Origin: an uncultured Acidimicrobiia bacterium
GTDB taxonomy: Bacteria > Actinomycetota > Acidimicrobiia > Spongiisociales > Spongiisociaceae
NCBI GenBank assembly: GCA_964516495.1
Contig: CAZEZF010000001.1
Span: 10,041 to 74,040, forward strand
Direction of reading: 5' to 3'
Length of the DNA: 64,000 nt
Shown here: piece after piece, positions 1 through 64,000 of the stretch
How the letters are laid out: each line of letters opens with the position of its first letter
Numbering within the stretch: position 1 is the stretch's first letter
The notes under the pieces: model-generated
The model's input: only the letters and a program-made list of their open reading frames with translations
Database searches by the model: none
What the model was told of the DNA's origin: nothing
Translations under genes and position numbers: made by a program

Positions 1-738
<738 letters not shown>

Positions 739-946
739 TCAACTCCGGACATAGCGGCGCCTGACACGATGATCCGATCAGTCCGACGACGCCGATTCAC
801 ATCTACAATCCCTTGCCTCTGAGACAGTCAGGTCCTCGGTCGGACATGGTTGAAACCCCGATGCCTCAAGGGTCGGCGACCGACCGGAGCTATCGGTGGT
901 TCAACCCGGCGCCTTGAGGAATGAGGTTATACCGGCTGCTCGTTTG

Positions 947-1684
947 TCAGCCTTCTCCGACTCCCGAGGCGCCGGCGCTGGGCGGGTCAAGGATCAGAGT
1001 CACGCGAGGATGTGCCTGAAGCACCGAGGCCGGTACGGAGTTGCTGATCGGTCCGTGCCGGGACTCGAACACGACATCGGCCTTGGCCGAACCGGAAGCG
1101 ATCACAACCAGATGTTCGGCTTGTAGGATCGTGCCGAGTCCCTGGGTCAAGGCATGATGCGGGACCTCATCGAGGCTGTTGAAGAATCGGGAGTTGTGCA
1201 TTCGCGTATCTGAGGTGAGACGCACGATCCTCGTGTGGGAATCGAATCCAGCGCCTGGTTCGTTGAAAGCGAGGTGGCCATTGCAACCGATGCCGAGGAC
1301 CTGGATTCCGATCCTTGCCTGGATAACGAGGCGCTCGTAGCGGACACATTCCCTGTCGAGGTCGATAGCGGAAACGTCGGGAACATGCACGCAAGCCGGG
1401 TCAATGTCGACATGTCCGGTCAGTTCGGAGCGGATGACATTACGGTACAGCTGCGGATGTTCAGGGTCGAGTCCTATGTATTCGTCCAGTAGGAAGGCTT
1501 GACACTCGGCGAACGAGAGCGACTCCTCCTTGTGACGCCGTACCAATTCCCGGTAGAGAAGTTGGACGGAACTCCCGGTTGCCAGCCCTAGCACGGGCGC
1601 CGGTGTGGAACGAAGATATGTATCAACGAGGTCGGCCGCTACCAGGGCTGAGGCCGCGGAGTTCCTGCCGACGACGACCTTCAT
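947..1684 (-). CDS. nagB: glucosamine-6-phosphate deaminase
   Basis: The 267-aa ORF contains the NagB/6-phosphogluconolactonase-fold motifs (LGLATGSS, GIGCNGHLAFNEPG). The likely start is the internal ATG at 1684 (MKVVVGRN...) rather than the ORF-track start at 1750. Confidence 0.8.
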   Translation of the reverse strand: MKVVVGRNSAASALVAADLVDTYLRSTPAPVLGLATGSSVQLLYRELVRRHKEESLSFAECQAFLLDEYIGLDPEHPQLYRNVIRSELTGHVDIDPACVHVPDVSAIDLDRECVRYERLVIQARIGIQVLGIGCNGHLAFNEPGAGFDSHTRIVRLTSDTRMHNSRFFNSLDEVPHHALTQGLGTILQAEHLVVIASGSAKADVVFESRHGPISNSVPASVLQAHPRVTLILDPPSAGASGVGEG

Positions 1685-1841
1685 CCCGTTTCTGCGGTTT
1701 GCTCGGTCCGGCGCCGACGACGGAGGGACGACCACCTGATAGCCGCCCACTCGTTATGCGTTACGGTTATCGGCGTCGGCATGTGGGTGGGTAGGGTCAC
1801 ACCGGATCGCACAGACGGTGTGAAGGTTCATCCCGGTCTTC

Positions 1842-2609
1842 TCATCTCGGCGTCTCCACGGTCTTGGCGCCGGTGATGAAGCCCACCAGATCCCCTTTGG
1901 TGACTTCTTCGACCTTTATCTCGGCGGTCTTCCTGCCGCGTCGAAGGACTACGGCGTCGTCGCACACCTCGGTCACCCGGTCCATGTTATGGGTGATGAG
2001 CAGGACCGCAACCCCGGAACTGCGTAATGTCCTGATCAGGTCGAGCACCCGCTCGGCCTGCTCCACTCCCAGCGCGGCGGCCGGTTCATCCAGCAGTACG
2101 ATCTGTTGGCCCCAGGACACGGCCCTGCCGATGGCGATGGCTTGGCGCTGTCCACCCGAAAGCAACCTGACCCGCCTCCGTAGCGACGGGATGTCGATAT
2201 CGAGATGAGAGAGGGCTGTCCGGCATTCGGACTCCATCTTCGTCTTGTTGAGTATCCCGAGTCTTGCTCCTAGCCGACCTCCCCGGGTGGGTTCCCGGTT
2301 GAGAAAGAGGTTTTCGATCACGCTGAGCGTGTCGATGAGTGAGAGGTTCTGATGAACCGTTTCGATTCCGAGTGAGCGGGCTACATCCGGTGAAGGTATC
2401 CGGCGCACCACCCCGTCGATACTGATCGTTCCGGAGTCCGGTTGGTGTATACCGGCGATGCACTTGACCAGGGTGGACTTACCGGCCCCGTTGTCACCCA
2501 GAAGGGCGGTCACTCTTCCTCGGTGGATACTCATGGAGACTCCGTCGAGAGCCTGAACCGCCCGGAAGGCTTTGGAAAGGTTCTTGACCTCGAGCGCCGG
2601 AACGCTCAT
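1842..2609 (-). CDS. sugar ABC transporter ATP-binding protein (single nucleotide-binding domain)
   Basis: Walker A GDNGAGKST, ABC signature LSGGQRQ, Walker B VLLDEP. It overlaps the upstream gene by 4 nt, so it is in an operon. Confidence 0.85.
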   Translation of the reverse strand: MSVPALEVKNLSKAFRAVQALDGVSMSIHRGRVTALLGDNGAGKSTLVKCIAGIHQPDSGTISIDGVVRRIPSPDVARSLGIETVHQNLSLIDTLSVIENLFLNREPTRGGRLGARLGILNKTKMESECRTALSHLDIDIPSLRRRVRLLSGGQRQAIAIGRAVSWGQQIVLLDEPAAALGVEQAERVLDLIRTLRSSGVAVLLITHNMDRVTEVCDDAVVLRRGRKTAEIKVEEVTKGDLVGFITGAKTVETPR

Positions 2610-3811
2610 CCCCTGAACCTGCGCGCCGGCTCACCCAAGACGTTCCATATTCCGGCGATAGCAGGGTTATCGGTTGCCGCCCCGTCTATTCCTACCACCG
2701 TGGCCCGCGTCACGAAAGCCTGAACGCGGAACGCGCATATGACGGAATCGCCTTCCTGCACCGACCGACCGGCCGGAGGATGCAGTCTTGCGTAATAGTC
2801 GATTCCGGAAGGACTGGGAAGCTCCAGCGGTACTGTTTCGGAGGACACGTCCTCCGGGCCGGACGACAGCAATGCCTGTGCCTGGTAAGGGTCGAAGACG
2901 GGGTCCACATAGAAGCCGCCTCCGAAGCAGAGGGGAACGCCCTGATGGATGTGGGCGATCTCCGTCAGGTAGAGCACGGCAGGCTTTTCCGGAAGTTCCT
3001 CTACCGCGTGCAGCGGTGTGGTGCCGGTCAGGCCGTGACCGGGCTCGACCTGGGTGGCGCCCGCGTCTGCGAGGAGCTTCAGGACCGCGGTGGATGTGGT
3101 TCCGGGTGCGTTGACCTCGATTCGGGCGCCGGGGCTGAGAACCGCGGTGGCTACCTCCACGCCTCGGGCGAGGGTTGCGGCGTTAGGGGTTGTGGCGGTC
3201 GTCTTGGTGGCGGGATCGTACAGGAGCGCCGGAAAGGTAGTAAGTCCGGCGAAGCGCAAGCCGTCGAGGCCGTTGACGAACTCGATCGCGGCAGGCAGTT
3301 CCTCCAGACCGAAGCCTCCCTCATGGCCCGGATAGAACACGTCGCCCTCATCCCAGATCCGTAACAGAACCTGCTGGGTTCGCCCAAGTCGCGCTACCGC
3401 GCGCGACGCTGCGATCGCCTTGGACCGGGAGAAGATCGTCCAGTACTCGGGAGCAAGCCGCGCCGCCTCGGCCGTTTCCGCGCGAGCGATCTGGACAAGG
3501 TGGCCTAGGTTACCCAGCCTGTGCCCTCCCTCAACAATCGGCCGCGCACAGTCCATATCTACTGCCACATACCCATCGACGCCGCCTGCTGTGATAGCGT
3601 CGAGGGCGCCGCCCGCTCGTCCGAGTTGCTTGGTCATTGCGTACACCTTCAAACCCAACCGGTGCGCCTCCGAGGTAAGGATGCGGGTGTTCGACTCCAG
3701 GGCGTCGAGGTCGATGACATATGAGTTCGGGGGTATGCACCCCTCCTGGTGCAGCCGGATGGTCGCCTCGACGAAGGGCCGGTTCCGCTTGACCAGTGAA
3801 CTAAGGAACAT
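2606..3811 (-). CDS. PLP-dependent alanine-racemase-like TIM-barrel protein (YhfX-like putative amino-acid racemase)
   Basis: 401 aa. The N-terminal alanine racemase-like fold pattern (VIDLDALESN...KVYAMTKQ) is visible. The family assignment comes from sequence recognition only. Confidence 0.5.
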   Translation of the reverse strand: MFLSSLVKRNRPFVEATIRLHQEGCIPPNSYVIDLDALESNTRILTSEAHRLGLKVYAMTKQLGRAGGALDAITAGGVDGYVAVDMDCARPIVEGGHRLGNLGHLVQIARAETAEAARLAPEYWTIFSRSKAIAASRAVARLGRTQQVLLRIWDEGDVFYPGHEGGFGLEELPAAIEFVNGLDGLRFAGLTTFPALLYDPATKTTATTPNAATLARGVEVATAVLSPGARIEVNAPGTTSTAVLKLLADAGATQVEPGHGLTGTTPLHAVEELPEKPAVLYLTEIAHIHQGVPLCFGGGFYVDPVFDPYQAQALLSSGPEDVSSETVPLELPSPSGIDYYARLHPPAGRSVQEGDSVICAFRVQAFVTRATVVGIDGAATDNPAIAGIWNVLGEPARRFRG

Positions 3812-3817
3812 GGTTGC

Positions 3818-4819
3818 TCAACTTTCGCTCGGAGCTCGCATACTGAGCGCAACCGCCACGATGATGATCAATCCACGGGCGATCAGTTGGTCGGCCACCT
3901 CCAACCCCATGAGGATCAGACCGTTGTTGAGCATGGCCATGATCACCGCGCCGGTTACCGCGCCGGTGATGGAGGCCCGGCCTCCGAACAGGCTTGTCCC
4001 GCCGATTACCACCGCCGCGATTACGGTCAGTAGATCGTTCTCCCCCAGATCGTGCCGACCGATCGCCAACCTGCCCGCCAGGAGGACTCCGGCGAAAGCA
4101 GCGGCCGTGGCGCTGAGTACGAGGGCGCCTACTCGGATACGGTCGGTGTTGAGGCCGACCGCGTTGGCTGCCGATCGGTCGGTTCCCGTGGCTAGTACAT
4201 GTCGTCCCCATCGCAAATGGTGAAGGGCGAAGTGACCGAGCCCGAAGGCGATGAGGGTCCAGATCACCAGGGACGAGATCGGACCTACGGACCCGGCCCC
4301 GAACAAGGCCGAGAACGTGTCGTCCCTTATCGGTAACGACTGGAGATTATTCATGTTGCGGGCGATCCCGCTGATGATCCCCAGCGTTCCCAGCGTGACC
4401 AGGAAGGACGGTATGCGTATCTTGACCGTGATAAGACCGTTTACCAAGCCGATAAGAAGTCCTGTACCGACTGCGGCCAACGTACCGGGGAGCCAGCCGT
4501 AGGCGCCGACGACCGTAGCTGCGACCAAGGAAGATAAGGCCACTGTCGAACCCACCGACAGGTCGATCTCCGCCGAAGCCAGCGCGAACGCCATCCCGAC
4601 CGCCATGACGGCGATGGGCGCCGCTTGGCGGCCGATGTTCAGCAGGTTGGACCAACGGAGAAACCCGTCATCCCACAGCACGATGGCGAAGGCGGCCAGG
4701 ATCGATACGAAGGCAAGGTATACGACGTACTGGCGAAAGCCTTCGCTATCATCCCGGGCGGCCCGACGGGACACAACCCGACGGGCTAGCCCGCCTACCG
4801 TGCTTCGGACCGCCTTCAC
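3818..4819 (-). CDS. sugar ABC transporter permease (RbsC/AraH-like, about 9 TM segments)
   Basis: 333 aa, hydrophobic throughout, with the typical branched-chain/ribose-type permease motifs. It sits between the substrate-binding protein and ATPase genes. Confidence 0.8.
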   Translation of the reverse strand: MKAVRSTVGGLARRVVSRRAARDDSEGFRQYVVYLAFVSILAAFAIVLWDDGFLRWSNLLNIGRQAAPIAVMAVGMAFALASAEIDLSVGSTVALSSLVAATVVGAYGWLPGTLAAVGTGLLIGLVNGLITVKIRIPSFLVTLGTLGIISGIARNMNNLQSLPIRDDTFSALFGAGSVGPISSLVIWTLIAFGLGHFALHHLRWGRHVLATGTDRSAANAVGLNTDRIRVGALVLSATAAAFAGVLLAGRLAIGRHDLGENDLLTVIAAVVIGGTSLFGGRASITGAVTGAVIMAMLNNGLILMGLEVADQLIARGLIIIVAVALSMRAPSES

Positions 4820-4871
4820 TCCTCGGAGTTCCTTGGTAACTCTATTGCCGGCTACAGCTTCCTCCTACAGC

Positions 4872-7067
4872 TTATCCTCCTAGGGCTTGCATGATTTGGG
4901 GTGGTGGGTTGGTTGCGAGTGATTGTTGGTAGGCGTCGATGATGTTGTCGGCGGTTACTTTGATGGCGGGTACGACGGTGAAGGGTGGGGCGGGTTTACC
5001 GATGAGGCCGTAGGCGCCTTCGAGGGCCATGGTGCGGCCTAGGGCGTAGGCTTCATCGGCGGCTATTCCGACGATGTTGCCGCCTTCTACCAGGTCGAGC
5101 GAGACGTTGGTGTCCAGGTCGAGGGTGACGACGGCTACGTCGGTTGCTCCCGCGGCGCGTAGTGCGGCTAGCACTCCGTCGGCGGGACCGGCCGACCAGG
5201 GGGCGTAGATACCGTCGAGGTCGGGGTTTCTGGTCAGCAGCGAGGAGGCGATCTGCTCGGCGGCGGCGGGATCGGCCAGGCCTTGTTCGTCGACGATTTC
5301 GATGTCGGGATAGGCGGCTTGGATCCAGGCTTTGAAGGCCTGGTCTCTTTGGTTGGTGACATAGTATGCGGCGTCGTGGTAGATGAAACCTACTTTGCCT
5401 TGACCGTCTAGGGCGTCTGCCAGCAGGTCGGCTGCTGCGATGCCCATGGCTGCGAGGTCGTCGGTGACGATGCCTACGTAGTCGGTTCCTTGGATGTATC
5501 CCTCCGGGACGTTGCTGAGGAACACCAGCTGCACCCCGGCTTCTACCGCGGGGCGGAATGCTTCGGCGCCGGAAACGGGGTCGAGGACCAGGCTGATGAT
5601 TATGTCGGGGTTCTGGGCCATGACGGTTTCGACGTCGTTGGCTTGTTGCGCCGCGTCGAATTGGGCGTTGGTTTCGGCGATAACCTCGATACCCAGCTCG
5701 GCGAAAGCGTCTCTGGCGCCTTGGCTTACCGCGTCGGTGAACGCCCCGGCGGTGTGCCAGAGCAGGGCGGCCGTGTGATTACCCGACTGCACCCGAGCAA
5801 TCTCGTCGCCGGTCAGGGTGATCTCACCCGACGGGGTGGCCGACTCACCCCCCGGACCCCGAGTCACCGGGGCCGCCGGCGATTCTCCTAGGGCTTGCAT
5901 GATTTGGGGTGGTGGGTTGGTTGCGAGTGATTGTTGGTAGGCGTCGATGATGTTGTCGGCGGTTACTTTGATGGCGGGTACGACGGTGAAGGGTGGGGCG
6001 GGTTTACCGATGAGGCCGTAGGCGCCTTCGAGGGCCATGGTGCGGCCTAGGGCGTAGGCTTCATCGGCGGCTATTCCGACGATGTTGCCGCCTTCTACCA
6101 GGTCGAGCGAGACGTTGGTGTCCAGGTCGAGGGTGACGACGGCTACGTCGGTTGCTCCCGCGGCGCGTAGTGCGGCTAGCACTCCGTCGGCGGGACCGGC
6201 CGACCAGGGGGCGTAGATACCGTCGAGGTCGGGGTTTCTGGTCAGCAGCGAGGAGGCGATCTGCTCGGCGGCGGCGGGATCGGCCAGGCCTTGTTCGTCG
6301 ACGATTTCGATGTCGGGATAGGCGGCTTGGATCCAGGCTTTGAAGGCCTGGTCTCTTTGGTTGGTGACATAGTATGCGGCGTCGTGGTAGATGAAACCTA
6401 CTTTGCCTTGACCGTCTAGGGCGTCTGCCAGCAGGTCGGCTGCTGCGATGCCCATGGCTGCGAGGTCGTCGGTGACGATGCCTACGTAGTCGGTTCCTTG
6501 GATGTATCCCTCCGGGACGTTGCTGAGGAACACCAGCTGCACCCCGGCTTCTACCGCGGGGCGGAATGCTTCGGCGCCGGAAACGGGGTCGAGGACCAGG
6601 CTGATGATTATGTCGGGGTTCTGGGCCATGACGGTTTCGACGTCGTTGGCTTGTTGCGCCGCGTCGAATTGGGCGTTGGTTTCGGCGATAACCTCGATAC
6701 CCAGCTCGGCGAAAGCGTCTCTGGCGCCTTGGCTTACCGCGTCGGTGAACGCCCCGGCGGTGTGCCAGAGCAGGGCGGCCGTGTGATTACCCGACTGCAC
6801 CCGAGCAATCTCGTCGCCGGTCAGGGTGATCTCACCCGACGGGGTGGCCGACTCACCCCCCGGACCCCGAGTCACCGGGGCCGCCGGCGCCTCCGGCTCG
6901 TCAGTTTCAGACATCTCGGTCGTCGTCGCTTGGGTCGTGGCGGCGGCCCGGGTTGTGGTGGTTTCCTCGACCGCTTCTTCGCCGTCGCAGGCGACGGCGA
7001 TCAGGCCGAGAGTCACCATGAGCGCGACCAGAAACGGCCGCTTGGGTGTCCTTGCCCTTGTTTTCAT
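4872..7067 (-). CDS. sugar ABC transporter substrate-binding lipoprotein (PBP type 1) carrying an internal 336-codon perfect tandem duplication
   Basis: Probable start MKTRARTPKRPFLVALMVTLGLIAVACDGEE (lipoprotein signal) at 7067. A Thr-rich linker follows, then two identical copies of a 336-aa periplasmic-binding-domain segment. The ORF is 753 aa as written. A normal substrate-binding protein is about 380 aa. Confidence 0.7.
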   Translation of the reverse strand: MKTRARTPKRPFLVALMVTLGLIAVACDGEEAVEETTTTRAAATTQATTTEMSETDEPEAPAAPVTRGPGGESATPSGEITLTGDEIARVQSGNHTAALLWHTAGAFTDAVSQGARDAFAELGIEVIAETNAQFDAAQQANDVETVMAQNPDIIISLVLDPVSGAEAFRPAVEAGVQLVFLSNVPEGYIQGTDYVGIVTDDLAAMGIAAADLLADALDGQGKVGFIYHDAAYYVTNQRDQAFKAWIQAAYPDIEIVDEQGLADPAAAEQIASSLLTRNPDLDGIYAPWSAGPADGVLAALRAAGATDVAVVTLDLDTNVSLDLVEGGNIVGIAADEAYALGRTMALEGAYGLIGKPAPPFTVVPAIKVTADNIIDAYQQSLATNPPPQIMQALGESPAAPVTRGPGGESATPSGEITLTGDEIARVQSGNHTAALLWHTAGAFTDAVSQGARDAFAELGIEVIAETNAQFDAAQQANDVETVMAQNPDIIISLVLDPVSGAEAFRPAVEAGVQLVFLSNVPEGYIQGTDYVGIVTDDLAAMGIAAADLLADALDGQGKVGFIYHDAAYYVTNQRDQAFKAWIQAAYPDIEIVDEQGLADPAAAEQIASSLLTRNPDLDGIYAPWSAGPADGVLAALRAAGATDVAVVTLDLDTNVSLDLVEGGNIVGIAADEAYALGRTMALEGAYGLIGKPAPPFTVVPAIKVTADNIIDAYQQSLATNPPPQIMQALGG
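4877..5884. repeat. tandem direct repeat unit 1 (1008 bp, 100% identical to unit 2)
   Basis: Sequence 4877-5884 equals 5885-6892 by direct reading, and identity was confirmed through 6889. The ORF-track pairs 5144/6152 and 5490/6498 are identical. The period is 1008 bp, which is 336 codons. Confidence 0.95.
5885..6892. repeat. tandem direct repeat unit 2 (1008 bp)
   Basis: See unit 1. The copies diverge at 6890 (c versus a at 5882). Junction microhomology is ctcctag. Confidence 0.95.
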
Positions 7068-7099
7068 TGTGTTCCTCTTGGTCATCGTTCCTCCCTTGG

Positions 7100-8356
7100 T
7101 CATCCTTTTCCGGCTTCCTCCACCCCGCACCACGAAGCCACGAAATGGGCCAGGCTGCGAGTGACGGAGACCAACTCCTCGATGGGAAGTCTCTCGAAAG
7201 GGGTGTGACAGGTCGCTATATCTCCTGCGGCGAAATACACGCCGGGTATACCCGCTGCACGGAGAAGTGGTTTCTCGGACCAGTAGGGAGCTCCTTCGAT
7301 CCGGGCTCGCCTGCCGGTCGTCCGTTTGATCGATTCCATCAATCGGGAAACGCCGGGGTGATCCGGCGATACCTCATCGGGCGTTCCTCCTACACAGTGA
7401 TCGCGCGGCGCTGTGAAGGCCACATCAGCGATCACGCCGCACTGCTCGGACACCTCTTCTACGATGCGTCTCAGTAGGTCGGCTTTGAGGTCGAGGTCAT
7501 CACCGGGTAGCAGCTTCTCGATGAGCGATAGCCGGAAGTTACCCGGAACAGCAATACTGCCTCCCGCGTCGACGCCGGTGACGAGCAGGAAACGGTGTCC
7601 GAGTAGTTCGTGTGGTGAACCGGCCCGCAGTGTCTCGTCGTGGCGCCAGAGTTCGCTTAACAGGCGGTGGCCCGCCCGTAGGGCGTCTATCCCCTGCTCC
7701 GGGGTTCCGAAGTAAGCCGACTTTCCCGATAGGGTTACATCGGCGATCAGAAATCCCATCTGCGCCGTGTAGATCGCTCCGGTGGTAGGTTCGGTGTAGA
7801 TTGCGAAATCGGGAACCCGCTCCGGGTCCGGGAATAGCCGGGAGACGGCGGCCCTCATTCCTATGGAAAGGCCACTATCCGGTTGTCCGGACTCCTCATC
7901 ACATACGAAGACTCCCGTCAGTGGTCCGGCCAATCGATAACCGGCTCTATCTACGGCGCGTACCGACTCGATTATTGAACAGATTCCGGCTTTCTGGTCG
8001 GTGACCCCCCGGGCCCGGATCACGCCCTCTGATACGTGTCCGACAAAGGGATCGGCCCGATCAGACCCCTTCCACTCGCGGATCCAGTCGTCCGCATGTA
8101 CAGTGTCCAGATGACCTGCGAGCACCAATGAAGGTCCGGTGGCGCCTCCGGTCTCTGCGTACACGTTAGGACGTCCGGGTTCCACCTCCTCCATTCGAGT
8201 CCTGTTCCAAGCCCCCTTCGCCAATTGTCGGCTTACCCATTCGGCGAAAGCCGTCTCTTGGAGGGTGATGCTGGGAATGCGAACCGCATCAAGGACCAAC
8301 CCGACCAGCTCTTTCTGATCCACCGCCTCGGCTACCCGGTCCGCCGCGGTCTTCAC
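7100..8356 (-). CDS. M20 family metallopeptidase (ArgE/DapE/carboxypeptidase-like)
   Basis: 418 aa with the M20 catalytic and dimerisation-domain pattern (HLDTVHADDW, GVTDQKAG). It overlaps the ROK gene by 4 nt. Confidence 0.75.
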   Translation of the reverse strand: MKTAADRVAEAVDQKELVGLVLDAVRIPSITLQETAFAEWVSRQLAKGAWNRTRMEEVEPGRPNVYAETGGATGPSLVLAGHLDTVHADDWIREWKGSDRADPFVGHVSEGVIRARGVTDQKAGICSIIESVRAVDRAGYRLAGPLTGVFVCDEESGQPDSGLSIGMRAAVSRLFPDPERVPDFAIYTEPTTGAIYTAQMGFLIADVTLSGKSAYFGTPEQGIDALRAGHRLLSELWRHDETLRAGSPHELLGHRFLLVTGVDAGGSIAVPGNFRLSLIEKLLPGDDLDLKADLLRRIVEEVSEQCGVIADVAFTAPRDHCVGGTPDEVSPDHPGVSRLMESIKRTTGRRARIEGAPYWSEKPLLRAAGIPGVYFAAGDIATCHTPFERLPIEELVSVTRSLAHFVASWCGVEEAGKG

Positions 8357-9558
8357 GGACTGTTCCTCCTGTTGAGTATTCCTTGTACGAAGGTCGTGGT
8401 AACCGAGGATCGGGCGGTTGACACCGCGCCCAGGAAAGCGGCCCGGTTCCCGAGTTCGGACGGCGCCAGTTCGGGGGTTGTGTCGAGGTAGCGGCCTAGT
8501 CTCGTTCTGACCGCGTCAACGAATATCGGGTTGGCGCCCACCCCTCCCCCGAAGACGATGCGGGCTGGATCGTTGATCCAGCAGAGAGAGGCGACCGCCG
8601 AGGACATTGCCCCGGCGGCGACTCCGAGCGTCTCGGAAGCGGCGTCGTCCCCTTGCGACGCGGCTAGGAGGAGTTCCGAGACGTCAGCGTCGCCGTCGAG
8701 GCATGATCGTCGGCCGTTTGCCAGCGATTGCTTGAAGCGTCTGTGGATGGCCGGCGCGGATGCCAGGTCCTCGAGTGTGAGGGGCGCCGCCCCTTCCTGA
8801 GGAGGTTCGGCGATGATGACCGACCCGAGTTCTCCGGCGGCGCCGTGTCCCCCACGGTACAGGCGCCCGTCTACAACCAACCCGGCGCCTATTCCCGTAC
8901 CGACCGATATAGCTACAAAGTTCTGGCTCTCGCGGTCGTCCATAGCCTCGGCTTCCGCTACCGCTGCCAGGTTCACGTCGTTTTCGATGGTGATCGGGAT
9001 ACCGAGGCGTTTCGCTAACTCCGCCTGTATGGGAATATCCCCGAATCCGGGCAGATTGGGCGACATATCGACCCGATCGGCAACTGGTCGGTAGACACCC
9101 GGGACACCAACACATCCCGATTCGAGGAGGTGACCCTTGTTTCCCATCTGATCGAGAAGTCTGATAGTGGTCTCCACCAGGCTGTCAACGGCGCTACGGG
9201 CGTTGGGAGGGGTTCGCAGACGTTCCTCCGCGAGGACCGTGCCGACAAGATCGGCAATGCCCACGATGACCTTGGTGGCGCCTAGGTCCACACCGACCAC
9301 CAGCGCGGCGTCGGGGACCAGGACGTACGGCAGCGCCGGCCGACCGATCCTCCTCTGCGAGCGTTCCGGGGATATAAGGCTGACCACGCCGGCGTCTTCG
9401 AGGTCGGACACCAGGGCCGACACGGTGGGCTTTGAAAGGCCGGTCCGGCGAGCGACCGTGGCTCGCGAGATCGGATAGGGGGCGGCTTCGATGAACTCTT
9501 CGAATACGGCTTGGCCGTTACGTAGGCGGAGAGCCCAGGAGCCGGAACCGTCGATCAT
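8353..9558 (-). CDS. ROK family transcriptional regulator (NagC/Mlc-like: N-terminal HTH plus sugar-kinase fold)
   Basis: HTH ISRATVARRTGLSKPTVSALVSDLE, then the ROK glycine-rich motifs VGVDLGATK and GTGIGAGLV. The start is either ATG 9558 (MIDGSGS) or ATG 9591. Confidence 0.75.
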   Translation of the reverse strand: MIDGSGSWALRLRNGQAVFEEFIEAAPYPISRATVARRTGLSKPTVSALVSDLEDAGVVSLISPERSQRRIGRPALPYVLVPDAALVVGVDLGATKVIVGIADLVGTVLAEERLRTPPNARSAVDSLVETTIRLLDQMGNKGHLLESGCVGVPGVYRPVADRVDMSPNLPGFGDIPIQAELAKRLGIPITIENDVNLAAVAEAEAMDDRESQNFVAISVGTGIGAGLVVDGRLYRGGHGAAGELGSVIIAEPPQEGAAPLTLEDLASAPAIHRRFKQSLANGRRSCLDGDADVSELLLAASQGDDAASETLGVAAGAMSSAVASLCWINDPARIVFGGGVGANPIFVDAVRTRLGRYLDTTPELAPSELGNRAAFLGAVSTARSSVTTTFVQGILNRRNSP

Positions 9559-9697
9559 GGGAAGGGCCCGAGACGGGTGGCTATACGGCATGCCGATTGA
9601 AGGGACACCACTAATCGAGGAGTCGATTCATGACGGAGCGTACCGACTCGCTGCGATCGTCGACGGTCGCCATATCGGTCATACAGGTGATCCGGAT

Positions 9698-9721
9698 GAT
9701 CTATACGAGGATCTATACGAG
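9698..9721. repeat. perfect tandem direct repeat 2 x 12 bp (gatctatacgag)
   Basis: Read directly. It lies in a low-GC intergenic region 107-140 bp upstream of the ROK regulator start. Confidence 0.9.
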
Positions 9722-9770
9722 ATGGCCTGGTGTCTGTTTCCAGTTCGGACTCCAAAGACTCGGGAGATAT

Positions 9771-9800
9771 AACCCTCGGGATTACAACCCTCGGGATTAC
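9771..9800. repeat. perfect tandem direct repeat 2 x 15 bp (aaccctcgggattac)
   Basis: Read directly, same low-GC region. Confidence 0.9.
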
Positions 9801-9881
9801 ATTGTGGCCGTGACCATTTAGTTCGTCAAGCTGTTTAACTAAAAAAATCTTAGAGTGACCTCCTGATATCGCGCATGGTTG

Positions 9882-10029
9882 CTCAGCCCCGATTTTTTAT
9901 GCAGGGGTTTGAATGGGTAACCGAGAGAGATGCAAAGAACTCTCTGACCTGGGCGGATAGCCGCTTGGTGGGCTTGGCGCGGCCTTTTAGGGTTCGGTGT
10001 GTCCGGGCATGAAGAAGAATCAGGGCTAG
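9882..10029 (+). repeat. interspersed repeat family copy A (short variant lacking most of the central segment)
   Basis: 5' ctcagccccgattttttatGCAGGGGTTTGAATGGGTAACCGAGAGAG... 3' ...cttggcgcGGCCTTTTaGGGTTCGGTGTGTCcGGGCATGAAGAAGAATCAGGGCTAG. It aligns with the copies at 24201, 41536, 42991, 48764 and 56752. Confidence 0.85.
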
Positions 10030-10204
10030 TGGCGGAGCGTGAGCCGGTGAAGGAATCATCGGTGAATCATCGGTGCGCCGCGGCTCCCAGTTCCTCCGCC
10101 TTCCCATTCACCGACCGGGGAAAATCGAACCAAAGAGGCTTGATGTCTATCCCGGAGTCCGCGCCCCCGACATCGGCAGGCGCCTGAGTTGCGGGTTTAT
10201 GCAG

Positions 10205-11818
10205 TCAATCCGATGCTCCGAAGGGACTATGCTGACCGAGCGCCACCCCCCGCAACTCACGGGCATGTCGATAGCCGCGTCGAGAATCCTCCAGGCCCGA
10301 CAGCATGCGTGACAGTTCCCGGAGTCGTTCGTCCTCGTCAAGAGTGCGAACAGTGGCGTGGGGTCCTTCCCTTTCCACGACTATGTGGGTATCGGCGTAG
10401 GCTGCTATCTGCGGTAGGTGGCTTACGCACATAACTTGCCGATCCGCGGACAGGTGGGCCAGTTTGGCGCCCATCGCCAGCGCAGTGGCGCCACCCACGC
10501 CGGAGTCGATCTCGTCGAACGCGACGAGGCGGGCGTCCCCCGACCCGGACGCAAGTCGCAAAGACAAGACCAGTCGGCTCAACTCACCTCCGGAAGCCAC
10601 TCGTCCTACCGGACCCGGCGCCATCCGGGAGTCCGACGAGAACAGCAGGGTCACGGTATCGGCGCCGGAAGCCCGAGGAACGGACTCGTCTATGTCGATG
10701 CGAACCACCGGATCCGAGAAACCCAGTTCACCTAGATGGGCTATGGCCTCCTCTCCGATGAGGGAAGACGCCTTGCGACGAGCCTCGCGCAGTAGGTCTC
10801 CGGTTTCTTGCAGTTCGCGGGAGGCAATCACCCGATCAGCGTCGAGGTTGGCCACCTGGTCCAGGAGACCGGCTATTTCCGCCCGTCTGGCGACTGCGTT
10901 ATCTCGGTAGATGTTGATCTCCTCGATATCGCTGCCGTACTTCCGGCGAAGGTCGCCCAGCAGACCTAGACGTTCGTTGACAGAAGCGAGTTCTCTGGGA
11001 TCTATATCCACATCCTCCCACGCCTCGCGGGTGGCGGTGGACGCCTCGTTCAGGGTCACGTCTAGGCCTTCCATCATCTCGCTCAACTCCGCCAGTGAGG
11101 GATCCACGTCGCATGCTCTGCGTAGTGCCGCGACGGCCGGTCCGACCCGTTCCCGAGCCGCACTCAGATCCCGACGAGCAGAACCGAGTGACTCCAGGAG
11201 TTGCTCAGCGTTCCCTAGCCGTCGGGCGAGGCGTTCCAGTTCCTCATCCTCCCCCACCTCGAAACCGGCCCCCGCAATTTCCTGTATCTGATAGGTAAGG
11301 AGGTCCTGCTCACGCTCCAAAGTGCGCAGATCGCCTCCAAGACCAGTTTCGGTCGCCTCCAGTTCTCGGCAGCGATTCCAGGCGGCGCGGTAATCGGCAA
11401 TTGGATCGGGCGATCCGATCCGACGGTCCAGAAGGCGCCGCAGGGCGTTGGGTCTGGTGAACGAGAGCGGGTCGTGCTGTCCTACGATCTCCACGAGGGC
11501 GCCGAGACGTTCGGTAAGCGTACGAGCGGGGACCATTTTCCCGTCGAGGTAGGAGCGGCTGCCGCGTTTATGAATACGACGGGAGACGATAAACTCGGTT
11601 TCGTCGTAAAGGAACCTTCCCTCTACGGTGGCCTCACTGCCGTGCGGTCCTATCATGGCTGATCGGGCGGGAGCGCCGGTCAGAAGCCTCAAAGCGCCGA
11701 GCAGGAGAGTCTTTCCGGCGCCGGTTTCACCGCTGACCACCACCATCCCGAGGGATGGCTCCACCCGGGCGTGCTCGATGATCCCCAGATTGGTAACCAC
11801 CAACTCGTCAAGCATCAC
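10205..11818 (-). CDS. recN: DNA repair protein RecN
   Basis: 537 aa. N-terminal Walker A GETGAGKT, long coiled-coil middle, C-terminal SMC-like signature. Confidence 0.9.
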   Translation of the reverse strand: MMLDELVVTNLGIIEHARVEPSLGMVVVSGETGAGKTLLLGALRLLTGAPARSAMIGPHGSEATVEGRFLYDETEFIVSRRIHKRGSRSYLDGKMVPARTLTERLGALVEIVGQHDPLSFTRPNALRRLLDRRIGSPDPIADYRAAWNRCRELEATETGLGGDLRTLEREQDLLTYQIQEIAGAGFEVGEDEELERLARRLGNAEQLLESLGSARRDLSAARERVGPAVAALRRACDVDPSLAELSEMMEGLDVTLNEASTATREAWEDVDIDPRELASVNERLGLLGDLRRKYGSDIEEINIYRDNAVARRAEIAGLLDQVANLDADRVIASRELQETGDLLREARRKASSLIGEEAIAHLGELGFSDPVVRIDIDESVPRASGADTVTLLFSSDSRMAPGPVGRVASGGELSRLVLSLRLASGSGDARLVAFDEIDSGVGGATALAMGAKLAHLSADRQVMCVSHLPQIAAYADTHIVVEREGPHATVRTLDEDERLRELSRMLSGLEDSRRGYRHARELRGVALGQHSPFGASD

Positions 11819-11819
11819 A

Positions 11820-12641
11820 TCACGGAAGGGAGAACTTCTGTTTTACCGTTGCCGGAAAGGACCGGTCGGAGAGGCTGACGAACGAGATCCTCCCGGCGCC
11901 CCGTACTTCGATCAGGCCACCCGGCGCTACGGTCCCCAAATCGAATCCGTCGACCCCCACTCCCACCGAACGGTCCTCCCCTACCTCGATCCGGAGGCTT
12001 CGCTCGGGGGGCAGCACGAGAGATCGCGAGAAAAGGGAATGGGGGGCGACCGGAGTCATGACCAGGGCGTCGAGCGCCGGATCGATCAACGGTCCGCCGG
12101 CCGACAGGTTGTAGGCGGTAGAGCCGGTAGGGGTGGCGACCACCACCCCGTCTGCCCGATAGACGATGAAGGGTTCGTCATCTATGGATATGGCTAGTTG
12201 GACGGTTCGCTGGTTCTGGACCTTTTCGATCACCGCATCGTTCAGACCCGTGACCGGCGGAGATCCTTCAACCGACACCGCCAGGAGCATTCGTTCGGAT
12301 GTGCGCCACTTTCCCGTTATGAGCTGGTGGACGATCAGCGGTAGATCGTGCGGCGCTCCCTCGGCAAGATAACCCAGATGGCCGTCGTTTATACCAAAAA
12401 TGGGCGCTCCGCTGCTACGGCCGATCCGAACCGCTTTCAGGACCGTTCCATCTCCGCCGATTGCTATCACCAGATCCAGCCCGTCCTCAGGTTGGAAGCC
12501 GGTGTCGTCGACTTCGAGGGTGGAGGCGGCGTCGGGCGCCCCTACGACGTCGACACCGTGTCCACGGGCTTCGGTGACCAGATCACGGGCGAGGTCCATA
12601 GAGTGTTGCTGGCCGACATGAGGGACTAGCGCTATCTTCAC
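11820..12641 (-). CDS. nadK: NAD(+) kinase
   Basis: 273 aa with the GGDGT motif (IAIGGDGTVLKAV) and the NAD-kinase C-terminal domain. It is adjacent to recN and tlyA, as in mycobacteria. Confidence 0.85.
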   Translation of the reverse strand: MKIALVPHVGQQHSMDLARDLVTEARGHGVDVVGAPDAASTLEVDDTGFQPEDGLDLVIAIGGDGTVLKAVRIGRSSGAPIFGINDGHLGYLAEGAPHDLPLIVHQLITGKWRTSERMLLAVSVEGSPPVTGLNDAVIEKVQNQRTVQLAISIDDEPFIVYRADGVVVATPTGSTAYNLSAGGPLIDPALDALVMTPVAPHSLFSRSLVLPPERSLRIEVGEDRSVGVGVDGFDLGTVAPGGLIEVRGAGRISFVSLSDRSFPATVKQKFSLP

Positions 12642-13411
12642 CCGGACGCCGTTTCTATCCGGCCCGGCGCCATAGCGGGTTGCCCATGGCGGAATAGGCC
12701 CAGAACCTCTTGGTTGCCTTTGGCTCCCAAGACGGGGGAAGGAATGGTGTCCACCATCTCCAGACCCGACCGCGCCAAGCCACCGACCGTGTCGGCGACG
12801 GCCTTGGCGTGGACTTGTGGATCCTTCACCACGCCCCGACGATCCACAGAACCTCGTGCTGCTTCGAACTGCGGTTTGATGAGCAGAATGTAATCGGTAT
12901 CACTGTCTCCGAGTCCTACCAGAGTCGGGGCGATCGTGCATAACGAGATGAACGAAACGTCTACTACTACCAGTTGGAACGGCGCTCCCAGCCGGGCCGG
13001 GTCGGCGTAGCGGATGTTGGTTCGTTCGACCACGGTAACGCGCGGATCATTGCGTAGGCTGAAATGTAGTTGGCCGTAGCCGACGTCGACGGCCACCACA
13101 CTCCTGGCGCCATGGTAGAGCAGGCAGTGGGTGAAGCCACCTGTTGAGGCGCCCACGTCGATCGCCGCCCGTCCCGAGACAGAGACCCTGAACTTGCCGA
13201 TCGCCGCTTGCAGTTTCAAGCCGCCCCGACTCACATAGCGTGGTCCGGCGGCTGCGAGTCTTATGGAAGTAGAGGGATCTACCAGTGTCGCGGGCTTGGG
13301 TTCAGGGGCGCCGACGACGACCACCTGTCCTTCACGAATAGCGTGAGCGGCGGCGGTTCTGGATTCGACCAGTCGCCTGCGGACCAGCTCGATATCCAGT
13401 CTACGTCTCAT
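12638..13411 (-). CDS. tlyA: TlyA family rRNA 2'-O-methyltransferase (S4 domain plus FtsJ-like methyltransferase)
   Basis: 257 aa. It has an N-terminal S4-like RNA-binding segment and a SAM-binding motif (VDVGASTGGFT). Synteny is tlyA-nadK-recN. Confidence 0.8.
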   Translation of the reverse strand: MRRRLDIELVRRRLVESRTAAAHAIREGQVVVVGAPEPKPATLVDPSTSIRLAAAGPRYVSRGGLKLQAAIGKFRVSVSGRAAIDVGASTGGFTHCLLYHGARSVVAVDVGYGQLHFSLRNDPRVTVVERTNIRYADPARLGAPFQLVVVDVSFISLCTIAPTLVGLGDSDTDYILLIKPQFEAARGSVDRRGVVKDPQVHAKAVADTVGGLARSGLEMVDTIPSPVLGAKGNQEVLGLFRHGQPAMAPGRIETASG

Positions 13412-13685
13412 GGTCTTGCCGAGGCGCCGGCCTCGCCGTCGCGCCGATCAGGGATTCGAGAACCGCCCGAGCCTCCGGGGCGTTACGGTGTTCCAGTCGG
13501 GCGGCCAGTAGATCGGCGAGCGCCTCCGCCGGGACGGCCGACTTCATAGGGTCAACCTCGCTGAGGGCGTCCAGGTAACGGTCCAGCCCATCTCCTGTTG
13601 CGACCGCGCTGTCTGTGGATACGGAGTCATGGCAGTCGTTGTTATGATGATCGCGATCGTGGTGGTCGTTGGCCATCTGGTTCAC
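13401..13685 (-). CDS. small hypothetical protein with His/Asp-rich N-terminus (MNQMANDHHDRDHHNNDCHD)
   Basis: 94-aa ORF overlapping the tlyA start by 11 nt (operon-like). GTG start at 13685, ATG at 13676. There is no recognisable domain. Confidence 0.4.
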   Translation of the reverse strand: MNQMANDHHDRDHHNNDCHDSVSTDSAVATGDGLDRYLDALSEVDPMKSAVPAEALADLLAARLEHRNAPEARAVLESLIGATARPAPRQDHET

Positions 13686-13716
13686 TAACCCTAATCCTCT
13701 ATATCTTCATGTAGTC

Positions 13717-13733
13717 ATGTCTATATGTGACAT
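13717..13733. promoter_or_regulatory. AT-rich palindrome ATGTC-tatatgt-GACAT 32-48 bp upstream of the His-rich ORF
   Basis: Read directly. The arms atgtc/gacat are exact reverse complements. The surrounding 60 bp is far below the local GC content. Confidence 0.3.
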
Positions 13734-14002
13734 ATCTTCTTACCACGGCCACACCGCACCGATGCTCATATCATTACCGGAGATGTCCTGACCGGGTTCT
13801 CGGTCCGGTCAGGAGGTAGGCCAGGCCGAACGCTTGTGGGCCCCGCTCCGCGCTGTTCGGGACCGGCAGGTGTACCCGAGAGTGAACGAGGAATCCGGTC
13901 CGGCCTTTCCTGAAGTCACTGTTGCCGACCGGCTGCCGTATCATCTGTTGGTGTAAGCCTTCGACAGGGTGGATAAGCGCCGGGAAGCGTCGCAGGGAGG
14001 AA

Positions 14003-14758
14003 CCAATGATCCCCATCAGAGACATCAACCCGTCTCTCAGGACGCCGCTAATGACCATCCTGCTGGTGGCCGCATCCCTCGCGGTGTATTTCGCGGTCCA
14101 ACCCGCGGATCCGGAGGAAGAAATCGAGTTCCTGTACCGGCAAGCCGCCATTGCTTGCGAGCAGGTGACAGGTGAAGCCTTGTCGGCGACCGAAATAGCA
14201 TCGCAGGATTGCACCGACGGTGACGAGACCCCGCTCTTTGCCGACAAGTCGCTCCTTCTCAGCGTGATCGTTTCGATGTTTCTGCACGGCGGGATTGCCC
14301 ACCTGCTCGGCAACATGTGGAGCCTCTACCTGTTCGGCAATAACGTGGAGGATGCCTACGGGCGTTCGGGTTATCTTATTCTGTATCTGGGTTCGGGTGT
14401 TGTGGCGACCTTCGGGTTCGTTGTGTTGAATCCGGAGACTACGGTTCCTCTGGTAGGGGCGTCGGGCGCGATTGCCGGGGTTATGGGCGCCTACCTGGTT
14501 CTGTTTCCTTACGCCCGGGTGGTAAGTGTGTTCCCGCTGCTTTTCTTCATTCCCTTTACCGTTCCGGCCGGTTGGTTCCTTTTATTGTGGTTGATAGGAC
14601 AGTTTGCTTTCACATCTTTCGAGACGGGGGTGGCCTGGGAGGCCCATGTGGCGGGGTTCCTGTTCGGGATGTTCGTAACCATCATCTTGAGGCGTCCCCT
14701 TTTGAGCCGGCTGGCCCGGCTCGATCAACGCCGTCTGGTTCAGATGGGATACAGGTGA
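14003..14758 (+). CDS. rhomboid family intramembrane serine protease
   Basis: Catalytic GASGAIAGVMGAY (GxSG) and the His-containing helix AHVAGFLFG. Probable start MIPIRDINPSL at 14003; the ORF-track start at 13922 is likely too long. Confidence 0.75.
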   Translation, partial: PMIPIRDINPSLRTPLMTILLVAASLAVYFAVQPADPEEEIEFLYRQAAIACEQVTGEALSATEIASQDCTDGDETPLFADKSLLLSVIVSMFLHGGIAHLLGNMWSLYLFGNNVEDAYGRSGYLILYLGSGVVATFGFVVLNPETTVPLVGASGAIAGVMGAYLVLFPYARVVSVFPLLFFIPFTVPAGWFLLLWLIGQFAFTSFETGVAWEAHVAGFLFGMFVTIILRRPLLSRLARLDQRRLVQMGYR

Positions 14759-14906
14759 ACCGATAGAGGGTCCCGGAGGCCGAAAGCCCGTTAGCGCGAG
14801 TGTCCTGATCCTCGAATCCGCCGATAGCCTTATCGTTGTCGCCATCGGCCCCGAAGACATGAGACCGCGACAAACTTCCGATCTTCATCCGGGTAGTAGG
14901 TCGGGG

Positions 14907-16271
14907 TCAATCCCGATCCTGATCGGGGAGGCGTTCGATGATCCGGTCAAGCAATCGGGCGGTCAGACCCAGGGAACCGATTCCTATTCGCTCGTCGTTT
15001 CCGTGGAACATGCCCAAGAAGTCGCTGAACGGTACCCGATCATCGAACAGGCCCACGCCGTAGGCCGGTGTCCCTCTCGCCCGGAAGAATCGCGCGTCGG
15101 TGGTTGCCGGGGTCATGGCCGGTACGATCCTCCGGCTTCCGGTCAGGGATTCGTACGCGTCCCCGACGGCTTTCCAGAGGGCGCCTTCAGCCGTCGAGGT
15201 GTTGGCAGGCTGGTGGATGATGTCCTCTATGTCCAGGTCCTGGTATAGGGGTCCCAGCGCCTTACGCAGGTGACCATCGACTACCTCCTCCGTTTGGTCG
15301 GGCAGGACCCGCATGTCAAGGGACGTCTCTGCCAGGTCGGCCACGGTGTTGGCCTTGGTTCCTCCGGCGACCAGGTTAGGACTGATGGTCAGGTGGGTGC
15401 AGGCATGCACCCAGCGCGCCAAGGTCGGGTCAGCATCCGCAATATCTTCGATCTCGCGGTCGATCAGGTCCGAGTCGAGAAGTGCGGCCACGCGGTCGGT
15501 ATCCCATCCGACTCCCTTCACGAAACTTCGCCATTCAGGGGTTATCTCCACCGGTCCGTCCGTACCGGTGAGGGCGACGATGGCTTCCGCCACCTTTACC
15601 ACCGCGTTCTCGGTCCGGTAGGGCTGACTACCGTGGGACGGGATGCCCTTACCCCTTAAGATTTTCCAGCAAGGGCCTTTCTCCGCCACCTTGACCGGGT
15701 ATACCGGAGATTGACCCGGTACCCGGACGCTCGGGTAGGCGATCTCGGTCAGCACATAGTCGCATTCGACCAGTTCAGGCCGGTTGTTCATTATCCAATC
15801 GGCGCCTAGGCCGCCACCTTGTTCCTCATCTGCGACCGCCAGGTAAACCAGGTCGCCCGCCGGAGGGCGACGGCGTCTACTCAGGTAAGGCTTGAAAGTG
15901 ACCGCCATGGCCGCGGTCAGGTTCAACATATCCACGGCGCCCCGTCCCCAAACCATTCCGTCGATGACCTCACCGGCGAACGGGTCAACCGTCCAACCTG
16001 ATTCGGTTACCGGAACAACGTCCAGATGACCCATCATCAGCAGGGTCGGCGCTCCGGGTTCCGCTCCAGGTACCCGATACACCACGCTTTGGCGGGACGG
16101 CGCCGGTTCCACGACCACGCCCGCTTCTCCGAAGTATGCCTCCAGTGTGGACACCGAGCGTTCTTCATATCCCGAACCGGGGGATCCGTCGTTGATGCAG
16201 CGGTTTCTGATGAGTGCTTGAAGTAGCTCCAGCACCTCACCTTCGACTCTGCTCGTGCGGTTGGCGTTCAT
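14907..16271 (-). CDS. M20/M25/M40 family peptidase (dipeptidase-like)
   Basis: 454 aa with the M20 metal-binding pattern (GHLDVVP, ADEEQGGG). Confidence 0.75.
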   Translation of the reverse strand: MNANRTSRVEGEVLELLQALIRNRCINDGSPGSGYEERSVSTLEAYFGEAGVVVEPAPSRQSVVYRVPGAEPGAPTLLMMGHLDVVPVTESGWTVDPFAGEVIDGMVWGRGAVDMLNLTAAMAVTFKPYLSRRRRPPAGDLVYLAVADEEQGGGLGADWIMNNRPELVECDYVLTEIAYPSVRVPGQSPVYPVKVAEKGPCWKILRGKGIPSHGSQPYRTENAVVKVAEAIVALTGTDGPVEITPEWRSFVKGVGWDTDRVAALLDSDLIDREIEDIADADPTLARWVHACTHLTISPNLVAGGTKANTVADLAETSLDMRVLPDQTEEVVDGHLRKALGPLYQDLDIEDIIHQPANTSTAEGALWKAVGDAYESLTGSRRIVPAMTPATTDARFFRARGTPAYGVGLFDDRVPFSDFLGMFHGNDERIGIGSLGLTARLLDRIIERLPDQDRD

Positions 16272-16675
16272 ATTCCCAGGGTGTCCAACAGGTCGTTCAT
16301 TGTCGGGGTTAGGTCAAGTGACCGCAACTCCTCCAACGGTACGAATTCGGCTGCGGCTGCATCGTCCCCGGCAGCCAGTTCACCACCCGCAACCCGGCCG
16401 GCGAAGTCGATCAAGACGATGTGGTGTTCGGGCGGGTCACCCTTCCCTAGAGTTTCCCCGATCCAGAGCACCCTGCCGAGGTGGATGTCCAGGTTGGTTT
16501 CCTCCTTGATCTCCCGGATAGCGGCTTCTTCCAACCGTTCGCCGTACCGGACCTTTCCTCCCGGTACCGCCCAGCTACCGGCTCTGGGGCCGGATCCCCG
16601 CTTGACCATCAGCATCCTTCCCCGGTCGATGACCACCACGCCTACCCCCACCAGCGGTCGAAGCGCCTCGGTCAT
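16268..16675 (-). CDS. NUDIX hydrolase
   Basis: Nudix box GGKVRYGERLEEAAIREIKEETNL. Confidence 0.7.
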   Translation of the reverse strand: MTEALRPLVGVGVVVIDRGRMLMVKRGSGPRAGSWAVPGGKVRYGERLEEAAIREIKEETNLDIHLGRVLWIGETLGKGDPPEHHIVLIDFAGRVAGGELAAGDDAAAAEFVPLEELRSLDLTPTMNDLLDTLGI

Positions 16676-17202
16676 GGCGCCTGGATTTGCCGGTATGTCT
16701 CGCTGATGCGTCTGCCCCCGTTAGGCCGGTCGTTGTGGTGCATGACGATGGATCGAGCCGAGAATCCACCTGCTTCGAAGAAGTTCTTGGCGAGTCGGTG
16801 CCCCGGCAGGACATGGGCATCGAATAGATGGTGACCGAGATCACGGAAATCCTCCATCAAGGCGTCACGCATCATCTCGCCGACCCCTACCCCCCGGGCC
16901 TCTTCTTCGACGAATACAAGTCGGATCGACACAACGCATGTGTCTCCCTCATGTGCAAGGAGTTGCTTGATCCTTCCATAGATGAACCCGAACGGATACC
17001 CGTCCACCTTCCCCAGATAGATTCGGGCGGAAGGATCGCGTAGTAGACCGAGCAGGGACTGCTCGACCGGTTCGTCAAGACCGTCGGCACGCGGCCACAT
17101 CGGGTGGATGGCCACCATCTCAGCCTCCAACTTGCGGTACAGGTCGACCACATAATCAATGTCGGCAACCGAGGCGCGCCGGGCCGTTACCAAGTTACCC
17201 AT
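16672..17202 (-). CDS. GNAT family N-acetyltransferase
   Basis: 176 aa with the acetyl-CoA binding motif (RGVGVGEMM). It overlaps the NUDIX gene by 4 nt. Confidence 0.65.
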   Translation of the reverse strand: MGNLVTARRASVADIDYVVDLYRKLEAEMVAIHPMWPRADGLDEPVEQSLLGLLRDPSARIYLGKVDGYPFGFIYGRIKQLLAHEGDTCVVSIRLVFVEEEARGVGVGEMMRDALMEDFRDLGHHLFDAHVLPGHRLAKNFFEAGGFSARSIVMHHNDRPNGGRRISETYRQIQAP

Positions 17203-17325
17203 ACCAGAAGGCTAGCGGCGCCGATTCTCCGGAGTATCCGGTTCGACGAAGGCGGGAGGTGTCTGCTATGCGGTGTCCGTTTCAGGTAGATCGACAGCGC
17301 CAGGGATGTGCTCTGATCATGTGTA

Positions 17326-17757
17326 TCACGCGCAGTCCACGCAGAGCATCTTGACAGGATCCGCCAGCTGCACATTCTTGATCAGAAGGAAGCAGGAGTT
17401 GCATACGAACTCATCCCGGCGTCGACCCGTCTTACCCATGTCGAGGGCCATCTCATCTCGGCGCATCGCCTTGATCTCCGACGCCTCGTCAACCAGGATC
17501 GTCGCCGATTCGTTAGTCTCGACTACCTCGAGTTCTTCGGCTTCCAGTGCGTCGAGACTCACCGGTCCATTGGTCGCCGTATTTGATTCCTCGTCTTCGG
17601 GTTGTTCGTCGAGCCGATCCTCGTCGTCGTGTAGTTCGTCGTCAGGCGAAACCTGGTTCCTGTTTTCCAACCCACTCCCCTTGATCGACGGCGAGAGTAT
17701 AGACACCAAATGTGTCCGGATGGCGCGCCGCTGCTGGTCGGGCGCCGTTACCGTCAT
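17326..17757 (-). CDS. DUF4193-like small protein: acidic central region and C-terminal Cys4 zinc ribbon
   Basis: C-terminus CNSCFLLIKNVQLADPVKMLCVDCA follows a strongly acidic stretch. This resembles the conserved actinobacterial DUF4193 architecture. Confidence 0.5.
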   Translation of the reverse strand: MTVTAPDQQRRAIRTHLVSILSPSIKGSGLENRNQVSPDDELHDDEDRLDEQPEDEESNTATNGPVSLDALEAEELEVVETNESATILVDEASEIKAMRRDEMALDMGKTGRRRDEFVCNSCFLLIKNVQLADPVKMLCVDCA

Positions 17758-17766
17758 GCCGATTGT

Positions 17767-18666
17767 TCATATTTTCAGCGCGATCCGGCCGGTTTGGAGT
17801 CGGAGAAGGACCGGAGTGGTTCCGATCAGCTCACCATCGACTTCCACCGGCCATGGATCACTGCTTTCCAGCCTAACCTCGGGCGCCGCGAATCTGCGTA
17901 CTGTCGGATCGGCGAGATGGTTACCTCCTCGGGCCTTGGACATCAACCTGCCTATTTCCCGCTTGCGAGCTGTGATCACCTGGACATCGAACAACTGATC
18001 CACCATCGAAGCGCGGGGCGCTATGTTGAAGCCGCCCCCGAAGAACTGACCGTTGGCGAATATGACCGCGAGCGACTCGCCGACGAACCGCCGCGCCCCA
18101 GCCTCCACGGATACCTCGCATCTGCGAAACGCGGGTAGGGAACCCACCACGCCCCCTACATAACGAAGGGTTCTTAACCACCCGGGAATGCGGAGCGCCG
18201 CTTGGGCCGCCGCTGCGGTCGCGCCGGCGCTTGCCACATTGAGGAAGAAACGTCGTCCCCATTCACCGATGGCCACCCCCACATCGACCGGGTATGTGGT
18301 TTTGCCGACTAGGCGGTCCACTGCTGATTCCATAAGGTTTCCGACACCAAGGTTTCCGACACCGAAAGTCCGCATGAGGTCACATCCGGAACCGGCCGGC
18401 AATACCCCGAGAACGGGAGGTTCCTCCCACAGGTGCGTCAGCAGAGCGTTGAGCACCGCGTTGACGGTACCGTCCCCCCCGACAGCTACGAACCTGGTGC
18501 GCCCTTGAGAGGTAGCCATGTTGATCGCCTCATGTAGGGCGCCTAGACCATCGACCTCGATCACGTCGCCGGAAATACCTCGGCGTCGAAACGCTGTCTC
18601 GATCTTGGTCATTGCACGCGGTCCCTGCGTCGCGTGGGGATTGACGAGCGCAAGCCAAGGACTCAC
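17767..18666 (-). CDS. diacylglycerol/lipid kinase family protein (YegS/DagK-like)
   Basis: VAVGGDGTVNAV motif. It contains a 15-bp in-frame near-perfect tandem duplication at 18335-18364 (GVGNLGVGNL). Confidence 0.75.
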   Translation of the reverse strand: MSPWLALVNPHATQGPRAMTKIETAFRRRGISGDVIEVDGLGALHEAINMATSQGRTRFVAVGGDGTVNAVLNALLTHLWEEPPVLGVLPAGSGCDLMRTFGVGNLGVGNLMESAVDRLVGKTTYPVDVGVAIGEWGRRFFLNVASAGATAAAAQAALRIPGWLRTLRYVGGVVGSLPAFRRCEVSVEAGARRFVGESLAVIFANGQFFGGGFNIAPRASMVDQLFDVQVITARKREIGRLMSKARGGNHLADPTVRRFAAPEVRLESSDPWPVEVDGELIGTTPVLLRLQTGRIALKI

Positions 18667-20771
18667 TGAACTCCTCCGGCGGCGACAACACCCCGATCCA
18701 TCGCCGAGCGGGACCCTCGGGCAATCGAGCCCAGCCCGGAGATGTGCAATGAGTCGGCTACCGCCTCGAGTTGGCGAAGGAGGTCGATCACCTGACGGGT
18801 GATGCGGACGAAATCCCCCGGGGATAAGGAGGCATCGTCAAGAACATCGTCCAAGTCCATGTAACAGGACCAGGTGTAGGCAAGGAATCCGAATCCGGGA
18901 TGGGGTTGGCGGCCGGGGGGGAGGCGGTAACGCTCTTCGGTGACGGTGTGCCGTCGCCACAACTCCAGGATCATCTCCCAGTTTGTCTGGAGAGCCTCGG
19001 TCGGCAATGCGCCGGTCTCACCCTCGTTGCGCCGGGGCTCGTATGCGAATACCGATACCAGGGAAGCCAACTCGGCTGAGTCGAGTCCGGAAAAATACCC
19101 GGCTCTGGCCGCCTCCACGAAGAGGAAGTCCAGTTCGCTGTATACCAGCCGGAGAGCCTCGCCCGGTCCCCTGAGGGACCAACCTCGAAGAAACCCCCGG
19201 TGCTCCAGCAGCCGTCGCGCCCGGTGAAACCGTATGACCAGGTTGGGAAGGGCGCCGGTTCCGCCAACTGAAGTTTCTTTCTTGGCGGCCTTCCGAGAGC
19301 TTCCTCGGAGGTGTCGTTGTTGGATGCGTCGTTGTTGGAACTGGGCGAATGATGCCTCCAGCAGTGTTTCCGCTTGCCGGCGCGGGTAATTGGCGATCAG
19401 GTTGACCACCATGTTGTACGTCGGTCGGAAGCTGGAACGTAGAAGGTGGCTGCCCAGATCGGCGATCGACGTAACTCGGTGGAAGGGAACGTAGGGCGAA
19501 TGCAGTACCACTGCATGTCCGACCCGATCAATCCCTCGGCGGCCGGCCCTTCCGGTCAACTGGGTGAACTCCCCCGGAAGCATGAGTTCGTGGCCCTGGC
19601 CGGTGAACTTGCTCAGTTGGTCGAGCACCACGGTGCGAGCGGGCATATTGATGCCCAAGGACAGTGTTTCCGTGGCGAAGACCAGCTTCACCAGCCCATC
19701 ACAGAAAAGCTGTTCGGTTAGCTCCTTGAAGGCCGGGACGAGTCCTGCGTGGTGGGCGGCCACTCCCCTCTCCAGGCGATCAAGCCATGTGGCGTATCCG
19801 ATTGCTCGGAGATCCGAGTCATCGAGGTGTGCGGTTCCCTCCTCGACCCGGGATCTGATCTCTTCCCGTTCCTCTTGGACGGTAAGTTTGATATCCGCCC
19901 GGGCAATGCGGGCCGCGGCCTGGTCACAACCGACCCGGGAGAAGACGAAGTATATGGCGGGAAGTCGTTCGAGTTCGGCTAGATGCTTGATAACGGTAAG
20001 TTGTCTCGGAGTGGCGAACCGTCTCCTACGGCCCCCGCGCCGAGCCAATGCCCGAGGTATGGCCGGGTTGGGTTTCGTTCGGTCGGCGCCCCCTATGAAG
20101 AGCGGCAGTACATGCGCCTTCTTCTCGAAGCGGTCCCAGACCGCCCACCATCGCTTCAGCGGGACCGGACGGTGTTTCTCGATCACCAACTCGGTCGGTC
20201 CGCGCCTCGACCGTATCCAGCGGGTGAACTCATCAGCGTTGGCTACGGTGGCCGAGAGGCAAACCAGCTTGATGTTCGGCGGGGAGTGGATAATGACCTC
20301 TTCCCAGACCGCGCCGCGGAATCGATCCTGCAGGTAGTGAACCTCGTCGAGGATCACGGTCTCGACCGACGACAGATCGCTCCCCGAATAGATCATGTTT
20401 CTCAGTACCTCGGTGGTCATCACCACGACGGAGGCGCGGCTGTTGACGGAATTGTCCCCCGTCAAGAGACCTACGTGATCCGCCCCGTAGATGCTGATGA
20501 AGTCACGAAACTTCTGGTTTGACAGGGCCTTTAGCGGAGTGGTGTAGAAGGCGCGCCGGCCCCGGGTCAGGCTCCGGTGAACCGCAGCCTCAGCGATCAG
20601 CGTCTTTCCCGAGCCGGTGGGAGCGGTGACCACAACGGACCGCCCGCGCTCTACCGCCTCGATCGCCGTCAACTGGAACGGATCGGGTGTGAACGGGAGG
20701 GACTTCAGGAAACCGTGGACATCTAAGTCGTGGACGTCTAAACCGTGAACGTCTATTTCTTGAGGGTCCAC
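18663..20771 (-). CDS. helY: Ski2-like DEAD/DEAH-box RNA helicase HelY
   Basis: Walker A TAPTGSGKT and DEVH box (ILDEVHYL). It sits immediately downstream of tatC, as in mycobacterial helY-tatC-tatA. Confidence 0.8.
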   Translation of the reverse strand: MDPQEIDVHGLDVHDLDVHGFLKSLPFTPDPFQLTAIEAVERGRSVVVTAPTGSGKTLIAEAAVHRSLTRGRRAFYTTPLKALSNQKFRDFISIYGADHVGLLTGDNSVNSRASVVVMTTEVLRNMIYSGSDLSSVETVILDEVHYLQDRFRGAVWEEVIIHSPPNIKLVCLSATVANADEFTRWIRSRRGPTELVIEKHRPVPLKRWWAVWDRFEKKAHVLPLFIGGADRTKPNPAIPRALARRGGRRRRFATPRQLTVIKHLAELERLPAIYFVFSRVGCDQAAARIARADIKLTVQEEREEIRSRVEEGTAHLDDSDLRAIGYATWLDRLERGVAAHHAGLVPAFKELTEQLFCDGLVKLVFATETLSLGINMPARTVVLDQLSKFTGQGHELMLPGEFTQLTGRAGRRGIDRVGHAVVLHSPYVPFHRVTSIADLGSHLLRSSFRPTYNMVVNLIANYPRRQAETLLEASFAQFQQRRIQQRHLRGSSRKAAKKETSVGGTGALPNLVIRFHRARRLLEHRGFLRGWSLRGPGEALRLVYSELDFLFVEAARAGYFSGLDSAELASLVSVFAYEPRRNEGETGALPTEALQTNWEMILELWRRHTVTEERYRLPPGRQPHPGFGFLAYTWSCYMDLDDVLDDASLSPGDFVRITRQVIDLLRQLEAVADSLHISGLGSIARGSRSAMDRGVVAAGGVQ

Positions 20772-21472
20772 CGGATTATCCAGATAGTCGCTTCGTAGAA
20801 GAGGTACAGGGGGGTGGACAGCAGGATGAGGGTGACCGGATCACCGGTGGGGCTGACTACGGCGCCGATCGTGACGATGATCAGGATCGCCCAGCGACGA
20901 CCGGACGCGAGCTTCTCGGAGGAAACCACTCCTGCTACGGCCGCGCCGAACAGGAAGACAGGGAACTGGAAGGATAAGCCGAACAGCAATAGGAAGCGAA
21001 CCACGAAACGGGTGTATAGCTCGACAGTCCATAAGTTGTCGAGGTCATCGAATATCGATACCAGAAAACCGACCGCGCGGGGAAGACTCCAATAGGCGAA
21101 TCCGACTCCCAGTGAGAACAAAATCACCAAGACCGCTACTACCGGGAAGGCCCATTTGCGTTCCCGGTTGGTCAGCCCGGGGTTGATGAAGGCCCACGCC
21201 TGGTAGGCGAGTACCGGGCTTGCCAGCAGAGCGCCGCCGAACAGCGACATTCGCATCGCTATCGAGAACTGGTCGGTAGGGCCGGTCACGATCAATGTGT
21301 CGCCGGTGGTACCGGCGTACGACGCCTGTAACAGGTCGAGGAGGGTGTTGCGGAAAAAGAATGCGACGATGGTACCGACCGTGATCGCCGCTATGGCTTT
21401 CACAAGCCGGGAGCGAAGCTCCGTAAGGTGTCCGATCAGTGGTTGACTCGACGGATCGGTTTCGTCGGTCAC
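20753..21472 (-). CDS. tatC: twin-arginine translocase subunit TatC
   Basis: 239 aa, six TM segments, conserved N-terminus (LIGHLTELRSRL). Confidence 0.85.
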   Translation of the reverse strand: MTDETDPSSQPLIGHLTELRSRLVKAIAAITVGTIVAFFFRNTLLDLLQASYAGTTGDTLIVTGPTDQFSIAMRMSLFGGALLASPVLAYQAWAFINPGLTNRERKWAFPVVAVLVILFSLGVGFAYWSLPRAVGFLVSIFDDLDNLWTVELYTRFVVRFLLLFGLSFQFPVFLFGAAVAGVVSSEKLASGRRWAILIIVTIGAVVSPTGDPVTLILLSTPLYLFYEATIWIIRWTLKK

Positions 21473-22095
21473 GACACTTCCTGCTCGTCGGTCGGTTTCT
21501 CGGTCGGTTTCTCAGTTGGTTCTTCAGTCGGATCCTCACCCTGGGAGATCGTTCCGATTTGGTTATCCTCGGCTTCAGGAGGATCGGTGTCATCGGAAGC
21601 CGGTGGATGGACCGTATCCGGCAGGGGATCCTCCATGCCTTCCCAGACCTCCTTAGGGGAAACCCCTGTGGGTGGTTGGGGCGCGATCCACTTGGCTTCA
21701 GTGGTCACGCGCCTATCGGACCGGGGGTTCTCCGGGCGGCTGCTCCCAGTCCCGGATATGGCCGAAGTAGAGGGCGGAGGGGCGCCACTGGAAGGGTCTC
21801 TCAGTGAACGTTTGATGTCCTGCTCAGCCGACTTGGCGGTGTCGGCGGTTTGAGCCAGGGTTCGACGGACCTCCGACACCGGTTTCGAGATCTCCTCCCT
21901 GATCTCCTTGATCGGTTCCCTGATCGGGCCTATCTCCTGCTCCAGCCCTCTACGCAATTCGATGACGGCCCCTCTAAGCTCGCGAAGGTAACCTCCGATA
22001 GTGCGGGCGATCTCCGGCAATCGGTGAGGACCGAAAACCACCAACGCAATGACGGCGATAGTCAAGACCTCGGCGCCGCTGAACGAACTAAACAC
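21469..22095 (-). CDS. tatA: TatA/TatB family Sec-independent translocase protein with long Pro/Glu-rich repetitive tail
   Basis: N-terminal TM plus hinge (VIALVVFGPHRLPE) then an amphipathic helix. The 208-aa length is unusual for TatA. The tail contains EEPTEKPTEKPTDE repeats. Confidence 0.75.
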   Translation of the reverse strand: MFSSFSGAEVLTIAVIALVVFGPHRLPEIARTIGGYLRELRGAVIELRRGLEQEIGPIREPIKEIREEISKPVSEVRRTLAQTADTAKSAEQDIKRSLRDPSSGAPPPSTSAISGTGSSRPENPRSDRRVTTEAKWIAPQPPTGVSPKEVWEGMEDPLPDTVHPPASDDTDPPEAEDNQIGTISQGEDPTEEPTEKPTEKPTDEQEVS

Positions 22096-22217
22096 GTGGC
22101 AATGCTACAGATGTCTCGGCGGCTTCCCGTTACCGCAACAAGATCTGTAGCGGCCGGACGGTGACGATCTGTGCCCCGCTCTCATTGGAGCAGTCCCACG
22201 GCGCGCCGGGCGCCGGT

Positions 22218-23156
22218 TCAGGACTCATCGTATCTGGCGAGGATTTCGCTTCGAAGACGTTTCAGCTCCTCCTCTACCTTCCGTCCCTTGACAAGGCGAG
22301 CTTTGTCGCCCAGGCGGACGAGAAGGCGAGCGGCCACTCTGGGATCGGCCGCGCTGAAACGAACCTTCATCTCGGTTCCGTTGTCCTCGATGACCTTGAC
22401 CGGGTAGTACTCGGCTACCCACCGGGCGGCGGGCCCCAGTAGCAGTTCGGATTCGATCGCGTCAGCCGGGGGCGCGAACCCGATCCGGGGTCGGTCCCTA
22501 TCCGGTGGAGGTGTGAAGGTTTCCGCCAGGAGGCGGAGGGACCTTATCCGGTCGATTCTGAAGGTTCGATCGTCTTTCGCGAGTCGGCACTTTGCGGATA
22601 GGTACCAGCGACCCATCGAGGCGTAGGTGATGAGCGGTTCTACTACCCGGTCGGTTGTCTTGTTGGCGCCTACCGATAGATAGGTCATCTTGACCGCCCG
22701 ATGTTCGCCTGTCGCCTTCTGGAGATCGGCGAGGTGTACGGGTTCGGCCGGCAATTCAGCTCCGATGACCGGCGCGGCGTCGGGAAATACCACGGCAGCC
22801 AGTTTCTCGACCGCCGAGGAAAGAGCCGCATTGCCGTAGCTGGTCCCATCAACCGCCATCCCGGCGCTGAGCAGTCCCAGGGCCTCGGGCGGGGTCAATT
22901 TCAAGGGCCGGGAGAAGTAGTCGGCGGTATCGAGGATAACCACGTCGTCCTCGATAGCCGCCCATATCAGGTCGTCTGGTCCGTAACCAGGTACCCCGCA
23001 TAGGAACAGGAGGGACAGGTCTCCGGCCAGCTCCTTCTCGTTGCGATAGCCGAACCTGTGAATTACTTCGGACACCGTCGGATAAGGGTTGGCGAGTATC
23101 CAGGGCATCAACGCCAGGATGCGCACCAGCCGTCGCTGGGTTGAGGTAATGGTCAC
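22218..23156 (-). CDS. pafC: proteasome accessory factor PafC (HTH-WYL domain regulator)
   Basis: 312 aa with an N-terminal HTH and a WYL-type C-terminal domain. Position tatA-pafC-pafB-pafA matches mycobacteria. Confidence 0.65.
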   Translation of the reverse strand: MTITSTQRRLVRILALMPWILANPYPTVSEVIHRFGYRNEKELAGDLSLLFLCGVPGYGPDDLIWAAIEDDVVILDTADYFSRPLKLTPPEALGLLSAGMAVDGTSYGNAALSSAVEKLAAVVFPDAAPVIGAELPAEPVHLADLQKATGEHRAVKMTYLSVGANKTTDRVVEPLITYASMGRWYLSAKCRLAKDDRTFRIDRIRSLRLLAETFTPPPDRDRPRIGFAPPADAIESELLLGPAARWVAEYYPVKVIEDNGTEMKVRFSAADPRVAARLLVRLGDKARLVKGRKVEEELKRLRSEILARYDES

Positions 23157-24082
23157 GAGTCGCCTCTCACCCGACGGATGAGCATGCGGCGAAGATCAGA
23201 CGGCGCCAACAGCACGGCTGCCGCATCCACTTCCAGGAGGGCGTCTATAAAGGACTCCGGTTGCGAATATGGGATGTCCAAGACGAGAGCGCCATCGTGG
23301 CGCCGCTCGACCGCCACGGCTTCGGGAAAGCGGTTCTCGGCCCACCAGGCCACCTCCGGGTCCCACCGCACGGTTGCGATCTCTTCCTTTTCTGCGTCAT
23401 CCCAGGGTTGGGAGGAGAGGATGTCCCGAGGAGAGAACTCATCGGGTCGTTCGAACGCCTCGGCGGGCTCTTGTACATCCACTTCGTCGGCGCGGTCCAA
23501 TCGATAGGTGCGCACCTTTCCGTCTCCGTCGACTTCCGCTCCCGCGAAATACCAATGGCCGTTCCGATAATAGACACCGTACGGTGTGATGTGTCTAGCC
23601 CTGTACTTATATATAAAGGTAATACAGCGGCGTTCCAGAACAGCATTGAACACCTGGTCCAGCAAACGGCTCTCAAGGCCCAGATCAGCGCCGAAGGGCT
23701 TGCCGGATTCTCCCAGTCGCGCTCCTCCGAGCTTTAGTAGGGCAGTGGATCCTGCGGGCCACTCTCCTGCGTTGACCATGCGTACGGCCAGCGCGAGAGC
23801 GGAACGTTCCTCCTCTGTCAATCCGGGATCGACTCTCTGGTATTGCTCGCTCGGGATGACGTAACCCAATTCGACTTCCCACACATCGGTAGCCTGCAGT
23901 TCGAGCGAGAATCCGATCTGGCGCAGGATGCTCTTGTCTCTGGAGAACTTGCGGCGGAAGGCATGATCGGACGAGTTTCCGTATCCTTCTACCTTGCTCC
24001 GGATCTCTTCGCTTGTGACAGGTCGTTTCGCATCCAGCAGGTACGCCAGCAGGTTGATCCGACGCTCAATGACTGCGCTCAT
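23153..24082 (-). CDS. pafB: proteasome accessory factor PafB (HTH-WYL domain regulator)
   Basis: Probable start MSAVIERRINLLAYLLD at 24082. The ORF-track start at 24253 would run into the repeat copy B region. Confidence 0.65.
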   Translation of the reverse strand: MSAVIERRINLLAYLLDAKRPVTSEEIRSKVEGYGNSSDHAFRRKFSRDKSILRQIGFSLELQATDVWEVELGYVIPSEQYQRVDPGLTEEERSALALAVRMVNAGEWPAGSTALLKLGGARLGESGKPFGADLGLESRLLDQVFNAVLERRCITFIYKYRARHITPYGVYYRNGHWYFAGAEVDGDGKVRTYRLDRADEVDVQEPAEAFERPDEFSPRDILSSQPWDDAEKEEIATVRWDPEVAWWAENRFPEAVAVERRHDGALVLDIPYSQPESFIDALLEVDAAAVLLAPSDLRRMLIRRVRGDS

Positions 24083-24200
24083 CCTTATCCCTGATTGTAG
24101 GAGGGTACCGAAGAATGAATCTATCGGGTTTACCGGTTGACAAACTAACGATCCAAGCGCCTCGCTAAACGGGCGAGCCCCATTGTACGGGAGTTCTTCC

Positions 24201-24408
24201 CTTAACCCCGATTTTAACGCAGGGGTTTGAATGGATAACCGAGAGAGACGCAATGAACTCTCTGACCTGGGAAAATAGCTGTTTGACGGCCTCGCCTGTC
24301 CGGAGGGCGCCCTTCACCTGTAGGGTGATCGCCTGACACGCCGTGAAGATACGTTTGACGCGGCCTTTTCGAGGTCGGTATGACGGGGCATGAAGAATTG
24401 GGGTTAAC
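24201..24408 (+). repeat. interspersed repeat family copy B
   Basis: cttaaccccgattttaacGCAGGGGTTTGAATGGATAACCGAGAGAG...TTTGACGCGGCCTTTTCGAGGTCGGTATGACGGGGCATGAAGAATTGGGGTTAAC. It lies between the pafB start (24082) and the pafA stop (24511). Confidence 0.85.
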
Positions 24409-24510
24409 TCCTACAGGTTAGAACCTGATACAAGAGCACTCATTATCGCCCCATAGATTGGAGATCCCCCTCAGACCCGATACCCACATACTTGCGCCGG
24501 ACTGATCCGC

Positions 24511-25866
24511 TCACAGCCCGGCTATCAAATGATCCACCCGCTTGTCCGTGGATTGGAAAGGGTCCTTGCAGAGAACCGTTCGCTGTGCTTGATCGTTGAG
24601 TTTGAGGTGAACCCAATCCACGGTGAAGTCCCTCTTTCTTGCCTTGGCCGCCGCGATGAACTCTCCTCGCAACCGAGCCCGGGTTGTCTGAGGAGGTTTA
24701 CTCATGGCCGTAGCAATCGTGGCGTTGGTGACGATCCTGTCTACGAGTCCCTTCCTGGCCAGCAGGTAGTAGAGACCCCTCGCCTGCGTGACATCGTGAT
24801 AGCTGAGATCCACCAACATTACCCGTGGGTGCGATAGGTTGAGTTCGTGCCGGCGACGGTAGCGTTCGATGAGTTGGTACTTGGTAACCCAGTCGATCTC
24901 GCGGTGCAGGGACAGCGGGTTCGTCTCCAACCCGGACAACAGATGTTCCCACATGGCGACCGCCCGTTCGATCTGAGGATGGAATCCGGGTCTTCTACCG
25001 TACCTGATTACCCGGTCCAGGTATTCCCACTGGATGTCCAGCGCCGATAGTTCACGACCGTTGGCGAGATCGACCTTGCGGCGGCAGGTAGGGTCCTGAC
25101 TGATCTGGCGGATAGCCCGAATAGGGTTGGCTAGGGTCATGTCTCTGAAGACGACGCCCGTCTCGATCATTTCGAGGAGCGCCGCGGTCGTACCGACCTT
25201 CACATAGGTCGCGTACTCACTCATGTTCGAGTCACCGGCTATCACATGTAGCCGACGGTACTTCTCGGCGTCGGCATGAGGCTCATCCCGTGTGTTGATG
25301 ATGGGCCGTGACCTGGTGGTGGCTGACGATACGCCTTCCCAGATGTGGTCGGCTCGTTGCGAGATCGAATAGATCGGCCCGCGCGCTGTCTGGAGAAGCT
25401 TGCCCGCCCCGGAGAATATCTGTCGGGTTACCAGGAACGGGATGAGAATATCCAGCATCTTCTGGAAGTCACCCTCACGGGGCACCAGGTAGTTTTCATG
25501 GCATCCGTAGGAGTTTCCTGCCGAGTCGGTGTTGTTCTTGTAGAGGTAGATGTCGCCCCTGATGCCCTCCTCGCGGAGGCGTTGCTCCGCGATACGCTGT
25601 AGGTTGGCGATGATTCTCTCGCCCGCCTTGTCATGGGCGACGAGTTCGATGAGCTTGTCGCACTCCGGGGTTGCGTACTCGGGATGGCTCCCTACATCCA
25701 GGTAGAGACGGGCGCCGTTTTCGAGGAATACGTTCGAAGACCTGCCCCATGACACCACGTTCCGAAAGAGGTAACGAGCAACCTCATCGGGGCTGAGTCG
25801 TCTTTGGCCCCGGAGGGCGCATGTAATACCGAACTCGTTCTCGATCCCGAAGATGCGACGTTTCAC
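24511..25866 (-). CDS. pafA: Pup--protein ligase PafA
   Basis: 451 aa. N-terminus [11 protein letters not shown] is typical of the PafA/Dop carboxylate-amine ligase family. Confidence 0.85.
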
Positions 25867-26001
25867 CTACACAGGGTAGTGCGCCCGCATCGGCGCCAAG
25901 ACAAGACCCGCTGTAAGAGCGATGCCGGTCGCCGGTCTCTTCCTGGCCGACGACGCGTAGGCAGGTCCGGCGACCGGGCTTGGGGTCCGGAAGGACTCAG
26001 C

Positions 26002-26670
26002 TCATATGGTCGCCAACTGCTCTTTCGGAAGTCGGCGGAACCGGCGATTGTCCAGTCCCCGGTCGAGAAGAGCTCCCTCCCATCCGTCGATGTTCCGGTC
26101 CTCTACTGTCCGGAAGGCCTCGGCCGCGATCCCCAGCGCCTCGTCCAGCGTCGGCGTCCCGTCGTAGCTCTCACCCAGCTTCTGAGTCAGAGCTTCCGAC
26201 TTGCCTCCGATCGCCGTATAGCCGCTCGTGTCATAGAGGGTTCCATCGTAGGTCACCCTGAAGAGCCGGTCCTCCCCGACCGTTCGGGCGACTTCCACTA
26301 GGAGGACTTCCACTTCGAAGGGTTTGGGTCCCTGAACGAATATGTTTCCCAGCGTCTGGGAGAAGGCGGACGCCAGGCTTTTGGCGGTAACGTCCTCACG
26401 TCCGTACTGGTAGCCCTTCACATCCGCGTAGCGGATACCGGCCACCCGTAGGGATTCGAACTCGTTGTACTTGCCTACCCCGGCGAATGCGATACGGTCA
26501 TAGATCTCCGAGATCTTTGTCAGGGTCCGGCTGGGATTCTCAGCCAGAATCAGAACCCCCTCCCGGGTTTCGAGGGCGACGATGGAACGACCGCGGGCGA
26601 TACCCTTCCGAGCGTATTCGGCTCGGTCCTTTACCAGTTGTTCCGGGGGTACATAGAAAGGTAGGGTCAT
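26002..26670 (-). CDS. prcA: proteasome subunit alpha
   Basis: 222 aa, 20S alpha-type N-terminus (TLPFYVPPEQLVKDRAEYARKGIARGRS). Confidence 0.85.
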   Translation of the reverse strand: MTLPFYVPPEQLVKDRAEYARKGIARGRSIVALETREGVLILAENPSRTLTKISEIYDRIAFAGVGKYNEFESLRVAGIRYADVKGYQYGREDVTAKSLASAFSQTLGNIFVQGPKPFEVEVLLVEVARTVGEDRLFRVTYDGTLYDTSGYTAIGGKSEALTQKLGESYDGTPTLDEALGIAAEAFRTVEDRNIDGWEGALLDRGLDNRRFRRLPKEQLATI

Positions 26671-27458
26671 CGCGCCTTCTCCAAGGCGCGCTCAGCGGAG
26701 GCGGCCACGTCCGCATCATCGACTTCTTCGAATCCATCGCGGTCTACCGTAACCACATTGGGATAGATCCCTCGTCTCAGGTCGGGTCCCCCGGTGGCAA
26801 GATCCTGCTCGGACGCCGCGACCAAGGCTTCGACGGCATGGTCGACAGCTTCTTCCCGGTTGGAGTCGGGTCGGAAGACCGTACGTAGGTAGGAGCGCGC
26901 TTCCCGACTTCCGGATCCTGCCGCGCCGAACTCGTGTTCCTCGTAGCGTCCTCCTACCGCGTCAAAGGTGAAGACATGTCCGGATTCCCGATCGGGTTCG
27001 ACCCCGCAGAAGATCGGTATGACTATGAATCCCCGCAGGGCCAGGGGTAACTGGGTGCGAACCATGCGGGCCAAATAGTTGGCCTTCCCGTCAAGACTGA
27101 GGCGAACCCCCTCCAGTTTCTCGTAGTGCTCGAGTTCGGTTTGGAAGAGCCGGATCATCTCGATCGCCAGACCTGCGGTACCGGAGATCGCTACCGCCGA
27201 GTATTTGTCGGCCGAGAAGACCTTCTGGATTCGGCGGTGCGAGACATCGTATCCGGCGGTGGCTTGGCGGTCGCCGACCATAACCACTCCCCCCTCGTAG
27301 CGGATCGCGATAACGGTTGTGGCTTCCGGACTCGGCAGCGACGAAGAGAGGCCGTCCGAGGGAACCGACCAGCGTGGCGCCAAGTCGAGCGAGCGGACCA
27401 GGTCGGTGAAGCCGAAGCCGAGGGTCGGGGCGTGCAGGGGGAGCGGTGATCCGTTCAT
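26667..27458 (-). CDS. prcB: proteasome subunit beta (propeptide then catalytic Thr1: TTVIAIRYEGG)
   Basis: 263 aa. It overlaps prcA by 4 nt. Confidence 0.85.
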   Translation of the reverse strand: MNGSPLPLHAPTLGFGFTDLVRSLDLAPRWSVPSDGLSSSLPSPEATTVIAIRYEGGVVMVGDRQATAGYDVSHRRIQKVFSADKYSAVAISGTAGLAIEMIRLFQTELEHYEKLEGVRLSLDGKANYLARMVRTQLPLALRGFIVIPIFCGVEPDRESGHVFTFDAVGGRYEEHEFGAAGSGSREARSYLRTVFRPDSNREEAVDHAVEALVAASEQDLATGGPDLRRGIYPNVVTVDRDGFEEVDDADVAASAERALEKAR

Positions 27459-27643
27459 TCGCCCCCCTTCTGGACGTAGTTCTTTACGAACTCCTCGGCG
27501 TTTTCTTCCAGCACCGAATCGATCTCATCCAAAAGGGCGTCGATTTCGGTTGCAGCCGCTCTGTCCGATCTGCTTGGCGTCTTTTCGTAGGTTGGTTGGT
27601 CTTGTGGACTACGATCCACCTGCCGACGCTCCTGTGCCATCAT
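27455..27643 (-). CDS. pup: prokaryotic ubiquitin-like protein Pup
   Basis: 62 aa, disordered and acidic. C-terminus ...KNYVQKGGE fits the Pup GGQ/GGE terminus. It overlaps prcB by 4 nt. Confidence 0.8.
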   Translation of the reverse strand: MMAQERRQVDRSPQDQPTYEKTPSRSDRAAATEIDALLDEIDSVLEENAEEFVKNYVQKGGE

Positions 27644-27726
27644 CTCCTCCTAGAACGAACCGCATGCCTGTTCATTGCTCATGCTTAAATGTCAAATCCC
27701 CTGCGGGGTGATTGCTACTTGCGGTC

Positions 27727-29205
27727 TCAACCGCCTTCCAGTGCCGCGATTAGGTCGGTTGCCTCCGGTGAGGCTTCCAGCAAGTCCTCAACCAAGGCCT
27801 TGCTTCCCCGCAGCGGTTCCATCATAGGCACGCGTTTGAGAGGTTCCTCCCCCACGTCGAACACCAAGGAGTCCCAGTTGGCGGCTACCAGCGCCTGTGC
27901 GTAACGCTTCACGCAACGACCTCTGAAGTAGGCTCGCGTGTCGGTTGGTGGTTCGGTTACGGCGTAATCAAGGTTTTCGTCGGTGAATAGGCGTTTTAAC
28001 GCACCGGCCCGCTCCAAGCGGTAGGCGAGGCCCTTGCTCGGTTCGATGTCATGGTATTGGAGGGCCGCCATGGCCAGCTTCGGGTCTTTCCAGTCGAGCC
28101 GATCACGGTTGCGAAAAGCGTTGAGCATACGCAACTTTGCGGTCCAGTCGAGCCGATCAGCGGTTTTCATCGGATCTGTCTCCAGACCTTCGAGTACGCT
28201 TTCCCACTCCTCGATCACGCTCTTCCATGCCGTATCGGGAAAATGTTGAGCAGCATATTCCGACATCCATTCGAAGTATCGGATTTGTATTTCCAGCGCG
28301 GTGGCCGAAGATCCATCCGCCATCGGCAACGCTTGTGACATGGAGATGTCATGGCTGATACGCCATGCGGCGCCGACCGGATCGGCAAGTTCCAGAGAGT
28401 CGGGTATGGCCCTGTCTTCGATTGCGGAGAGCAGGAGCGAGGTGGTTCCGAGCTTGATGAGGGTCTGCACTTCGGACATGTTGGCGTCGCCGATAATTAC
28501 ATGGAATCGTCGATACTTGGTGGGCTCGCCATGTGGCTCATCCCGGGTGTTGATGATCGGTCGTTTAAGGGTTGTCTCAAGCCCCACCTCTTCTTCGAAG
28601 AAGTCCGCCCGCTGCGTTATCTGGTAGAGGGTCGAAGGTCGGCCATTCTCTGAACCCAGTTTGCCGGAACCGGTGAATATCTGCCGGGTCACCAACCAGG
28701 TGGTGGCATAACGGATGAGGGAAGAGAACGGCAGACGGCGCGAAAGCAGGTAGTTCTCGTGGTAACCGTAGGAGTTGCCCTTACCATCACTGTTGTTCTT
28801 ATGGATGTACAGGTGTTGTCCGGGACGCAGGATGCGCCGGACAGAACGCGCCGCCGCGGCGGCGACCCTTTCCCCCGCCTTGTCGTAGAGGGCTGCCTGC
28901 CATGGATCAGAGCACTCGGGGCTCGAGTATTCGGGATGGGCGTGATCGACGTAGAAGCGGGCTCCGTTGGAAAGAACCACGTTTACCAGGCTGCTGTCCA
29001 CCTCGCCTACCCCGAACGTTTCGTGACCGAAGCCTCGGGCGTCCCGTTCCGGGGTTTCCTCATCGAATGACCACTGCACCCGCGCCTGACCACCCTGATA
29101 GGAATTGACCACCAGCGAGGAGGCGATGGTCGGGTTGAAGTCGGGCTGGTTACGGACCGTGATCCCGAACTCGGTCTCGGTGCCGATAACGCTGGGGATT
29201 GCCAT
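27727..29205 (-). CDS. dop: Pup deamidase/depupylase Dop
   Basis: Probable start MAIPSVIGTETEFGI at 29205. Its ATG overlaps the mpa stop. It is a PafA paralogue. Confidence 0.85.
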   Translation of the reverse strand: MAIPSVIGTETEFGITVRNQPDFNPTIASSLVVNSYQGGQARVQWSFDEETPERDARGFGHETFGVGEVDSSLVNVVLSNGARFYVDHAHPEYSSPECSDPWQAALYDKAGERVAAAAARSVRRILRPGQHLYIHKNNSDGKGNSYGYHENYLLSRRLPFSSLIRYATTWLVTRQIFTGSGKLGSENGRPSTLYQITQRADFFEEEVGLETTLKRPIINTRDEPHGEPTKYRRFHVIIGDANMSEVQTLIKLGTTSLLLSAIEDRAIPDSLELADPVGAAWRISHDISMSQALPMADGSSATALEIQIRYFEWMSEYAAQHFPDTAWKSVIEEWESVLEGLETDPMKTADRLDWTAKLRMLNAFRNRDRLDWKDPKLAMAALQYHDIEPSKGLAYRLERAGALKRLFTDENLDYAVTEPPTDTRAYFRGRCVKRYAQALVAANWDSLVFDVGEEPLKRVPMMEPLRGSKALVEDLLEASPEATDLIAALEGG

Positions 29206-29207
29206 TC

Positions 29208-30947
29208 CTACAAGTACTGACCGGTTCCAACCGCTTCCACGGTTCGCGATTCGTCCTCGCCCTCGATCAGGGTTCGAACGTAGACAATCCTTTCCCCCTT
29301 CTTGCCCGATATCTTTGCCCAATCGTCCGGGTTCGTGGTGTTGGGAAGATCTTCATGTTCCCGGAACTCCTGTTTGATACCCATCAGGATGTCAGTGGTC
29401 TTGATACCTCCGGGTTCACCCGCAATCTGTCGCTTGATGGCGGCCTTCTTGGCCCTGCGGACGATGTTCTCGATCATGGCGCCCGACGAGAAGTCTCGGA
29501 AGTACAACACCTCCCGGTCTCCGTTCTGGTAGGTGACTTCCAGAAAGCGGTTCTCGTCGCTACCCGAGTACATGGCGGCCACCACCCGTTCGACCATCTC
29601 CTCCACCAGTCCTTCACGGTCGCCGCCTACCCTGTCGAGGGCCTCGTAGTCAAGCGGCAGGTCCGGGTCGAGGTATATCCTGAAGATCTGTTTGGCGGCC
29701 GCGGCGTTCGGCCGGGCAATCTTGATCTTGACATCGAGTCGGCCGGGACGCAGTATCGCCGGGTCGATCAAGTCCTCCCGGTTGGAGGCCCCGATAACGA
29801 TCACGTTCTTGAGAAGCTCCACCCCGTCTAGTTCGGAAAGCAACTGGGGAACTATGGTCGACTCGACGTCGGATGAGATTCCACTACCCCGGGTGCGGAA
29901 GAGGGAGTCCATCTCGTCGAAAAAGACTATTACCGGTACGCCTTCATCCGCCTTTTCCTTGGCGCGCTGGAAGATGAGCCTTATCTGGCGTTCTGTCTCT
30001 CCGACATACTTGTTGAGCAGCTCGGGTCCCTTGATGTTAAGGAAATAAGATCGGGCGTCCTGCCGTCCGACGCGTTCCGATACCGCCTCGGCGAGACTGT
30101 TGGCTACCGCCTTGGCGATCAGGGTCTTGCCGCACCCCGGAGGTCCGTAGAGGAGGACACCCTTCGGGGCCACCAGTCCGTACTCATCGAACAGGTCGCG
30201 GTGTACATACGGGAGTTCCACCGCATCTCGGATGGCTTCGATCTGGTCTCTGAGGCCCCCCACGTCATCGTATGTGACGTCCGGTACCTCTTCGAGTACC
30301 AAGTCCTCCACCTCCGGTCGGATCAGCTTCTCGTAAGCCAATCCGGCCCGGGGATCGATGCGGATGTGGTCACCGTTCCTCAAATGGACGCCGACCAGAG
30401 GACCGGCTATTTCGACCACCTGCTCTTCATCGCCCTGGGAAAGGACGAGCAGTCGGTCGTCGCCGAGAGTCTCCTTGATTGACACGACCTGACCCAGGCG
30501 ATCGAAGTCCCGCACCTCGACAATGTTCATCGAATCGTTGACAAGTACTTGTTGCCCTCGCTGGAGTTGCTTGATCTCGATAGAGGGCTGTGCGTTGACG
30601 CGCATCCGGCGTCCACCGCTTATGACGTCTACCGTGCTGTCGCTGTTTACCGCCAGAACCGTCGCGAACGGATTAGGTGCGTTGGTGAGCTTCTCTACTT
30701 CCTCGCGCAGCAGGGACAGCTGTTCACGGGCTTCCTCCAAGAGGGCAGCCAGTTTCTCGTTGTTCCGGGTGGCCTGAGTCAGTTGACCTTTGGTCTCGGC
30801 CAAGCGCGACTCCAGCAGCCGTACCCGGCGTGGGGAGTCCTGAAGGCGCCTGCGGAGTATCGATACTTCGTCCTGGAGCGAATGCACCTGGCTTCGCATA
30901 GCGCCCAGTTGGCGCTCATATTCGTACTTTTCCCACTTATTGGGCAT
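29208..30947 (-). CDS. mpa: proteasome-associated AAA ATPase Mpa/ARC
   Basis: N-terminal coiled coil, Walker A GPPGCGKT, Walker B, C-terminal ...GQYL. Confidence 0.85.
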
Positions 30948-31019
30948 ACCGCCATCCGGTTGGTAGCCATCGCAGTATAAGAGGATTAACCGTCTTCGCC
31001 GCGGTGTTTTCAGAGTCGT

Positions 31020-31817
31020 TCAGTTGTCGGTGGGTTGGACGCATCTTCCTACCGTCAGAAAACCGGTGTGGCCCACCATCCCGTGGTCGGGCCGTACGGA
31101 ACGACCCGTTATCCTCCAGGTGCGCAACAACACCTCGAAGGATTCCACGCTCACGAAACGGTTGGTGGATTCCATCGCCTTATGGAGTTGTTCCAACTGG
31201 GGAACGGTGGGCAGGTAACTGCAGAATACACCCCCTGAGCGGAGCGACTCGGTCACCGCGGGTATCAGTCTCCATGGTTCGGGTAGGTCCAGCACGAGGC
31301 GATCATGCGGGATCTCCGCCAGGGTTTCGCCGATGTCCCCTATTCTCAGATCGAGCCAGGCGGGAACCTCACCGAAGTATCGAACAACGTTCGACCTGCC
31401 ACGGGTGGCGTGGTCCTTCCGGATTTCGTAGGAGATGACTTCGCCGGTCGGTCCGACCGCCCGGGCCAGCGCCAGGGTGAGAGCCCCCGATCCTGTTCCA
31501 GCCTCCACGACCGTGAGGCCCGGTCGTATGTCGGCGTACATCAGCACCGGTCCCAGATCCTTCGGGTAAATGACCTGTGCTCCCCTACGCATCTTGAGGA
31601 TGTAGTCCCCGAGAAGCGGGCGGAGGGCGACCAGGGGCGAACCATTGGTCGAAAGAAAGGTGGTTCCGTCCGGGCTTCCGATCAACCGGGAGTGATCGAG
31701 GCTACCTTTGTGATAGCGGAACACTCCCGAGGCGCTGAGTTTGAGAAGGTACCTGCGGCCTCGATCATCGAGCAGCAGCGCAGGTTCCCCTTCCTCGAAT
31801 AGCGGTCCGGAAACCAT
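31020..31817 (-). CDS. trmI: tRNA (adenine58-N1)-methyltransferase TrmI/GCD14 family
   Basis: SAM-binding VVEAGTGSGALT. It is adjacent to mpa, as for mycobacterial Rv2118c. Confidence 0.75.
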   Translation of the reverse strand: MVSGPLFEEGEPALLLDDRGRRYLLKLSASGVFRYHKGSLDHSRLIGSPDGTTFLSTNGSPLVALRPLLGDYILKMRRGAQVIYPKDLGPVLMYADIRPGLTVVEAGTGSGALTLALARAVGPTGEVISYEIRKDHATRGRSNVVRYFGEVPAWLDLRIGDIGETLAEIPHDRLVLDLPEPWRLIPAVTESLRSGGVFCSYLPTVPQLEQLHKAMESTNRFVSVESFEVLLRTWRITGRSVRPDHGMVGHTGFLTVGRCVQPTDN

Positions 31818-32437
31818 TTCTCAGGTGGAACCTATCGATAGAACTCCGGCCAGCAACGTTAGGACCATGCCTGCCACCGTAAACCAGACGACAATCTGTA
31901 CCCATCTAGGAGTGCGTCTCATGAGGTCCTACTTTAGGCGAGCGCCGAGCAAACGGTGATCGGGTAGGTCCGATGCGCCCATGAGTGGCCGACTATGGAG
32001 TCGCTCGACCGGAGCGTCTCGGAAGCCGCTGACTGAGATCGTCCTTGTGGAAAAGACAGGACGGACACCGGACCCGCTACTCTCGGTAGGATGAAGTACG
32101 GGTATGGAGGAGGGATTATCAAAGGGATCGGTTATGTGCTGCGCGGGCTGGCGGCAGGTCGCAAAGTGCGTGTTCTCGTGGGAGTGGCCATGATCCTTAT
32201 CCGCCTGATGGGCCGCTCTCGACGAACCGGAATTGCTCATCTGGTGCTTGAGAAGGGCCGGAGCGCGGCCTTCCGCGTCACGGGCCCCGGTTCTGATCCG
32301 GTCAGTTTCCGTGTAGACCGGACCGACTGATCCGTTTGGCTACCGGATTATCGACCGATGTATGCGAGCGCCGAACCGGTGTCCGGAATCTTCATTTCTT
32401 GCATCGTGTGGGTCGGTGTCGTATCGGGCGGACCGAT

Positions 32438-32629
32438 CTATAGCCGATGGATCTCGATGCGGGCGCTCTTGCTTCTTCCTCGCCGTCGTCCGGCTAGATA
32501 GGCGACGGCCACCGCCGTCAGAATGCCGACAGTGGTTAAGGCGGCGGTTGATCGCACCGATTCCCCGGCCTCGGTCAAGGCTTCCTCTATCTCTCTGGCC
32601 TTGGCCTCGATGGCGTCCCGGTCGATCAT
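32438..32629 (-). CDS. small protein with C-terminal TM anchor (DUF3618-like)
   Basis: MIDRDAIEAKAREIEEALTEAGESVRSTAALTTVGILTAVAVAYLAGRRR.... The ORF-track 151-aa version has an implausible N-terminal extension that overlaps the upstream gene. Confidence 0.4.
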   Translation of the reverse strand: MIDRDAIEAKAREIEEALTEAGESVRSTAALTTVGILTAVAVAYLAGRRRGRSKSARIEIHRL

Positions 32630-32931
32630 GGAGTGGCCTTGGAGCGTGAGGCGATCTTTATGATCGTAAACCCCATAACCAGCGCCGCCGCGGCGCCGAT
32701 AATGTAGGCGAGGGCGCTCCACAGTATCTCGTCGGGTAGCAGGTCCGAGACCAGACGGAACAAGGCAATTGTCATGAGTATCCACCCTATCGCGAAGAGA
32801 ACCCCGCCCAGCAGGCTGTATCCGGCAAAGCGAGCGGTGCGTCGTAACGGGGCCAAAGCCTCCTGTTCGAGGTAGAGCTTCGACATCTCCCACAGCTCGG
32901 AGACCAGTCGGGGTATCTCACTTGTTTTCAC
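32626..32931 (-). CDS. putative actinobacterial Holin-X (holin superfamily III-like) membrane protein
   Basis: ...SEIPRLVSELWEMSKLYLEQEALAPLRRTARFAGYSLLGGVLFAIGWILMTIALF..., two TM segments. Start is set at GTG 32931. Upstream residues in the ORF track look non-coding. Confidence 0.45.
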   Translation of the reverse strand: MKTSEIPRLVSELWEMSKLYLEQEALAPLRRTARFAGYSLLGGVLFAIGWILMTIALFRLVSDLLPDEILWSALAYIIGAAAALVMGFTIIKIASRSKATP

Positions 32932-33069
32932 AGAACACCCGCGCTTAACACCGGTTGACTCATCGGATCCGCCCGGGACTCCCACAGGTTGTCCGCTGTC
33001 CGCATCCCGGCCGGTGGCCCGCCGTCCCCCTGCCGAGCAGGCTATTGGCGGCCGATCCATTTCATTACT

Positions 33070-33519
33070 CTAGCCGTCACCGAGCCGTTCGGGAGGTCGC
33101 CGGAGTTGTTTGGTCCTGGACCTTCGCCGCTTGGCCTCGATGCGCCGCCGGCGGGCGGCTCGCGACGGACGGATGGGCTTGCGGGTCGGCGGCGGCGGCT
33201 TCAGCGCATCGTCGAGCAGGGCCCGGAGTCGGCCCCGGGCGACTTGGCGATTCCTCCATTGGGATCGGTGGTCGTCCACCACCACCCGGATAGCTCCCGA
33301 ACGTATCCTGGCTTGCAGGCACCGACTGATCCGGTCCTTCTCATGATCGTTGAGGGCGGTAGACCGCAGGATGGAGAATGTAAGCCCCGCCCGGGTTCTG
33401 GACCGGTTGGCGTGCTGACCTCCCGGTCCCGAGGAGGGTCCGAAGTCCCAGCGAAGTTCCCCGGCGGGAATGACCGGTCCCCGGTCGAGCGCCAGGTCGC
33501 GTTTCGATATTTGCGCCAT
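33070..33519 (-). CDS. arfB: alternative ribosome-rescue factor ArfB (peptidyl-tRNA hydrolase with GGQ motif)
   Basis: GGQ motif in SSGPGGQHANRSRT and a basic C-terminal tail. Start MAQISKRDL at 33519. Confidence 0.75.
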   Translation of the reverse strand: MAQISKRDLALDRGPVIPAGELRWDFGPSSGPGGQHANRSRTRAGLTFSILRSTALNDHEKDRISRCLQARIRSGAIRVVVDDHRSQWRNRQVARGRLRALLDDALKPPPPTRKPIRPSRAARRRRIEAKRRRSRTKQLRRPPERLGDG

Positions 33520-33539
33520 GCCGGACCAAACTAGTCGGT

Positions 33540-34427
33540 ATGAAGAGCCGGCGTTCGAACCCCTGGATCCTGGCGGCCCGCCCGCGTACGCTGTGGGCGG
33601 CGGTGGCGCCTGTGCTGGTCGGATCCGGCTTGGCGATCGGAAGCGGGGTGTTCCGCCTGGACGCCATGGCGGCTGCGCTGGTCTGCGGGCTGGGATTCCA
33701 GGTTGCGGCGAACTTCGCCAACGACGCCTCCGATGCCCGCCGCGGCGCCGATTCCACAGCCCGGATCGGTCCCGTCCGGGCGGTGGCGTCTGGTCTTCTG
33801 GCGCCGCATCGGATATGGAAAGGCGTGTGGGCAATGTTCGGTCTGGCGTGCGCCGCCGGTCTGTACCTGGCCTATCTCACCAGTTGGTTGGTGGTGGGCT
33901 TGGGTGCGGTAGCCATCGTCGCCACCCTCACCTACACGGGTGGTCCATCCCCCTACGGTTACCGTGGTTTCGGGGAGGTGTCCGTGTTCCTGTTTTTCGG
34001 GTTGTTCGCCACCGTCGGGAGCCGTTACGCACATGATGGCGTCACTCCTTCTGAAGCCTGGGTGTTGGCTATCCCGGTAGGTTTCACGGCGACCGCCATC
34101 CTGGTGGCCAACAATGTGCGAGACATCGAGACGGACTCGGCGGTCGGCAAGAGGACCCTGGCGGTCATTCTCGGAGTGGATCGGGCGCGACTCATGTACA
34201 TGTTGCTCGTGGCTTTGACCTTTACCGTGATTGCTGTAGCGGCGGCGCTCGGTCTGGTTCCCCGGTGGAGTGCGCTGGCGCTGATAGCGCTTTTCCCGGC
34301 GGTTCCCCTGATCAAGCGCATGCGGTCGGCTCATGACGGACCATCCCTCATCAAAGTGCTGGAAGGGACGGCTCGCCTTCACCTGCTTATCGGACTCGGC
34401 CTGGCATTCGGGTCTTCCTGGGGTTGA
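33540..34427 (+). CDS. menA: 1,4-dihydroxy-2-naphthoate polyprenyltransferase (UbiA family)
   Basis: 295 aa, about 8 TM segments, UbiA Asp-rich motifs ([20 protein letters not shown]). Confidence 0.8.
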
Positions 34428-35281
34428 TCGGCGAGGGAGAGGGTCCGTAGGAACTCCACTACCTCGGCGGCGATCAGATCAGGGTTTTCCATTACCACCA
34501 TATGGGTCTGTCCGGTCAGGTATGAGGTAGTCGAGTTCGGGATCCTGCCCTCCAAGGCCCGGATCGGACCTTCCAACTCGCCCGAGTAATCGGAAACCAG
34601 CAACCGGACCGGGCTCCTGAGTTCGTCGAGGCGATCAAACACTCCCGTATCGGTTCCGGCGGCGAATACGGCGGCTTCGGTTTCGGGACGGCAAGCGAGC
34701 GCAACGCCGCCGGAATCATCTCGGAAGGCGCCTTCGATGTAGGCGGCGAACGCATCCGGATGCCATCGACGGAAGAACGGTTTGGAACGGTACGAGTTAG
34801 CCGCCGATTCGAGTGAAGGAAACGTGGGACGGCGACCGGCAGCCTGTAGAGCCAGCGGGAAGTCGTAGGTTTGGCGGTATGGCGGCGGGATGATCACGGG
34901 TTCCACAAGACACATACCCCTGAGTCTTCCGGGGAGCAGGATGTCCAGCATGGCTATCGCGGTTCCGCCCATCGAGTGACCGATACCTACGATCGAACCC
35001 GGGAAGGAGAGTCGATCCACCAGGTCGGCCAGGTCGCGCCCGAATGTCCACCAGTTGACCGGGAGGTCGATCTGTTCGGCGGATCCATGACCTCGGGAGT
35101 CAACCGCGATGACGCCGGCGTCTACTCCCCTTTCCCGTAGGCGGGAGACGACGGGTCGCCACACCTCCTTGCAGAACCCGGTTGCGTGGGCGAGCAGAAG
35201 GAGAAGGTCAGGCGAACCTTCGTACCATTCGAGGGCCGGGTCATTCACCCGTTCGACCGGCGAACGGTGGGAGGTCTGCAC
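34379..35281 (-). CDS. alpha/beta hydrolase fold protein
   Basis: Nucleophile elbow GHSMGG. Confidence 0.65.
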   Translation of the reverse strand: MQTSHRSPVERVNDPALEWYEGSPDLLLLLAHATGFCKEVWRPVVSRLRERGVDAGVIAVDSRGHGSAEQIDLPVNWWTFGRDLADLVDRLSFPGSIVGIGHSMGGTAIAMLDILLPGRLRGMCLVEPVIIPPPYRQTYDFPLALQAAGRRPTFPSLESAANSYRSKPFFRRWHPDAFAAYIEGAFRDDSGGVALACRPETEAAVFAAGTDTGVFDRLDELRSPVRLLVSDYSGELEGPIRALEGRIPNSTTSYLTGQTHMVVMENPDLIAAEVVEFLRTLSLADQPQEDPNARPSPISR

Positions 35282-35320
35282 GGAAGGGGCGTAGGGGGAA
35301 CTGACCGGCGGGCCGGTCTG

Positions 35321-38023
35321 TCACGCATCGGCGCGCCAAGGTTCGACAATGTCCGGGGGGATGTCGTAGCGGTTTATGGCGGATGTGACCACCTGTGGAT
35401 CCAAGCGCCCACTCCGCGCCGACTCCGAAAGAACCGCCACCACGATATGTTGCCCGTCCACCTCGAAAAACCTTCGTAACGCTCCCCTGGTATCCGAACG
35501 ACCGAAGCCGTCGGTCCCCAAGGATGTATATGGATATGGGATCCAGCGTGACACCTGATCGGGGACGGCCCTCATGTAGTCGGTAACCGCGACGACGGGT
35601 CCGCCCACTTTCGCCAGTTGACGGGCGATCCGTGGTCGGCGAGGTTCCCGGTCGGGATGGAGGCGGTTCCACCTCTCGGTCCGGAGGGCGTTATCGCGCA
35701 GCGCTCCATAGGATGTGACGCTCCAGAGTTCGGCCCCTACCCCGTAGCGTTCGGCCAACTCGTCCCTGGCCCACCGGGCGGCTGTATGGCTGGGACCCGA
35801 GAACAGGATGGCCGCCCGTTCGTCTGTATCGGACGGGGGCGCGGAGAACCGGTACATGCCTTCGATAATCCCTTTACTAGCAGCCTGGCCAGGAATCGAC
35901 GGCTGCGGATAGGTCTCATTGTAGATGGTTATATAGAAGATGATGTCATCGCGATCAACACACATCCGGTGCAGTCCGTGCCGGATTATCGTCGCCAACT
36001 CGTAGGCGAAAGCAGGATCATAAGAGACAACCCCCGGATTGGTGGAGGCGAGGATAAGGCTGTGCCCGTCCTGGTGTTGGAGGCCCTCTCCCTCCAGTGT
36101 TGTGCGTCCGGCGGTACCTCCCATCAGGAAGCCGCGGGCTCTGGCGTCGGCGGCCTGCCATACCAGGTCTCCCACACGTTGGAATCCGAACATCGAGTAG
36201 AAGGTAAAGAACGGAACGGTCTGGACCCCCCGGTCGGCATACGAGGTGCCGGAAGCGATGAAGCTGCACATCGACCCGGCTTCGGTTATGCCCTCCTCCA
36301 GAATCTGGCCGTCCTGCGACTCCTTGTAGGAGAGCAACATCTGTGCGTCGATAGGTTCATATTTCTGGCCGGCCGACGCGTAGATCTTCAATTCCCGGAA
36401 AAGGCCGTCCATACCGAAGGTACGGGCTTCATCAGGCACGATGGGCACCATTCTCTCCCCGAAGTTCTTGTCTCTCGCCAGGCTTCTGAGGAGCCGTACA
36501 TACGCCATGGTGGTGGATACAGGGAACGATCCGGTCCCTTTGTGGAACTCCTCGTAGATGGCGGGGTCAGGAAGCCGGATGTGGCGCTTTACCTGGACCG
36601 TACGGCTGGGCAGGGCGCCTTCCAAGGCTTTACGCCGGTCCATCATGTACTGGTATTCAGGGGTGTCGACGCCGAAGCGACAGTAGGGAAGTTCCCTACC
36701 GTCCTCCAATAACTCGGCCGGGATGTCGTCTTGGAGGCTGAGCCGGTTCCGGAGGTGGCGGAATTGCTCGTTGGACATTTTCTTGATCTGGTGGGTGGCG
36801 TTACGTCCTTCGATGTCGGGGCCGAGGGTCCAACCCTTTATGGTCTTGGCGAGGATCACCGTCGGGGCGCCCACCTGCTCCGTGGCGGCTTTGTAGGCGG
36901 CGTACAGCTTCTTGTAGTCGTGACCCCCTCTGGGCAACTTCTCGAGATGGCGGTCGGAAAGGTGAGCCACCATACGTCGCAGTCTCGGGTCGGGTCCGAA
37001 GAACTCCTCCCGGATTTCAGAACCGGGAACGACCTGCAAGCGCTGGTATTCACCGTCGACGGTGGCGTTCATACGTTGTACGAGCACCCCGTCGACATCC
37101 CGGGCAAGCAGTTCATCCCAACCCCAACCCCAGATGACCTTGATCACGTTCCACCCGGCGCCGCGGAAGACCGCCTCCAACTCCTGGATGATCTTGCCGT
37201 TACCTCGAACCGGGCCGTCAAGACGCTGAAGGTTGCAATTGACCACCCAGATCAGGTTGTCGAGTTGTTCTCTGGCTGCGAGTGAAATGGAACCCAGGGT
37301 TTCCGGTTCATCGCATTCTCCGTCACCGACGAAACACCACACGCGGGACTCGCTGGTGTCGTCCAGTCGTCGGTTGTGAAGATATCGGTTGAAGCGGGCC
37401 TGGTAGATGGAGGAGATCGGTCCTAGGCCCATAGAAACCGTCGGATACTCCCAGAACTCGGGCATGAGGCGCGGATGAGGATACGACGAAAGGCCCTTCC
37501 CGGACAGTTCCCGGCGGAAGTTGTCCAGGTGTTCTCTCTCGAGGCGGCGTTCCAGGAAGGCTCTGGCGTAGATTCCCGGTGCGGCGTGACCCTGGATATA
37601 GACATGGTCGCCGGGGGTCCCGCTCGCTTTACCGCGGAAGAAGTGATTGAACCCGACTTCGTACTGCGCGGCGGAGGAGGCGAAGGTGGAAAGATGTCCG
37701 CCTATACCTTCCGCCTTCTTGTTGGCTTTGACGACCATCACGGCCGCATTCCATCTTATGAAACGCCTGATGCGTTTCTCCAGGAACTCGTCTCCGGGGA
37801 ACCAGGCCTGTTCTTCGGCCGGAATGGTGTTCACATAGGGCGTGGAGACGGTAGCCGGATATCCGATTTGAAGTTGGCGGGCGCGCTGTAATAGTGAACG
37901 AATGATAAAGTTCGCGCGCGGCTTGCCCCGTTCGTGAACAATCGACTCTAGCGAGTCGAGCCACTCCTGGGTCTCTTCGGGATCGATGTCAGGGAGCTGG
38001 TTGAAGAACCCATCGATCATCAC
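35321..38023 (-). CDS. aceE: pyruvate dehydrogenase E1 component (homodimeric type)
   Basis: 900 aa with the TPP-binding and transketolase-like domains. N-terminus MMIDGFFNQLPDIDPEETQEWLDSL is typical of AceE. Confidence 0.9.
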   Translation of the reverse strand: MMIDGFFNQLPDIDPEETQEWLDSLESIVHERGKPRANFIIRSLLQRARQLQIGYPATVSTPYVNTIPAEEQAWFPGDEFLEKRIRRFIRWNAAVMVVKANKKAEGIGGHLSTFASSAAQYEVGFNHFFRGKASGTPGDHVYIQGHAAPGIYARAFLERRLEREHLDNFRRELSGKGLSSYPHPRLMPEFWEYPTVSMGLGPISSIYQARFNRYLHNRRLDDTSESRVWCFVGDGECDEPETLGSISLAAREQLDNLIWVVNCNLQRLDGPVRGNGKIIQELEAVFRGAGWNVIKVIWGWGWDELLARDVDGVLVQRMNATVDGEYQRLQVVPGSEIREEFFGPDPRLRRMVAHLSDRHLEKLPRGGHDYKKLYAAYKAATEQVGAPTVILAKTIKGWTLGPDIEGRNATHQIKKMSNEQFRHLRNRLSLQDDIPAELLEDGRELPYCRFGVDTPEYQYMMDRRKALEGALPSRTVQVKRHIRLPDPAIYEEFHKGTGSFPVSTTMAYVRLLRSLARDKNFGERMVPIVPDEARTFGMDGLFRELKIYASAGQKYEPIDAQMLLSYKESQDGQILEEGITEAGSMCSFIASGTSYADRGVQTVPFFTFYSMFGFQRVGDLVWQAADARARGFLMGGTAGRTTLEGEGLQHQDGHSLILASTNPGVVSYDPAFAYELATIIRHGLHRMCVDRDDIIFYITIYNETYPQPSIPGQAASKGIIEGMYRFSAPPSDTDERAAILFSGPSHTAARWARDELAERYGVGAELWSVTSYGALRDNALRTERWNRLHPDREPRRPRIARQLAKVGGPVVAVTDYMRAVPDQVSRWIPYPYTSLGTDGFGRSDTRGALRRFFEVDGQHIVVAVLSESARSGRLDPQVVTSAINRYDIPPDIVEPWRADA

Positions 38024-38122
38024 GGGATGACGCCTCCTTGTCTCTCGGTCGCTCCTTACTCTATCCTTTCCGGCGGGTGATTACGGCATCTATATCTCTC
38101 CGATCTGTGGAATGGCTGTCCG

Positions 38123-39340
38123 GTGGGCGCGTCCCCTGGCGGTAATGTGGCAGGCATGAGCATCTGGCCCTTGGACCCTTCTGTAAGCCATCTGAACCAT
38201 GGTTCGTTCGGGGCGACTCCCACGCCTGTGCTGGAGGCGCAGAAGCGCCTGCGGGACCTGATGGAGAAGAACCCGACTCGCTTCATGCTTGAGCGTTACC
38301 AACCTGCTCTGGATGCGGCCCGGCAGCGAGTCGCCCACTTTGTGGGGGCGGATCCGGCCGGGTTCGTGTTTGTAAACAATGCAACATCAGGCGTGAATGC
38401 GGTCATGCGTTCCCTCGAGCCCACCCTGCAAAGCGGTGATGAGATACTGATCACCAACCACGGATACAACGCCTGTAACAATGTGGCGGCCGTCGGCGCG
38501 GCGCGTTCCGGCGCCCGGGTGGTCACCGCATCCTTTCCCTTCCCTATCCGTGAGGCTCGTCAGGTGACGGAGGCGATCATGGACAGGGTGACGCCTCGGA
38601 CACGCCTGTTGCTTATCGACGCCGTGACCTCGCCCACCGCCCTGGTGTTGCCGATTCAGGAACTGGTAGGCGCTCTCGAGCCGGAGGTCGAGGTTCTGGT
38701 GGATGCGGCCCACGCCCCGGGGATGATCCACCTGGATCTCTCGGCTCTCGGCGCTTCTTACGTAGTGGCCAACTGTCACAAGTGGATGTGCTCCCCGAAA
38801 GGCGCCGGATTCCTGTACGTCCGGGAGGATCGCCGTCCGAAGATCTATCCGGCGGTTATCAGCCACGGCTACAACGACGGTTGGCCATCCGTGGGAGGGC
38901 ATATCCAGAAGCAATTCGACTGGACCGGAACAGATGATCCAACCGCCTGGTTGACTGTGCCGGATGCGTTGGATGTTGTGGGGTCCCTTCAGCCGGATGG
39001 TTGGGAGGGGGTCAGGCGTACCAACCGGGACCTGTGCCTGGCGGCTCGCGATCTATTGCTGGCTGCGCTTGAAATAGATCAGCCCGCTCCCGACGCGATG
39101 ATCGGTTCCATTGCGTCTGCGCCGCTCCCGCCGGCGCAGGGTTCTCATCGTGGGATACTTGATCCGCTGATGGTCGACCTCAGGGACAGGTGGGCGATTG
39201 AAGTCATCGCTTTCAGTTGGCCGACTCCTCCCGGCAGGTTGCTCCGCATCTCGGCCCATCAATACAACCGAATCGAGGAGTTCGAGCGGTTGGCTCAGGC
39301 CCTCCGGGCCGAGTTGGCCCGGGAGCGGAGAATCGGATAG
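38123..39340 (+). CDS. class V aminotransferase (cysteine desulfurase / isopenicillin-N epimerase-like)
   Basis: PLP fold with lysine region ...ANCHKWMCSPKG. The likely start is the internal ATG at 38156 (MSIWPLDP). Confidence 0.7.
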   Translation: MGASPGGNVAGMSIWPLDPSVSHLNHGSFGATPTPVLEAQKRLRDLMEKNPTRFMLERYQPALDAARQRVAHFVGADPAGFVFVNNATSGVNAVMRSLEPTLQSGDEILITNHGYNACNNVAAVGAARSGARVVTASFPFPIREARQVTEAIMDRVTPRTRLLLIDAVTSPTALVLPIQELVGALEPEVEVLVDAAHAPGMIHLDLSALGASYVVANCHKWMCSPKGAGFLYVREDRRPKIYPAVISHGYNDGWPSVGGHIQKQFDWTGTDDPTAWLTVPDALDVVGSLQPDGWEGVRRTNRDLCLAARDLLLAALEIDQPAPDAMIGSIASAPLPPAQGSHRGILDPLMVDLRDRWAIEVIAFSWPTPPGRLLRISAHQYNRIEEFERLAQALRAELARERRIG

Positions 39341-39353
39341 CCGGTGACCGTCA

Positions 39354-40199
39354 TCATCGAAGGCCTATGAAAAGGTCGTTCTCCCGGAACGGAGCGTCCA
39401 CTCGTGAGTACAGGCGCTGGAAGGCTTCGACACCGATAGTGGCGGGCACGTCCTTTTCGGGTACCTGAAGCATGAACCAGTCCTCCGGGATCTGGGTACG
39501 GTGCGCTCGCAGGGCCCTTACCTTACGGTCCACCCATGGAGTGATATCGATCATGGTGGTGATCTCTTCGTCGGGCGTGCCCCATCCTGCCGAGTTCTCT
39601 GCTTCTTCCCGGGTGATTTGACCGGCTTCAAGACGTGCCGCCGTGAGGGCCGCGGCGCGGGAGCGGGGCCAGGTACTCATGTAGAGTTTACTGATCTTCC
39701 ACGGCTCTTCTCCATCGTCGAGAGGGAACCGCGCGATGTCATCCACCCCGAAGAAGGCCGCCATCCCCACCCGGTGGACCTGAATATGGTCAGGATGGCC
39801 GTAACCCCCGAAAGGATCGTAGATGGTCAACACTTCCGGTGTGTAACGCCTGAGTATCCGTACCAGTCGCTCGGTCGCCTCCATGAAATCGGCCTGCCAG
39901 AAGCTGTCCGGATGCTGATTGGGCTCGGTTCCCATCATTCCCGAGTCCCGGTAGCCGAGGAAGTGATGGTTGGGCACTCCCAGGATCACCAACGCCTCGG
40001 CTATCTCCTTTGCTCGCATCTCCACTAGGTGAGGTCGGAGTTCATCGGGGTTGTCGTAGTTGTGTATCTCGCCTTCTGCGCCGTCCGTGGCGGTGACCAC
40101 CACCACCTGTTCGCCCATTTCGGCGTATTTGGCCAGCACGCCTCCGGTGGAGGTGATCTCATCGTCAGGATGGGCATGGAAGGCAAACAGTCCGGGCAT
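39354..40199 (-). CDS. PIG-L family deacetylase (MshB/Mca-like, mycothiol metabolism family)
   Basis: N-terminal AHPDDE zinc-binding motif (HAHPDDEITSTGG). Confidence 0.7.
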   Translation of the reverse strand: MPGLFAFHAHPDDEITSTGGVLAKYAEMGEQVVVVTATDGAEGEIHNYDNPDELRPHLVEMRAKEIAEALVILGVPNHHFLGYRDSGMMGTEPNQHPDSFWQADFMEATERLVRILRRYTPEVLTIYDPFGGYGHPDHIQVHRVGMAAFFGVDDIARFPLDDGEEPWKISKLYMSTWPRSRAAALTAARLEAGQITREEAENSAGWGTPDEEITTMIDITPWVDRKVRALRAHRTQIPEDWFMLQVPEKDVPATIGVEAFQRLYSRVDAPFRENDLFIGLR

Positions 40200-40303
40200 T
40201 ACCTCTCCGGTTCGCTAATCAGTTTGTCGGCCAGACAGGATAGATGGATTACGGGTCGTTCCCGCCGGGCTTCACAAGCCCGATGGGGGAAGACCCATGG
40301 ATG

Positions 40304-41314
40304 TCATCCCCCTATATAACTCATCTCGACTTTGGGGAGGCCGACCGTGGCCTCGGAGCGGATCTCCGAGTAACGGTCACGTCTTGTGCGCCAGACCGTG
40401 CTCACCAGTTCTACGATATCGTCCTCGGATCCGCCCGCCCGCAAGACTTTGCGGAGGTCGTGTCCGGTCCAGGCGAACAGGCAGGTGTAGAGCATTCCTT
40501 CCGCCGAGACGCGCGCTCTCGTGCAGGTATCGCAGAACGGTTGTGTCACGGATGTGATGAACCCGATCTCCCCCTGCCCGTCCACATATTGCCACCTTCG
40601 AGCAACCTCGCCGCGGTAGTTGGGATCTACAGGACGGATGGGAAACTCTCTGTTGATCGTGCGGATCAGTTCCGGAGCCGGAACAACGTCGTCCATACAC
40701 CATCCGTTGGTGGCGCCGACATCCATGTACTCGATGAACCGGACGATATGGCCTGTGCCCCGGAAGTGTCGCGCCATGTCCACCACACCATGGTCATTGA
40801 CCCCTCGCTTGACTACCGCGTTGACCTTGACCGGCAAACCCGCCGAGGCGGCCGCATCTATACCGGCAAGTACGGATGAGACCGGGAAACCTACATCGTT
40901 CATGGCCATGAAGGTGTCGTCGTCGATCGCATCGAGCGATACCGTTATTCGTGACAAGCCGGCTTCTGCAAGGGCGGTGGCCTTGCGCTCCAGTAGGGAT
41001 GCGTTGGTGGTCAGGGTTACCTCGCATCCGGTGGAGTTCACCAGCATCGCTATCAGCTTCTCGATCCCCTTGCGGAGGAGCGGCTCCCCTCCGGTCAGCC
41101 TGATCTTCCGCACTCCCAGCCGCTCGCAGGAGCGTGCGACGGTCAGCAACTCTTCAAAGCTCAGCAGCAGATCTCGTTTGAGGAATATGTAGTCACGGGT
41201 GAAGATCTCGGCCGGCATGCAGTAACGACATCTGAAGTTGCACCGGTCGGTCACCGATAGCCGGAGGTCCCGCAGGGGACGGCGCAGACGGTCGCGGAGC
41301 ATGGTGTCCATCAT
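40304..41314 (-). CDS. moaA: GTP 3',8-cyclase MoaA (radical SAM)
   Basis: CNFRCRYC radical-SAM cluster motif and the C-terminal second 4Fe-4S cysteines. Confidence 0.85.
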   Translation of the reverse strand: MMDTMLRDRLRRPLRDLRLSVTDRCNFRCRYCMPAEIFTRDYIFLKRDLLLSFEELLTVARSCERLGVRKIRLTGGEPLLRKGIEKLIAMLVNSTGCEVTLTTNASLLERKATALAEAGLSRITVSLDAIDDDTFMAMNDVGFPVSSVLAGIDAAASAGLPVKVNAVVKRGVNDHGVVDMARHFRGTGHIVRFIEYMDVGATNGWCMDDVVPAPELIRTINREFPIRPVDPNYRGEVARRWQYVDGQGEIGFITSVTQPFCDTCTRARVSAEGMLYTCLFAWTGHDLRKVLRAGGSEDDIVELVSTVWRTRRDRYSEIRSEATVGLPKVEMSYIGG

Positions 41315-41535
41315 TGCAGGATAACGGGCCTTCCGGAGTAGGGCCTGATCGGCGGGTCAACGCCGGAAACCATGCTACATGCTGTGGCTTCCCATTCGAT
41401 ATGAAGTTGATTGGTCTCGAATGCTAGTACTAGATATATTAGATAGCAGTATATTATAAACCCGTATGTTCTGTTCAAGCCGCTGTACCCGGTCACCGTT
41501 TCGCCGGATGGCAAGACATCCTCTACGCCATGGTT

Positions 41536-41746
41536 TAAACCTGATTCTTTACGCCCCTGTCACACCGAACTCAAAAAGGCCGCGTCAAGCCCACCACTTT
41601 TGCGCCGCGTCAAGAGATCACCCTGCGGGTGAAGGGTCACACTTCGACCGGGTGAGGCCGCCATCAGCTATCTTCCCAGGTCAGGGAGTTCATTGCATCT
41701 CTCTCGGTTACCCATCCAAACCCCTGCGTAAAAAATTGGGTTTGAG
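41536..41746 (-). repeat. interspersed repeat family copy C (reverse orientation)
   Basis: Reverse complement reads caaacccaattttttacGCAGGGGTTTGGATGGGTAACCGAGAGAG...GCTTGACGCGGCCTTTTTGAGTTCGGTGTGACAGGGGCGTAAAGAATCAGGTTTAAA. Its 5' terminus overlaps the start of the tadE-like gene. Confidence 0.85.
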
Positions 41747-42113
41747 AGGCGAATCGGGTGGAACCTCGGTGGAGTTCTTGGTGGCGATCATGACTGTGCT
41801 GGTCGTGATGGTGTTCTTGTTCAACGCTATCTTCATGCTGTACGCCAGGTCCGTAGCCCACCACGCCGCCTACCTCGGCGCCCGCAGCGCCGCCCGTCCG
41901 GGTGGAAGCGAGGCTTCGTGCGAGTCGGTTGTAGGCGCCACCTTCGAGTCACTCGCCTCCATGTACGCCGATGACACCTCAGTGCGGTGTATAAGGGGTT
42001 CGACCGTTACCTCGGCCACGGTCCGCGCCGACCTGGGTCCCGTATTCGGTGACCTGGGACCGCGGTGGCGATTCACCATCCGCGGTTCCGCCGTGACGGA
42101 GCCGTTCTCTTGA
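41736..42113 (+). CDS. TadE-like pseudopilin family protein
   Basis: TTG start. GGTSVEFLVAIMTVLVVMVF matches the TadE N-terminal motif (V/A-E-F then a TM segment). Confidence 0.6.
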   Translation: MGLRGESGGTSVEFLVAIMTVLVVMVFLFNAIFMLYARSVAHHAAYLGARSAARPGGSEASCESVVGATFESLASMYADDTSVRCIRGSTVTSATVRADLGPVFGDLGPRWRFTIRGSAVTEPFS

Positions 42114-42136
42114 CCTTCGAGAGGCGCCTATTCAGG

Positions 42137-42556
42137 ATGCATCATCAAGAGGGCGCCGGCGCTGTCGAGTTGGTCCTGGCGGTGGCCTTGCTGATGTTCC
42201 CGATCTCCCTGTTGCTGCTGACCCTACCCATCCTGGCGGAGTATCGTTCGGTCGGCGACGCGGCGGCTCGAGAAGCTACCCGAGCCTGCGCCATCGCGAA
42301 CAACCCGCAGAGCGGGACGGAGAACTCCGAGCGTATTGTCCGGCGAATCATCGCCGAACGAGGCCTGGCGACCGAGGACACAACCGTCGAAACCGACTGT
42401 GCGACTGCGTGGAGACCCGGCGGGGTAGTCACCGTTTCGGTCTCGTTTCAAGTACCGGCCATGCAGCTCCCCGGGATCGGTGAAGTCGGGAGGATGACGA
42501 TCCGGCGCACCTATTCCGAACGTATAGAGTTCTACCGGAGCGAGCCGAGCCGATGA
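42137..42556 (+). CDS. TadE-like pseudopilin family protein 2
   Basis: MHHQEGAGAVELVLAVALLMFPISLLLL has the same N-terminal motif class. Start chosen at ATG 42137. Confidence 0.55.
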   Translation: MHHQEGAGAVELVLAVALLMFPISLLLLTLPILAEYRSVGDAAAREATRACAIANNPQSGTENSERIVRRIIAERGLATEDTTVETDCATAWRPGGVVTVSVSFQVPAMQLPGIGEVGRMTIRRTYSERIEFYRSEPSR

Positions 42557-42990
42557 AGAACGTCGGACGCAGAGGGTTGACCGAGGAGAGTGGTTCCGTC
42601 ACTCTGTGGGTCCTGGGTTTCGTAATGGTTCTGTTCTTCGCAGGGGCTCTGACCATGGATATGTGGCGGGTGGTTTCCTATCACGGAACGTTGGTGGGAA
42701 TCGCCGACAAGGCGGCAATTGCCGGAGCGACCCGGATAGATGTCGAGTCGCTGTACGGCAACCTCATCGTGTTGGTTCCCGAGGGCGCCGAAAGAGCGGC
42801 GAAGGACTTCGCCCGAAGCCAACCTCACTGGGATGAAGAGTCCATGACGGTCCTGGCCTACGCCGATCGATCACAGGTGTCGGTAGAGGTGACCGGAATC
42901 GTTCAACTCAGCCTGTTCAAACTCTTCGCGCCGTCCCGGGGAATCGTCTTGAACGTTCGGAGCGACGCCTCTCCGGCAATCTTCACCTAA
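42553..42990 (+). CDS. TadG-like (Tad_N domain) pilus-assembly protein
   Basis: ESGSVTLWVLGFVMVLFFAGALTMDMWRVVSYHGTL matches the Flp-pilus TadG-like N-terminal domain. It overlaps the previous gene by 4 nt. Confidence 0.6.
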   Translation: MKNVGRRGLTEESGSVTLWVLGFVMVLFFAGALTMDMWRVVSYHGTLVGIADKAAIAGATRIDVESLYGNLIVLVPEGAERAAKDFARSQPHWDEESMTVLAYADRSQVSVEVTGIVQLSLFKLFAPSRGIVLNVRSDASPAIFT

Positions 42991-43199
42991 CTAACCCCAA
43001 TTTTTCATGCAGGGGTTTGGATGGGTAACCGAGAGAGGTGAAATTAACCACATGACCTGGGAAGATAGCTGCGTGACGGCCTCGTCTGGACGGGGCGCCC
43101 CTATCACCCGGAGGTGAAGGCCGGGACATCCCGTGAAAGTGGGCTTGACGTGGCCTTTTTGAGTTCGGTGTGTCTGGGGCATGAAGAATCAGTGCTAAC
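42991..43199 (+). repeat. interspersed repeat family copy D (forward, starts 1 nt after the tadG-like stop)
   Basis: ctaaccccaatttttcatGCAGGGGTTTGGATGGGTAACCGAGAGAG...GCTTGACGTGGCCTTTTTGAGTTCGGTGTGTCTGGGGCATGAAGAATCAGTGCTAAC. It is inverted relative to copy C. Confidence 0.85.
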
Positions 43200-43234
43200 T
43201 ACAGACCGGTCGTGTGCGGGGAGACACAAACCGA

Positions 43235-43483
43235 CTATTCGCCGGCCGGGGAAGCCTTTCGGGTCTCTCGGTCGGTGTTCTGTTCTGTCTGGTTGGTCGA
43301 GCGGCGCCAAGAGGTGAACAAAGGGCCCATCAGGGCGGCGCCGATCAGGATCACCACTGTAGGTAGGAACCACCTGGGAATGGAAAACAGCCATCCTCGT
43401 ACCGGGAAGGCGATCCAGGCTGCCAGCAGGATCAGGATCGAACCGAACAGTAGCGAGAATATGTTGAACGGGTGGCGTTTCAT
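43235..43483 (-). CDS. small two-TM membrane protein downstream of the PspC-domain gene
   Basis: MKRHPFNIFSLLFGSILILLAAWIAFPVRGWLFSIPRWFLPTVVILIGAALMGPLF.... The ORF-track 174-aa version has an Arg/Pro-rich extension that overlaps the next gene. Confidence 0.4.
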   Translation of the reverse strand: MKRHPFNIFSLLFGSILILLAAWIAFPVRGWLFSIPRWFLPTVVILIGAALMGPLFTSWRRSTNQTEQNTDRETRKASPAGE

Positions 43484-43505
43484 TTGCGCTCCTCCTTGCC
43501 CACGA

Positions 43506-44870
43506 TCACATACCCCTACCCGAGCCGGAAGTCCGGCGATTGGAGGGGGCGAAGGTGTGGTGAATCGAATGGCGGTCGTGAATCGAATGGTTTGAATACG
43601 AGTCGGATCGCCTCCATCCGCTGTCGGACAGGTGAGACGTCCCTTCGGCGCCGGGCCGGTACGCGTCGGTATCGAAGTACTGTCGGCCGTCCATTGACCG
43701 GGTGACGACCCTGATCTGTCCGATTCCCGCATTGGCGCGGATCCGTAACTCCCCATCATGTCCGGCTAGCGTGTGTCGAGAGTGGACTCCGAAACCGCCC
43801 CGCGTCCGGTCGTTGACGCTCAAGCTACCGATACCGACCTCCCCATAAACCACCGCCGACACGTCTTCGGGGAGATAGACCAGCACCTCCCCTATTCCCA
43901 CTTCCATCTCTGTCTCAACTGTCCGCCCGGCGAAGTCAACCTCCCGGAGGTCGATCTCCAACGTACCGATGACCAGCTCGTATTCGCTGCGTATGTACTC
44001 CACGGATGTGATCCGATGGTAGGAATGTACGGTCTCGAAAGAACCGCGACCGATGGAAGAGTCGCCGTCAACGAGGTCCGCCAGCGGGGAGAGCAGGAGG
44101 AATGGAATCACGAGTACTCCCAGAACCGCCAAGCCGCCGGTACGACCGAACCAAGCCCCGATGACCAGCCCGATTCCGATGACTGCTACCAGCAATGCCA
44201 GGTAGTGGCGGGGTAAGGGATGGAAACCGGGAACCACCGCATCGAGCAGGCCGAGGACGCCTAACGCCAGCACTCCGCCTCCCAGCGTCACCCGACCGAG
44301 GTAGGAGGTTTCCTTTTCCTTTGCCGGTGGAGGGATCGGTGGATCCACCGCCTCGGTATCGGGTAGGCTTTCGGTCGAGGGAACCGCTTCTTCCTTACCT
44401 TCGTCGACGCCCTCGACAGCGGGAGGTGGGGTCGGCGTCGACGCTTCATCTATTCCGGTCTTGGAGGGAGCGTCATCCCCTCCATCACTCCGTTGGTCCA
44501 GGTCGCCGCGGTAGAGCATTACTCCCAGACCGATCAACACTACCGCGAAGGCCAGATCCACCCGGATCAGCCCGGTGCGGGAAGCCAGTATGACCACCGC
44601 GACACCAACGAGAATCACGCCCCACCAACGACGGGACTGGTCGGCGCCTAACCAGGTTTGAATGATCGCCTCGGTCTCGCCCTCTTTAGGGATCAGCAGC
44701 CATCCTGCAACGTACAGGAGAGCCCCCACCCCCCCGGCGAAGCAAAGTAGCAGGATGACGATCCTGATTATCCAGACGGGCGCCCCGAACCGTTTACCCA
44801 GACCGGTAGCGACTCCCGCCAGCCAGCGACCTTCGAGAGGCCGGTTTAGTGATGTAGTTGCGTTGCTCAT
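43506..44870 (-). CDS. PspC domain-containing membrane protein
   Basis: N-terminal PspC domain (RPLEGRWLAGVATGLGKRFGAPVWIIRIVILLL) then multiple TM segments, a Pro/Glu-rich linker and a C-terminal beta-rich domain. Confidence 0.7.
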   Translation of the reverse strand: MSNATTSLNRPLEGRWLAGVATGLGKRFGAPVWIIRIVILLLCFAGGVGALLYVAGWLLIPKEGETEAIIQTWLGADQSRRWWGVILVGVAVVILASRTGLIRVDLAFAVVLIGLGVMLYRGDLDQRSDGGDDAPSKTGIDEASTPTPPPAVEGVDEGKEEAVPSTESLPDTEAVDPPIPPPAKEKETSYLGRVTLGGGVLALGVLGLLDAVVPGFHPLPRHYLALLVAVIGIGLVIGAWFGRTGGLAVLGVLVIPFLLLSPLADLVDGDSSIGRGSFETVHSYHRITSVEYIRSEYELVIGTLEIDLREVDFAGRTVETEMEVGIGEVLVYLPEDVSAVVYGEVGIGSLSVNDRTRGGFGVHSRHTLAGHDGELRIRANAGIGQIRVVTRSMDGRQYFDTDAYRPGAEGTSHLSDSGWRRSDSYSNHSIHDRHSIHHTFAPSNRRTSGSGRGM

Positions 44871-44992
44871 GTTCCAACTATCGTCTGTCTGCGAAGATCT
44901 GGGTATAGGGGATCACCCTGAAGAATCCCTGTATCGGAAATGATCGGTACAGGTGCATTCCCCATTGTCGGACCCGGTCGGTTAGTGGGACA

Positions 44993-46192
44993 ATGACCTG
45001 TATGGAAACCGGCGGAACTTCTCGATCACAGCGCATCATCGGTAACCTTTCGAGAAGGCGGAACGGCCGCCTGATCGCGGGGGTGGCCGGAGGTATCGCC
45101 GACCGGCTCGGCGTGGCCGATCTCTACGTTCGGGCCGGTTTCCTGGCGCTGGCGCTCATCTGGGGTATCGGGATAATCGTCTACCTGGGGTTGTGGGCGA
45201 TCACTCTTGACCGAACCGAGGACTCGGAACCCCCCCGGAGTGAGGATGATCAGCAAAGGGCGGGTTTCCTGTTGGTGTTCGCCGGCGCCTTGCTGGTCTT
45301 GCGCACGCTCGGGATTTGGAGCGGAGATGGTCTGGTATGGCCGGGCGCGGCGGTGATTATTGGGGTCGCCTTCTTGATGGATCGGCGTGACATCGACCCC
45401 CCCACGGCCATCCTGGCCCAATTCGACCCGAACAGCGGACGCATCCGCACCCGCACTGTTATCGGGATGCTACTCCTGGTCGTCGGTCTATCCATCCTCG
45501 GCGCCACAGCCGGCCGGGCGGTTGAGACCGTGTTGCTGGCGGTTCTGGTTACCGGAGTGGGGATGGCGGTGCTGTTCGGTCCATGGGTATGGAGGCTGGT
45601 GGCGGACCTGGGCGCCGAGCGGGGTCGGCGGATCCGTGAGGAGGAGCGCGCCCGTATGGCCGCCCATCTGCACGACTCCGTCCTCCAGACCCTGGCTCTG
45701 ATCCAGCGGACGGATGATCCGCGGCGGGTGGTTACCCTGGCCCGGGTTCAGGAACGGGAGTTGCGTCGCTGGCTTTACGGTTCGACCCCGGAGGAAGGCC
45801 GGGATCTGCTGTCTCGCGTCTTGCAGAAGGAAGTGGACCGGATCGAGAAGAACTTCGACATCCCGGTGGAATTGGTGACGGTGGGTGATCGACCGATGGA
45901 CCGCCGGATACAGGCCATGGTGGCGGCGGCGGGTGAGGCGCTTACCAATGCCGCCCGGCATTCAGGCGCCCGGCAGATATCGATCTACTCCGAGGTGGAC
46001 GAAGACTCGACCGATATCTGGGTCTCCGATCTCGGCGAGGGCTTCGATTTGGGTCGGGTAGCCGCCGACCGGCGGGGTATAGCCGAATCGATCATCGCCA
46101 GGATGGAAAGCCACGGCGGGACCGCTCAGGTTGTTTCCGCACCGGGAGAAGGAACCGAGGTGCATCTTCGGCTGTCGGGGGAACCCGGATGA
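44993..46192 (+). CDS. sensor histidine kinase with N-terminal PspC domain (LiaS/VraS-like)
   Basis: PspC motif (RNGRLIAGVAGGIADRLGV), TM segments, HisKA_3 region (RMAAHLHDSVLQTL) and an HATPase_c C-terminus. Confidence 0.75.
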   Translation: MTCMETGGTSRSQRIIGNLSRRRNGRLIAGVAGGIADRLGVADLYVRAGFLALALIWGIGIIVYLGLWAITLDRTEDSEPPRSEDDQQRAGFLLVFAGALLVLRTLGIWSGDGLVWPGAAVIIGVAFLMDRRDIDPPTAILAQFDPNSGRIRTRTVIGMLLLVVGLSILGATAGRAVETVLLAVLVTGVGMAVLFGPWVWRLVADLGAERGRRIREEERARMAAHLHDSVLQTLALIQRTDDPRRVVTLARVQERELRRWLYGSTPEEGRDLLSRVLQKEVDRIEKNFDIPVELVTVGDRPMDRRIQAMVAAAGEALTNAARHSGARQISIYSEVDEDSTDIWVSDLGEGFDLGRVAADRRGIAESIIARMESHGGTAQVVSAPGEGTEVHLRLSGEPG

Positions 46193-46827
46193 TCCGCGTA
46201 TTGGTCGTGGACGATCACCGGATATTCCTGTCCGGCGTGGAGGCGGAGTTGACGGACAGGGATGGTATTACGGTGACCGGAACCGCCGAGGATGTGGATG
46301 TGGCCCTTGACTCCCTCCGGAGCGATCCTCCCGATGTGGCGCTCGTTGACGTCCATATGCCGGGCGGAGGCGGTCTCGCCATAGTCGAGAACCTCGGGGA
46401 GACCAATCCTGAAGTGAAGTTCTTGGCGCTCTCCGTCTCGGATGCGGCCGAGGATGTGATAGCTATGATCCGGGCCGGCGCCCGAGGGTATGTCACCAAG
46501 TCAATCGGTCCGGCGGAGTTGGCCGACGCGATACGGCGGGTACATGAAGGGGATGCGGTGTTCTCCCCCCGGTTGGCCGGGTTCGTCCTGGATGCCTTCT
46601 CGTCCGCTGTCCCGCCGCCGTCCGATCCGGAACTCGATCGGCTCACCGCGCGGGAGAAGGAGGTGCTGAGGCTTATTGCGCGCGGATATCCGTACAAGCA
46701 GGTGGCCAGGAGGCTCTACATCAGTGTCAAGACCGTCGAGTCCCACGTATCCTCGGTTCTGCGAAAACTCCAACTATCGAGTCGCTACGAACTGGCGCGT
46801 TGGGCGACCAAACGCCGGATGGTCTGA
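46189..46827 (+). CDS. LuxR/NarL family response regulator
   Basis: Receiver domain (VLVVDDH ... D ... K) then LuxR HTH LTAREKEVLRLIARGYPYKQVARRLYISVKTVESH. It overlaps the kinase by 4 nt. Confidence 0.85.
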   Translation: MIRVLVVDDHRIFLSGVEAELTDRDGITVTGTAEDVDVALDSLRSDPPDVALVDVHMPGGGGLAIVENLGETNPEVKFLALSVSDAAEDVIAMIRAGARGYVTKSIGPAELADAIRRVHEGDAVFSPRLAGFVLDAFSSAVPPPSDPELDRLTAREKEVLRLIARGYPYKQVARRLYISVKTVESHVSSVLRKLQLSSRYELARWATKRRMV

Positions 46828-47281
46828 TCGGCGGAGCTACTCGTCACTGAACAGTTGGCCGGCGATATCGGGTTGCCGATCTTGCCAGTACCGGGCGACG
46901 GTCTCCGCAAGCCCCGCGTCGCCCAGTTTGGCCGATAGCCAAGGGTCGTCCGCAACATCTCCGAAGGAACCCAGCGCCCGAACGATGTGGTACACGCTCT
47001 GATGACTTCTGCTCACGCCATACCGTAGGCAATACCAGTCCAAGCATCTGTATTGCGCCTGCCCGTCCCATCGTTTCGACACGCATCAGGTCGTAATAGT
47101 CGCGGAGTTCTCCTCGGTCGCCGATCACCTCCAACTTGGTCGCCACCACATCCGGGAAAGACCCGACCACCATCTTTCCTACCGTCTGAGCTCGCCCGAT
47201 CCGATACTGATCGGCGGCCGAGAGATACTGAACTTTACAGCGTGACGACGCATTACTCCATAAACGCATCGAGGTCGGCCA

Positions 47282-48676
47282 ATGCTTCCGTTGCGGGCTG
47301 CTAGGGTGCCGTTGGTGCGTAACTTCGACCTTTTGATCATCGGCGCAGGTTCGGGCAACTCGATCATCGGCCCCGAGCACGACGATTGGGATGTCGCCAT
47401 CGTCGAAAGCGGTCCCTTCGGAGGAACTTGTCTGAACGTCGGCTGCATCCCGTCCAAGATGTATGTGTACGCGGCTGAAATGGCGGAGTTGGCAGCGGAC
47501 GGGGAACGGTTGGGGGTTCATACCCGTTTCGACGGTGTTGACTGGCCCGCCATCCGGGACCGCATCTTCGGACGGATCGATCCGATCGCCGAGGGAGGCC
47601 GACACTACCGGGAGGGTCTTCCTAACGTAACGGTGTATTCGGGCGCGGGACGGTTTGTGGGTCCCAAGCAGGTGGAGGTCACCGGTGAGGTTATAACCGC
47701 GGCGCGGATAGTTGTCGCGGCCGGTGGACGACCCACCGCGCCTCCGGTACCGGGTCTGTCCGAGGCCGGTTACCACACCTCCGACACGATCATGCGGCTT
47801 GATGACCTGCCCGAGCGGCTGCTGGTGATCGGCGCCGGTTACATAGCCGCCGAGTTGGGGGGAGTCATGGGGGCTTTCGGCTCGAGAGTGACATTCCTGC
47901 TGAGAGGCGACACCTTCCTGCGTCGTGAGGACCGCGACATATCGAGCCGGTTCACCGCCGCCTACGCCAAGCGATTCGATGTCCGAACCCACACCCGGAT
48001 TATCGAGGTCCGCCGGGATGGACTCGAGGTCGTGATCGACTTGCTCGACGAGGAGGGGAACCCTACAGAGGTCAGGGGGGACGAGTTGCTGGTCGCAACC
48101 GGCCGCCGCCCCAATTCCGACCGGCTAGAGGTTGTTGCAGGGGGAATCGAGGTCGACCGGCGCGGCTTCGTGGTCACAGACGAACAACTTCGGACCAATG
48201 TAGATAGCGTGTGGGCGTTGGGCGATATCACCAACCCGATCCAGTTGAAACATGTCGCCAATCACGAGGCGCGGGTGGTCCGCCACAACCTGACCAATCC
48301 GGACAACCCCATGACCGTCGACCACCGCTACATCCCCCACGCCGTTTTCGGTTACCCCCAGATTGCGAGCGTCGGGCTGACCGAGGACGAATGTCGTAGC
48401 CGCGACATCCCTCACACGAGCCATGTGCAGCCCTTTGGAGCGGCGGCTTACGGTTGGGCGATGGAGGACTCCGACAGCGTGGCCAAGTTAATCGCCCACC
48501 CGGAGACCCGCCGACTGCTCGGCGCCCACATCATCGGTCCACAGGCCCCCACCCTCATCCAGCAGCTGATCCAAGGCATGCACTTCGATCTGACAGTCGA
48601 CCAGATGGCTAGCGGCCAGTACTACATCCACCCGGCCCTACCCGAGGTGGTTGAACAGGCCCTCCTGGAACTCTGA
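47282..48676 (+). CDS. mtr: mycothione reductase (class I pyridine nucleotide-disulfide oxidoreductase)
   Basis: FAD motif IIGAGSGNS, redox-active disulfide GGTCLNVGCIPSKM, near-identity blocks to mycobacterial Mtr (DITNPIQLKHVANHEARVVRHNL, YGWAMED, IHPALPEVVEQALLEL). The true start may be GTG a few codons in. Confidence 0.8.
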   Translation: MLPLRAARVPLVRNFDLLIIGAGSGNSIIGPEHDDWDVAIVESGPFGGTCLNVGCIPSKMYVYAAEMAELAADGERLGVHTRFDGVDWPAIRDRIFGRIDPIAEGGRHYREGLPNVTVYSGAGRFVGPKQVEVTGEVITAARIVVAAGGRPTAPPVPGLSEAGYHTSDTIMRLDDLPERLLVIGAGYIAAELGGVMGAFGSRVTFLLRGDTFLRREDRDISSRFTAAYAKRFDVRTHTRIIEVRRDGLEVVIDLLDEEGNPTEVRGDELLVATGRRPNSDRLEVVAGGIEVDRRGFVVTDEQLRTNVDSVWALGDITNPIQLKHVANHEARVVRHNLTNPDNPMTVDHRYIPHAVFGYPQIASVGLTEDECRSRDIPHTSHVQPFGAAAYGWAMEDSDSVAKLIAHPETRRLLGAHIIGPQAPTLIQQLIQGMHFDLTVDQMASGQYYIHPALPEVVEQALLEL

Positions 48677-48763
48677 CTGAAGCTCAAATTAGATCATCGC
48701 CGGTTAGCGGTTATCTGATTCCGGCTACGGCCCCTCCCCCGGGGAAGGCGTTGATCTCCGCAC

Positions 48764-48972
48764 CAGCTCCAATTTTTCACGCAGGGGTTTGATTGGGTTA
48801 GCCGAGAGATAGGCTAGGGACACCCCTGACTTGGGAGGATAGCTGCTTGGCGGCCTCTACTGGCCGGGGCGCCCCCATCACCCTGAGGTGAACGCCGGGA
48901 CGACCCACGATGCTGCGCTTGACGTGGCCTTTTTGGGTTCGGTGTTTCTGGGGCATGAAGAATACGGGCTAA
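48764..48972 (+). repeat. interspersed repeat family copy E (forward)
   Basis: cagctccaatttttcacGCAGGGGTTTGATTGGGTTAGCCGAGAGAT...GCTTGACGTGGCCTTTTTGGGTTCGGTGTTTCTGGGGCATGAAGAATACGGGCTAAT. Confidence 0.85.
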
Positions 48973-49019
48973 TCGCGCACGGCTTCTTGCGTTTCGCCGA
49001 CCGATCCCGGAGTCGTGTA

Positions 49020-50021
49020 TCATCCTGGTTGGGTATCCGGACCGGCGCGGCGACGCACTCTCCGCCTTCTGAGCGCGGCTCTGATAACGGGCCTCTCCAC
49101 CACCAACTCCAGGACCACGACCACTATCAGGACCGCGCCGGTGGCCAATGTCAGCACATAGAAGGGCGCTCCTCCGAGGCTGAGCCCGCTGGTGATGAAG
49201 CGGAGAGTGAGGGTACCGACTGCGATTCCTACCACCGAACCTTTACCTCCGAGGAGGCTGACTCCGCCGATCAATGCCGCCGCGGCCGCGGGGAGGAGCA
49301 ACTGCTCGAAGGCGGCCGGCCCGGCGCTTCCCGACTTGATGGAGGTGAGCGCCCCGGCAAGAGCCGCCATCGAACCGGACAGGGCAAAGGTCAGCACCAG
49401 TGGACGGACCAGCGGAACGCCCGCGGCGGCCGCCTCCTGTCGTCCCCCACCCGCCGCGTAGATCTCGCGACCCCAGCGGGTGTACACGAGGAACAGTCCG
49501 ACCATGACGAATACCAGGATGGTCACCAGGCTGAACGGTGAAAACAGCCACAGCTGCTGTCTCACGGAATCGGAGATGTCGAGGTTCTTCATGACCACCG
49601 TGTTCTCTCCCGAGATCATGAAGGCCAATCCCCGTAGCCCGATCAGCGTTCCGAGGGTGAAGACCAGGGAGTGGATCTTCAGACGATGGATCAGGTATCC
49701 CTGGATGGCGCCGTAGGCCAGGCCGAAGACGGTCGAAACGGCTACGGCCGCCGGCAGGCCGAGATCCTCCACGAGCGACACTGCGACGATGCCTGACACC
49801 GCCGCCACCGACCCTACCGAGAGGTCGAGTTCACCGGCGATAATCGTCAGACCCACCGCGAGAGCGGCCAGTCCCAGCCAGGCGAAACCCTCCAAGATCG
49901 TGAAGATGTTGTTGGTGGTCGCAAAGCGCCGGTCCACTATCGCGAATACGATGAACACCCCGACGAAGAGAGCCAACCGAGCCCAGACAATCGCCTCTAC
50001 CCGAGCAGTGAGTTCTTTCAC
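49020..50021 (-). CDS. sugar ABC transporter permease (second of pair)
   Basis: GTG start at 50021 overlaps the upstream stop (GTGA). The 170-aa N-terminal extension in the ORF track is Arg-rich out-of-frame overlap and was rejected. Confidence 0.75.
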   Translation of the reverse strand: MKELTARVEAIVWARLALFVGVFIVFAIVDRRFATTNNIFTILEGFAWLGLAALAVGLTIIAGELDLSVGSVAAVSGIVAVSLVEDLGLPAAVAVSTVFGLAYGAIQGYLIHRLKIHSLVFTLGTLIGLRGLAFMISGENTVVMKNLDISDSVRQQLWLFSPFSLVTILVFVMVGLFLVYTRWGREIYAAGGGRQEAAAAGVPLVRPLVLTFALSGSMAALAGALTSIKSGSAGPAAFEQLLLPAAAAALIGGVSLLGGKGSVVGIAVGTLTLRFITSGLSLGGAPFYVLTLATGAVLIVVVVLELVVERPVIRAALRRRRVRRRAGPDTQPG

Positions 50022-50995
50022 GCCAACCGCCTGCGGTTGCGGATGAGGGTGAAGGCGCTGACGCTCACCAGGATCGCCAACCCGACAAAGAAGACCCTGA
50101 CCCCGTAGCTGAAGCCGCGTAGCACCATCAGGTTCTGGAGCGCGGCGATGAACACCGCTCCGAGGGCGGTCCGGGTGGCGGATCCCTCTCCACCCTGGAT
50201 CGCGGCGCCACCCACCAGTATGGCGGCGATAGCGTCTATGTCGACGCCGTCGAAGTGATCGAGCCGTCCTTGGCTGAATTGGGCGGCGGTGAATATTCCT
50301 GCCATGGCGGCGCCCAACGATGAGACCAGAAAGACATAGATGGCGATCCTTCCGGGCCGAAGTCCGGCCGTCGTGGCTGCGAACCGGTTGGCCCCCACCA
50401 GCGTGACCTCGCGTCCGAAGCGGGTTCTGGTGAGAACCACTGCGGTGATGATCGTTATCAGGACGAAGGCCCAGGTCTGGTTGGGTATCTCCAGGGGGCG
50501 GGAGGTTCCGATCCATTCGGCCGCGTCGGTTCCCGTTCGAACCGTCTTGTTGTCGGTCAGCCAAGCCACCATGCCGAATATGACGGCGCCTACAGCGAGG
50601 GTCACCACGATCGGGTTGCCCCCCAAGGCGACGGCGCCACCCTGAATCACTCCGACCGCCGACGACAGCAGGACCACCGCCGCGATGGCCACCCAGACCG
50701 GGAATCCCCAGCTGAGAAACGCGGCGAAGGAGATCGCCGACATGGCGGCGGTCTGCGAGACGGAAAGCGAGAAGAAGCTACCGGCGATGGTGATTAACGT
50801 CATGGTCACCGCGACAATGCCGATCAGGGCGGCAGTTCGGACTATGGTCTGGAAGTTCCGGTAGGTCATGAACTCCGGCGTCGTGATCCAACCGACTATC
50901 CCCAGCAAGAGCACCGCGCCGATAACCGCCAAGGGGACGAACATCGAACGCGACAAGCCCGGTCCTCTTCCGACGGAGCGGCTGAGATCGCTCAT
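50018..50995 (-). CDS. sugar ABC transporter permease (first of pair)
   Basis: ATG start at 50995 overlaps the ATPase stop (ATGA). Start is MSDLSRSVGRGPGLSRSMFVPLAVIGAVLLL. Confidence 0.75.
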   Translation of the reverse strand: MSDLSRSVGRGPGLSRSMFVPLAVIGAVLLLGIVGWITTPEFMTYRNFQTIVRTAALIGIVAVTMTLITIAGSFFSLSVSQTAAMSAISFAAFLSWGFPVWVAIAAVVLLSSAVGVIQGGAVALGGNPIVVTLAVGAVIFGMVAWLTDNKTVRTGTDAAEWIGTSRPLEIPNQTWAFVLITIITAVVLTRTRFGREVTLVGANRFAATTAGLRPGRIAIYVFLVSSLGAAMAGIFTAAQFSQGRLDHFDGVDIDAIAAILVGGAAIQGGEGSATRTALGAVFIAALQNLMVLRGFSYGVRVFFVGLAILVSVSAFTLIRNRRRLA

Positions 50996-52518
50996 GTCTC
51001 CGCGCTCCGAGGATGGGTGATCTCGTGGATGAGGCGCCTTGAATCGGTCTCGGCCCGGTCGCGCTTGCTTACCTGGGCGCCGCGGAAGTAGGTAACCACG
51101 GTGTCTGCGATTCCCAGCACCTCCTGGGTGTCCGACGATGCGAACACGATACCCATACCCTCGGAGGCGATGGCTCGCAGGTGGCTGTAGATCTCGGCTC
51201 GCGCGCCCACATCGACCCCGCGGGTCGGCTCGTCGACCAGCAGCACCCTGGGGCGGGCGCCGGTCCACTTCCCCACCGCCACCTTCTGCTGATTCCCTCC
51301 GCTCAAAGTTCCTGCGAGAGAGCCCAACCGGGAGCGGTCGATGGTAAAGGTACGGGCGATGCGGTCGCTCATCGTCCGCTCGGCCCGCCTGCGTAGCCAA
51401 CCGGCGGTGGCCACCAGGCCGAGGCTGGGTGAGGTGAGGTTCTCTACCACTGTCCGCTGCAGGAAGATGCCGTCCCGCTTACGGTCTGCAGAGCTATAGC
51501 CGATACCGTTCTCGATAGCGGCTGCCGGTGAATCGGCCGGAACCGGGCTACCCGCCACCGTCACCGACCCGGACATCCGGGTTTCGTGGCCGGCTATAGC
51601 CTTCAGGGTCCCGCTGGCGCCGCTGCCGAGTTGTCCGGCCAACCCGACGATCTCACCGGAACGCACGTCGAGCCGGATCGGCGAAGCCAATCCTCGGGTG
51701 CGTAGGTCCCTTACCTCCAGTACGATCTCACCGTATTGCCGGTCGACCCGTTCCGGAAACAGCGCGGCCAGACTGCCTCCGAGCATCATGGAGATCAGGT
51801 CATCCAGCGAGATGCCGGCGGTGTCAACCGGAGCGTTGGACCGCCCGTCCCGAAACACCGTAACTCGGTCCGCCAACTCGAATACCTCGTCGAGACGGTG
51901 GGTTACATAGATGATCGATCGGCCCTCGTCCTGAAGTGACCGTACCACCGACTTCACCCTCTCGATTTCCCGGTCGGCCAAGGCGGCGGTCGGTTCGTCG
52001 AAGATCAGTACCCGCGCTTTCCTGGCCAGTAGTCGAGCTACCTCGATGAGTTGTCGTTCCGCGACCGTGAGCCGTTCGATCCGGAGAAGAGGGTCAAGAT
52101 CGCCCAGGCCTACCTGCGCTAGGAAGGGTGCGGCCGTTTCGGCCAGCTTTCCGGGTGCGGCGTTCCAGCCCCGCCTGGTGTCGCCCAGAAAGATGTTGTC
52201 GGCCACCGACAGGGTCGGTACCAGGGATAGCTCCTGCTGGACCACCGCGATACCGGCCTGTTCCGACCGGGTGGCCCCGCTGAACTCGACCTTCTCCCCG
52301 GCCAATGAAATGTGACCCTCGTCAGGGGTGTACATTCCGGCAAGTATCTTCACCAGGGTGCTCTTGCCCGCCCCGTTCTCCCCTACCAGAGCCATCACCT
52401 CACCGGAGCGCACCTCGAAATCCACCGAGTCGAGCGCCAGGATGGATCCGAAAGCCTTCGAGACCTCCCGCATCAGCAGTAGTGGGTGGGTGGGTGTCAC
52501 AGCTGTCCTTCCGGCCAT
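50992..52518 (-). CDS. sugar ABC transporter ATP-binding protein with two fused nucleotide-binding domains (RbsA/MglA-like)
   Basis: Two Walker A motifs (GENGAGKST and a degenerate second copy), two LSGG signatures, 508 aa. Confidence 0.85.
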   Translation of the reverse strand: MAGRTAVTPTHPLLLMREVSKAFGSILALDSVDFEVRSGEVMALVGENGAGKSTLVKILAGMYTPDEGHISLAGEKVEFSGATRSEQAGIAVVQQELSLVPTLSVADNIFLGDTRRGWNAAPGKLAETAAPFLAQVGLGDLDPLLRIERLTVAERQLIEVARLLARKARVLIFDEPTAALADREIERVKSVVRSLQDEGRSIIYVTHRLDEVFELADRVTVFRDGRSNAPVDTAGISLDDLISMMLGGSLAALFPERVDRQYGEIVLEVRDLRTRGLASPIRLDVRSGEIVGLAGQLGSGASGTLKAIAGHETRMSGSVTVAGSPVPADSPAAAIENGIGYSSADRKRDGIFLQRTVVENLTSPSLGLVATAGWLRRRAERTMSDRIARTFTIDRSRLGSLAGTLSGGNQQKVAVGKWTGARPRVLLVDEPTRGVDVGARAEIYSHLRAIASEGMGIVFASSDTQEVLGIADTVVTYFRGAQVSKRDRAETDSRRLIHEITHPRSAET

Positions 52519-53393
52519 CCGGCCCGGGACAGAACCTCGGTGGCCGCGTCAAAGGACACCCGGGCCGCCTCCAACGGATGCATGGCGGCCTGGCGGTCGG
52601 ACAGAACTTCTATACCCATGAGGGGGCGGGCCCCTGTTCCGGCGAGTTCTGCGAGGAATCCCGGAAGATCGAAGGCGCCCTGACCAGGAAGAAGGCGATG
52701 CCTCGTAGTGTCCAAGACCATATCGTCCAAGGGTGGGCCGGCATCGTTTAACGCCACCGCCAGGATCAGACGGGGGTCGACCACGGCCAGTTGGCCTCTG
52801 TGGGAAGGTCCGCGAAAGTAGTGCCAGGTGTCGAGGTCTATACCTGCGTTGTCCCGTCCGGCCAACTCGATGATCCTGGCGGCCGTTTCCAGATCAGGGA
52901 TCGATGTCCACGGCATGAACTCGATAGCCGCCTTCACTCCGAACTGCGCCAGCCGGTCACAAACCGCCCCGAAACGTTCGGCCACCAACCCGAGGGGCCG
53001 CCCCGGAGGGAAACGCACATCCCCGACGTTCACGTGATTAGGCCGGAAGACTTCGGCCATATGGTAGAGATTCTCCGCTATCGCCGCCGGCCTCTCGGCA
53101 TCCTCATCGTCGTGCATCCAATCGAACAGAAACTCGACTTCCGCCACCTCGACACCATGCCGGTCGAGGATCTCGATCATCTCCTCGTCTCCTACGCCCG
53201 AGGCGCGCATGCCCGAGTAGTCCGCCTCGCCCAACCCGATCGCTCGATAGCCGGCCGCGGCGGCCGCCTGCACCCTCACCTCGAAAGGCCAGGGCGACTT
53301 GGTACCGTACCCGGCGCCCACCGGCGAACCGGCGATCGTGAAATGGCCGGCGAATAGATCGAATCGGGGAACGGACTTATCGGTCGTGGTCAA
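52497..53393 (-). CDS. sugar phosphate isomerase/epimerase (xylose-isomerase-like TIM barrel)
   Basis: Metal-binding pattern of AP-endonuclease-2/xylose-isomerase-like TIM barrels (HVNVGD, EFMPW, DLDTWH). The start is uncertain and there is no ATG. A TTG at 53393 was chosen because the longer ORF would overlap the VOC gene by 125 nt. Confidence 0.55.
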   Translation of the reverse strand: MTTTDKSVPRFDLFAGHFTIAGSPVGAGYGTKSPWPFEVRVQAAAAAGYRAIGLGEADYSGMRASGVGDEEMIEILDRHGVEVAEVEFLFDWMHDDEDAERPAAIAENLYHMAEVFRPNHVNVGDVRFPPGRPLGLVAERFGAVCDRLAQFGVKAAIEFMPWTSIPDLETAARIIELAGRDNAGIDLDTWHYFRGPSHRGQLAVVDPRLILAVALNDAGPPLDDMVLDTTRHRLLPGQGAFDLPGFLAELAGTGARPLMGIEVLSDRQAAMHPLEAARVSFDAATEVLSRAGWPEGQL

Positions 53394-53487
53394 GACGGTT
53401 GTCCTGCCCGCGTCGATGGCCGGAGCGCTCCCGGGTGAGATAGGGCGGCGCCCGGACGCCGGCCTCGGATCACGAGCCAAGGAGTAA

Positions 53488-53958
53488 TCAGTCCAGCCAT
53501 TCCTCCCCGGCGAGCCAGGCCTCCATTCCAGGACGGCGACCGGCTTCGATGAACTCCAGGCGGGTCCCGTACAGTTCATCGGGGGAAGTGTAGGTGGCCA
53601 GGATGCGATCATCGGGCATGTATTGGGTGGCCTCGTTCTTCAAACCGAGGCCGACCAGCCGCTCGATCAAGGCCTCCGGATCAGGCTCCCACAACCCGAT
53701 ATGATGAAGGCCTTCCTGCTCGCGCCCGTAGAGACCGTCGCTGTCCTGGGATTCGAGCAACTCGAGGTAGGGAGGACCCTGTACAGACCAGGTGATACGA
53801 AGATCGAGTTCCTCCACTCTCGACTTCTGTTCGAATCGGTCGACATGGGCTATCGCCGGTTCCTTGAAGGTAAGCCCGAGTACATCGGCGAAGCGTTCTG
53901 TCGCCTCATCGAGATCGGGTACCAGAACCCCTACATGGAAGAGCCTGGTCGCCGTCAT
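53488..53958 (-). CDS. VOC (glyoxalase/bleomycin-resistance/dioxygenase) family protein
   Basis: 156 aa. N-terminal RLFHVGVLVPDLDEATERF is the typical VOC beta-alpha-beta-beta-beta module. Confidence 0.65.
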   Translation of the reverse strand: MTATRLFHVGVLVPDLDEATERFADVLGLTFKEPAIAHVDRFEQKSRVEELDLRITWSVQGPPYLELLESQDSDGLYGREQEGLHHIGLWEPDPEALIERLVGLGLKNEATQYMPDDRILATYTSPDELYGTRLEFIEAGRRPGMEAWLAGEEWLD

Positions 53959-54050
53959 CGTCCTTTGACACCTGTCATAGACATACCCCTTCCCTCACGC
54001 CCACGCCTTCATCCCCGCGCCGACATTCGAGGAATCCATCCTTTGAGCGG

Positions 54051-54099
54051 GGCGGGACGGCGATGGTGGAGGCCGCCGTCCCGCCGTATACCTTTTTTT
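54051..54099 (+). terminator. intrinsic-terminator-like hairpin on the plus strand (12-bp GC stem, 11-nt loop, then T7)
   Basis: ggcgggacggcg-atggtggaggc-cgccgtcccgcc gtatacc ttttttt, read directly. The T-run is 7 nt from the stem. There is no plus-strand gene upstream, and it faces the 3' end of the minus-strand substrate-binding-protein gene. Confidence 0.35.
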
Positions 54100-54108
54100 C
54101 GGCGCCCG

Positions 54109-55158
54109 TTAGTAGACGCAGAGGTCGGCGACGCCCAGGCCTTCCACCATTACGCTTTCGATCTCGTTCACTCCCGGTGTGTATACGGGGCTACGGACGG
54201 GCGGGTTGGGAATGAAGTTGTTGAAGCTCTCCAAACTGCCGTTGCTGAGATACTCGTGGAGGGTGTTCACGCTGAAGACCCCCTCGAGCCGGGCGGCCTG
54301 CAAACCGGTTGCGAACTCCGTTCCGTCGATCAGGTGGTCGAGATTCCCGTGGCAGGTGCCGCCGACGACCATCACGTCCTGGCCCGGGTGGTAGCCCTCC
54401 TCTTCAAGAGCCTGGATCACCCCTTCCGCAAGGGATGAGTTATGCGCGTAAACCAGGTCTATGCCGGCGTTGCGGTGGGCGGCGATCAACTGCTTGGTGC
54501 CGTCATATCCTTCCGCGGGTCCGAAACCGACATCGACCTCGCCCAGCACGCTGATGTTGGAGCGCGCCAGGATCGGCAGAGCCGCGCCGGACCGGTCGAT
54601 TCCGGCCTGGTAGCCCGCTACGAAGCCGATCACGATCGCATGTCCACCGGCGCCGTGAAGCTCCATGCCGTTGGCGACCATGTGGTCGCGAGCCTCGATG
54701 AGGAGGTTGGCGGCAACTTCGCCGTTGAGACGGTCGTTGACCCCCGCGTAGCCGACCACATAGTTCTCGGAGCCGGGGAATGGGAGCTGGTTGGTCTGGA
54801 TGACCGGAACCCCGGTGTCGGCCAAGGCTCTCAGGGATGCGACCCCCGCCTCGTTGTCGGATGGCCACCACGCATAGGCGACCACATCTTCGTCGGCGGC
54901 GCCCAGCTGCTGCTGAACCTGCGTGTCCTGTTCCGCCTGATCGAAGTTGTTCTCGACTATCACGAGGTTGTAACCCAGCGATGTGGCCGTCTCGTCGGCG
55001 CCGCGCGCCCATTCGGCAATGTATGTGTTGGTCGTCGTGGGAATGAAGGCGACTATGGTACCGCCCTCGGTGCTTTCGTCCTCGCTTGCACAACCGGTCG
55101 CCACCAGCGCCAGCGCCAACAACGCCGCCAGGACGGCCATATTCCGTCTATTTCGCAT
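54109..55158 (-). CDS. sugar ABC transporter substrate-binding lipoprotein (RbsB-like PBP1)
   Basis: Lipoprotein signal MRNRRNMAVLAALLALALVATGCASE followed by a PBP type 1 domain. Confidence 0.8.
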   Translation of the reverse strand: MRNRRNMAVLAALLALALVATGCASEDESTEGGTIVAFIPTTTNTYIAEWARGADETATSLGYNLVIVENNFDQAEQDTQVQQQLGAADEDVVAYAWWPSDNEAGVASLRALADTGVPVIQTNQLPFPGSENYVVGYAGVNDRLNGEVAANLLIEARDHMVANGMELHGAGGHAIVIGFVAGYQAGIDRSGAALPILARSNISVLGEVDVGFGPAEGYDGTKQLIAAHRNAGIDLVYAHNSSLAEGVIQALEEEGYHPGQDVMVVGGTCHGNLDHLIDGTEFATGLQAARLEGVFSVNTLHEYLSNGSLESFNNFIPNPPVRSPVYTPGVNEIESVMVEGLGVADLCVY

Positions 55159-55449
55159 GTTCCGGATCCTCCCTCACGGCCTGCTTCACGGTCCACTGAG
55201 CGGCGATCAGCCAGAAGCAAGACAGCGGCCTTGTGGACAACTTACGAGATTCTACCCGAAGGAGTAGGGCGTCGGCAGGGAATCAGGCCTATTCCTGACC
55301 CTTGTTCACAAGTGGCCGACAGGCCTCGGCTGCGAACGACACCCTATAGGTAACCGGCGTCAGTAGCGTTACCTGATCCGAGTGCGTTTGTAATCCTTCG
55401 GCAAGGGAATCACCCTGGGACGGGAGCGGGCCGATTCCCATGTGACGGC

Positions 55450-56718
55450 TCAGTACTCATTGGCCACCATCAATTCCTCGGCCGGGAAGAGCGTAACCAC
55501 CTTGGGTCCCTCCGCCGTACATACCACCTGCTCCTCGATCCGCGCCGCTGACCGTCCATCGGCAGCCGGGCAGAACGTCTCGAGCGCGAAGAACATACCC
55601 TCCTTCAACTCGATGGGGGTATCTATGGAGTTCAGGCGGCTGATCACCGGCCGCTCGTGAACGGCTAGACCGACGCCGTGGCCGAACTGGAGCCCGAAGG
55701 CCTCCATTTCGTCAGGGAAACCGAACTCATCCGCCTCGGGCCATGACCGGGCGATCTCATCGGTGGTGGTTCCGGGCTTGACGAGTGCAATCGCGGCGTC
55801 TATCCACTCCCGGGCCTTCTTGTATGCGTCACGTTGAGCCTGGGTCGCCCTTCCTACCACAAAGGTTCGGTAATAGCAGGTGCGGTAGCCGTTATAGGCC
55901 TGGATGATGTCGAAATAGGCGGTGTCGCCGGGACGGATGAGCCGGTCGGAAAAGACGTGTGGATGGGGACTGCATCGTTCCCCGGCGATCGAGTTTATGG
56001 CTTCCACATGTTCGGATCCCATCTCGTAGAGCCGCTTGTTGGCGAGCGCCACTATGTCCGATTCCCGCACGCCCGGCTTGAGCGCTTCGAATATATTCTG
56101 ATAGACCCCGTCTACCATCGCCGAGGCCTGGGTGAGAAGGGTGATCTCGTCCGAACTCTTGATCTCGCGCGCCGCCAGCATGGTCTGCTGGCCGTTCCTG
56201 ACTTCGATCCCGGCCCTTGCCAGTTCGAGGAACATCTCCGACTCGGCCATGTCGACACCGACGGGCATCCCGGCCACTCCCTCGTCGCGGAGAACCTCGG
56301 CTATTTCCCGTACCGCCCTGGTCACCAACCCGGTCTCGGGACCTATCGACCCCGCCAAACCGGTGTTGCCGCCTACCGATTGCTCCGGAACCAGCCAGGG
56401 GGCCTGCAGTTTGTGGACCCGAGCCGCGGATCCGAAATCCCAGATCCAGGGTTCGCCGGTCCGGGTCAGCAACGCCCAACGCTCCATCTTGTTAAACGCC
56501 CAGTAACCGATGTGGGTAGCGGTCAGGTAGCGGATGTTGGCGGTATCGAAGACGAGAAGCGCTCCCAGGTCGGACTCCTCCAGCGCCTGCCGCGCCCGTG
56601 ACAGCCGGTATGCGCGAAGCCGGTCGAAGTCGACCCGTTGCTCCCAGTCCACCCCCATCACTCCGGGGGAAGGAGTGGTGGCTACCGGGAACTCGGGCGC
56701 ACGCTCGGTGTTTTCCAT
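55450..56718 (-). CDS. M24 family metallopeptidase (Xaa-Pro aminopeptidase / creatinase-like)
   Basis: N-terminal creatinase-N domain plus C-terminal pita-bread fold with metal ligands (D..D..H..E..E pattern visible). Confidence 0.75.
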   Translation of the reverse strand: MENTERAPEFPVATTPSPGVMGVDWEQRVDFDRLRAYRLSRARQALEESDLGALLVFDTANIRYLTATHIGYWAFNKMERWALLTRTGEPWIWDFGSAARVHKLQAPWLVPEQSVGGNTGLAGSIGPETGLVTRAVREIAEVLRDEGVAGMPVGVDMAESEMFLELARAGIEVRNGQQTMLAAREIKSSDEITLLTQASAMVDGVYQNIFEALKPGVRESDIVALANKRLYEMGSEHVEAINSIAGERCSPHPHVFSDRLIRPGDTAYFDIIQAYNGYRTCYYRTFVVGRATQAQRDAYKKAREWIDAAIALVKPGTTTDEIARSWPEADEFGFPDEMEAFGLQFGHGVGLAVHERPVISRLNSIDTPIELKEGMFFALETFCPAADGRSAARIEEQVVCTAEGPKVVTLFPAEELMVANEY

Positions 56719-56751
56719 ACGGTACCTTTCGAATAGACGCTGATCAGGACT

Positions 56752-56956
56752 CTAGCCCTTATGCTTCTTCACGTCCCAGACACACCGAACCCGAAAAGGC
56801 CACGTCAAGCGCAGTATCGCGGCCCGTCGGGAGATCCCCCTACGGGTCGCTCTCCGATCAGGCGAGGCTGCGACGTAGCTATCCTCCCAGGTCAGAGAGT
56901 TCACCGCATCTCCCTCGGTTACCCATTCAAACCCCTGCGTGAAAACCTGGGGCTAA
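56752..56956 (-). repeat. interspersed repeat family copy F (reverse orientation)
   Basis: Reverse complement reads ttagccccaggttttcacGCAGGGGTTTGAATGGGTAACCGAGGGAG...GCTTGACGTGGCCTTTTCGGGTTCGGTGTGTCTGGGACGTGAAGAAGCATAAGGGCTAG. It lies between the M24 peptidase start (56718) and the ADH stop (56953). Confidence 0.85.
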
Positions 56957-58062
56957 TCCTCGGTGTTGTTCGAGGCCGGACGGGTCCGGGAGGCCCAAGG
57001 ATCAACCAAGGTCTTGATCCGCTCGGGTTTCCCTCGCGCCATCGGTTCGAGCCCGTTAGACACTATCGATCCGAGGGGAAGAGCAACGGGCGCTACGTCG
57101 GACCATCCTCCGGGCCTGTTCGCAACCAGACAGGCTGCGTCGGCGAAGTCGTGCTCGAAGACGTGGGCATTGGAACCCACCAGTCGAAGCTCCCGGAGGG
57201 TTAGAGAGCGAACGTCAACCGGAACCGGGTCGGCGCCGAGCCCGATAGCGACAACCCGACCGCGCGGCTCGATCACTTCCAGCGCGGCTCCCAAAACAGA
57301 GGGCGCTCCGGTGACCTCGTAGACAACCTTCGCCGGGCCGCCCAACGCATCGATGAGCCGGGGGGCGAGAGGCTCTTCCCGACGTACCGTGATTGTCGAT
57401 TCGGCGCCCAACGATCGGGCAACAGCCAACCTCTGCGAGTCGAGGTCGACCGCCAGCACCCGGGCGCCCGAACTGGCGGCCGCGTAGATGAGGAACGCGC
57501 CCACCCCTCCGGCGCCGATCACCACGACCGGGTCGCCCGGGGAGGCCTTGCCCTGCCGGTAGGAGTGGAGTCCGATTGACATCGGCTGCACCAGGGCGGC
57601 GAGGTCATCGTTCAGACCCAGACTTCCCACCTCCAGGCATATAGCCGCCGGAACGGTTATGTATTCGGCCAGCGCGCCATGTCGTTGAAGACCCAGGGTG
57701 AAGTACCGATCACAGAAGTTGCTGACTCCGGCGCGGCACCGTGGGCAATCTCCGCAGGACACCCCGGCGCCGGAGGCGACCAGAGCGTTGTCGGGGAACC
57801 CGTCGACTCCCCGCCCTCGATCCACCACCCGGCCACCGAACTCATGACCGGGGATTATCGGCCCTTCGTGGCCGGATCGTCGGTTAGGCGCCGTCAAAGG
57901 GAACATCAACGGTCCGTGATCCCACTCCGAGGCGTCGGTGCCGCAGATACCCGCCGCATGTACCTCCAGAAGCAGCTCGCCGGGACCCGGAACGGGGATA
58001 TCCACATCCTCGACTCTGATGTCTCGTGCGCCGTGGTAGACGGCGGCGCGCATGGTGTTCAT
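56953..58062 (-). CDS. zinc-dependent medium-chain alcohol dehydrogenase (sorbitol/threonine dehydrogenase-like)
   Basis: GHEFGG zinc-ligand motif, Cys-rich structural-zinc loop (CGDCPRCRAGVSNFC), Rossmann GAGGVG. Confidence 0.75.
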   Translation of the reverse strand: MNTMRAAVYHGARDIRVEDVDIPVPGPGELLLEVHAAGICGTDASEWDHGPLMFPLTAPNRRSGHEGPIIPGHEFGGRVVDRGRGVDGFPDNALVASGAGVSCGDCPRCRAGVSNFCDRYFTLGLQRHGALAEYITVPAAICLEVGSLGLNDDLAALVQPMSIGLHSYRQGKASPGDPVVVIGAGGVGAFLIYAAASSGARVLAVDLDSQRLAVARSLGAESTITVRREEPLAPRLIDALGGPAKVVYEVTGAPSVLGAALEVIEPRGRVVAIGLGADPVPVDVRSLTLRELRLVGSNAHVFEHDFADAACLVANRPGGWSDVAPVALPLGSIVSNGLEPMARGKPERIKTLVDPWASRTRPASNNTED

Positions 58063-58104
58063 TATCCGCTCAATCCCTGGGAGCAGTGTGAGTAGGAAGG
58101 TCTC

Positions 58105-58890
58105 TCAGAAGAAGACCTGTTCCCCGCCGGTCAGGTTGAGGCTCGCCCCGGTGGTGAACTTCGCGTCATCAGAGGCCAGGAAGGCGGCCATCGCCCCGAT
58201 ATCATCGGCGGTTCCGAGTCGTTTCATCGGGATGGAGGCGATGTGCTCGGCGAGCAGTTCCTCCCTTTCCCGACCGACCATCCGAGCAGCCATCCCGAAC
58301 CCGGTCTTGGTCATGTCGGTAAACATGGTGCCGGGACAGATGGCGTTGACCGTGACGTTATACGGCGCCATCTCGAGGGCCATCACCTGGGTCAGACCAA
58401 CCACCGCGAACTTGGAGACCGAATAGATCCCCCATCCGGGCCAGGCCACCTTGCCGGTTTGAGAAGCGGTGTTGATGATGCGGCCCCACATGTTCTCCTT
58501 CATGATGTGGGCCGCCGCTCGTGAACAGTTGATTACGCCTCTGATATTCACGGCGAATACCCGGTCTATAACCTCTTCGGATGTGTCGATGACCTCGGCT
58601 ATCGGCTGGGCGACTCCCGCATTGTTGGCGAGGATGTCGATCCGGCCGTACTCTTCGGCTACCGAACCGAACACATCGTCTACGTGACCGCTGTCGGTGA
58701 CGTCGAGTTGGACCGCCTTGGGAGGCGCTCCGGAGGGAGCGGCGGGAAGCGATGTGGCCACTTCCGAGGCGTCCAGGATATCCGCGCATATGACCGCGGC
58801 GCCTTCGGAAGCGAGTCGGCGGGCGATTCCCTCCCCTAACCCGCGCGATGATCCCGTTACGATCGCCACCTTGTCATCAAGCCGGCCCAT
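58105..58890 (-). CDS. SDR family oxidoreductase
   Basis: TGSSRGLG (TGxxxGxG) and YxxxK catalytic motif. Start taken at MGRLDDKVAIVTG (58890). Confidence 0.75.
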   Translation of the reverse strand: MGRLDDKVAIVTGSSRGLGEGIARRLASEGAAVICADILDASEVATSLPAAPSGAPPKAVQLDVTDSGHVDDVFGSVAEEYGRIDILANNAGVAQPIAEVIDTSEEVIDRVFAVNIRGVINCSRAAAHIMKENMWGRIINTASQTGKVAWPGWGIYSVSKFAVVGLTQVMALEMAPYNVTVNAICPGTMFTDMTKTGFGMAARMVGREREELLAEHIASIPMKRLGTADDIGAMAAFLASDDAKFTTGASLNLTGGEQVFF

Positions 58891-59132
58891 ATTCAAACCT
58901 CCTTTGGTCCGCTTGTCCCCGGCGTGAACCCCCGGAAAGTCCTTGACCGCACAACATTCTATTCGCAAACCTACCGGGATGGTCTGGGGGGAAGGGTTAT
59001 CTCCTTACCCCCTATCGTAGAGGGCTACTGCACGGTTTCGACCGGACAGGCCCAAGTCCACTTCCGACATAAGTCTCCGTACAGAGTCGGGGATGTCCGG
59101 CGGTGGGTGTGCCTGGGGATGAACAGTCGGTG

Positions 59133-59416
59133 CTAGTCGCTCCGTTCGTTCAGTAATGTGGCCTGGTCGGCCAGTACGGTCACGGAGTTGTCGATGATCT
59201 GGAGGAATCCTCCCCCCACCTCGACGCTGATGCGTTCCGCTTTTGTCTCGATCTCCACGGTACCGGTCGCCAGGGCAGCCATAAGAGGTTCGTGATGGGC
59301 TAGGATGCCGATCTCGCCTTCCACGGTTCGGGCGACCACGAAACCGGCTTCCCCCGACCAGAGAACGGCCTCGGGAGAGACCACATCCACACGCATCATG
59401 GTGGTGGCGGTTACCA

Positions 59417-59417
<1 letters not shown>
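59133..59417 (-). CDS. atpC: F0F1 ATP synthase subunit epsilon
   Basis: 94 aa, beta-sandwich N-terminus (RVDVVSPEAVLWSGEAGFVVARTVEGEIGIL). Confidence 0.8.
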
Positions 59418-61745
<2,328 letters not shown>

Positions 61746-61754
61746 ACTGGAGCG

Positions 61755-63287
<1,533 letters not shown>

Positions 63288-63324
63288 CGATCGTCTCCTA
63301 CGTTTCGGGGTGAACCTTCAGGGG

Positions 63325-63858
63325 TCATCCTGTTACCCCTTCTCGCATTTGTTCGAGGCGCTTCTTTACGGAACCGTCGATCACGGTGTCACCGACGCTC
63401 GCGATCAGACCGCCCAGTATGGATTCGTCTACCACGACCCGCACCTCGACCTGGTTACCTATCCGGTTGGCCAAGCCTCTCGCCAGCCGATCGATCGTCG
63501 CGTCGTCCAGCGGGATAGCGCTTCTTACCTCGGCCACCGATCTGTTCTGTTCGGCGGCCGAGCGAGCAGTGAAGGCGTGAGCGATATCCGCCAGGTCACT
63601 GCCCCTACCCAGGCCGACGGCGAAACTCACGAAAGCCGCGGTCAGGCGGTGGGCGCGGTTGTCCAAGAGGTCGTCGAGTACAGCTTGCTTGCGTTCCATG
63701 GGTAACCGGTGGTCGCTCAAAGCCTTCTTCAAAGCATCCGTTTTTTCAAGAGCCCGGCCCAAGCGGAACAACTCGCTCTCGACCCGCTCCAGGACACCTT
63801 CTCCCCTGGCCAACTCGAAGATGGCCGCTGCGTAGCTCTGGGTCCTCATCTCGGTCAT
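63325..63858 (-). CDS. atpH: F0F1 ATP synthase subunit delta (OSCP)
   Basis: 177 aa, OSCP-like. It sits in the operon between atpF and atpA. Confidence 0.8.
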
Positions 63859-64000
63859 CTAGTTACCCGACTCCAGTTCAGCCAGGTAGCTGTTGACCAG
63901 ACCCAACTGGGTCTCACGGTCCAGACTGTTCTCCACTACCTTGGTGGCAAGGTCGATCGACAGGTTGGCCACTTGCGATCGAGCGGCTTCCAACGCTCGC
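63859..64000 (-). CDS. atpF: F0F1 ATP synthase subunit b, C-terminal part (gene starts beyond right window edge)
   Basis: Minus-strand frame ending ...VNSYLAELESGN-stop at 63859-63861, immediately upstream of the atpH start. Assignment is by operon position only. Confidence 0.5.
   Translation of the reverse strand, partial: RALEAARSQVANLSIDLATKVVENSLDRETQLGLVNSYLAELESGN

Follow-up and report, generated by a model that had tools for sequence, protein, structure and literature searches.

A tandemly duplicated binding domain in an ABC importer lipoprotein gene of sponge-associated Acidimicrobiia, probably maintained by concerted evolution

A substrate-binding lipoprotein gene of an uncultured Acidimicrobiia bacterium contains two adjacent copies of its ligand-binding domain, identical at the nucleotide level over almost their entire length. 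The gene lies in a 64,000-nucleotide stretch of contig CAZEZF010000001.1 (hereafter the window, whose numbering is used throughout). We consider it very probable that this array is an inherited in-frame tandem duplication, kept identical by recombination (concerted evolution) and persisting through an advantage to the cell.

The two-domain gene lies on the minus strand, as do all the features described below, and occupies positions 4872–7067, with its stop codon at 4872–4874. It encodes 731 residues from the ATG at 7067, an assignment based on the list of open reading frames, the translation, Pfam matches and homologue starts. The 753 residues given in the preliminary description hold only for the longest open reading frame, which begins at GTG 7133 and shares 34 nt with the upstream M20 gene; the homologues start with MKTRARTPK, as does the product of ATG 7067. 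Other possible starts are ATG 7085, with GGGAGGA 4 nt upstream, and ATG 7103, which forms an ATGA overlap with the M20 stop codon. The single lipoprotein signal and Thr-rich linker recognized earlier are both evident in the translation. The signal peptide (6987–7067) ends in GLIAVA-C27, which we take to be a lipobox from the known lipoprotein signal pattern, and every relative carries the same A[AV][AS]C motif. It is followed by a tether rich in Thr, Ala, Pro and Glu (residues 28–60; 6890–6986) that connects the first binding domain to the lipid anchor. The tether varies strongly in composition and length among relatives, and AlphaFold pLDDT is below 50 for residues 1–59.

The anchor-proximal domain 1 (residues 61–394 plus the Glu395 codon; 5885–6889) and domain 2 (residues 397–730, followed by Gly731 and the stop codon; 4877–5881) are each delimited by their identity with the other. 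A complete alpha/beta periplasmic-binding fold is predicted by AF2 for residues 66–392 of domain 1, and domain 2 spans 402–728 in the same model; the inter-domain orientation is left unfixed (pTM 0.50) and its geometry is unreliable. PF13407 (Peripla_BP_4) matches twice (E 5e-73, 246 bits against a cut-off of 35.1), with the best stretch at residues 460–703 of the 753-residue reading frame. The closest solved chains are the sugar-binding proteins 3g1w, 6sw4 and 2ioy. On sequence grounds, the protein is classified as a Peripla_BP_4 substrate-binding lipoprotein of a CUT2-type (ribose/arabinose-like) ABC importer; no equivalog model matched the binding protein at or above its cut-off.

The gene is part of a conserved cluster that begins with a ROK/NagC-like regulator (8353–9591; Pfam, NCBIfam and synteny) and continues with an M20/ArgE-DapE family deacylase (7100–8356; PF01546, TIGR01910; syntenic in 78 of 79 loci). 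Downstream, 52 nt from the binding-protein stop codon, a separate gene encodes an ABC permease of the AraH/RbsC type (BPD_transp_2; 3818–4819; Pfam and NCBIfam; syntenic in 77 of 79 loci). Pfam and synteny then identify a YhfX-like PLP-fold protein (Ala_racemase_N + YhfX-like_C; 2606–3811) and, together with NCBIfam, a half-size ABC ATPase of 255 residues (1842–2609) that resembles the N-terminal half of RbsA/AraG-type ATPases. Further downstream is a glucosamine-6-phosphate deaminase-like protein (947–1750; PF01182), which scores 272 bits with NCBIfam NF001684, under the cut-off of 326. The operon with permease and ATPase is syntenic in 75–78 of 79 loci. The NagB-like, deacylase and NagC-like neighbors suggest an amino-sugar-like ligand.

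Direct sequence comparison defines a tandem direct repeat with a period of 1008 nt, in frame within the gene. Exact identity extends over 1005 nt (4877–5881 equals 5885–6889) and is broken only at bases 5882–5884, within the junction codons (Glu-Ser). The period and location agree with the earlier account of a perfect 1008-nt repeat (4877–5884 equal to 5885–6892), but the exact stretch is 1005 nt, and in the register given there two mismatches fall at 5882 and 5883. An exact repeat of 1005 nt cannot arise by chance. The period exceeds the maximum of 500 that Tandem Repeats Finder covers, so that this program does not list the repeat, and direct comparison was used for verification instead; no third copy is present within the window. 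The junction consists of the codons GAA TCG (Glu395-Ser396; 5880–5885, by direct comparison). On the coding strand it reads CTA GGA / GAA TCG / CCG GCG, encoding ALG-Glu-Ser-PAAPVT; the protein ends in ALGG-stop, and at the N-terminal boundary the sequence is PE-A-PAAPVT. The junctional microhomology of about 7 bp (ctcctag) proposed previously is in fact the first 7 nt of the unit; a search at the repeat junction found no microhomology, since the identity (1005 nt) is shorter than the period (1008 nt). The pentamer CCTCC occurs at 4876–4880 and again at 6890–6894, and a join there would give an out-of-frame period of 1006. An internal start that would express domain 2 alone was also considered. 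AGGAG is present at the junction, but about 15 nt separate it from the next start-type codon in frame, so that such a start is judged unlikely from the sequence. Rfam gave zero matches across the whole window.

An intragenic tandem array is found in 21 loci of the same conserved operon, comprising 13 GTDB species representatives, 7 further loci and the window. Each has two copies except L010, which has three. These loci come from metagenome-assembled genomes (MAGs) of sponge-associated Acidimicrobiia, obtained from different samples and assembled from HiFi reads or with SPAdes or MEGAHIT. The homologues P0001–P0010 are 74–91% identical to the query and have internally identical halves with periods of 336–341 codons. 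The reading frame is kept in every array. Thus, as to whether homologues have single or double domains, a check suggested at the outset, the domain is double (once triple) in 21 loci, and single-copy relatives also exist. Four more short-read contigs (L013, L019, L024 and L030) end or have a gap exactly at the junction. A literature search for binding-domain duplications with identical copies, including in these taxa, returned nothing relevant. The count of two copies in the window genome rests on its assembly and on analogy with these related loci.

The copies within each gene are far more similar to each other than to their counterparts in other species. They differ by 0–5 of 984 nt in 19 loci, and by 13 and 84 nt in the two others. 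Third-position differences are 0–0.012 within genes, compared with 0.04–0.71 (up to saturation) between species; between-species dS is 0.06–0.42 for close pairs. For 43 of 43 copies in the 21 loci, the nearest neighbor is the partner in the same gene, so that copies group by genome rather than by position. Residual differences are located at the unit edges (positions 978–984), while the interior is perfect. The 13 differences in L083 all fall within nt 763–936, a mosaic pattern; L005 is also mosaic, with a nearly identical central tract of about 250 nt. Both are short-read assemblies, so that chimeras of strains could account for their diverged or mosaic copies. Where divergence has begun, both domains appear to be under purifying selection (L005 copies: dN 0.010, dS 0.39, dN/dS ~0.025). 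GC-biased gene conversion left no trace in GC3, which in multi-copy units is not above that of single-copy relatives or the locus GC.

The junction codons provide a mark of age. A GAG TCN GTG (ESV/ESA) junction occurs in nine clade-B genomes (L003, L004, L006, L007, L015, L025, L080, L024 and L019). In L007, L015 and L025, the junction side is CCG ATG, while their own N-terminal flank is CCT/CCA GTG; the junction has therefore not been copied recently from that flank. An 'M' junction is common to at least five loci (L009, L030, P0008, P0009 and P0012), and the 'ALG-E-x' type of the window recurs in L001, L002, L005, L008, L011, L079, L083 and L084. Species with shared junction codons differ in their units at dS 0.2–0.4 and beyond. 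Shared junction codons without a template in the present flanks, together with identical interiors, indicate that the duplication is old and that its interior is continually homogenized. The duplication appears to predate the species splits within the ESV/ESA clade and within the M-junction group. Across deep clades, the junction type (E, M, A or V) and the period (1008, 1011, 1017, 1023 or 1029) vary, and the original duplication may have been a single event followed by drift, or up to about four events.

Genomes that are 95–98% identical in nucleotide sequence may differ in copy number, as in the pairs L079 and L021, L080 and L029, L083 and L017, and L081 and L035, in each of which the first has two copies and the second has one. 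P0037, with one copy, is 98.5% identical in amino-acid sequence to the three-copy L010, and forms of ~730 and ~395 residues occur together in the same 90% clusters. The array therefore also contracts and expands. The instability under RecA anticipated in the preliminary description is borne out by these near-conspecific genomes with one, two or three copies; the RecA-dependence itself is inferred.

More distant relatives carry diverged two-domain forms, found in Chloroflexi (L012 and P0013–P0018) and in JGI loci (L087–L090, L112–L118 and L142). Like the window gene, they encode two Peripla_BP_4 domains behind one signal, and L012 is also in the same operon. Unlike those of the window gene, their halves are only 57–74% identical, and their second domains form a clade of their own or group with their own single-domain relatives. 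These forms may reflect either a lack of homogenization or heterologous fusion. Descent of the Chloroflexi form from the same duplication was considered; its second domain has single-domain relatives of its own (P0087, 68%; P0082, 63%), which favors fusion with a heterologous domain or a separate ancient event.

Under the reading we prefer, an ancestral, codon-exact tandem duplication would have fused two complete binding domains of ~336 codons behind one signal peptide and tether, and would have been inherited by many species of sponge-associated Acidimicrobiia. Homologous recombination between the 1-kb direct repeats (gene conversion or unequal sister-strand exchange, presumably RecA-dependent) would overwrite one copy with the other. 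The interior would thus be identical in each genome and divergent between species, with only a few junction codons and the outermost edges escaping to drift. The same process would occasionally delete a copy, giving single-domain alleles, or add one, giving the three-domain allele; since the period is divisible by three, such changes never disturb the frame. Persistence of the array despite its instability, together with purifying selection on both domains, implies that the multi-domain form is advantageous. Most likely, two identical capture sites per membrane anchor beside the permease would raise the probability of capturing a scarce amino-sugar-like substrate. Selection for identical protein domains without recombinational homogenization, acting on an old duplication, would be in keeping with the strong purifying selection noted for L005. 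It is scarcely credible, because selection at the protein level cannot hold synonymous sites, and third positions differ by 0–1.2% between copies versus 20–70% between species.

The perfect identity of the copies had raised the possibility of an assembly artefact, in which one 1008-nt unit was doubled in the course of assembly. It could be added that the copy number of the window genome is known from the assembly, not from reads, and that the exact junction 35-mer of the window has no match in JGI metagenome contigs. However, the junction holds three nucleotides present in neither flank and keeps the frame, and short-read assemblies tend to break or collapse at the array rather than expand it. 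Because in-frame arrays of the same design, whose junction codons are specific to their lineages and whose junction is of a homologous 'ALG-E-x' kind, recur in 21 independent loci that derive from different samples and assemblers, we regard the artefact as refuted and highly improbable for the window. The preliminary description also proposed a very recent duplication or an amplification for dosage; on this account, transient lineage-specific events under selection would have occurred independently in each genome, and the copies would not have had time to diverge. The near-absence of differences (0–5 nt), the single-copy near-conspecific genomes, the varied junction types and periods among deep clades, and another independent domain duplication in the family (L113) are compatible with it. 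Yet nine clade-B genomes would not arrive independently at the same untemplated junction codons, nor at least five genomes at 'M', and every such event would have to be in frame with nearly the same boundaries. The junctions that differ from their own flanks and the decayed edges around a perfect interior also argue against it. The recent age is contradicted by untemplated junction codons common to species at dS 0.2–0.4 and more, and we consider this account unlikely; the recent look of the copies is better read as ongoing homogenization. A programmed duplication producing a two-domain binder, also suggested earlier, is right as to the product, two complete predicted Peripla_BP_4 (type-I binding) folds with the frame always kept. 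Nothing indicates a programmed mechanism, and ordinary homologous recombination between the copies suffices. A further reading, which we consider doubtful, is that the number of identical domains (one, two or three) is a selected, reversible trait, set by recombination between the perfect repeats acting as an in-frame contingency switch, and that the architecture had several convergent origins in this transporter family; the latter part would draw on the four junction types (E, M, A and V), on L113, and on the diverged forms from soil and Chloroflexi.

With concerted evolution as the preferred reading, an apparent assembly oddity would become a clean bacterial case of this process acting over the long term inside one gene, in which the unit is 1 kb long, the junctions can be dated and the edges are visibly eroded. 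The natural allelic series of one, two and three identical domains on one anchor allows a direct test of domain number against uptake, a question for which GlnPQ, with its diverged domains fused to the permease, has so far been the main system. If domain number were indeed switched and the architecture had arisen several times, sponge symbionts could adjust how much a single importer captures or how far it reaches, and these genes would form the first naturally occurring series of homo-multimeric substrate-binding lipoproteins. Since short-read MAGs break or collapse the gene (as in the four interrupted contigs above), domain counts and 'single-copy' calls from them are unreliable. Conservation of the operon across sponge-associated Acidimicrobiia, and its presence in an Anaerolineae MAG (L012), may point to a nutrient that is exchanged within the sponge holobiont.

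Among duplicated bacterial genes, tufA/tufB and the rRNA operons are known to evolve in concert through gene conversion; there too, paralogous copies cluster by genome, not by copy, and recombination maintains synonymous identity. Those copies are separate, dispersed genes, whereas the copies in the window lie side by side within a single reading frame, so that recombination also changes domain number. The amplification models of Roth and Andersson describe unstable tandem duplications and amplifications under selection, with similar RecA-type loss and expansion of direct repeats and retention that needs selection. Such amplifications involve whole genes with arbitrary junctions and are evolutionarily short-lived; the array described here is intragenic, in frame and inherited across species.

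GlnPQ of Lactococcus lactis and other Gram-positives has tandem binding domains of diverged specificity fused to the permease (PMC8025302). As in the window protein, a single polypeptide of a monoderm's ABC importer carries two extracytoplasmic substrate-binding domains, and both can capture ligand close to the translocator. The GlnPQ domains belong to another binding-protein class and have diverged in sequence as well as specificity, while the window protein is a separate lipoprotein of the ribose/arabinose (Peripla_BP_4) type, with identity at synonymous sites and a copy number that ranges from one to three among related genomes. Near-identical long in-frame DNA repeats also occur in Periscope or Rib-alpha C type surface proteins (PMC8201768). 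In both systems, tandem repeats of ~100% identity lie in frame within a surface-protein gene, intragenic recombination changes their number between close strains, and short-read assemblies under-report them. Periscope repeats are many small stalk domains that set rod length on wall-anchored adhesins, the rigid stalk holding out a functional domain at its distal end. In the window gene and its relatives, each unit is a whole ligand-binding receptor of 336 residues, and one to three of them make up a transporter lipoprotein anchored by a lipobox, not a wall-sorting signal.

The minus-strand reading frame 7133..4872 carries a tandem direct repeat with a period of 1008, and its translation shows the segment PAAPVTRGPGGE...IMQALG two times. 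Direct comparison finds 4877-5881 equal to 5885-6889 base for base over 1005 nt, identity being interrupted by bases 5882-5884 between the copies. The period proposed in the preliminary description is thus correct, while the full 1008-bp identity is not, given the mismatches at 5882 and 5883. Tandem Repeats Finder overlooks this period solely because its maximum period is 500, and a search across the window revealed no third copy of the unit. On the coding strand, the N-terminal boundary is GAG GCG / CCG GCG (E-A-PAAPVT), the junction reads CTA GGA / GAA TCG / CCG GCG (ALG-Glu-Ser-PAAPVT), and the gene ends with CTA GGA GGA TAA (ALGG-stop). Since the identity (1005) is shorter than the period (1008), sequence comparison leaves no junctional microhomology at the window repeat; the ctcctag put forward earlier is simply how the unit starts (its first seven bases). 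Had the copies been joined at the recurring CCTCC, the period would be 1006 and out of frame.

The suggested length of 753 aa holds only from a GTG overlapping the upstream gene; homologues start with MKTRARTPK, which corresponds to ATG 7067 and 731 aa, with ATG 7085 and ATG 7103 as other possible starts. An imperfect 18-nt tandem duplication (7071-7104), which adds 'MTKRNT', yields these three in-frame ATGs, and the true start is therefore ambiguous. At ATG 7103, the start codon and the stop codon of the upstream M20 gene share an ATGA.

As anticipated, the translation shows a lipoprotein signal with Cys27 and a tether rich in Thr, Ala, Pro and Glu. The protein matches Pfam Peripla_BP_4 two times (246 bits), and an AlphaFold model, built with 16 homologues as input, contains one complete alpha/beta binding fold at residues 66-392 and a second at 402-728 (mean pLDDT 72), which bears out the idea of a two-domain binder. 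The N-terminus of the model is disordered and the inter-domain orientation is unreliable (pTM 0.50). Foldseek matches are exclusively single-domain sugar-binding proteins, each spanning half of the model; the solved structures closest to a single unit are ribose/arabinose-type sugar-binding proteins (3g1w, 6sw4, 2ioy). The tether between anchor and domain is hypervariable, of low complexity and clade-specific (in loci L039-L075; about 5800-6010 in L055, L056 and L060-L063), being (DDDMA)n in Poriferisodalis, Thr-rich in the window's clade and (PE)n or (PAPEP)n elsewhere; its length may be a further variable 'reach' parameter. In some relatives the annotation fuses the binding domain to a permease (P0098 and P0101, PF13407+PF02653), a ROK regulator (P0064, PF00480+PF13407) or a sensor kinase (P0072, PAS+PBP+HisKA); the permease and ROK-regulator fusions may be gene-call read-throughs.

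The minus-strand cluster consists of a ROK/NagC-like regulator, an M20 (ArgE/DapE) deacylase, the binding protein, an AraH/RbsC-like permease, a YhfX-like PLP-fold protein, a half-size RbsA-like ATPase and a NagB-like deaminase. This gene content suggests import and breakdown of an amino-sugar-like compound. The operon genes are syntenic in 75-78 of 79 loci, except for the NagB-like gene (67/79). The ATPase (1842-2609, minus strand; 255 aa) aligns solely with the N-terminal half of double-cassette ATPases (~500 aa), the form usual in ribose/arabinose-type importers. Elsewhere in the window, an intergenic dispersed repeat of about 90-230 nt occurs in four plus-strand copies (9887-9974, 24205-24408, 42995-43198 and 48827-48972) with 66-84% identity, and its conserved blocks include CAGGGGTTTGAATGGGTAACCGAGAGAG and TTGACGCGGCCTTTTTGGGTTCGGTGT...GGGGCATGAAGAAT. 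It has no match in Rfam, and the stem structure that RNAalifold folds from three of the copies shows little covariation. Candidate identities are a small RNA, a regulatory element and a miniature mobile element.

Twelve proteins of 640-745 aa were obtained in a protein search (74-91% full-length identity to the query). Ten of them have halves that match at every residue, apart from a single difference in P0004, at periods of 336, 337, 339 or 341 codons. Scanning a single genome for each GTDB species yielded 78 loci, all from Acidimicrobiia MAGs bearing sponge-association names (Candidatus Spongiisociaceae, Poriferisodalis and Aldehydirespirator) and many of them chromosome-scale; the sponge association of these families has been described (PMC11706023). 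Thirteen of the 78 have a tandem array, with periods of 1008, 1011, 1017 or 1029 and, except in L005, 0-1 mismatches per ~1 kb. In L010 the frame is intact at 1109 aa and holds three copies. Seven further multi-copy loci, two of them on HiFi-style contigs, were retrieved via proteins. The reading frame is preserved in all arrays. The short-read 'single-copy' contigs L013, L019, L024 and L030 end, begin or gap precisely at the junction sequence and are broken multi-copy genes. In L001 (MAG OY760694, chromosome-level), no in-frame signal peptide precedes the first unit (5761-6030; RHHHRPATT... is open) and the gene call is 667 aa, whereas the near-identical P0001 and P0146 are normal 728-aa proteins; the cause is a frameshift or else an indel in the assembly.

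Relatives include single- and double-domain forms, and three domains in L010. The tree interleaves multi-copy and single-copy loci, the latter partly on long-read chromosomes (L017, L020, L021, L022, L029, L038). Copy number differs even between loci with species-level flank nucleotide identity: two copies in L079 and one in L021 (95-98%), and likewise L080 and L029 (96-97%), L083 and L017 (97-98%), and L081 and L035 (95-96.5%). The single-domain P0037 is 98.5% identical to the unit of the triple L010, and 90%-identity clusters mix ~730-aa and ~395-aa members, including RefSeq WP_420612796.1 (731 aa). This variation, which confirms the expected instability of an identical tandem repeat, agrees with the prediction for homologous recombination between 1-kb direct repeats, which would delete to one unit, with loss of the junction, or expand to three.

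An assembly artefact and a very recent duplication had both been offered to explain the identity of the copies. The window's exact junction had no independent sighting in JGI metagenome contigs. An artefact is rejected because the array is conserved across assemblies and its junction is unique and in frame. A fresh duplication is contradicted by the junctions, which are inherited, and by decay at the unit edges. GAG TCN GTG after ALG is common to nine genomes of one clade, encoding Glu-Ser-Val, but Glu-Ser-Ala in L019, and these codons are not present in the N-terminal flanks of the same genomes. In L007, L015 and L025 the junction side keeps CCG ATG while their own N-terminal flank is CCT/CCA GTG, and it is therefore no recent copy of the flank. 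All genomes of the upper clade, the window among them, have an ALG-Glu-x junction. Since that of L001 is still the exact N-terminal sequence E-A-P-V-A-P-V-T, the original unit is indicated to run from that Glu through ALG (336 codons); the GAA TCG of the window would then derive from GAG GCG by two substitutions. Other junctions are ALG-Met with a Pro or Ala flank (L009, L030, P0008, P0009, P0012 and perhaps L010), ALG/AIG-Ala... (L081, period 1023) and ALG-Val (L082, period 1011). These types may go back to a single ancient event followed by drift of the junction, or to as many as about four events. Because the junctions are inherited, the duplication is old and was not re-made in each genome.

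The near-identity of copies in an old duplication was analyzed on a core unit of 984 nt that aligns gap-free across all loci. In 19 of 21 loci the copies of one gene are 0-5 nt apart (13 in L083, 84 in L005). Between species the unit differs by 2-31% overall, the difference at third codon positions reaches 0.71, and dS is 0.06-0.42 even for close pairs. All 43 copies in a neighbour-joining tree pair with their own same-gene partner. Protein-level selection alone is ruled out, as it cannot account for identity at synonymous sites; the copies are therefore being homogenised. Leftover differences cluster at positions 978-984 of the unit and within the initial 10-25 nt beside the junction, which fits conversion tracts requiring homology on both sides. 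The 84 differences in L005 include 75 at third positions and change five amino acids (dN 0.010, dS 0.39), leaving a tract in the centre nearly identical, and all 13 in L083 lie inside nt 763-936. Unless these two short-read assemblies are strain chimeras, conversion tracts can be partial and both domains are under strong purifying selection. GC3 of multi-copy units, compared with single-copy relatives and locus GC, gave no signal of GC-biased conversion. Between the near-conspecific L083 and L017, the unit (6199-7182) differs at 79 of 984 nt within a 3.9-kb alignment having 121 mismatches in total; being several-fold more diverged than its flanks, it hints at allele exchange between strains by recombination.

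Diverged two-domain forms also exist. Among 80 JGI metagenome loci, twelve encode a pair of domains with only 57-74% identity between them; the second domains of most form their own clade, and the halves of L113 pair together. An Anaerolineae (Chloroflexi) form (L012, 3851-5914; P0013-P0018; L086), from a MAG with the same operon, joins an Acidimicrobiia-like domain 1 (sharing about 75% identity with the unit of Acidimicrobiia) to a domain 2 (about 50%) with single-domain relatives of its own; these sequence relationships suggest gene transfer and heterologous domain fusion. As distant relatives have the same architecture without homogenisation, the two-domain design has been fixed repeatedly in this binding-protein family, which argues that it is useful.

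The comparisons establish the array's anatomy, inheritance, homogenisation and copy-number change; the homogenising recombination would be of the RecA type. The benefit would probably lie in placing two (or three) identical capture sites on each lipid anchor, which could give the one homodimeric permease/ATPase translocator a higher local receptor concentration or a longer reach. Literature searches for identical tandem binding-protein domains and for this locus found no description. The nearest functional analogue is GlnPQ, which has tandem binding domains, although these are permease-fused and diverged, unlike those of the window gene (PMC8025302). The nearest genetic analogue is the Periscope proteins, with near-identical, copy-variable repeats (PMC8201768), whose units are stalk modules, whereas here they are receptors. 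The locus combines two known kinds of system: intragenic repeats that evolve in concert, and ABC receptors with more than one domain.

Follow-up and report, generated by a model that had tools for sequence, protein, structure and literature searches.

Six interspersed repeats from an uncultured Acidimicrobiia bacterium are probably transposase-less MITEs that insert at YTAR sites

A stretch of 64,000 nucleotides from an uncultured Acidimicrobiia bacterium (hereafter the window) carries a related short repeat in six separate places, which raises the question of whether these repeats are copies of a mobile element, structured RNAs, invertible segments or local duplications. An earlier note, made from the sequence alone, had proposed a non-autonomous mobile element (MITE) or, alternatively, a Correia/ERIC-type repeat with RNA, promoter or terminator signals. 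With a probability of roughly 0.85, we consider the six ~200-bp repeats to be copies of a MITE without a transposase, which uses YTAR sites as insertion targets in a group of Acidimicrobiia about which little is known.

Alignment and blastn recovered exactly six copies, at the positions and in the orientations given by the earlier note, and a pattern of the 3′ module (TTGRCGYGGCCTTTTNGRGKTCGGT) matched the window in exactly six places, with 0 expected from shuffles. A seventh copy was not found in the window with nhmmer profiles. The copies share 70-85% pairwise identity overall, and the 85-90% previously claimed for the modules applies to some module pairs only (78-91% by blastn). The arrangement first described, consisting of a 5′ module, a variable centre and a 3′ module, was recovered in the alignment. 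The terminal inverted repeats are imperfect and 13-19 bp long (CCCCRATTnTTCA... and ...TGAAnAATCAGGG); the inverted match at 16 of 20 positions was borne out for the consensus ends of the window subfamily, the corresponding value being 12 of 13 in the subfamily of the relatives. Copy A, whose centre had been described as nearly absent, indeed lacks ~60 nt there, and the alignment places this deletion between the internal direct repeats GCTTGGYGG and GCTTGRCGCGG. The elements, which measure 139-203 nt and have no coding capacity, fall within the size range of MITEs (about 50-1000 bp), and the stem formed by their inverted ends is the sole helix conserved in all ten members now at hand, four of which come from relatives.

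Copy A (9883-10029, +) comprises an element of 139 nt (9887-10025) flanked by TCAG (9883-9886) and CTAG (10026-10029), and its neighbours are a ROK regulator gene and a recN-like gene, both on the - strand. Copy B (24202-24407, +; element 24206-24403, 198 nt) is situated in the pafA-pafB spacer between perfect 4-nt direct repeats, TTAA/TTAA. Copy C (41535-41745, -; element 41539-41741, 203 nt) has the flanks TCAA/TTAA in element orientation. Copy D (42991-43198, +; element 42995-43194, 200 nt) is bracketed by the perfect direct repeats CTAA/CTAA; it begins 1 nt past the TAA stop of the ORF at 42553-42990 and has convergent genes on either side. Copy E (48763-48972, +; element 48767-48968, 202 nt; flanks CCAG/CTAA) separates the convergent genes for a mycothione-reductase-like protein and an ABC permease. 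Copy F (56752-56956, -; element 56756-56952, 197 nt) has the + strand flanks CTAG (56752-56755) and CTAA (56953-56956), the latter containing the stop codon (TAG) with which the ADH ORF at 56953-58062 (-) ends. Stop codons are adjoined by three family members. The lengths of element plus one flank are 143, 202, 207, 204, 206 and 201 nt for copies A to F, respectively.

The view that all copies are intergenic holds for five of them, which lie between genes, while for copy C this is not clear. That copy is placed in frame within a tadE-like ORF (41466-42113, +), in the predicted leader-coding part, and its element plus one flank (207 nt) amounts to 69 stop-free codons. Only this one of the ten members is found inside an ORF.

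The flanks point to a preferred target. All ten members are bracketed by YTAR-like tetranucleotides: YTAR is present on the right side in 10/10 and on the left side in 7/10, the remaining three being YCAR, against a background of 2.2 YTAR per kb in the window. Moreover, the likeness among copies stops exactly at these flanks. Perfect 4-nt repeats were observed at copies B and D and at the member of the related contig L003, and at the other four window copies (A, C, E and F) the two flanks repeat each other imperfectly. The outer flank bases are equal in 7/10 members, and the terminal bases beside the TA are complementary in 8/10. This complementarity favours a duplication of TA, whereas the CTAA/CTAA pairs at copy D and the L003 member favour a 4-bp duplication; the two cannot be told apart from these flanks. 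Both are known from IS5-type elements, since the target duplications of IS5 follow YTAR (PMC5009759) and those of IS711 consist of the TA within such a tetranucleotide (PMC2266754).

Related Acidimicrobiia contigs provided the most direct evidence for insertion. A profile built from the six copies (nhmmer) detected full-length members at L003:3664-3874 (E=2e-9), L009:15943-16153 (E=2e-7) and L002:18175-18386 (E=6e-5), and alignment added a further member at L009:19352-19551. These four members, found in 85 kb of related contigs and mostly at non-orthologous sites, have the same architecture as the window copies and are 45-57% identical to them. At the L003 site, the filled sequence reads ...CAAGCCCCTTTAG, followed by the element CCCTGATTATTCAGG...CATGAATAATCGGGGTTAG and then ATTGTTTCTC, while L002 and L013 carry the empty site ...CAAGCCCC(C)TTTAGATTGTTTCTC with a single TTAG. 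The flanks are near-identical, and the difference corresponds exactly to the element plus one TTAG. The suggested search for empty sites in relatives has thus yielded a filled/empty pair with a target-site duplication in this sister subfamily, in agreement with a YTAR target and a 4-bp or TA duplication as in IS5-type insertion. The site of the L002 member is not clean, as L003 and L013 have an adjacent deletion.

The six copies dispersed over 64 kb are likewise polymorphic with respect to the relatives. The orthologous spacer of copy B lacks the element in L002, L003 and L013, the sites of copies C and D carry no element in L009 and L012, and that of copy E carries none in L009. At site F, L009 carries a diverged member (L009F) in the same position but in the opposite orientation. 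Exact empty-site boundaries for copies B-F could not be placed by alignment because the spacers of these relatives, at 84-93% protein identity, are too diverged. Given their own flanks and the element-free spacers in these relatives, the six window copies would have arisen by the same mechanism as the L003 insertion. Among the more distant relatives, L010-L012 contained no family member. Exact-pattern scans of genome, metagenome and viral contigs with the 5′ core of the window subfamily (GCAGGGGTTTGNNTGGNTAACCGAG and variants) and its 3′ core gave no true matches, these patterns being too specific for diverged subfamilies; matches in L004 and L005 were rejected as chance occurrences inside unrelated sequence. 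Extrapolation from six copies per 64 kb suggests a genome-wide copy number that may run into the hundreds.

Together, the diverged members elsewhere, the precise filled/empty TTAG site and the YTAR flanks bear out the proposal of a MITE, and the family agrees in its features with bacterial MITEs as described in the literature (PMC4596501). Pfam scans covering 40 ORFs of the window revealed no transposase gene, as the earlier note had reported for this segment, and Pfam lists for about 150 kb of related, syntenic loci contain none either. An autonomous partner IS whose ends match those of the repeat was likewise not detected in the window and these loci, and blastn against plasmid records gave no match to the repeat. 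The mobiliser is likely a DDE transposase provided in trans, with either IS5-type (YTAR) or IS630-type (TA) target choice; we infer both its family and its action in trans. In the proposed mechanism, this enzyme, encoded elsewhere in the genome, would bind both inverted ends, excise or copy the element and join it into a YTAR target through staggered cuts. Repair would then duplicate either the whole YTAR, as for IS5, or its central TA, as for IS630 and for IS711 of the IS5 family.

Could the repeats instead be structured non-coding RNA genes or cis-regulatory RNAs, in which the terminal inverted repeat serves as a closing helix? Several observations are compatible with this idea. In each member, the fold of the forward strand is more stable than that of the reverse strand, by 8-20 kcal/mol. 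Several of the terminal pairs are G-U, and one of them is U-G in one subfamily but A-U in the other. A TCACC-loop-GGTGA hairpin is shared by the subfamilies, as are blocks such as TGACCnGG and TCGGTGT. However, RNAalifold on the ten members retained nothing beyond the terminal stem and some helices of 2-5 bp, with a consensus energy of -5.4 kcal/mol and almost no covariation term. Folding z-scores against dinucleotide shuffles range from -2.9 to +1.6, most of them within about 2 sd, and the internal part is ordinary; the folding difference between the strands therefore reflects base composition. Rfam 15 returned 0 matches at the gathering score over the whole window and, with the cut-off relaxed to E<=10, none on copies C or D. 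The orientation relative to genes is also inconsistent, as copies A and B are antisense to the direction of the flanking operon, copy F is opposite and copies D and E lie between convergent genes. Finally, RNA genes do not insert precisely and duplicate their target. We regard this explanation as very improbable.

A coding role was rejected on the basis of codon-position counts. One reverse-strand frame is stop-free in 5/6 copies, and its translation had no homologues in a protein database search; the variable columns are spread over codon positions 1, 2 and 3 as 36, 30 and 35, without codon periodicity. This is consistent with the earlier interpretation that the short peptides shared between copies are by-products of nucleotide conservation. 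No promoter-like site was found within any copy, and a weak terminator-like hairpin of 5-6 bp exists in copies C, D and E only and is absent from the subfamily of the relatives. With ordinary z-scores and neither an Rfam match, codon periodicity nor conserved internal structure, a Correia/ERIC-style function is unsupported; the suggested RNA, promoter or terminator signals find no support, as promoter-like sites are missing, folds are ordinary and the terminal stem is the only conserved helix.

The absence of promoter-like sites also bears on invertons, promoter-bearing segments that are flipped between inverted repeats by a site-specific recombinase. The copies resemble such segments in their small size, in the inverted repeats at either end, in their mostly intergenic position and in occurring in both orientations, and the opposite orientations at site F would also fit. 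Yet copies D and E lie beyond the 3′ ends of convergent genes, which leaves a promoter switch there nothing to act on; the orientation of copy E does not vary among contigs from three sequencing runs (L006-L008); the neighbourhood contains no recombinase gene; and the filled/empty pair with its TTAG duplication reflects insertion, not inversion. We consider invertons highly improbable here. An immobile intergenic motif, spread by local segmental duplication or recombination within one genome stretch, would agree with the outcome of the exact-pattern scans, in which public genome, metagenome and viral collections yielded no further copies of the window subfamily. This possibility is hardly credible and is already contradicted by related members at different sites in three other genomes, by copy similarity that ends exactly at the YTAR flanks and by precise insertion boundaries. 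Short-read assemblies of the same organism furthermore break inside copies; contigs L001 and L006-L008 end within copy E.

REP/REPIN elements, which depend on a RAYT (IS200/IS605-like) transposase for their movement, or an in-frame element of the type found in Rickettsia, would account for a palindrome-like repeat that is locally dense and mostly between genes, for the stop-free reverse frame and for the in-frame position of copy C in the tadE-like ORF. To our knowledge, REP/REPIN elements, which consist of paired REP hairpins and have an associated RAYT gene, make no target-site duplication, whereas one is present here, and no RAYT-like gene was found in the window or the related loci. An in-frame element is disfavoured by lengths of element plus flank that are not consistently multiples of three, by the missing codon periodicity and by the single member in an ORF. 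Both variants are accordingly very unlikely.

Some observations speak against the MITE interpretation. No partner IS was found in the window and the related loci, the exact-pattern scans gave no true matches, and four of the six copies have imperfect flank repeats. Several internal blocks have moreover been retained in both subfamilies although these share only about 50% identity, an outcome that would not be expected if a MITE simply decayed neutrally. It is conceivable, though doubtful, that the element is more than selfish DNA and that the conserved blocks and the stop-free strand reflect a selected property. This could be tolerance of in-frame insertion, as for copy C and similar to the Rickettsia elements, or a DNA or RNA signal used by the host at gene ends, as suggested by the members that abut stop codons; the pair at site F might also reflect an inversion in place.

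Taken as a MITE, the family belongs to a common class of elements, here in a lineage new for it, and opens no new mechanism. It is an undescribed and apparently abundant MITE of an uncultured Acidimicrobiia lineage, and a literature search for MITEs and Acidimicrobiia returned nothing. The repeat matters for assembly because it breaks short-read assemblies of these organisms, and for annotation because it gives rise to false ORFs and to genes called too long, as with pafB and the tadE-like gene. Its insertion polymorphisms are usable as strain markers, and its presence implies that an IS5- or IS630-type transposase is, or was until recently, active in the lineage.

Several known systems share part of this picture. 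Correia elements of Neisseria and RUP elements of Streptococcus pneumoniae are about 100-200 bp long, have terminal inverted repeats and a TA duplication, and occur in hundreds of copies in both orientations near gene ends; Correia elements possess specific 26-bp inverted repeats as well as promoter, IHF-binding and RNase III-processing features. Copy A with its internal deletion parallels the short Correia form. The present family differs from Correia and RUP in its unrelated sequence and host phylum, and neither a promoter-like site nor a special fold was detected in it; its ends begin with CCCCRATTnTTCA, which we take to be unlike the Correia terminal repeat, and the resemblance holds only by analogy. 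Rickettsia palindromic elements (RPE) are palindromic repeats tolerated in frame within protein-coding genes, and copy C, adding 69 codons to the tadE-like ORF, resembles them. In contrast to RPE, this is a single in-frame case, the other members being between genes, with a target-site duplication and no coding signature. IS630/Tc1-mariner elements, for which MITE derivatives are common, duplicate TA in a short palindromic target (CTAG for IS630). The targets here are instead general YTAR sites (CTAA, TTAG, TTAA and CTAG), and the three members with perfect 4-nt repeats may fit a 4-bp duplication better.

Also close are insertion sequences of the IS5 family and their MITE derivatives, for example IS5 itself, IS711 of Brucella, the ISNme1-derived ATR and the ISPg-related BrickBuilt elements. 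The family described here is set apart from these by its host, an uncultured Acidimicrobiia lineage, and by a parent IS that was not found in the window and related loci. Its local density of six per 64 kb is high against the 10-20 copies per genome typical of bacterial MITEs (PMC4596501). IS5-family MITE derivatives are about 100-1000 bp long, carry no transposase and are mostly intergenic (PMC4596501). Like the IS5 family, the repeats in the window combine a YTAR target with short, imperfect terminal inverted repeats of about 13-20 bp.

The earlier note placed six copies of an interspersed repeat in the window, at 9882–10029 (copy A, +), 24201–24408 (B, +), 41536–41746 (C, −), 42991–43199 (D, +), 48764–48972 (E, +) and 56752–56956 (F, −), and alignment and blastn recovered all of them at these places and in these orientations. 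A degenerate 25-nt pattern of the 3′ module matched exactly these six copies (0 expected from shuffles), and profile searches gave no seventh copy in the window. Pairwise identity is 70–85% overall and reaches 78–91% in the two conserved modules (blastn), a wider range than the 85–90% initially given for the modules. The terminal inverted repeats, for which a match at 16 of 20 positions had been claimed, indeed agree at 16/20 positions in the consensus, and the trimmed element starts with CCCC(R)ATTTTTCA and ends with TGAAGAATCAGGG. Copy A, described as nearly devoid of the centre, lacks about 60 nt of it; the gap lies between the internal direct repeats GCTTGGYGG and GCTTGRCGCGG and, judged from the sequence, looks like a simple deletion.

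The family is best explained as a MITE, i.e. a mobile element without its own transposase. This reading, already proposed in the earlier note, is supported by a filled/empty site pair, by the flanks and by presence or absence in relatives. The clean pair is the tRNA-Gly/TrmI spacer, which is filled in L003 and empty in L002 and L013, three contigs from related Acidimicrobiia. The filled sequence reads ...CAAGCCCCTTTAG[CCCTGATTATTCAGG ... CATGAATAATCGGGGTTAG]ATTGTTTCTC... and the empty one ...CAAGCCCC(C)TTTAGATTGTTTCTC..., so that filled and empty sites differ by precisely the element and one additional TTAG, readable equally as one additional TA, between otherwise near-identical flanks. Each window copy is bordered on both sides by a YTAR-like tetranucleotide, namely (left/right) TCAG/CTAG for copy A, TTAA/TTAA for B, TCAA/TTAA for C, CTAA/CTAA for D, CCAG/CTAA for E and TTAG/CTAG for F. 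Across the ten members from the window and its relatives, the right flank is always YTAR, while the left is YTAR in seven and YCAR in three; the window contains only 2.2 YTAR motifs per kb. Sites B, C, D and E correspond to short element-free spacers among L002, L003, L013, L009 and L012, and, conversely, the sites occupied in L002, L003 and L009 (15943–16153) are element-free in the window. Since the relatives' spacers are too diverged for exact boundaries, the case for the window copies consists of their flanks and the absence of the element in relatives; the flanking duplication and empty site suggested as a check are seen in L003 versus L002/L013. Next to the L002 member, L003 (18225–18385) and L013 (18126–18286) lack about 45 nt that are present in L002 (18120–18530) and the window, the missing part lying between short direct repeats CCTGATT, which rules out a clean comparison with an empty site at that position.

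Exact-pattern scans of GTDB species genomes, JGI metagenomes and IMG/VR with cores of the window subfamily gave no real match. In contigs of relatives, retrieved via neighbouring proteins, the six-copy profile revealed diverged full-length members at L003:3664–3874 (E = 2e-9), L002:18175–18386 (E = 6e-5) and L009:15943–16153 (E = 2e-7); a fourth such member, L009:19352–19551, was found by alignment. These retain the layout and ends (CCCCGATTATTCATGG ... CCTGAATAATCAGGG) and share only 45–57% identity with the window copies. The first three are mutually 87–93% identical and occupy three different sites in three genomes. No members were present in the more distant L010–L012 or in L013 (about 21 kb each covered, 13 kb for L011), so the family is restricted to a narrow clade, within which its subfamilies are genome-specific.

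Stop codons adjoin three members: the CTAA flank of copy F contains the ADH TAG stop (56953–56955), copy D begins one base past a TAA (42988–42994), and the TTAA flank of the L002 member contains the TAA of an L002 gene (L002:18173–18175). Such contacts would follow if insertion into GC-rich DNA is directed to YTAR, and they suggest that stop codons are favoured targets in this genome. At site F, which is bounded by the start of the M24 peptidase and the stop codon of the ADH gene, the window (56752–56956) and L009 (19352–19549) carry members at exactly the same position, both flanked by CTAG...CTAA. Their orientations are opposite, and they come from different subfamilies with only ~50% identity; either an inversion between the terminal repeats or separate insertions at one and the same TA could account for this pair.

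The window (~61% GC) comes from the chromosome of an Acidimicrobiia bacterium and encodes Pup-proteasome, Tat, a Tad-pilus cluster, PDH E1, the ATP synthase operon and mycothione reductase, and the best named homologues of its proteins come from Acidimicrobiia MAGs. As previously remarked, no transposase gene is evident: a transposase domain was absent both from the 40 window ORFs scanned and from the Pfam domains listed for the syntenic loci. The claim that all copies are intergenic fails for copy C (41535–41745), which lies within the tadE-like ORF 41466–42113 (+). Together with one flank it amounts to 207 nt, or 69 stop-free codons, and its conceptual excision yields a 146-aa protein collinear with the 144-aa and 146-aa orthologues of L009 and L012, including the leader preceding GGTSVEF. 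Copy C therefore sits in frame within a predicted prepilin-type leader. The longest-ORF call for pafB (23153–24253, −; 366 aa) extends into copy B, whereas its orthologues have 309 aa with a conserved start MSAVIERR, near position 24082; hence the repeat can inflate gene calls. It also fragments assemblies as multi-copy repeats do, since four Logan short-read contigs of the same organism (L001, L006, L007 and L008; three sequencing runs, SRR22586461, SRR8304785, SRR8304783) terminate within copies E and F. All four show copy E in the window's orientation. Separately, a tandem duplication of ~1005 nt (4877–5881 and 5885–6889, identical except at junction bases) lies within ORF 4872–7133 (−), joining two copies of one periplasmic sugar-binding protein gene in a single reading frame of 753 aa that contains two Peripla_BP_4 stretches. 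Its relatives elsewhere encode 349 aa, and the duplication is either a very recent event or an assembly artefact.

A coding role was rejected, as variable columns are distributed 36/30/35 over codon positions. One reverse-strand frame is free of stops in five of six copies; the translated repeat had no homologue among 5.8 billion proteins, in agreement with the earlier judgement that short ORFs over the copies are not genes. A known RNA family was likewise ruled out, Rfam giving no match at gathering scores in the window and, for copies C and D, none at E ≤ 10 either. Matches to archaeal C/D-box snoRNA models at 42549–42586 (+), in coding sequence, stay below threshold (sR34, 27.5 bits; gathering score 40; E = 0.015) and are almost certainly due to chance. 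The proposal that the repeat carries RNA structure and promoter or terminator signals found no support. There is no conserved RNA fold: on the ten members RNAalifold (−5.4 kcal/mol) keeps nothing beyond the terminal stem except a few tiny helices. The folding energies of whole elements and interiors lie inside the dinucleotide-shuffle range, and the forward strand owes its extra stability to base composition. No promoter-like site occurs within the copies, and a weak terminator-like hairpin (GGGCTTGACGYGGCC then TTTTT) is confined to copies C, D and E and missing in the relatives' subfamily.

As a MITE, the family offers no mechanistic novelty, and its recognition helps annotation and assembly in this lineage. 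A DDE transposase acting in trans would recognise the inverted ends and integrate the element at a YTAR target, and the family hints at an IS5- or IS630-type transposase active in the lineage. The outer flank bases are equal in 7/10 members and those adjoining TA complementary in 8/10; the non-palindromic CTAA/CTAA at copy D and the L003 member leans towards a 4-bp duplication. IS630 elements duplicate TA within CTAG and are one candidate mobiliser, the other being of IS5-family type. With IS5 all four bases of YTAR are duplicated (PMC5009759); with IS711 it is the TA within a YTAR target (PMC2266754). The published behaviour of the IS5 family thus fits both readings of these flanks, 4 bp as in IS5 and TA as in IS711.

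Follow-up and report, generated by a model that had tools for sequence, protein, structure and literature searches.

A MITE family, not described before, from the genome of an uncultured member of the Acidimicrobiia, with terminal repeats that co-vary in part

The roughly 200-nt non-coding repeat reported here is a previously undescribed, ordinary MITE family of an uncultured Acidimicrobiia genome, and we consider it probable that the element travels as a passenger, moved by a DNA transposase whose gene lies elsewhere in that genome. Within a copy, the match between the two ends is somewhat better than would be expected had they decayed independently. In our reading the repeat would be no structured RNA gene, and its effects on neighboring genes, if any, would be incidental. 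Using nhmmer and alignment, we located six intergenic copies (A-F) in the window, that is, in the whole 64-kb stretch of DNA analyzed, and three more copies (G-I), which belong to a diverged subfamily, within 43 kb of the closest relative genome. All nine full copies thus gathered are placed between genes or in the leader region of a gene, and their lengths range from 141 to 205 nt. The copies of the window are the following:

9886..10026, plus strand: copy A, arms at 9886-9902 and 10007-10026, from nhmmer hits and alignment
24205..24404, plus strand: copy B, arms at 24205-24220 and 24388-24404
41538..41742, minus strand: copy C, 5' arm at 41726-41742 and 3' arm at 41538-41554
42994..43195, plus strand: copy D, arms at 42994-43010 and 43179-43195
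48766..48969, plus strand: copy E, arms at 48766-48782 and 48953-48969
56755..56953, minus strand: copy F, 5' arm at 56937-56953 and 3' arm at 56755-56774 (with a TAA insertion)

Copy A, which lies between a gene for an ROK regulator and recN, is missing about 65 central nucleotides and has GAA inserted in its 3' arm; internal deletions are likewise tolerated in copies F and I. Copy D starts 4 nt past the stop codon of the upstream Tad gene, copy E follows the mycothione reductase gene at a distance of 90 nt, and the first base of copy F, a G, completes the TAG stop codon (56953-56955) of the alcohol dehydrogenase (ADH) gene. Among the loci of more distant relatives, L004, L005 and L010-L013 contained no copies of the element and L003 contained remnants only. 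Short-read Logan contigs from this organism invariably break within a copy, as is expected of a dispersed repeat.

The copies are bounded by 17-nt imperfect terminal inverted repeats of the form (A/G)CCCC(A/G)ATTTTTCAYGC ... GCRTGAAGAATCAGGG(C/T). Just outside the element, the dinucleotide TA is found at the 3' end of all nine copies and at the 5' end of six, with CA taking its place on the 5' side in the other three. YTAR-like tetranucleotides flank every copy, and in B and D identical 4-mers occur at both ends (the flanks read TTA...TAA in B and CTAACTA on both sides in D); target duplications of 2, 3 or 4 bp all fit these flanks. At the positions that correspond to C, D and E, the syntenic locus L009 has short intergenic spacers (78-128 nt) that give no match to the element; conversely, L009 carries copy H, and the window, which otherwise aligns well at that site (near 53.4 kb), has no copy there. 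The element is without detectable coding capacity, and a profile of its sole open frame, searched against 5.8 billion protein sequences, retrieved nothing at an E-value of 10 or better. Inverted repeats, TA flanks, the lack of coding and site polymorphism between genomes together thus identify a MITE-like non-autonomous transposon.

Neither an autonomous element nor a transposase carrying these ends turned up in the window or in the ~190 kb of related loci, and transposase genes were missing both from the Pfam hits listed for those loci and from the ten ORFs of the window that were scanned. Exact-pattern scans with the conserved element cores gave no copy among the matches listed from genome, metagenome and viral contigs, in collections that hold neither the host genome nor its close relatives, and the same composition applies to the plasmid collection in which blastn found no element match. 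In the model that we favor, the element would move by cut-and-paste into TA-containing targets, which would be scarce in a genome of 61% G+C and would often lie at or beside stop codons. MITEs of the IS630/Tc1-mariner type (pneumococcal RUP, eukaryotic Stowaway) and of the IS5/PIF-Harbinger type (Tourist) resemble the present element in their target and their short inverted repeats, and would also share its presumed mobilization in trans; their targets are TA or TWA / YTAR, duplicated over 2-4 bp. TA, TAR and YTAR duplications are all compatible with the flanks seen here, and both superfamilies are candidates. An element of the IS200/IS605 type was rejected, because true terminal inverted repeats are present and the weak local hairpin (CCCC...GGGG) occurs at the 5' end only.

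Two coincidences of position could suggest that the repeat does not move at all and instead represents small RNA genes or regulatory sites at fixed genomic positions. Copy F of the window and copy I of the relative occupy one and the same spot, with the M24 peptidase gene on one side and that for alcohol dehydrogenase on the other, and recN is followed by copy A in the window and by a remnant in L003. However, F and I are opposite in orientation and belong to different subfamilies, being 44% identical to one another as opposed to 76-86% (F) and 61% (I) with copies of their own genomes. Furthermore, presence at the C, D, E and H sites differs between the two genomes, the 65-nt central deletion in A is tolerated, one copy resides inside a coding leader, and no Rfam family matches. 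An immobile repeat is therefore highly improbable. We also considered that F and I might descend from a single ancestral insertion that was later flipped in place, but their identical CTAG...CTAA flanks require no extra assumptions if the two copies were inserted independently into the TA of the ADH stop codon.

A tree of the internal sequences resolves clear lineages, grouping D with E (99% bootstrap) and B with C (77%) and setting the relative-genome copies apart as a separate subfamily, which has an inner end sequence of its own (CATGG / CCTG). The first-pass annotation had offered three readings of the terminal repeats, namely a transcribed RNA closed by a helix, recognition of a DNA hairpin or cruciform, and descent from distinct master elements; judged by these lineages and the subfamily-specific end, it is the last that is most directly supported.

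The same annotation had argued that the two ends of a copy change together, on the strength of copies D, C and F. The strings that it quoted match the sequence exactly: the arms of D are TTTTTCATGCAGGGG (42994-43010) and GGGGCATGAAGAAT (43179-43195), those of C, read on the minus strand, TTTTTTACGCAGGGG and GGGGCGTAAAGAAT, and those of F, also on the minus strand, TTTTCACGCAGGGG and GGGACGTGAAGAAG. Three pairs differ on both sides between C and D, and C has the best stem of all, with 14 Watson-Crick pairs and one G.U out of 17. Left out, however, were the counter-examples B, whose inner end (AACGC / GCATG) contains two mismatches in the inner five pairs, and E (CACGC / GCATG), which is mispaired as C.A at the Y/R position. 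Copy F itself ends in a C.A at its innermost pair, the inner five pairs of copy A include a T.G wobble, and mismatches at arm positions 4 and 5 (C.A, A.C) and 9 (T.G) persist in most copies. Co-variation of the ends is thus real as a modest excess, carried by five pairs with double changes, and does not extend to every copy.

How large this excess is depends on the yardstick. Over the nine copies, 77% of the cells of the 17-pair terminal helix are standard pairs, a share that falls to 28-49% on displacing the partners by 1-3 columns and stands at 72.4% in shuffles. The five pairs with double changes compare with 2.6 expected and were reached by 23 of 500 shuffles, a figure to be read with the caveat that, for sequences related to one another, all shuffles may be beaten in 5-25% of cases in which there is no constraint. 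Exact permutation of the arms among the six window copies matched the observed pairing in 29 of 720 arrangements (P 0.04), and in 58 of 720 (P 0.08) once the outermost pair, which is possibly target sequence, was removed. In tree-aware neutral simulations P ranged from ~0.0003 to 0.13, varying with the measure and the null: observed values were reached in 0.03-9% of runs, and in 0.8-13% without the outermost pair. When shared hot spots were allowed for, these P values rose to 0.02-0.13; the excess of Watson-Crick pairing with a copy's own arm was reached in 0.9-2.6% of simulations even when the outermost pair was omitted. Copy C is the source of most of this signal. Taken together, the tests disfavor independent neutral decay of the ends at roughly the 1-10% level, which leaves standing the part of the earlier claim of selection on a stem that concerns some coordinated change, whereas an RNA stem finds no specific support.

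The signal could conceivably be spurious, produced by a handful of parallel transitions at mirrored hot spots in a palindromic CpG (CACGC/GCGTG) together with the post-hoc choice of three of the six copies. At the Y/R position, the six copies comprise two T-A, two C-G, two C.A and no T.G, which is near the expectation for independent C/T and A/G choices, and once a C.A or T.G intermediate has arisen, any transition brings pairing back, whichever of the two sites it hits. The permutation without the outermost pair, the hot-spot simulations and the caveat on shuffling related sequences all point the same way. On the other hand, the own-arm Watson-Crick excess is rarely reached by simulation, and the double transversion at position 1 of copy C is not the product of a transition hot spot. 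On balance we regard a spurious signal as unlikely, albeit deserving of real weight.

That double transversion (C-G to A-T, unique to copy C) would be explained more easily by one templated event than by two independent hits, as if the arms of the MITE paired in single-stranded DNA and a functionless process, either template switching between these quasi-palindrome arms or mismatch repair of the hairpin, copied a change in one arm onto the other. Quasi-palindrome template-switch mutagenesis is established in E. coli, and own-arm pairing stays in excess when shared hot spots are built into the tree-aware simulations. The inherited mismatches at positions 4, 5 and 9 nevertheless stand uncorrected in most copies, mismatches either new or retained are seen in B, E and F, and the arms are ~170 nt apart, far beyond the spacing of classical quasi-palindrome hot spots, all of which renders this explanation quite improbable. 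Viewed more broadly, some base-pairing-dependent process, be it a hairpin of single-stranded ends in transposition or templated arm correction, may actively keep the ends complementary; this is an unlikely proposition, but if it were true, the family would constitute a natural record of pairing-dependent end maintenance in an uncultured actinobacterial lineage.

As for selection on an RNA stem, the MITE would have to be co-transcribed with its neighboring genes such that its repeats pair into a long helix and are then processed or stabilized, for example by RNase III as in the Correia elements of Neisseria, or in the manner proposed for Bacillus bcr1. On either strand, copy C does fold with the terminal helix in the minimum-free-energy structure as well as in the centroid. 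At two positions of the helix the changes pass by way of a wobble or mismatched step (position 12, C-G to T.G to T-A; position 14, T-A to C.A to C-G), and the covariation excess exceeds neutral simulations. In contrast, the mismatches at positions 4 and 5 break the stem of the plus strand and the T.G at position 9 breaks that of the minus strand, so that neither strand is consistently favored, and relative to their neighboring genes three copies are in sense and six in antisense orientation. The folding z-scores (-0.54 and -0.28 for copy D; -0.05 and -1.61 for copy C; -0.62 with DNA parameters) span -0.05 to -1.6, which is shuffle noise, and the fold is unremarkable. The covariation term of RNAalifold was unfavorable (+3.45), and the double changes are confined to the terminal helix, with no internal helix supported; the whole-element structure proposed by RNAalifold, with its G.U-rich internal helix, was rejected on these grounds. 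Searched against Rfam at the gathering score, the window gave no match, and with an E-value threshold the sole match was a chance one of 12.7 bits to an archaeal C/D-box snoRNA model. Promoter-like and terminator-like matches were no more frequent than in shuffles. This applies also to a terminator-like motif, GGGCTTGACGYGGCC-TTTTT, which occurs in copies C, D and E and which we rejected as an internal terminator, given that such sites are not enriched over shuffles and their stems are weak. The suggestion of a transcribed RNA with a closing helix is thus not borne out by the Rfam searches, the z-scores, the RNAalifold term or the mixed orientation, and we rate selection on an RNA stem as a distinctly unlikely cause of the matching ends, the precedents discussed below notwithstanding.

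The preferred MITE model accommodates the matching ends differently. Terminal complementarity would simply be the inverted repeat, and the copies would be snapshots of a few master lineages for which matched ends were needed for mobility. Partial co-variation would then arise because the copies sample lineages whose ends had to stay matched, and the mismatches in B, E and F because the ends would decay independently after insertion. However, recognition of each end separately by a transposase would not in itself lead one to expect complementary double changes, and the model would thus need an extra requirement for end matching.

A second structure, a mini-hairpin in the central segment (TCACC/GGTGA), had also been put forward as conserved. 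It is found at these positions:

24314-24328: mini-hairpin of copy B
41618-41632, minus strand: mini-hairpin of copy C
43104..43117, plus strand: mini-hairpin of copy D, TCACC-CGGA-GGTGA
48878-48891: mini-hairpin of copy E

These four strings had been reported exactly; their conservation, in contrast, did not hold up. Copy A lacks the hairpin, F and I carry degraded forms of it, and in G a single pair is mismatched; the stem is either invariant or broken and never shows a compensatory change, and at least one hairpin of 5 bp with a 3-8 nt loop arises in 63-67% of shuffled elements, which places it at chance level.

Several known systems bear comparison. The Correia elements of Neisseria (CREE/NEMIS), to which the first-pass annotation had itself referred, are likewise small, non-coding and dispersed between genes, insert at TA and carry inverted repeats able to form a long stem; described side by side, they differ in belonging to another host phylum and in measuring 100-155 nt as opposed to ~200 nt here. 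The Correia inverted repeat is 26 nt long, whereas that of the present element is shorter (17 nt). Correia elements also feature RNase III processing, an IHF site and outward promoters, while for the present element the likeness lies in the repeats and the TA site; transcripts of Correia elements are cleaved by RNase III at the paired inverted repeats (PMC10969869, PMC2649163). The bcr1 repeat of the Bacillus cereus group is MITE-like, ~155 bp long, flanked by direct repeats and non-conserved in its genomic distribution, and compensatory base-pair changes have been reported to maintain its stem at the RNA level (PMC3184786), which puts it nearer than any other precedent to the covariation claim. 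Again comparing descriptions, bcr1 differs in that it was shown to be transcribed, has 5-bp direct repeats rather than TA-centered flanks and resides in an unrelated host. Finally, Rickettsia palindromic elements insert in frame into genes (PMC10969869), and copy C resembles them in being read through in frame within a protein-coding ORF, although this is true of one of the nine copies only and concerns a probably dispensable leader region.

A full-text literature search for MITEs in Acidimicrobiia found no paper, and the present element adds such a family to a poorly studied uncultured lineage of this class. Should matching of the ends hold in hundreds of copies, the family could conceivably offer a data set with which to separate RNA-level selection from DNA-level templated correction. 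With a density of about one copy per 10 kb here, from which some few hundred copies would be predicted for each genome, the element fragments short-read assemblies of the organism, which is relevant to the binning and annotation of these genomes. Annotation is affected directly by copy C, which lies within the following frame:

41466..42113, plus strand: TadE-like ORF, reading through copy C in the open antisense frame of the element

The encoded protein has 215 aa compared with 144 aa for the relative's ortholog, the 71 added residues being contributed by copy C, such that the element inflates at least one ORF call; by our estimate, an open frame would occur by chance in roughly 40% of G+C-rich elements of 200 nt.

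Repeat finding and a profile search resolved a single repeat family, which the window contains in six copies (A to F); the coordinates given in the first-pass annotation span C to F.

Copies of the repeat in the window, and full copies and remnants in related genomes
9886-10026, + strand: copy A, central ~65 nt missing
24205-24404, + strand: copy B
41538-41742, - strand: copy C
42994-43195, + strand: copy D
48766-48969, + strand: copy E
56755-56953, - strand: copy F
L002 (closest relative) 3826-4040, - strand: copy G
L009 (closest relative) 15941-16154, + strand: copy H
L009 19351-19552, + strand: copy I
L003 (75% relative) 11626-11669: 44-nt solo 5'-end remnant, immediately past recN
L003 3875-4018: partial 3' half, past a diacylglycerol kinase gene

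Copy A excepted, the window copies measure 199-205 nt; their pairwise internal identity is 71-87%, and all are intergenic save C, which lies in the leader of a TadE-like ORF. Since the element was absent from all public collections scanned, relatives were reached via the flanking proteins. The host is an uncultured bacterium resembling Acidimicrobiia: homologues of its RecN and mycothione reductase came from MAGs source-labelled Acidimicrobiia or Acidimicrobiaceae. The closest relative, ENA assembly ERZ25069711 (amino-acid identity 80% for RecN and 86% for mycothione reductase), contributes three full copies (G, H and I), all from a diverged subfamily whose internal identity to the window copies is 40-56%. 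L003 holds remnants only, which indicates that the family predates the split of these lineages; relatives more distant than L003 yielded no copies. The same intergenic neighborhoods are targeted across different genomes. Upstream of copy G, in element orientation, L002 4041-4055 reads TTCAATCAGGCCTA, similar to the element 3' end CAATCAGGGTTA, and may be the remnant of an older abutting copy; ATCAGGC recurs immediately beyond the 3' end of G. The host organism is also present in Logan assemblies from three sequencing runs, and its recovered short-read contigs (L001, L006, L007 and L008) all terminate within element copies, the tail of L007 becoming, past GGCCGGGG, the sequence of another copy. 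The repeat thus breaks up these assemblies, and chimeric joins can occur.

Locus L009, syntenic with window 37-59 kb, served as the basis for comparing sites. Its counterparts of the C, D and E sites are short spacers (78, 90 and 128 nt) with no element match, and H occupies an L009 site whose well-aligned window counterpart near 53.4 kb lacks any copy. F and I share exactly the same position, 33 nt from the start codon of an M24 peptidase, with outer flanks CTAG...CTAA in both, in opposite orientations and from different subfamilies. The TAG stop codon of the adjacent alcohol dehydrogenase gene is built, in each genome, from the flanking TA and the terminal base of the element (window 56953-56955; L009 19546-19548). 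Independent insertions into the stop-codon TA, by elements with G...C ends, reproduce both junctions; an ancestral copy that flipped in place is a possible alternative for the shared spot. TA lies directly outside the 3' end of all nine copies and outside the 5' end of six, the 5' flank being CA in A, C and E. Extended by one base per side, the flanks read YTAR, and target duplications of 2 bp (TA), 3 bp (TAR) and 4 bp (YTAR) are all compatible; no empty site that aligns precisely was found to choose among them. Apart from a target duplication of settled length and an identified partner transposase, the element shows the tested features that define a MITE. A full-text search found no paper on MITEs in Acidimicrobiia.

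The element is bounded by an imperfect inverted repeat of 17 nt, which reads (A/G)CCCC(A/G)ATTTTTCAYGC on the 5' side and GCRTGAAGAATCAGGG(C/T) on the 3' side. From copies C, D and F it had been proposed that the two ends of each copy co-vary, and every string quoted then is exact. C differs from D in three pairs (arm positions 1, 12 and 14), each altered on both sides. F has a C.A mismatch at the innermost of the inner five pairs, and the copies not cited are less tidy: in these pairs B (AACGC / GCATG) is mismatched twice and E (CACGC / GCATG) once, by C.A, while A carries a T.G wobble. Positions 4 and 5 are mismatched (C.A, A.C) in most copies, and T.G at position 9 is common to all six window copies. 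Between the subfamilies (CATGC / GCATG versus CATGG / CCTG) pairing is retained only with a bulged T, which is not a clean compensatory change.

How far this exceeds chance was assessed in three ways. In an alignment restricted to the termini of the nine copies, from which the 3-nt insertions in A and F had been taken out, 77.0% of cells were paired versus 72.4 +/- 1.4% in column shuffles (reached by 0/500), five pairs were changed on both sides versus 2.6 expected (23/500) and the covariation score was 0.160 versus 0.109 (3/500), values that related sequences can give without any constraint. When whole 3' arms were reassigned among the six window copies, 29 of the 720 arrangements reached the observed own-arm Watson-Crick count, and 58 did so once the outermost pair, possibly part of the target, was left out. 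Neutral simulations were run on the internal-sequence tree at a rate fitted to the arm diversity observed, with the transition bias set to 2 or 4 and, optionally, hot spots common to partner positions. The observed own-arm excess was reached by 0.03-0.8% of runs when all 17 pairs counted and by 0.9-2.6% when the outermost was dropped; the remaining measures were reached in up to 13% of runs. The signal is suggestive. Its weight falls mostly on copy C, and the finding had been chosen by eye. By the tree, the Y/R pair would have gone from T-A to C.A, after which D reverted and C and F compensated; this alone weighs little because any transition from the C.A intermediate restores the pair. That chance and mirrored hot spots lie behind the co-variation is rather unlikely; templated correction between the arms at the DNA level is distinctly so. 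Either would leave the MITE identity intact.

Stem covariation in bacterial MITE-like repeats has precedent: RNase III cleaves the inverted-repeat stems of Correia elements (PMC10969869), and compensatory changes are reported to maintain the bcr1 stem (PMC3184786). RPEs insert in frame (PMC10969869). For the present element a search of Rfam gave no match. RNAalifold supported the terminal helix alone, with an unfavorable covariation term, and single-sequence folds showed no extra stability over shuffles (z -0.05 to -1.6). Relative to the flanking genes, three copies lie in sense and six in antisense orientation, and on either strand the stem is interrupted by the conserved mismatches, such that neither is favored. 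In C, D and E there is a hairpin that weakly resembles a terminator and has a T-run, but sites of this kind are not enriched relative to shuffles. A MITE under selection for an RNA closing helix, as in Correia or bcr1, is improbable, and a fixed small-RNA gene family hardly credible. The TCACC-N4-5-GGTGA motif of the proposed mini-hairpin occurs in copies B to E and in H, with one mismatch in G, degraded in F and I and deleted in A. It did not hold up as structure: a compensated stem change was never seen, and 63-67% of shuffled elements contain at least one hairpin with a 5-bp stem and a loop of 3-8 nt. It is conserved sequence rather than evidence of structure.

We consider it probable that the element is a MITE mobilized in trans into TA-containing targets. 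Its matched ends would go back to a small number of master lineages whose two ends were required to keep matching, and after insertion the two ends would decay independently.

The window TadE-like ORF (41466-42113, + strand) encodes 215 aa versus 144-146 aa in relatives, the 71 additional residues being copy C read in an open antisense frame immediately ahead of the conserved GGTSVEFLVAI segment; the in-frame insertion may be tolerated, or else the true start is now a TTG within the inverted repeat. The sole window tRNA, tRNA-Gly (anticodon TCC; 32238-32310, + strand), has no relation to the repeat. A 300-nt direct repeat of 100% identity (4874-5173 and 5882-6181, spacing 1008 nt), contained in a single minus-strand ORF (4872-7133) whose orthologs in relatives are ~727-aa proteins with periplasmic-binding-protein domains, stems from internal duplication or gene conversion in the very recent past, unless it is an artefact of assembly. 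The recN neighborhood, otherwise syntenic, holds small inserted islands in relatives: a UvrD-like helicase with DarT and an ADP-ribosylglycohydrolase (related locus L004, 3795-7217) and a FitA-like/PIN toxin-antitoxin pair (L002, 6455-7167).
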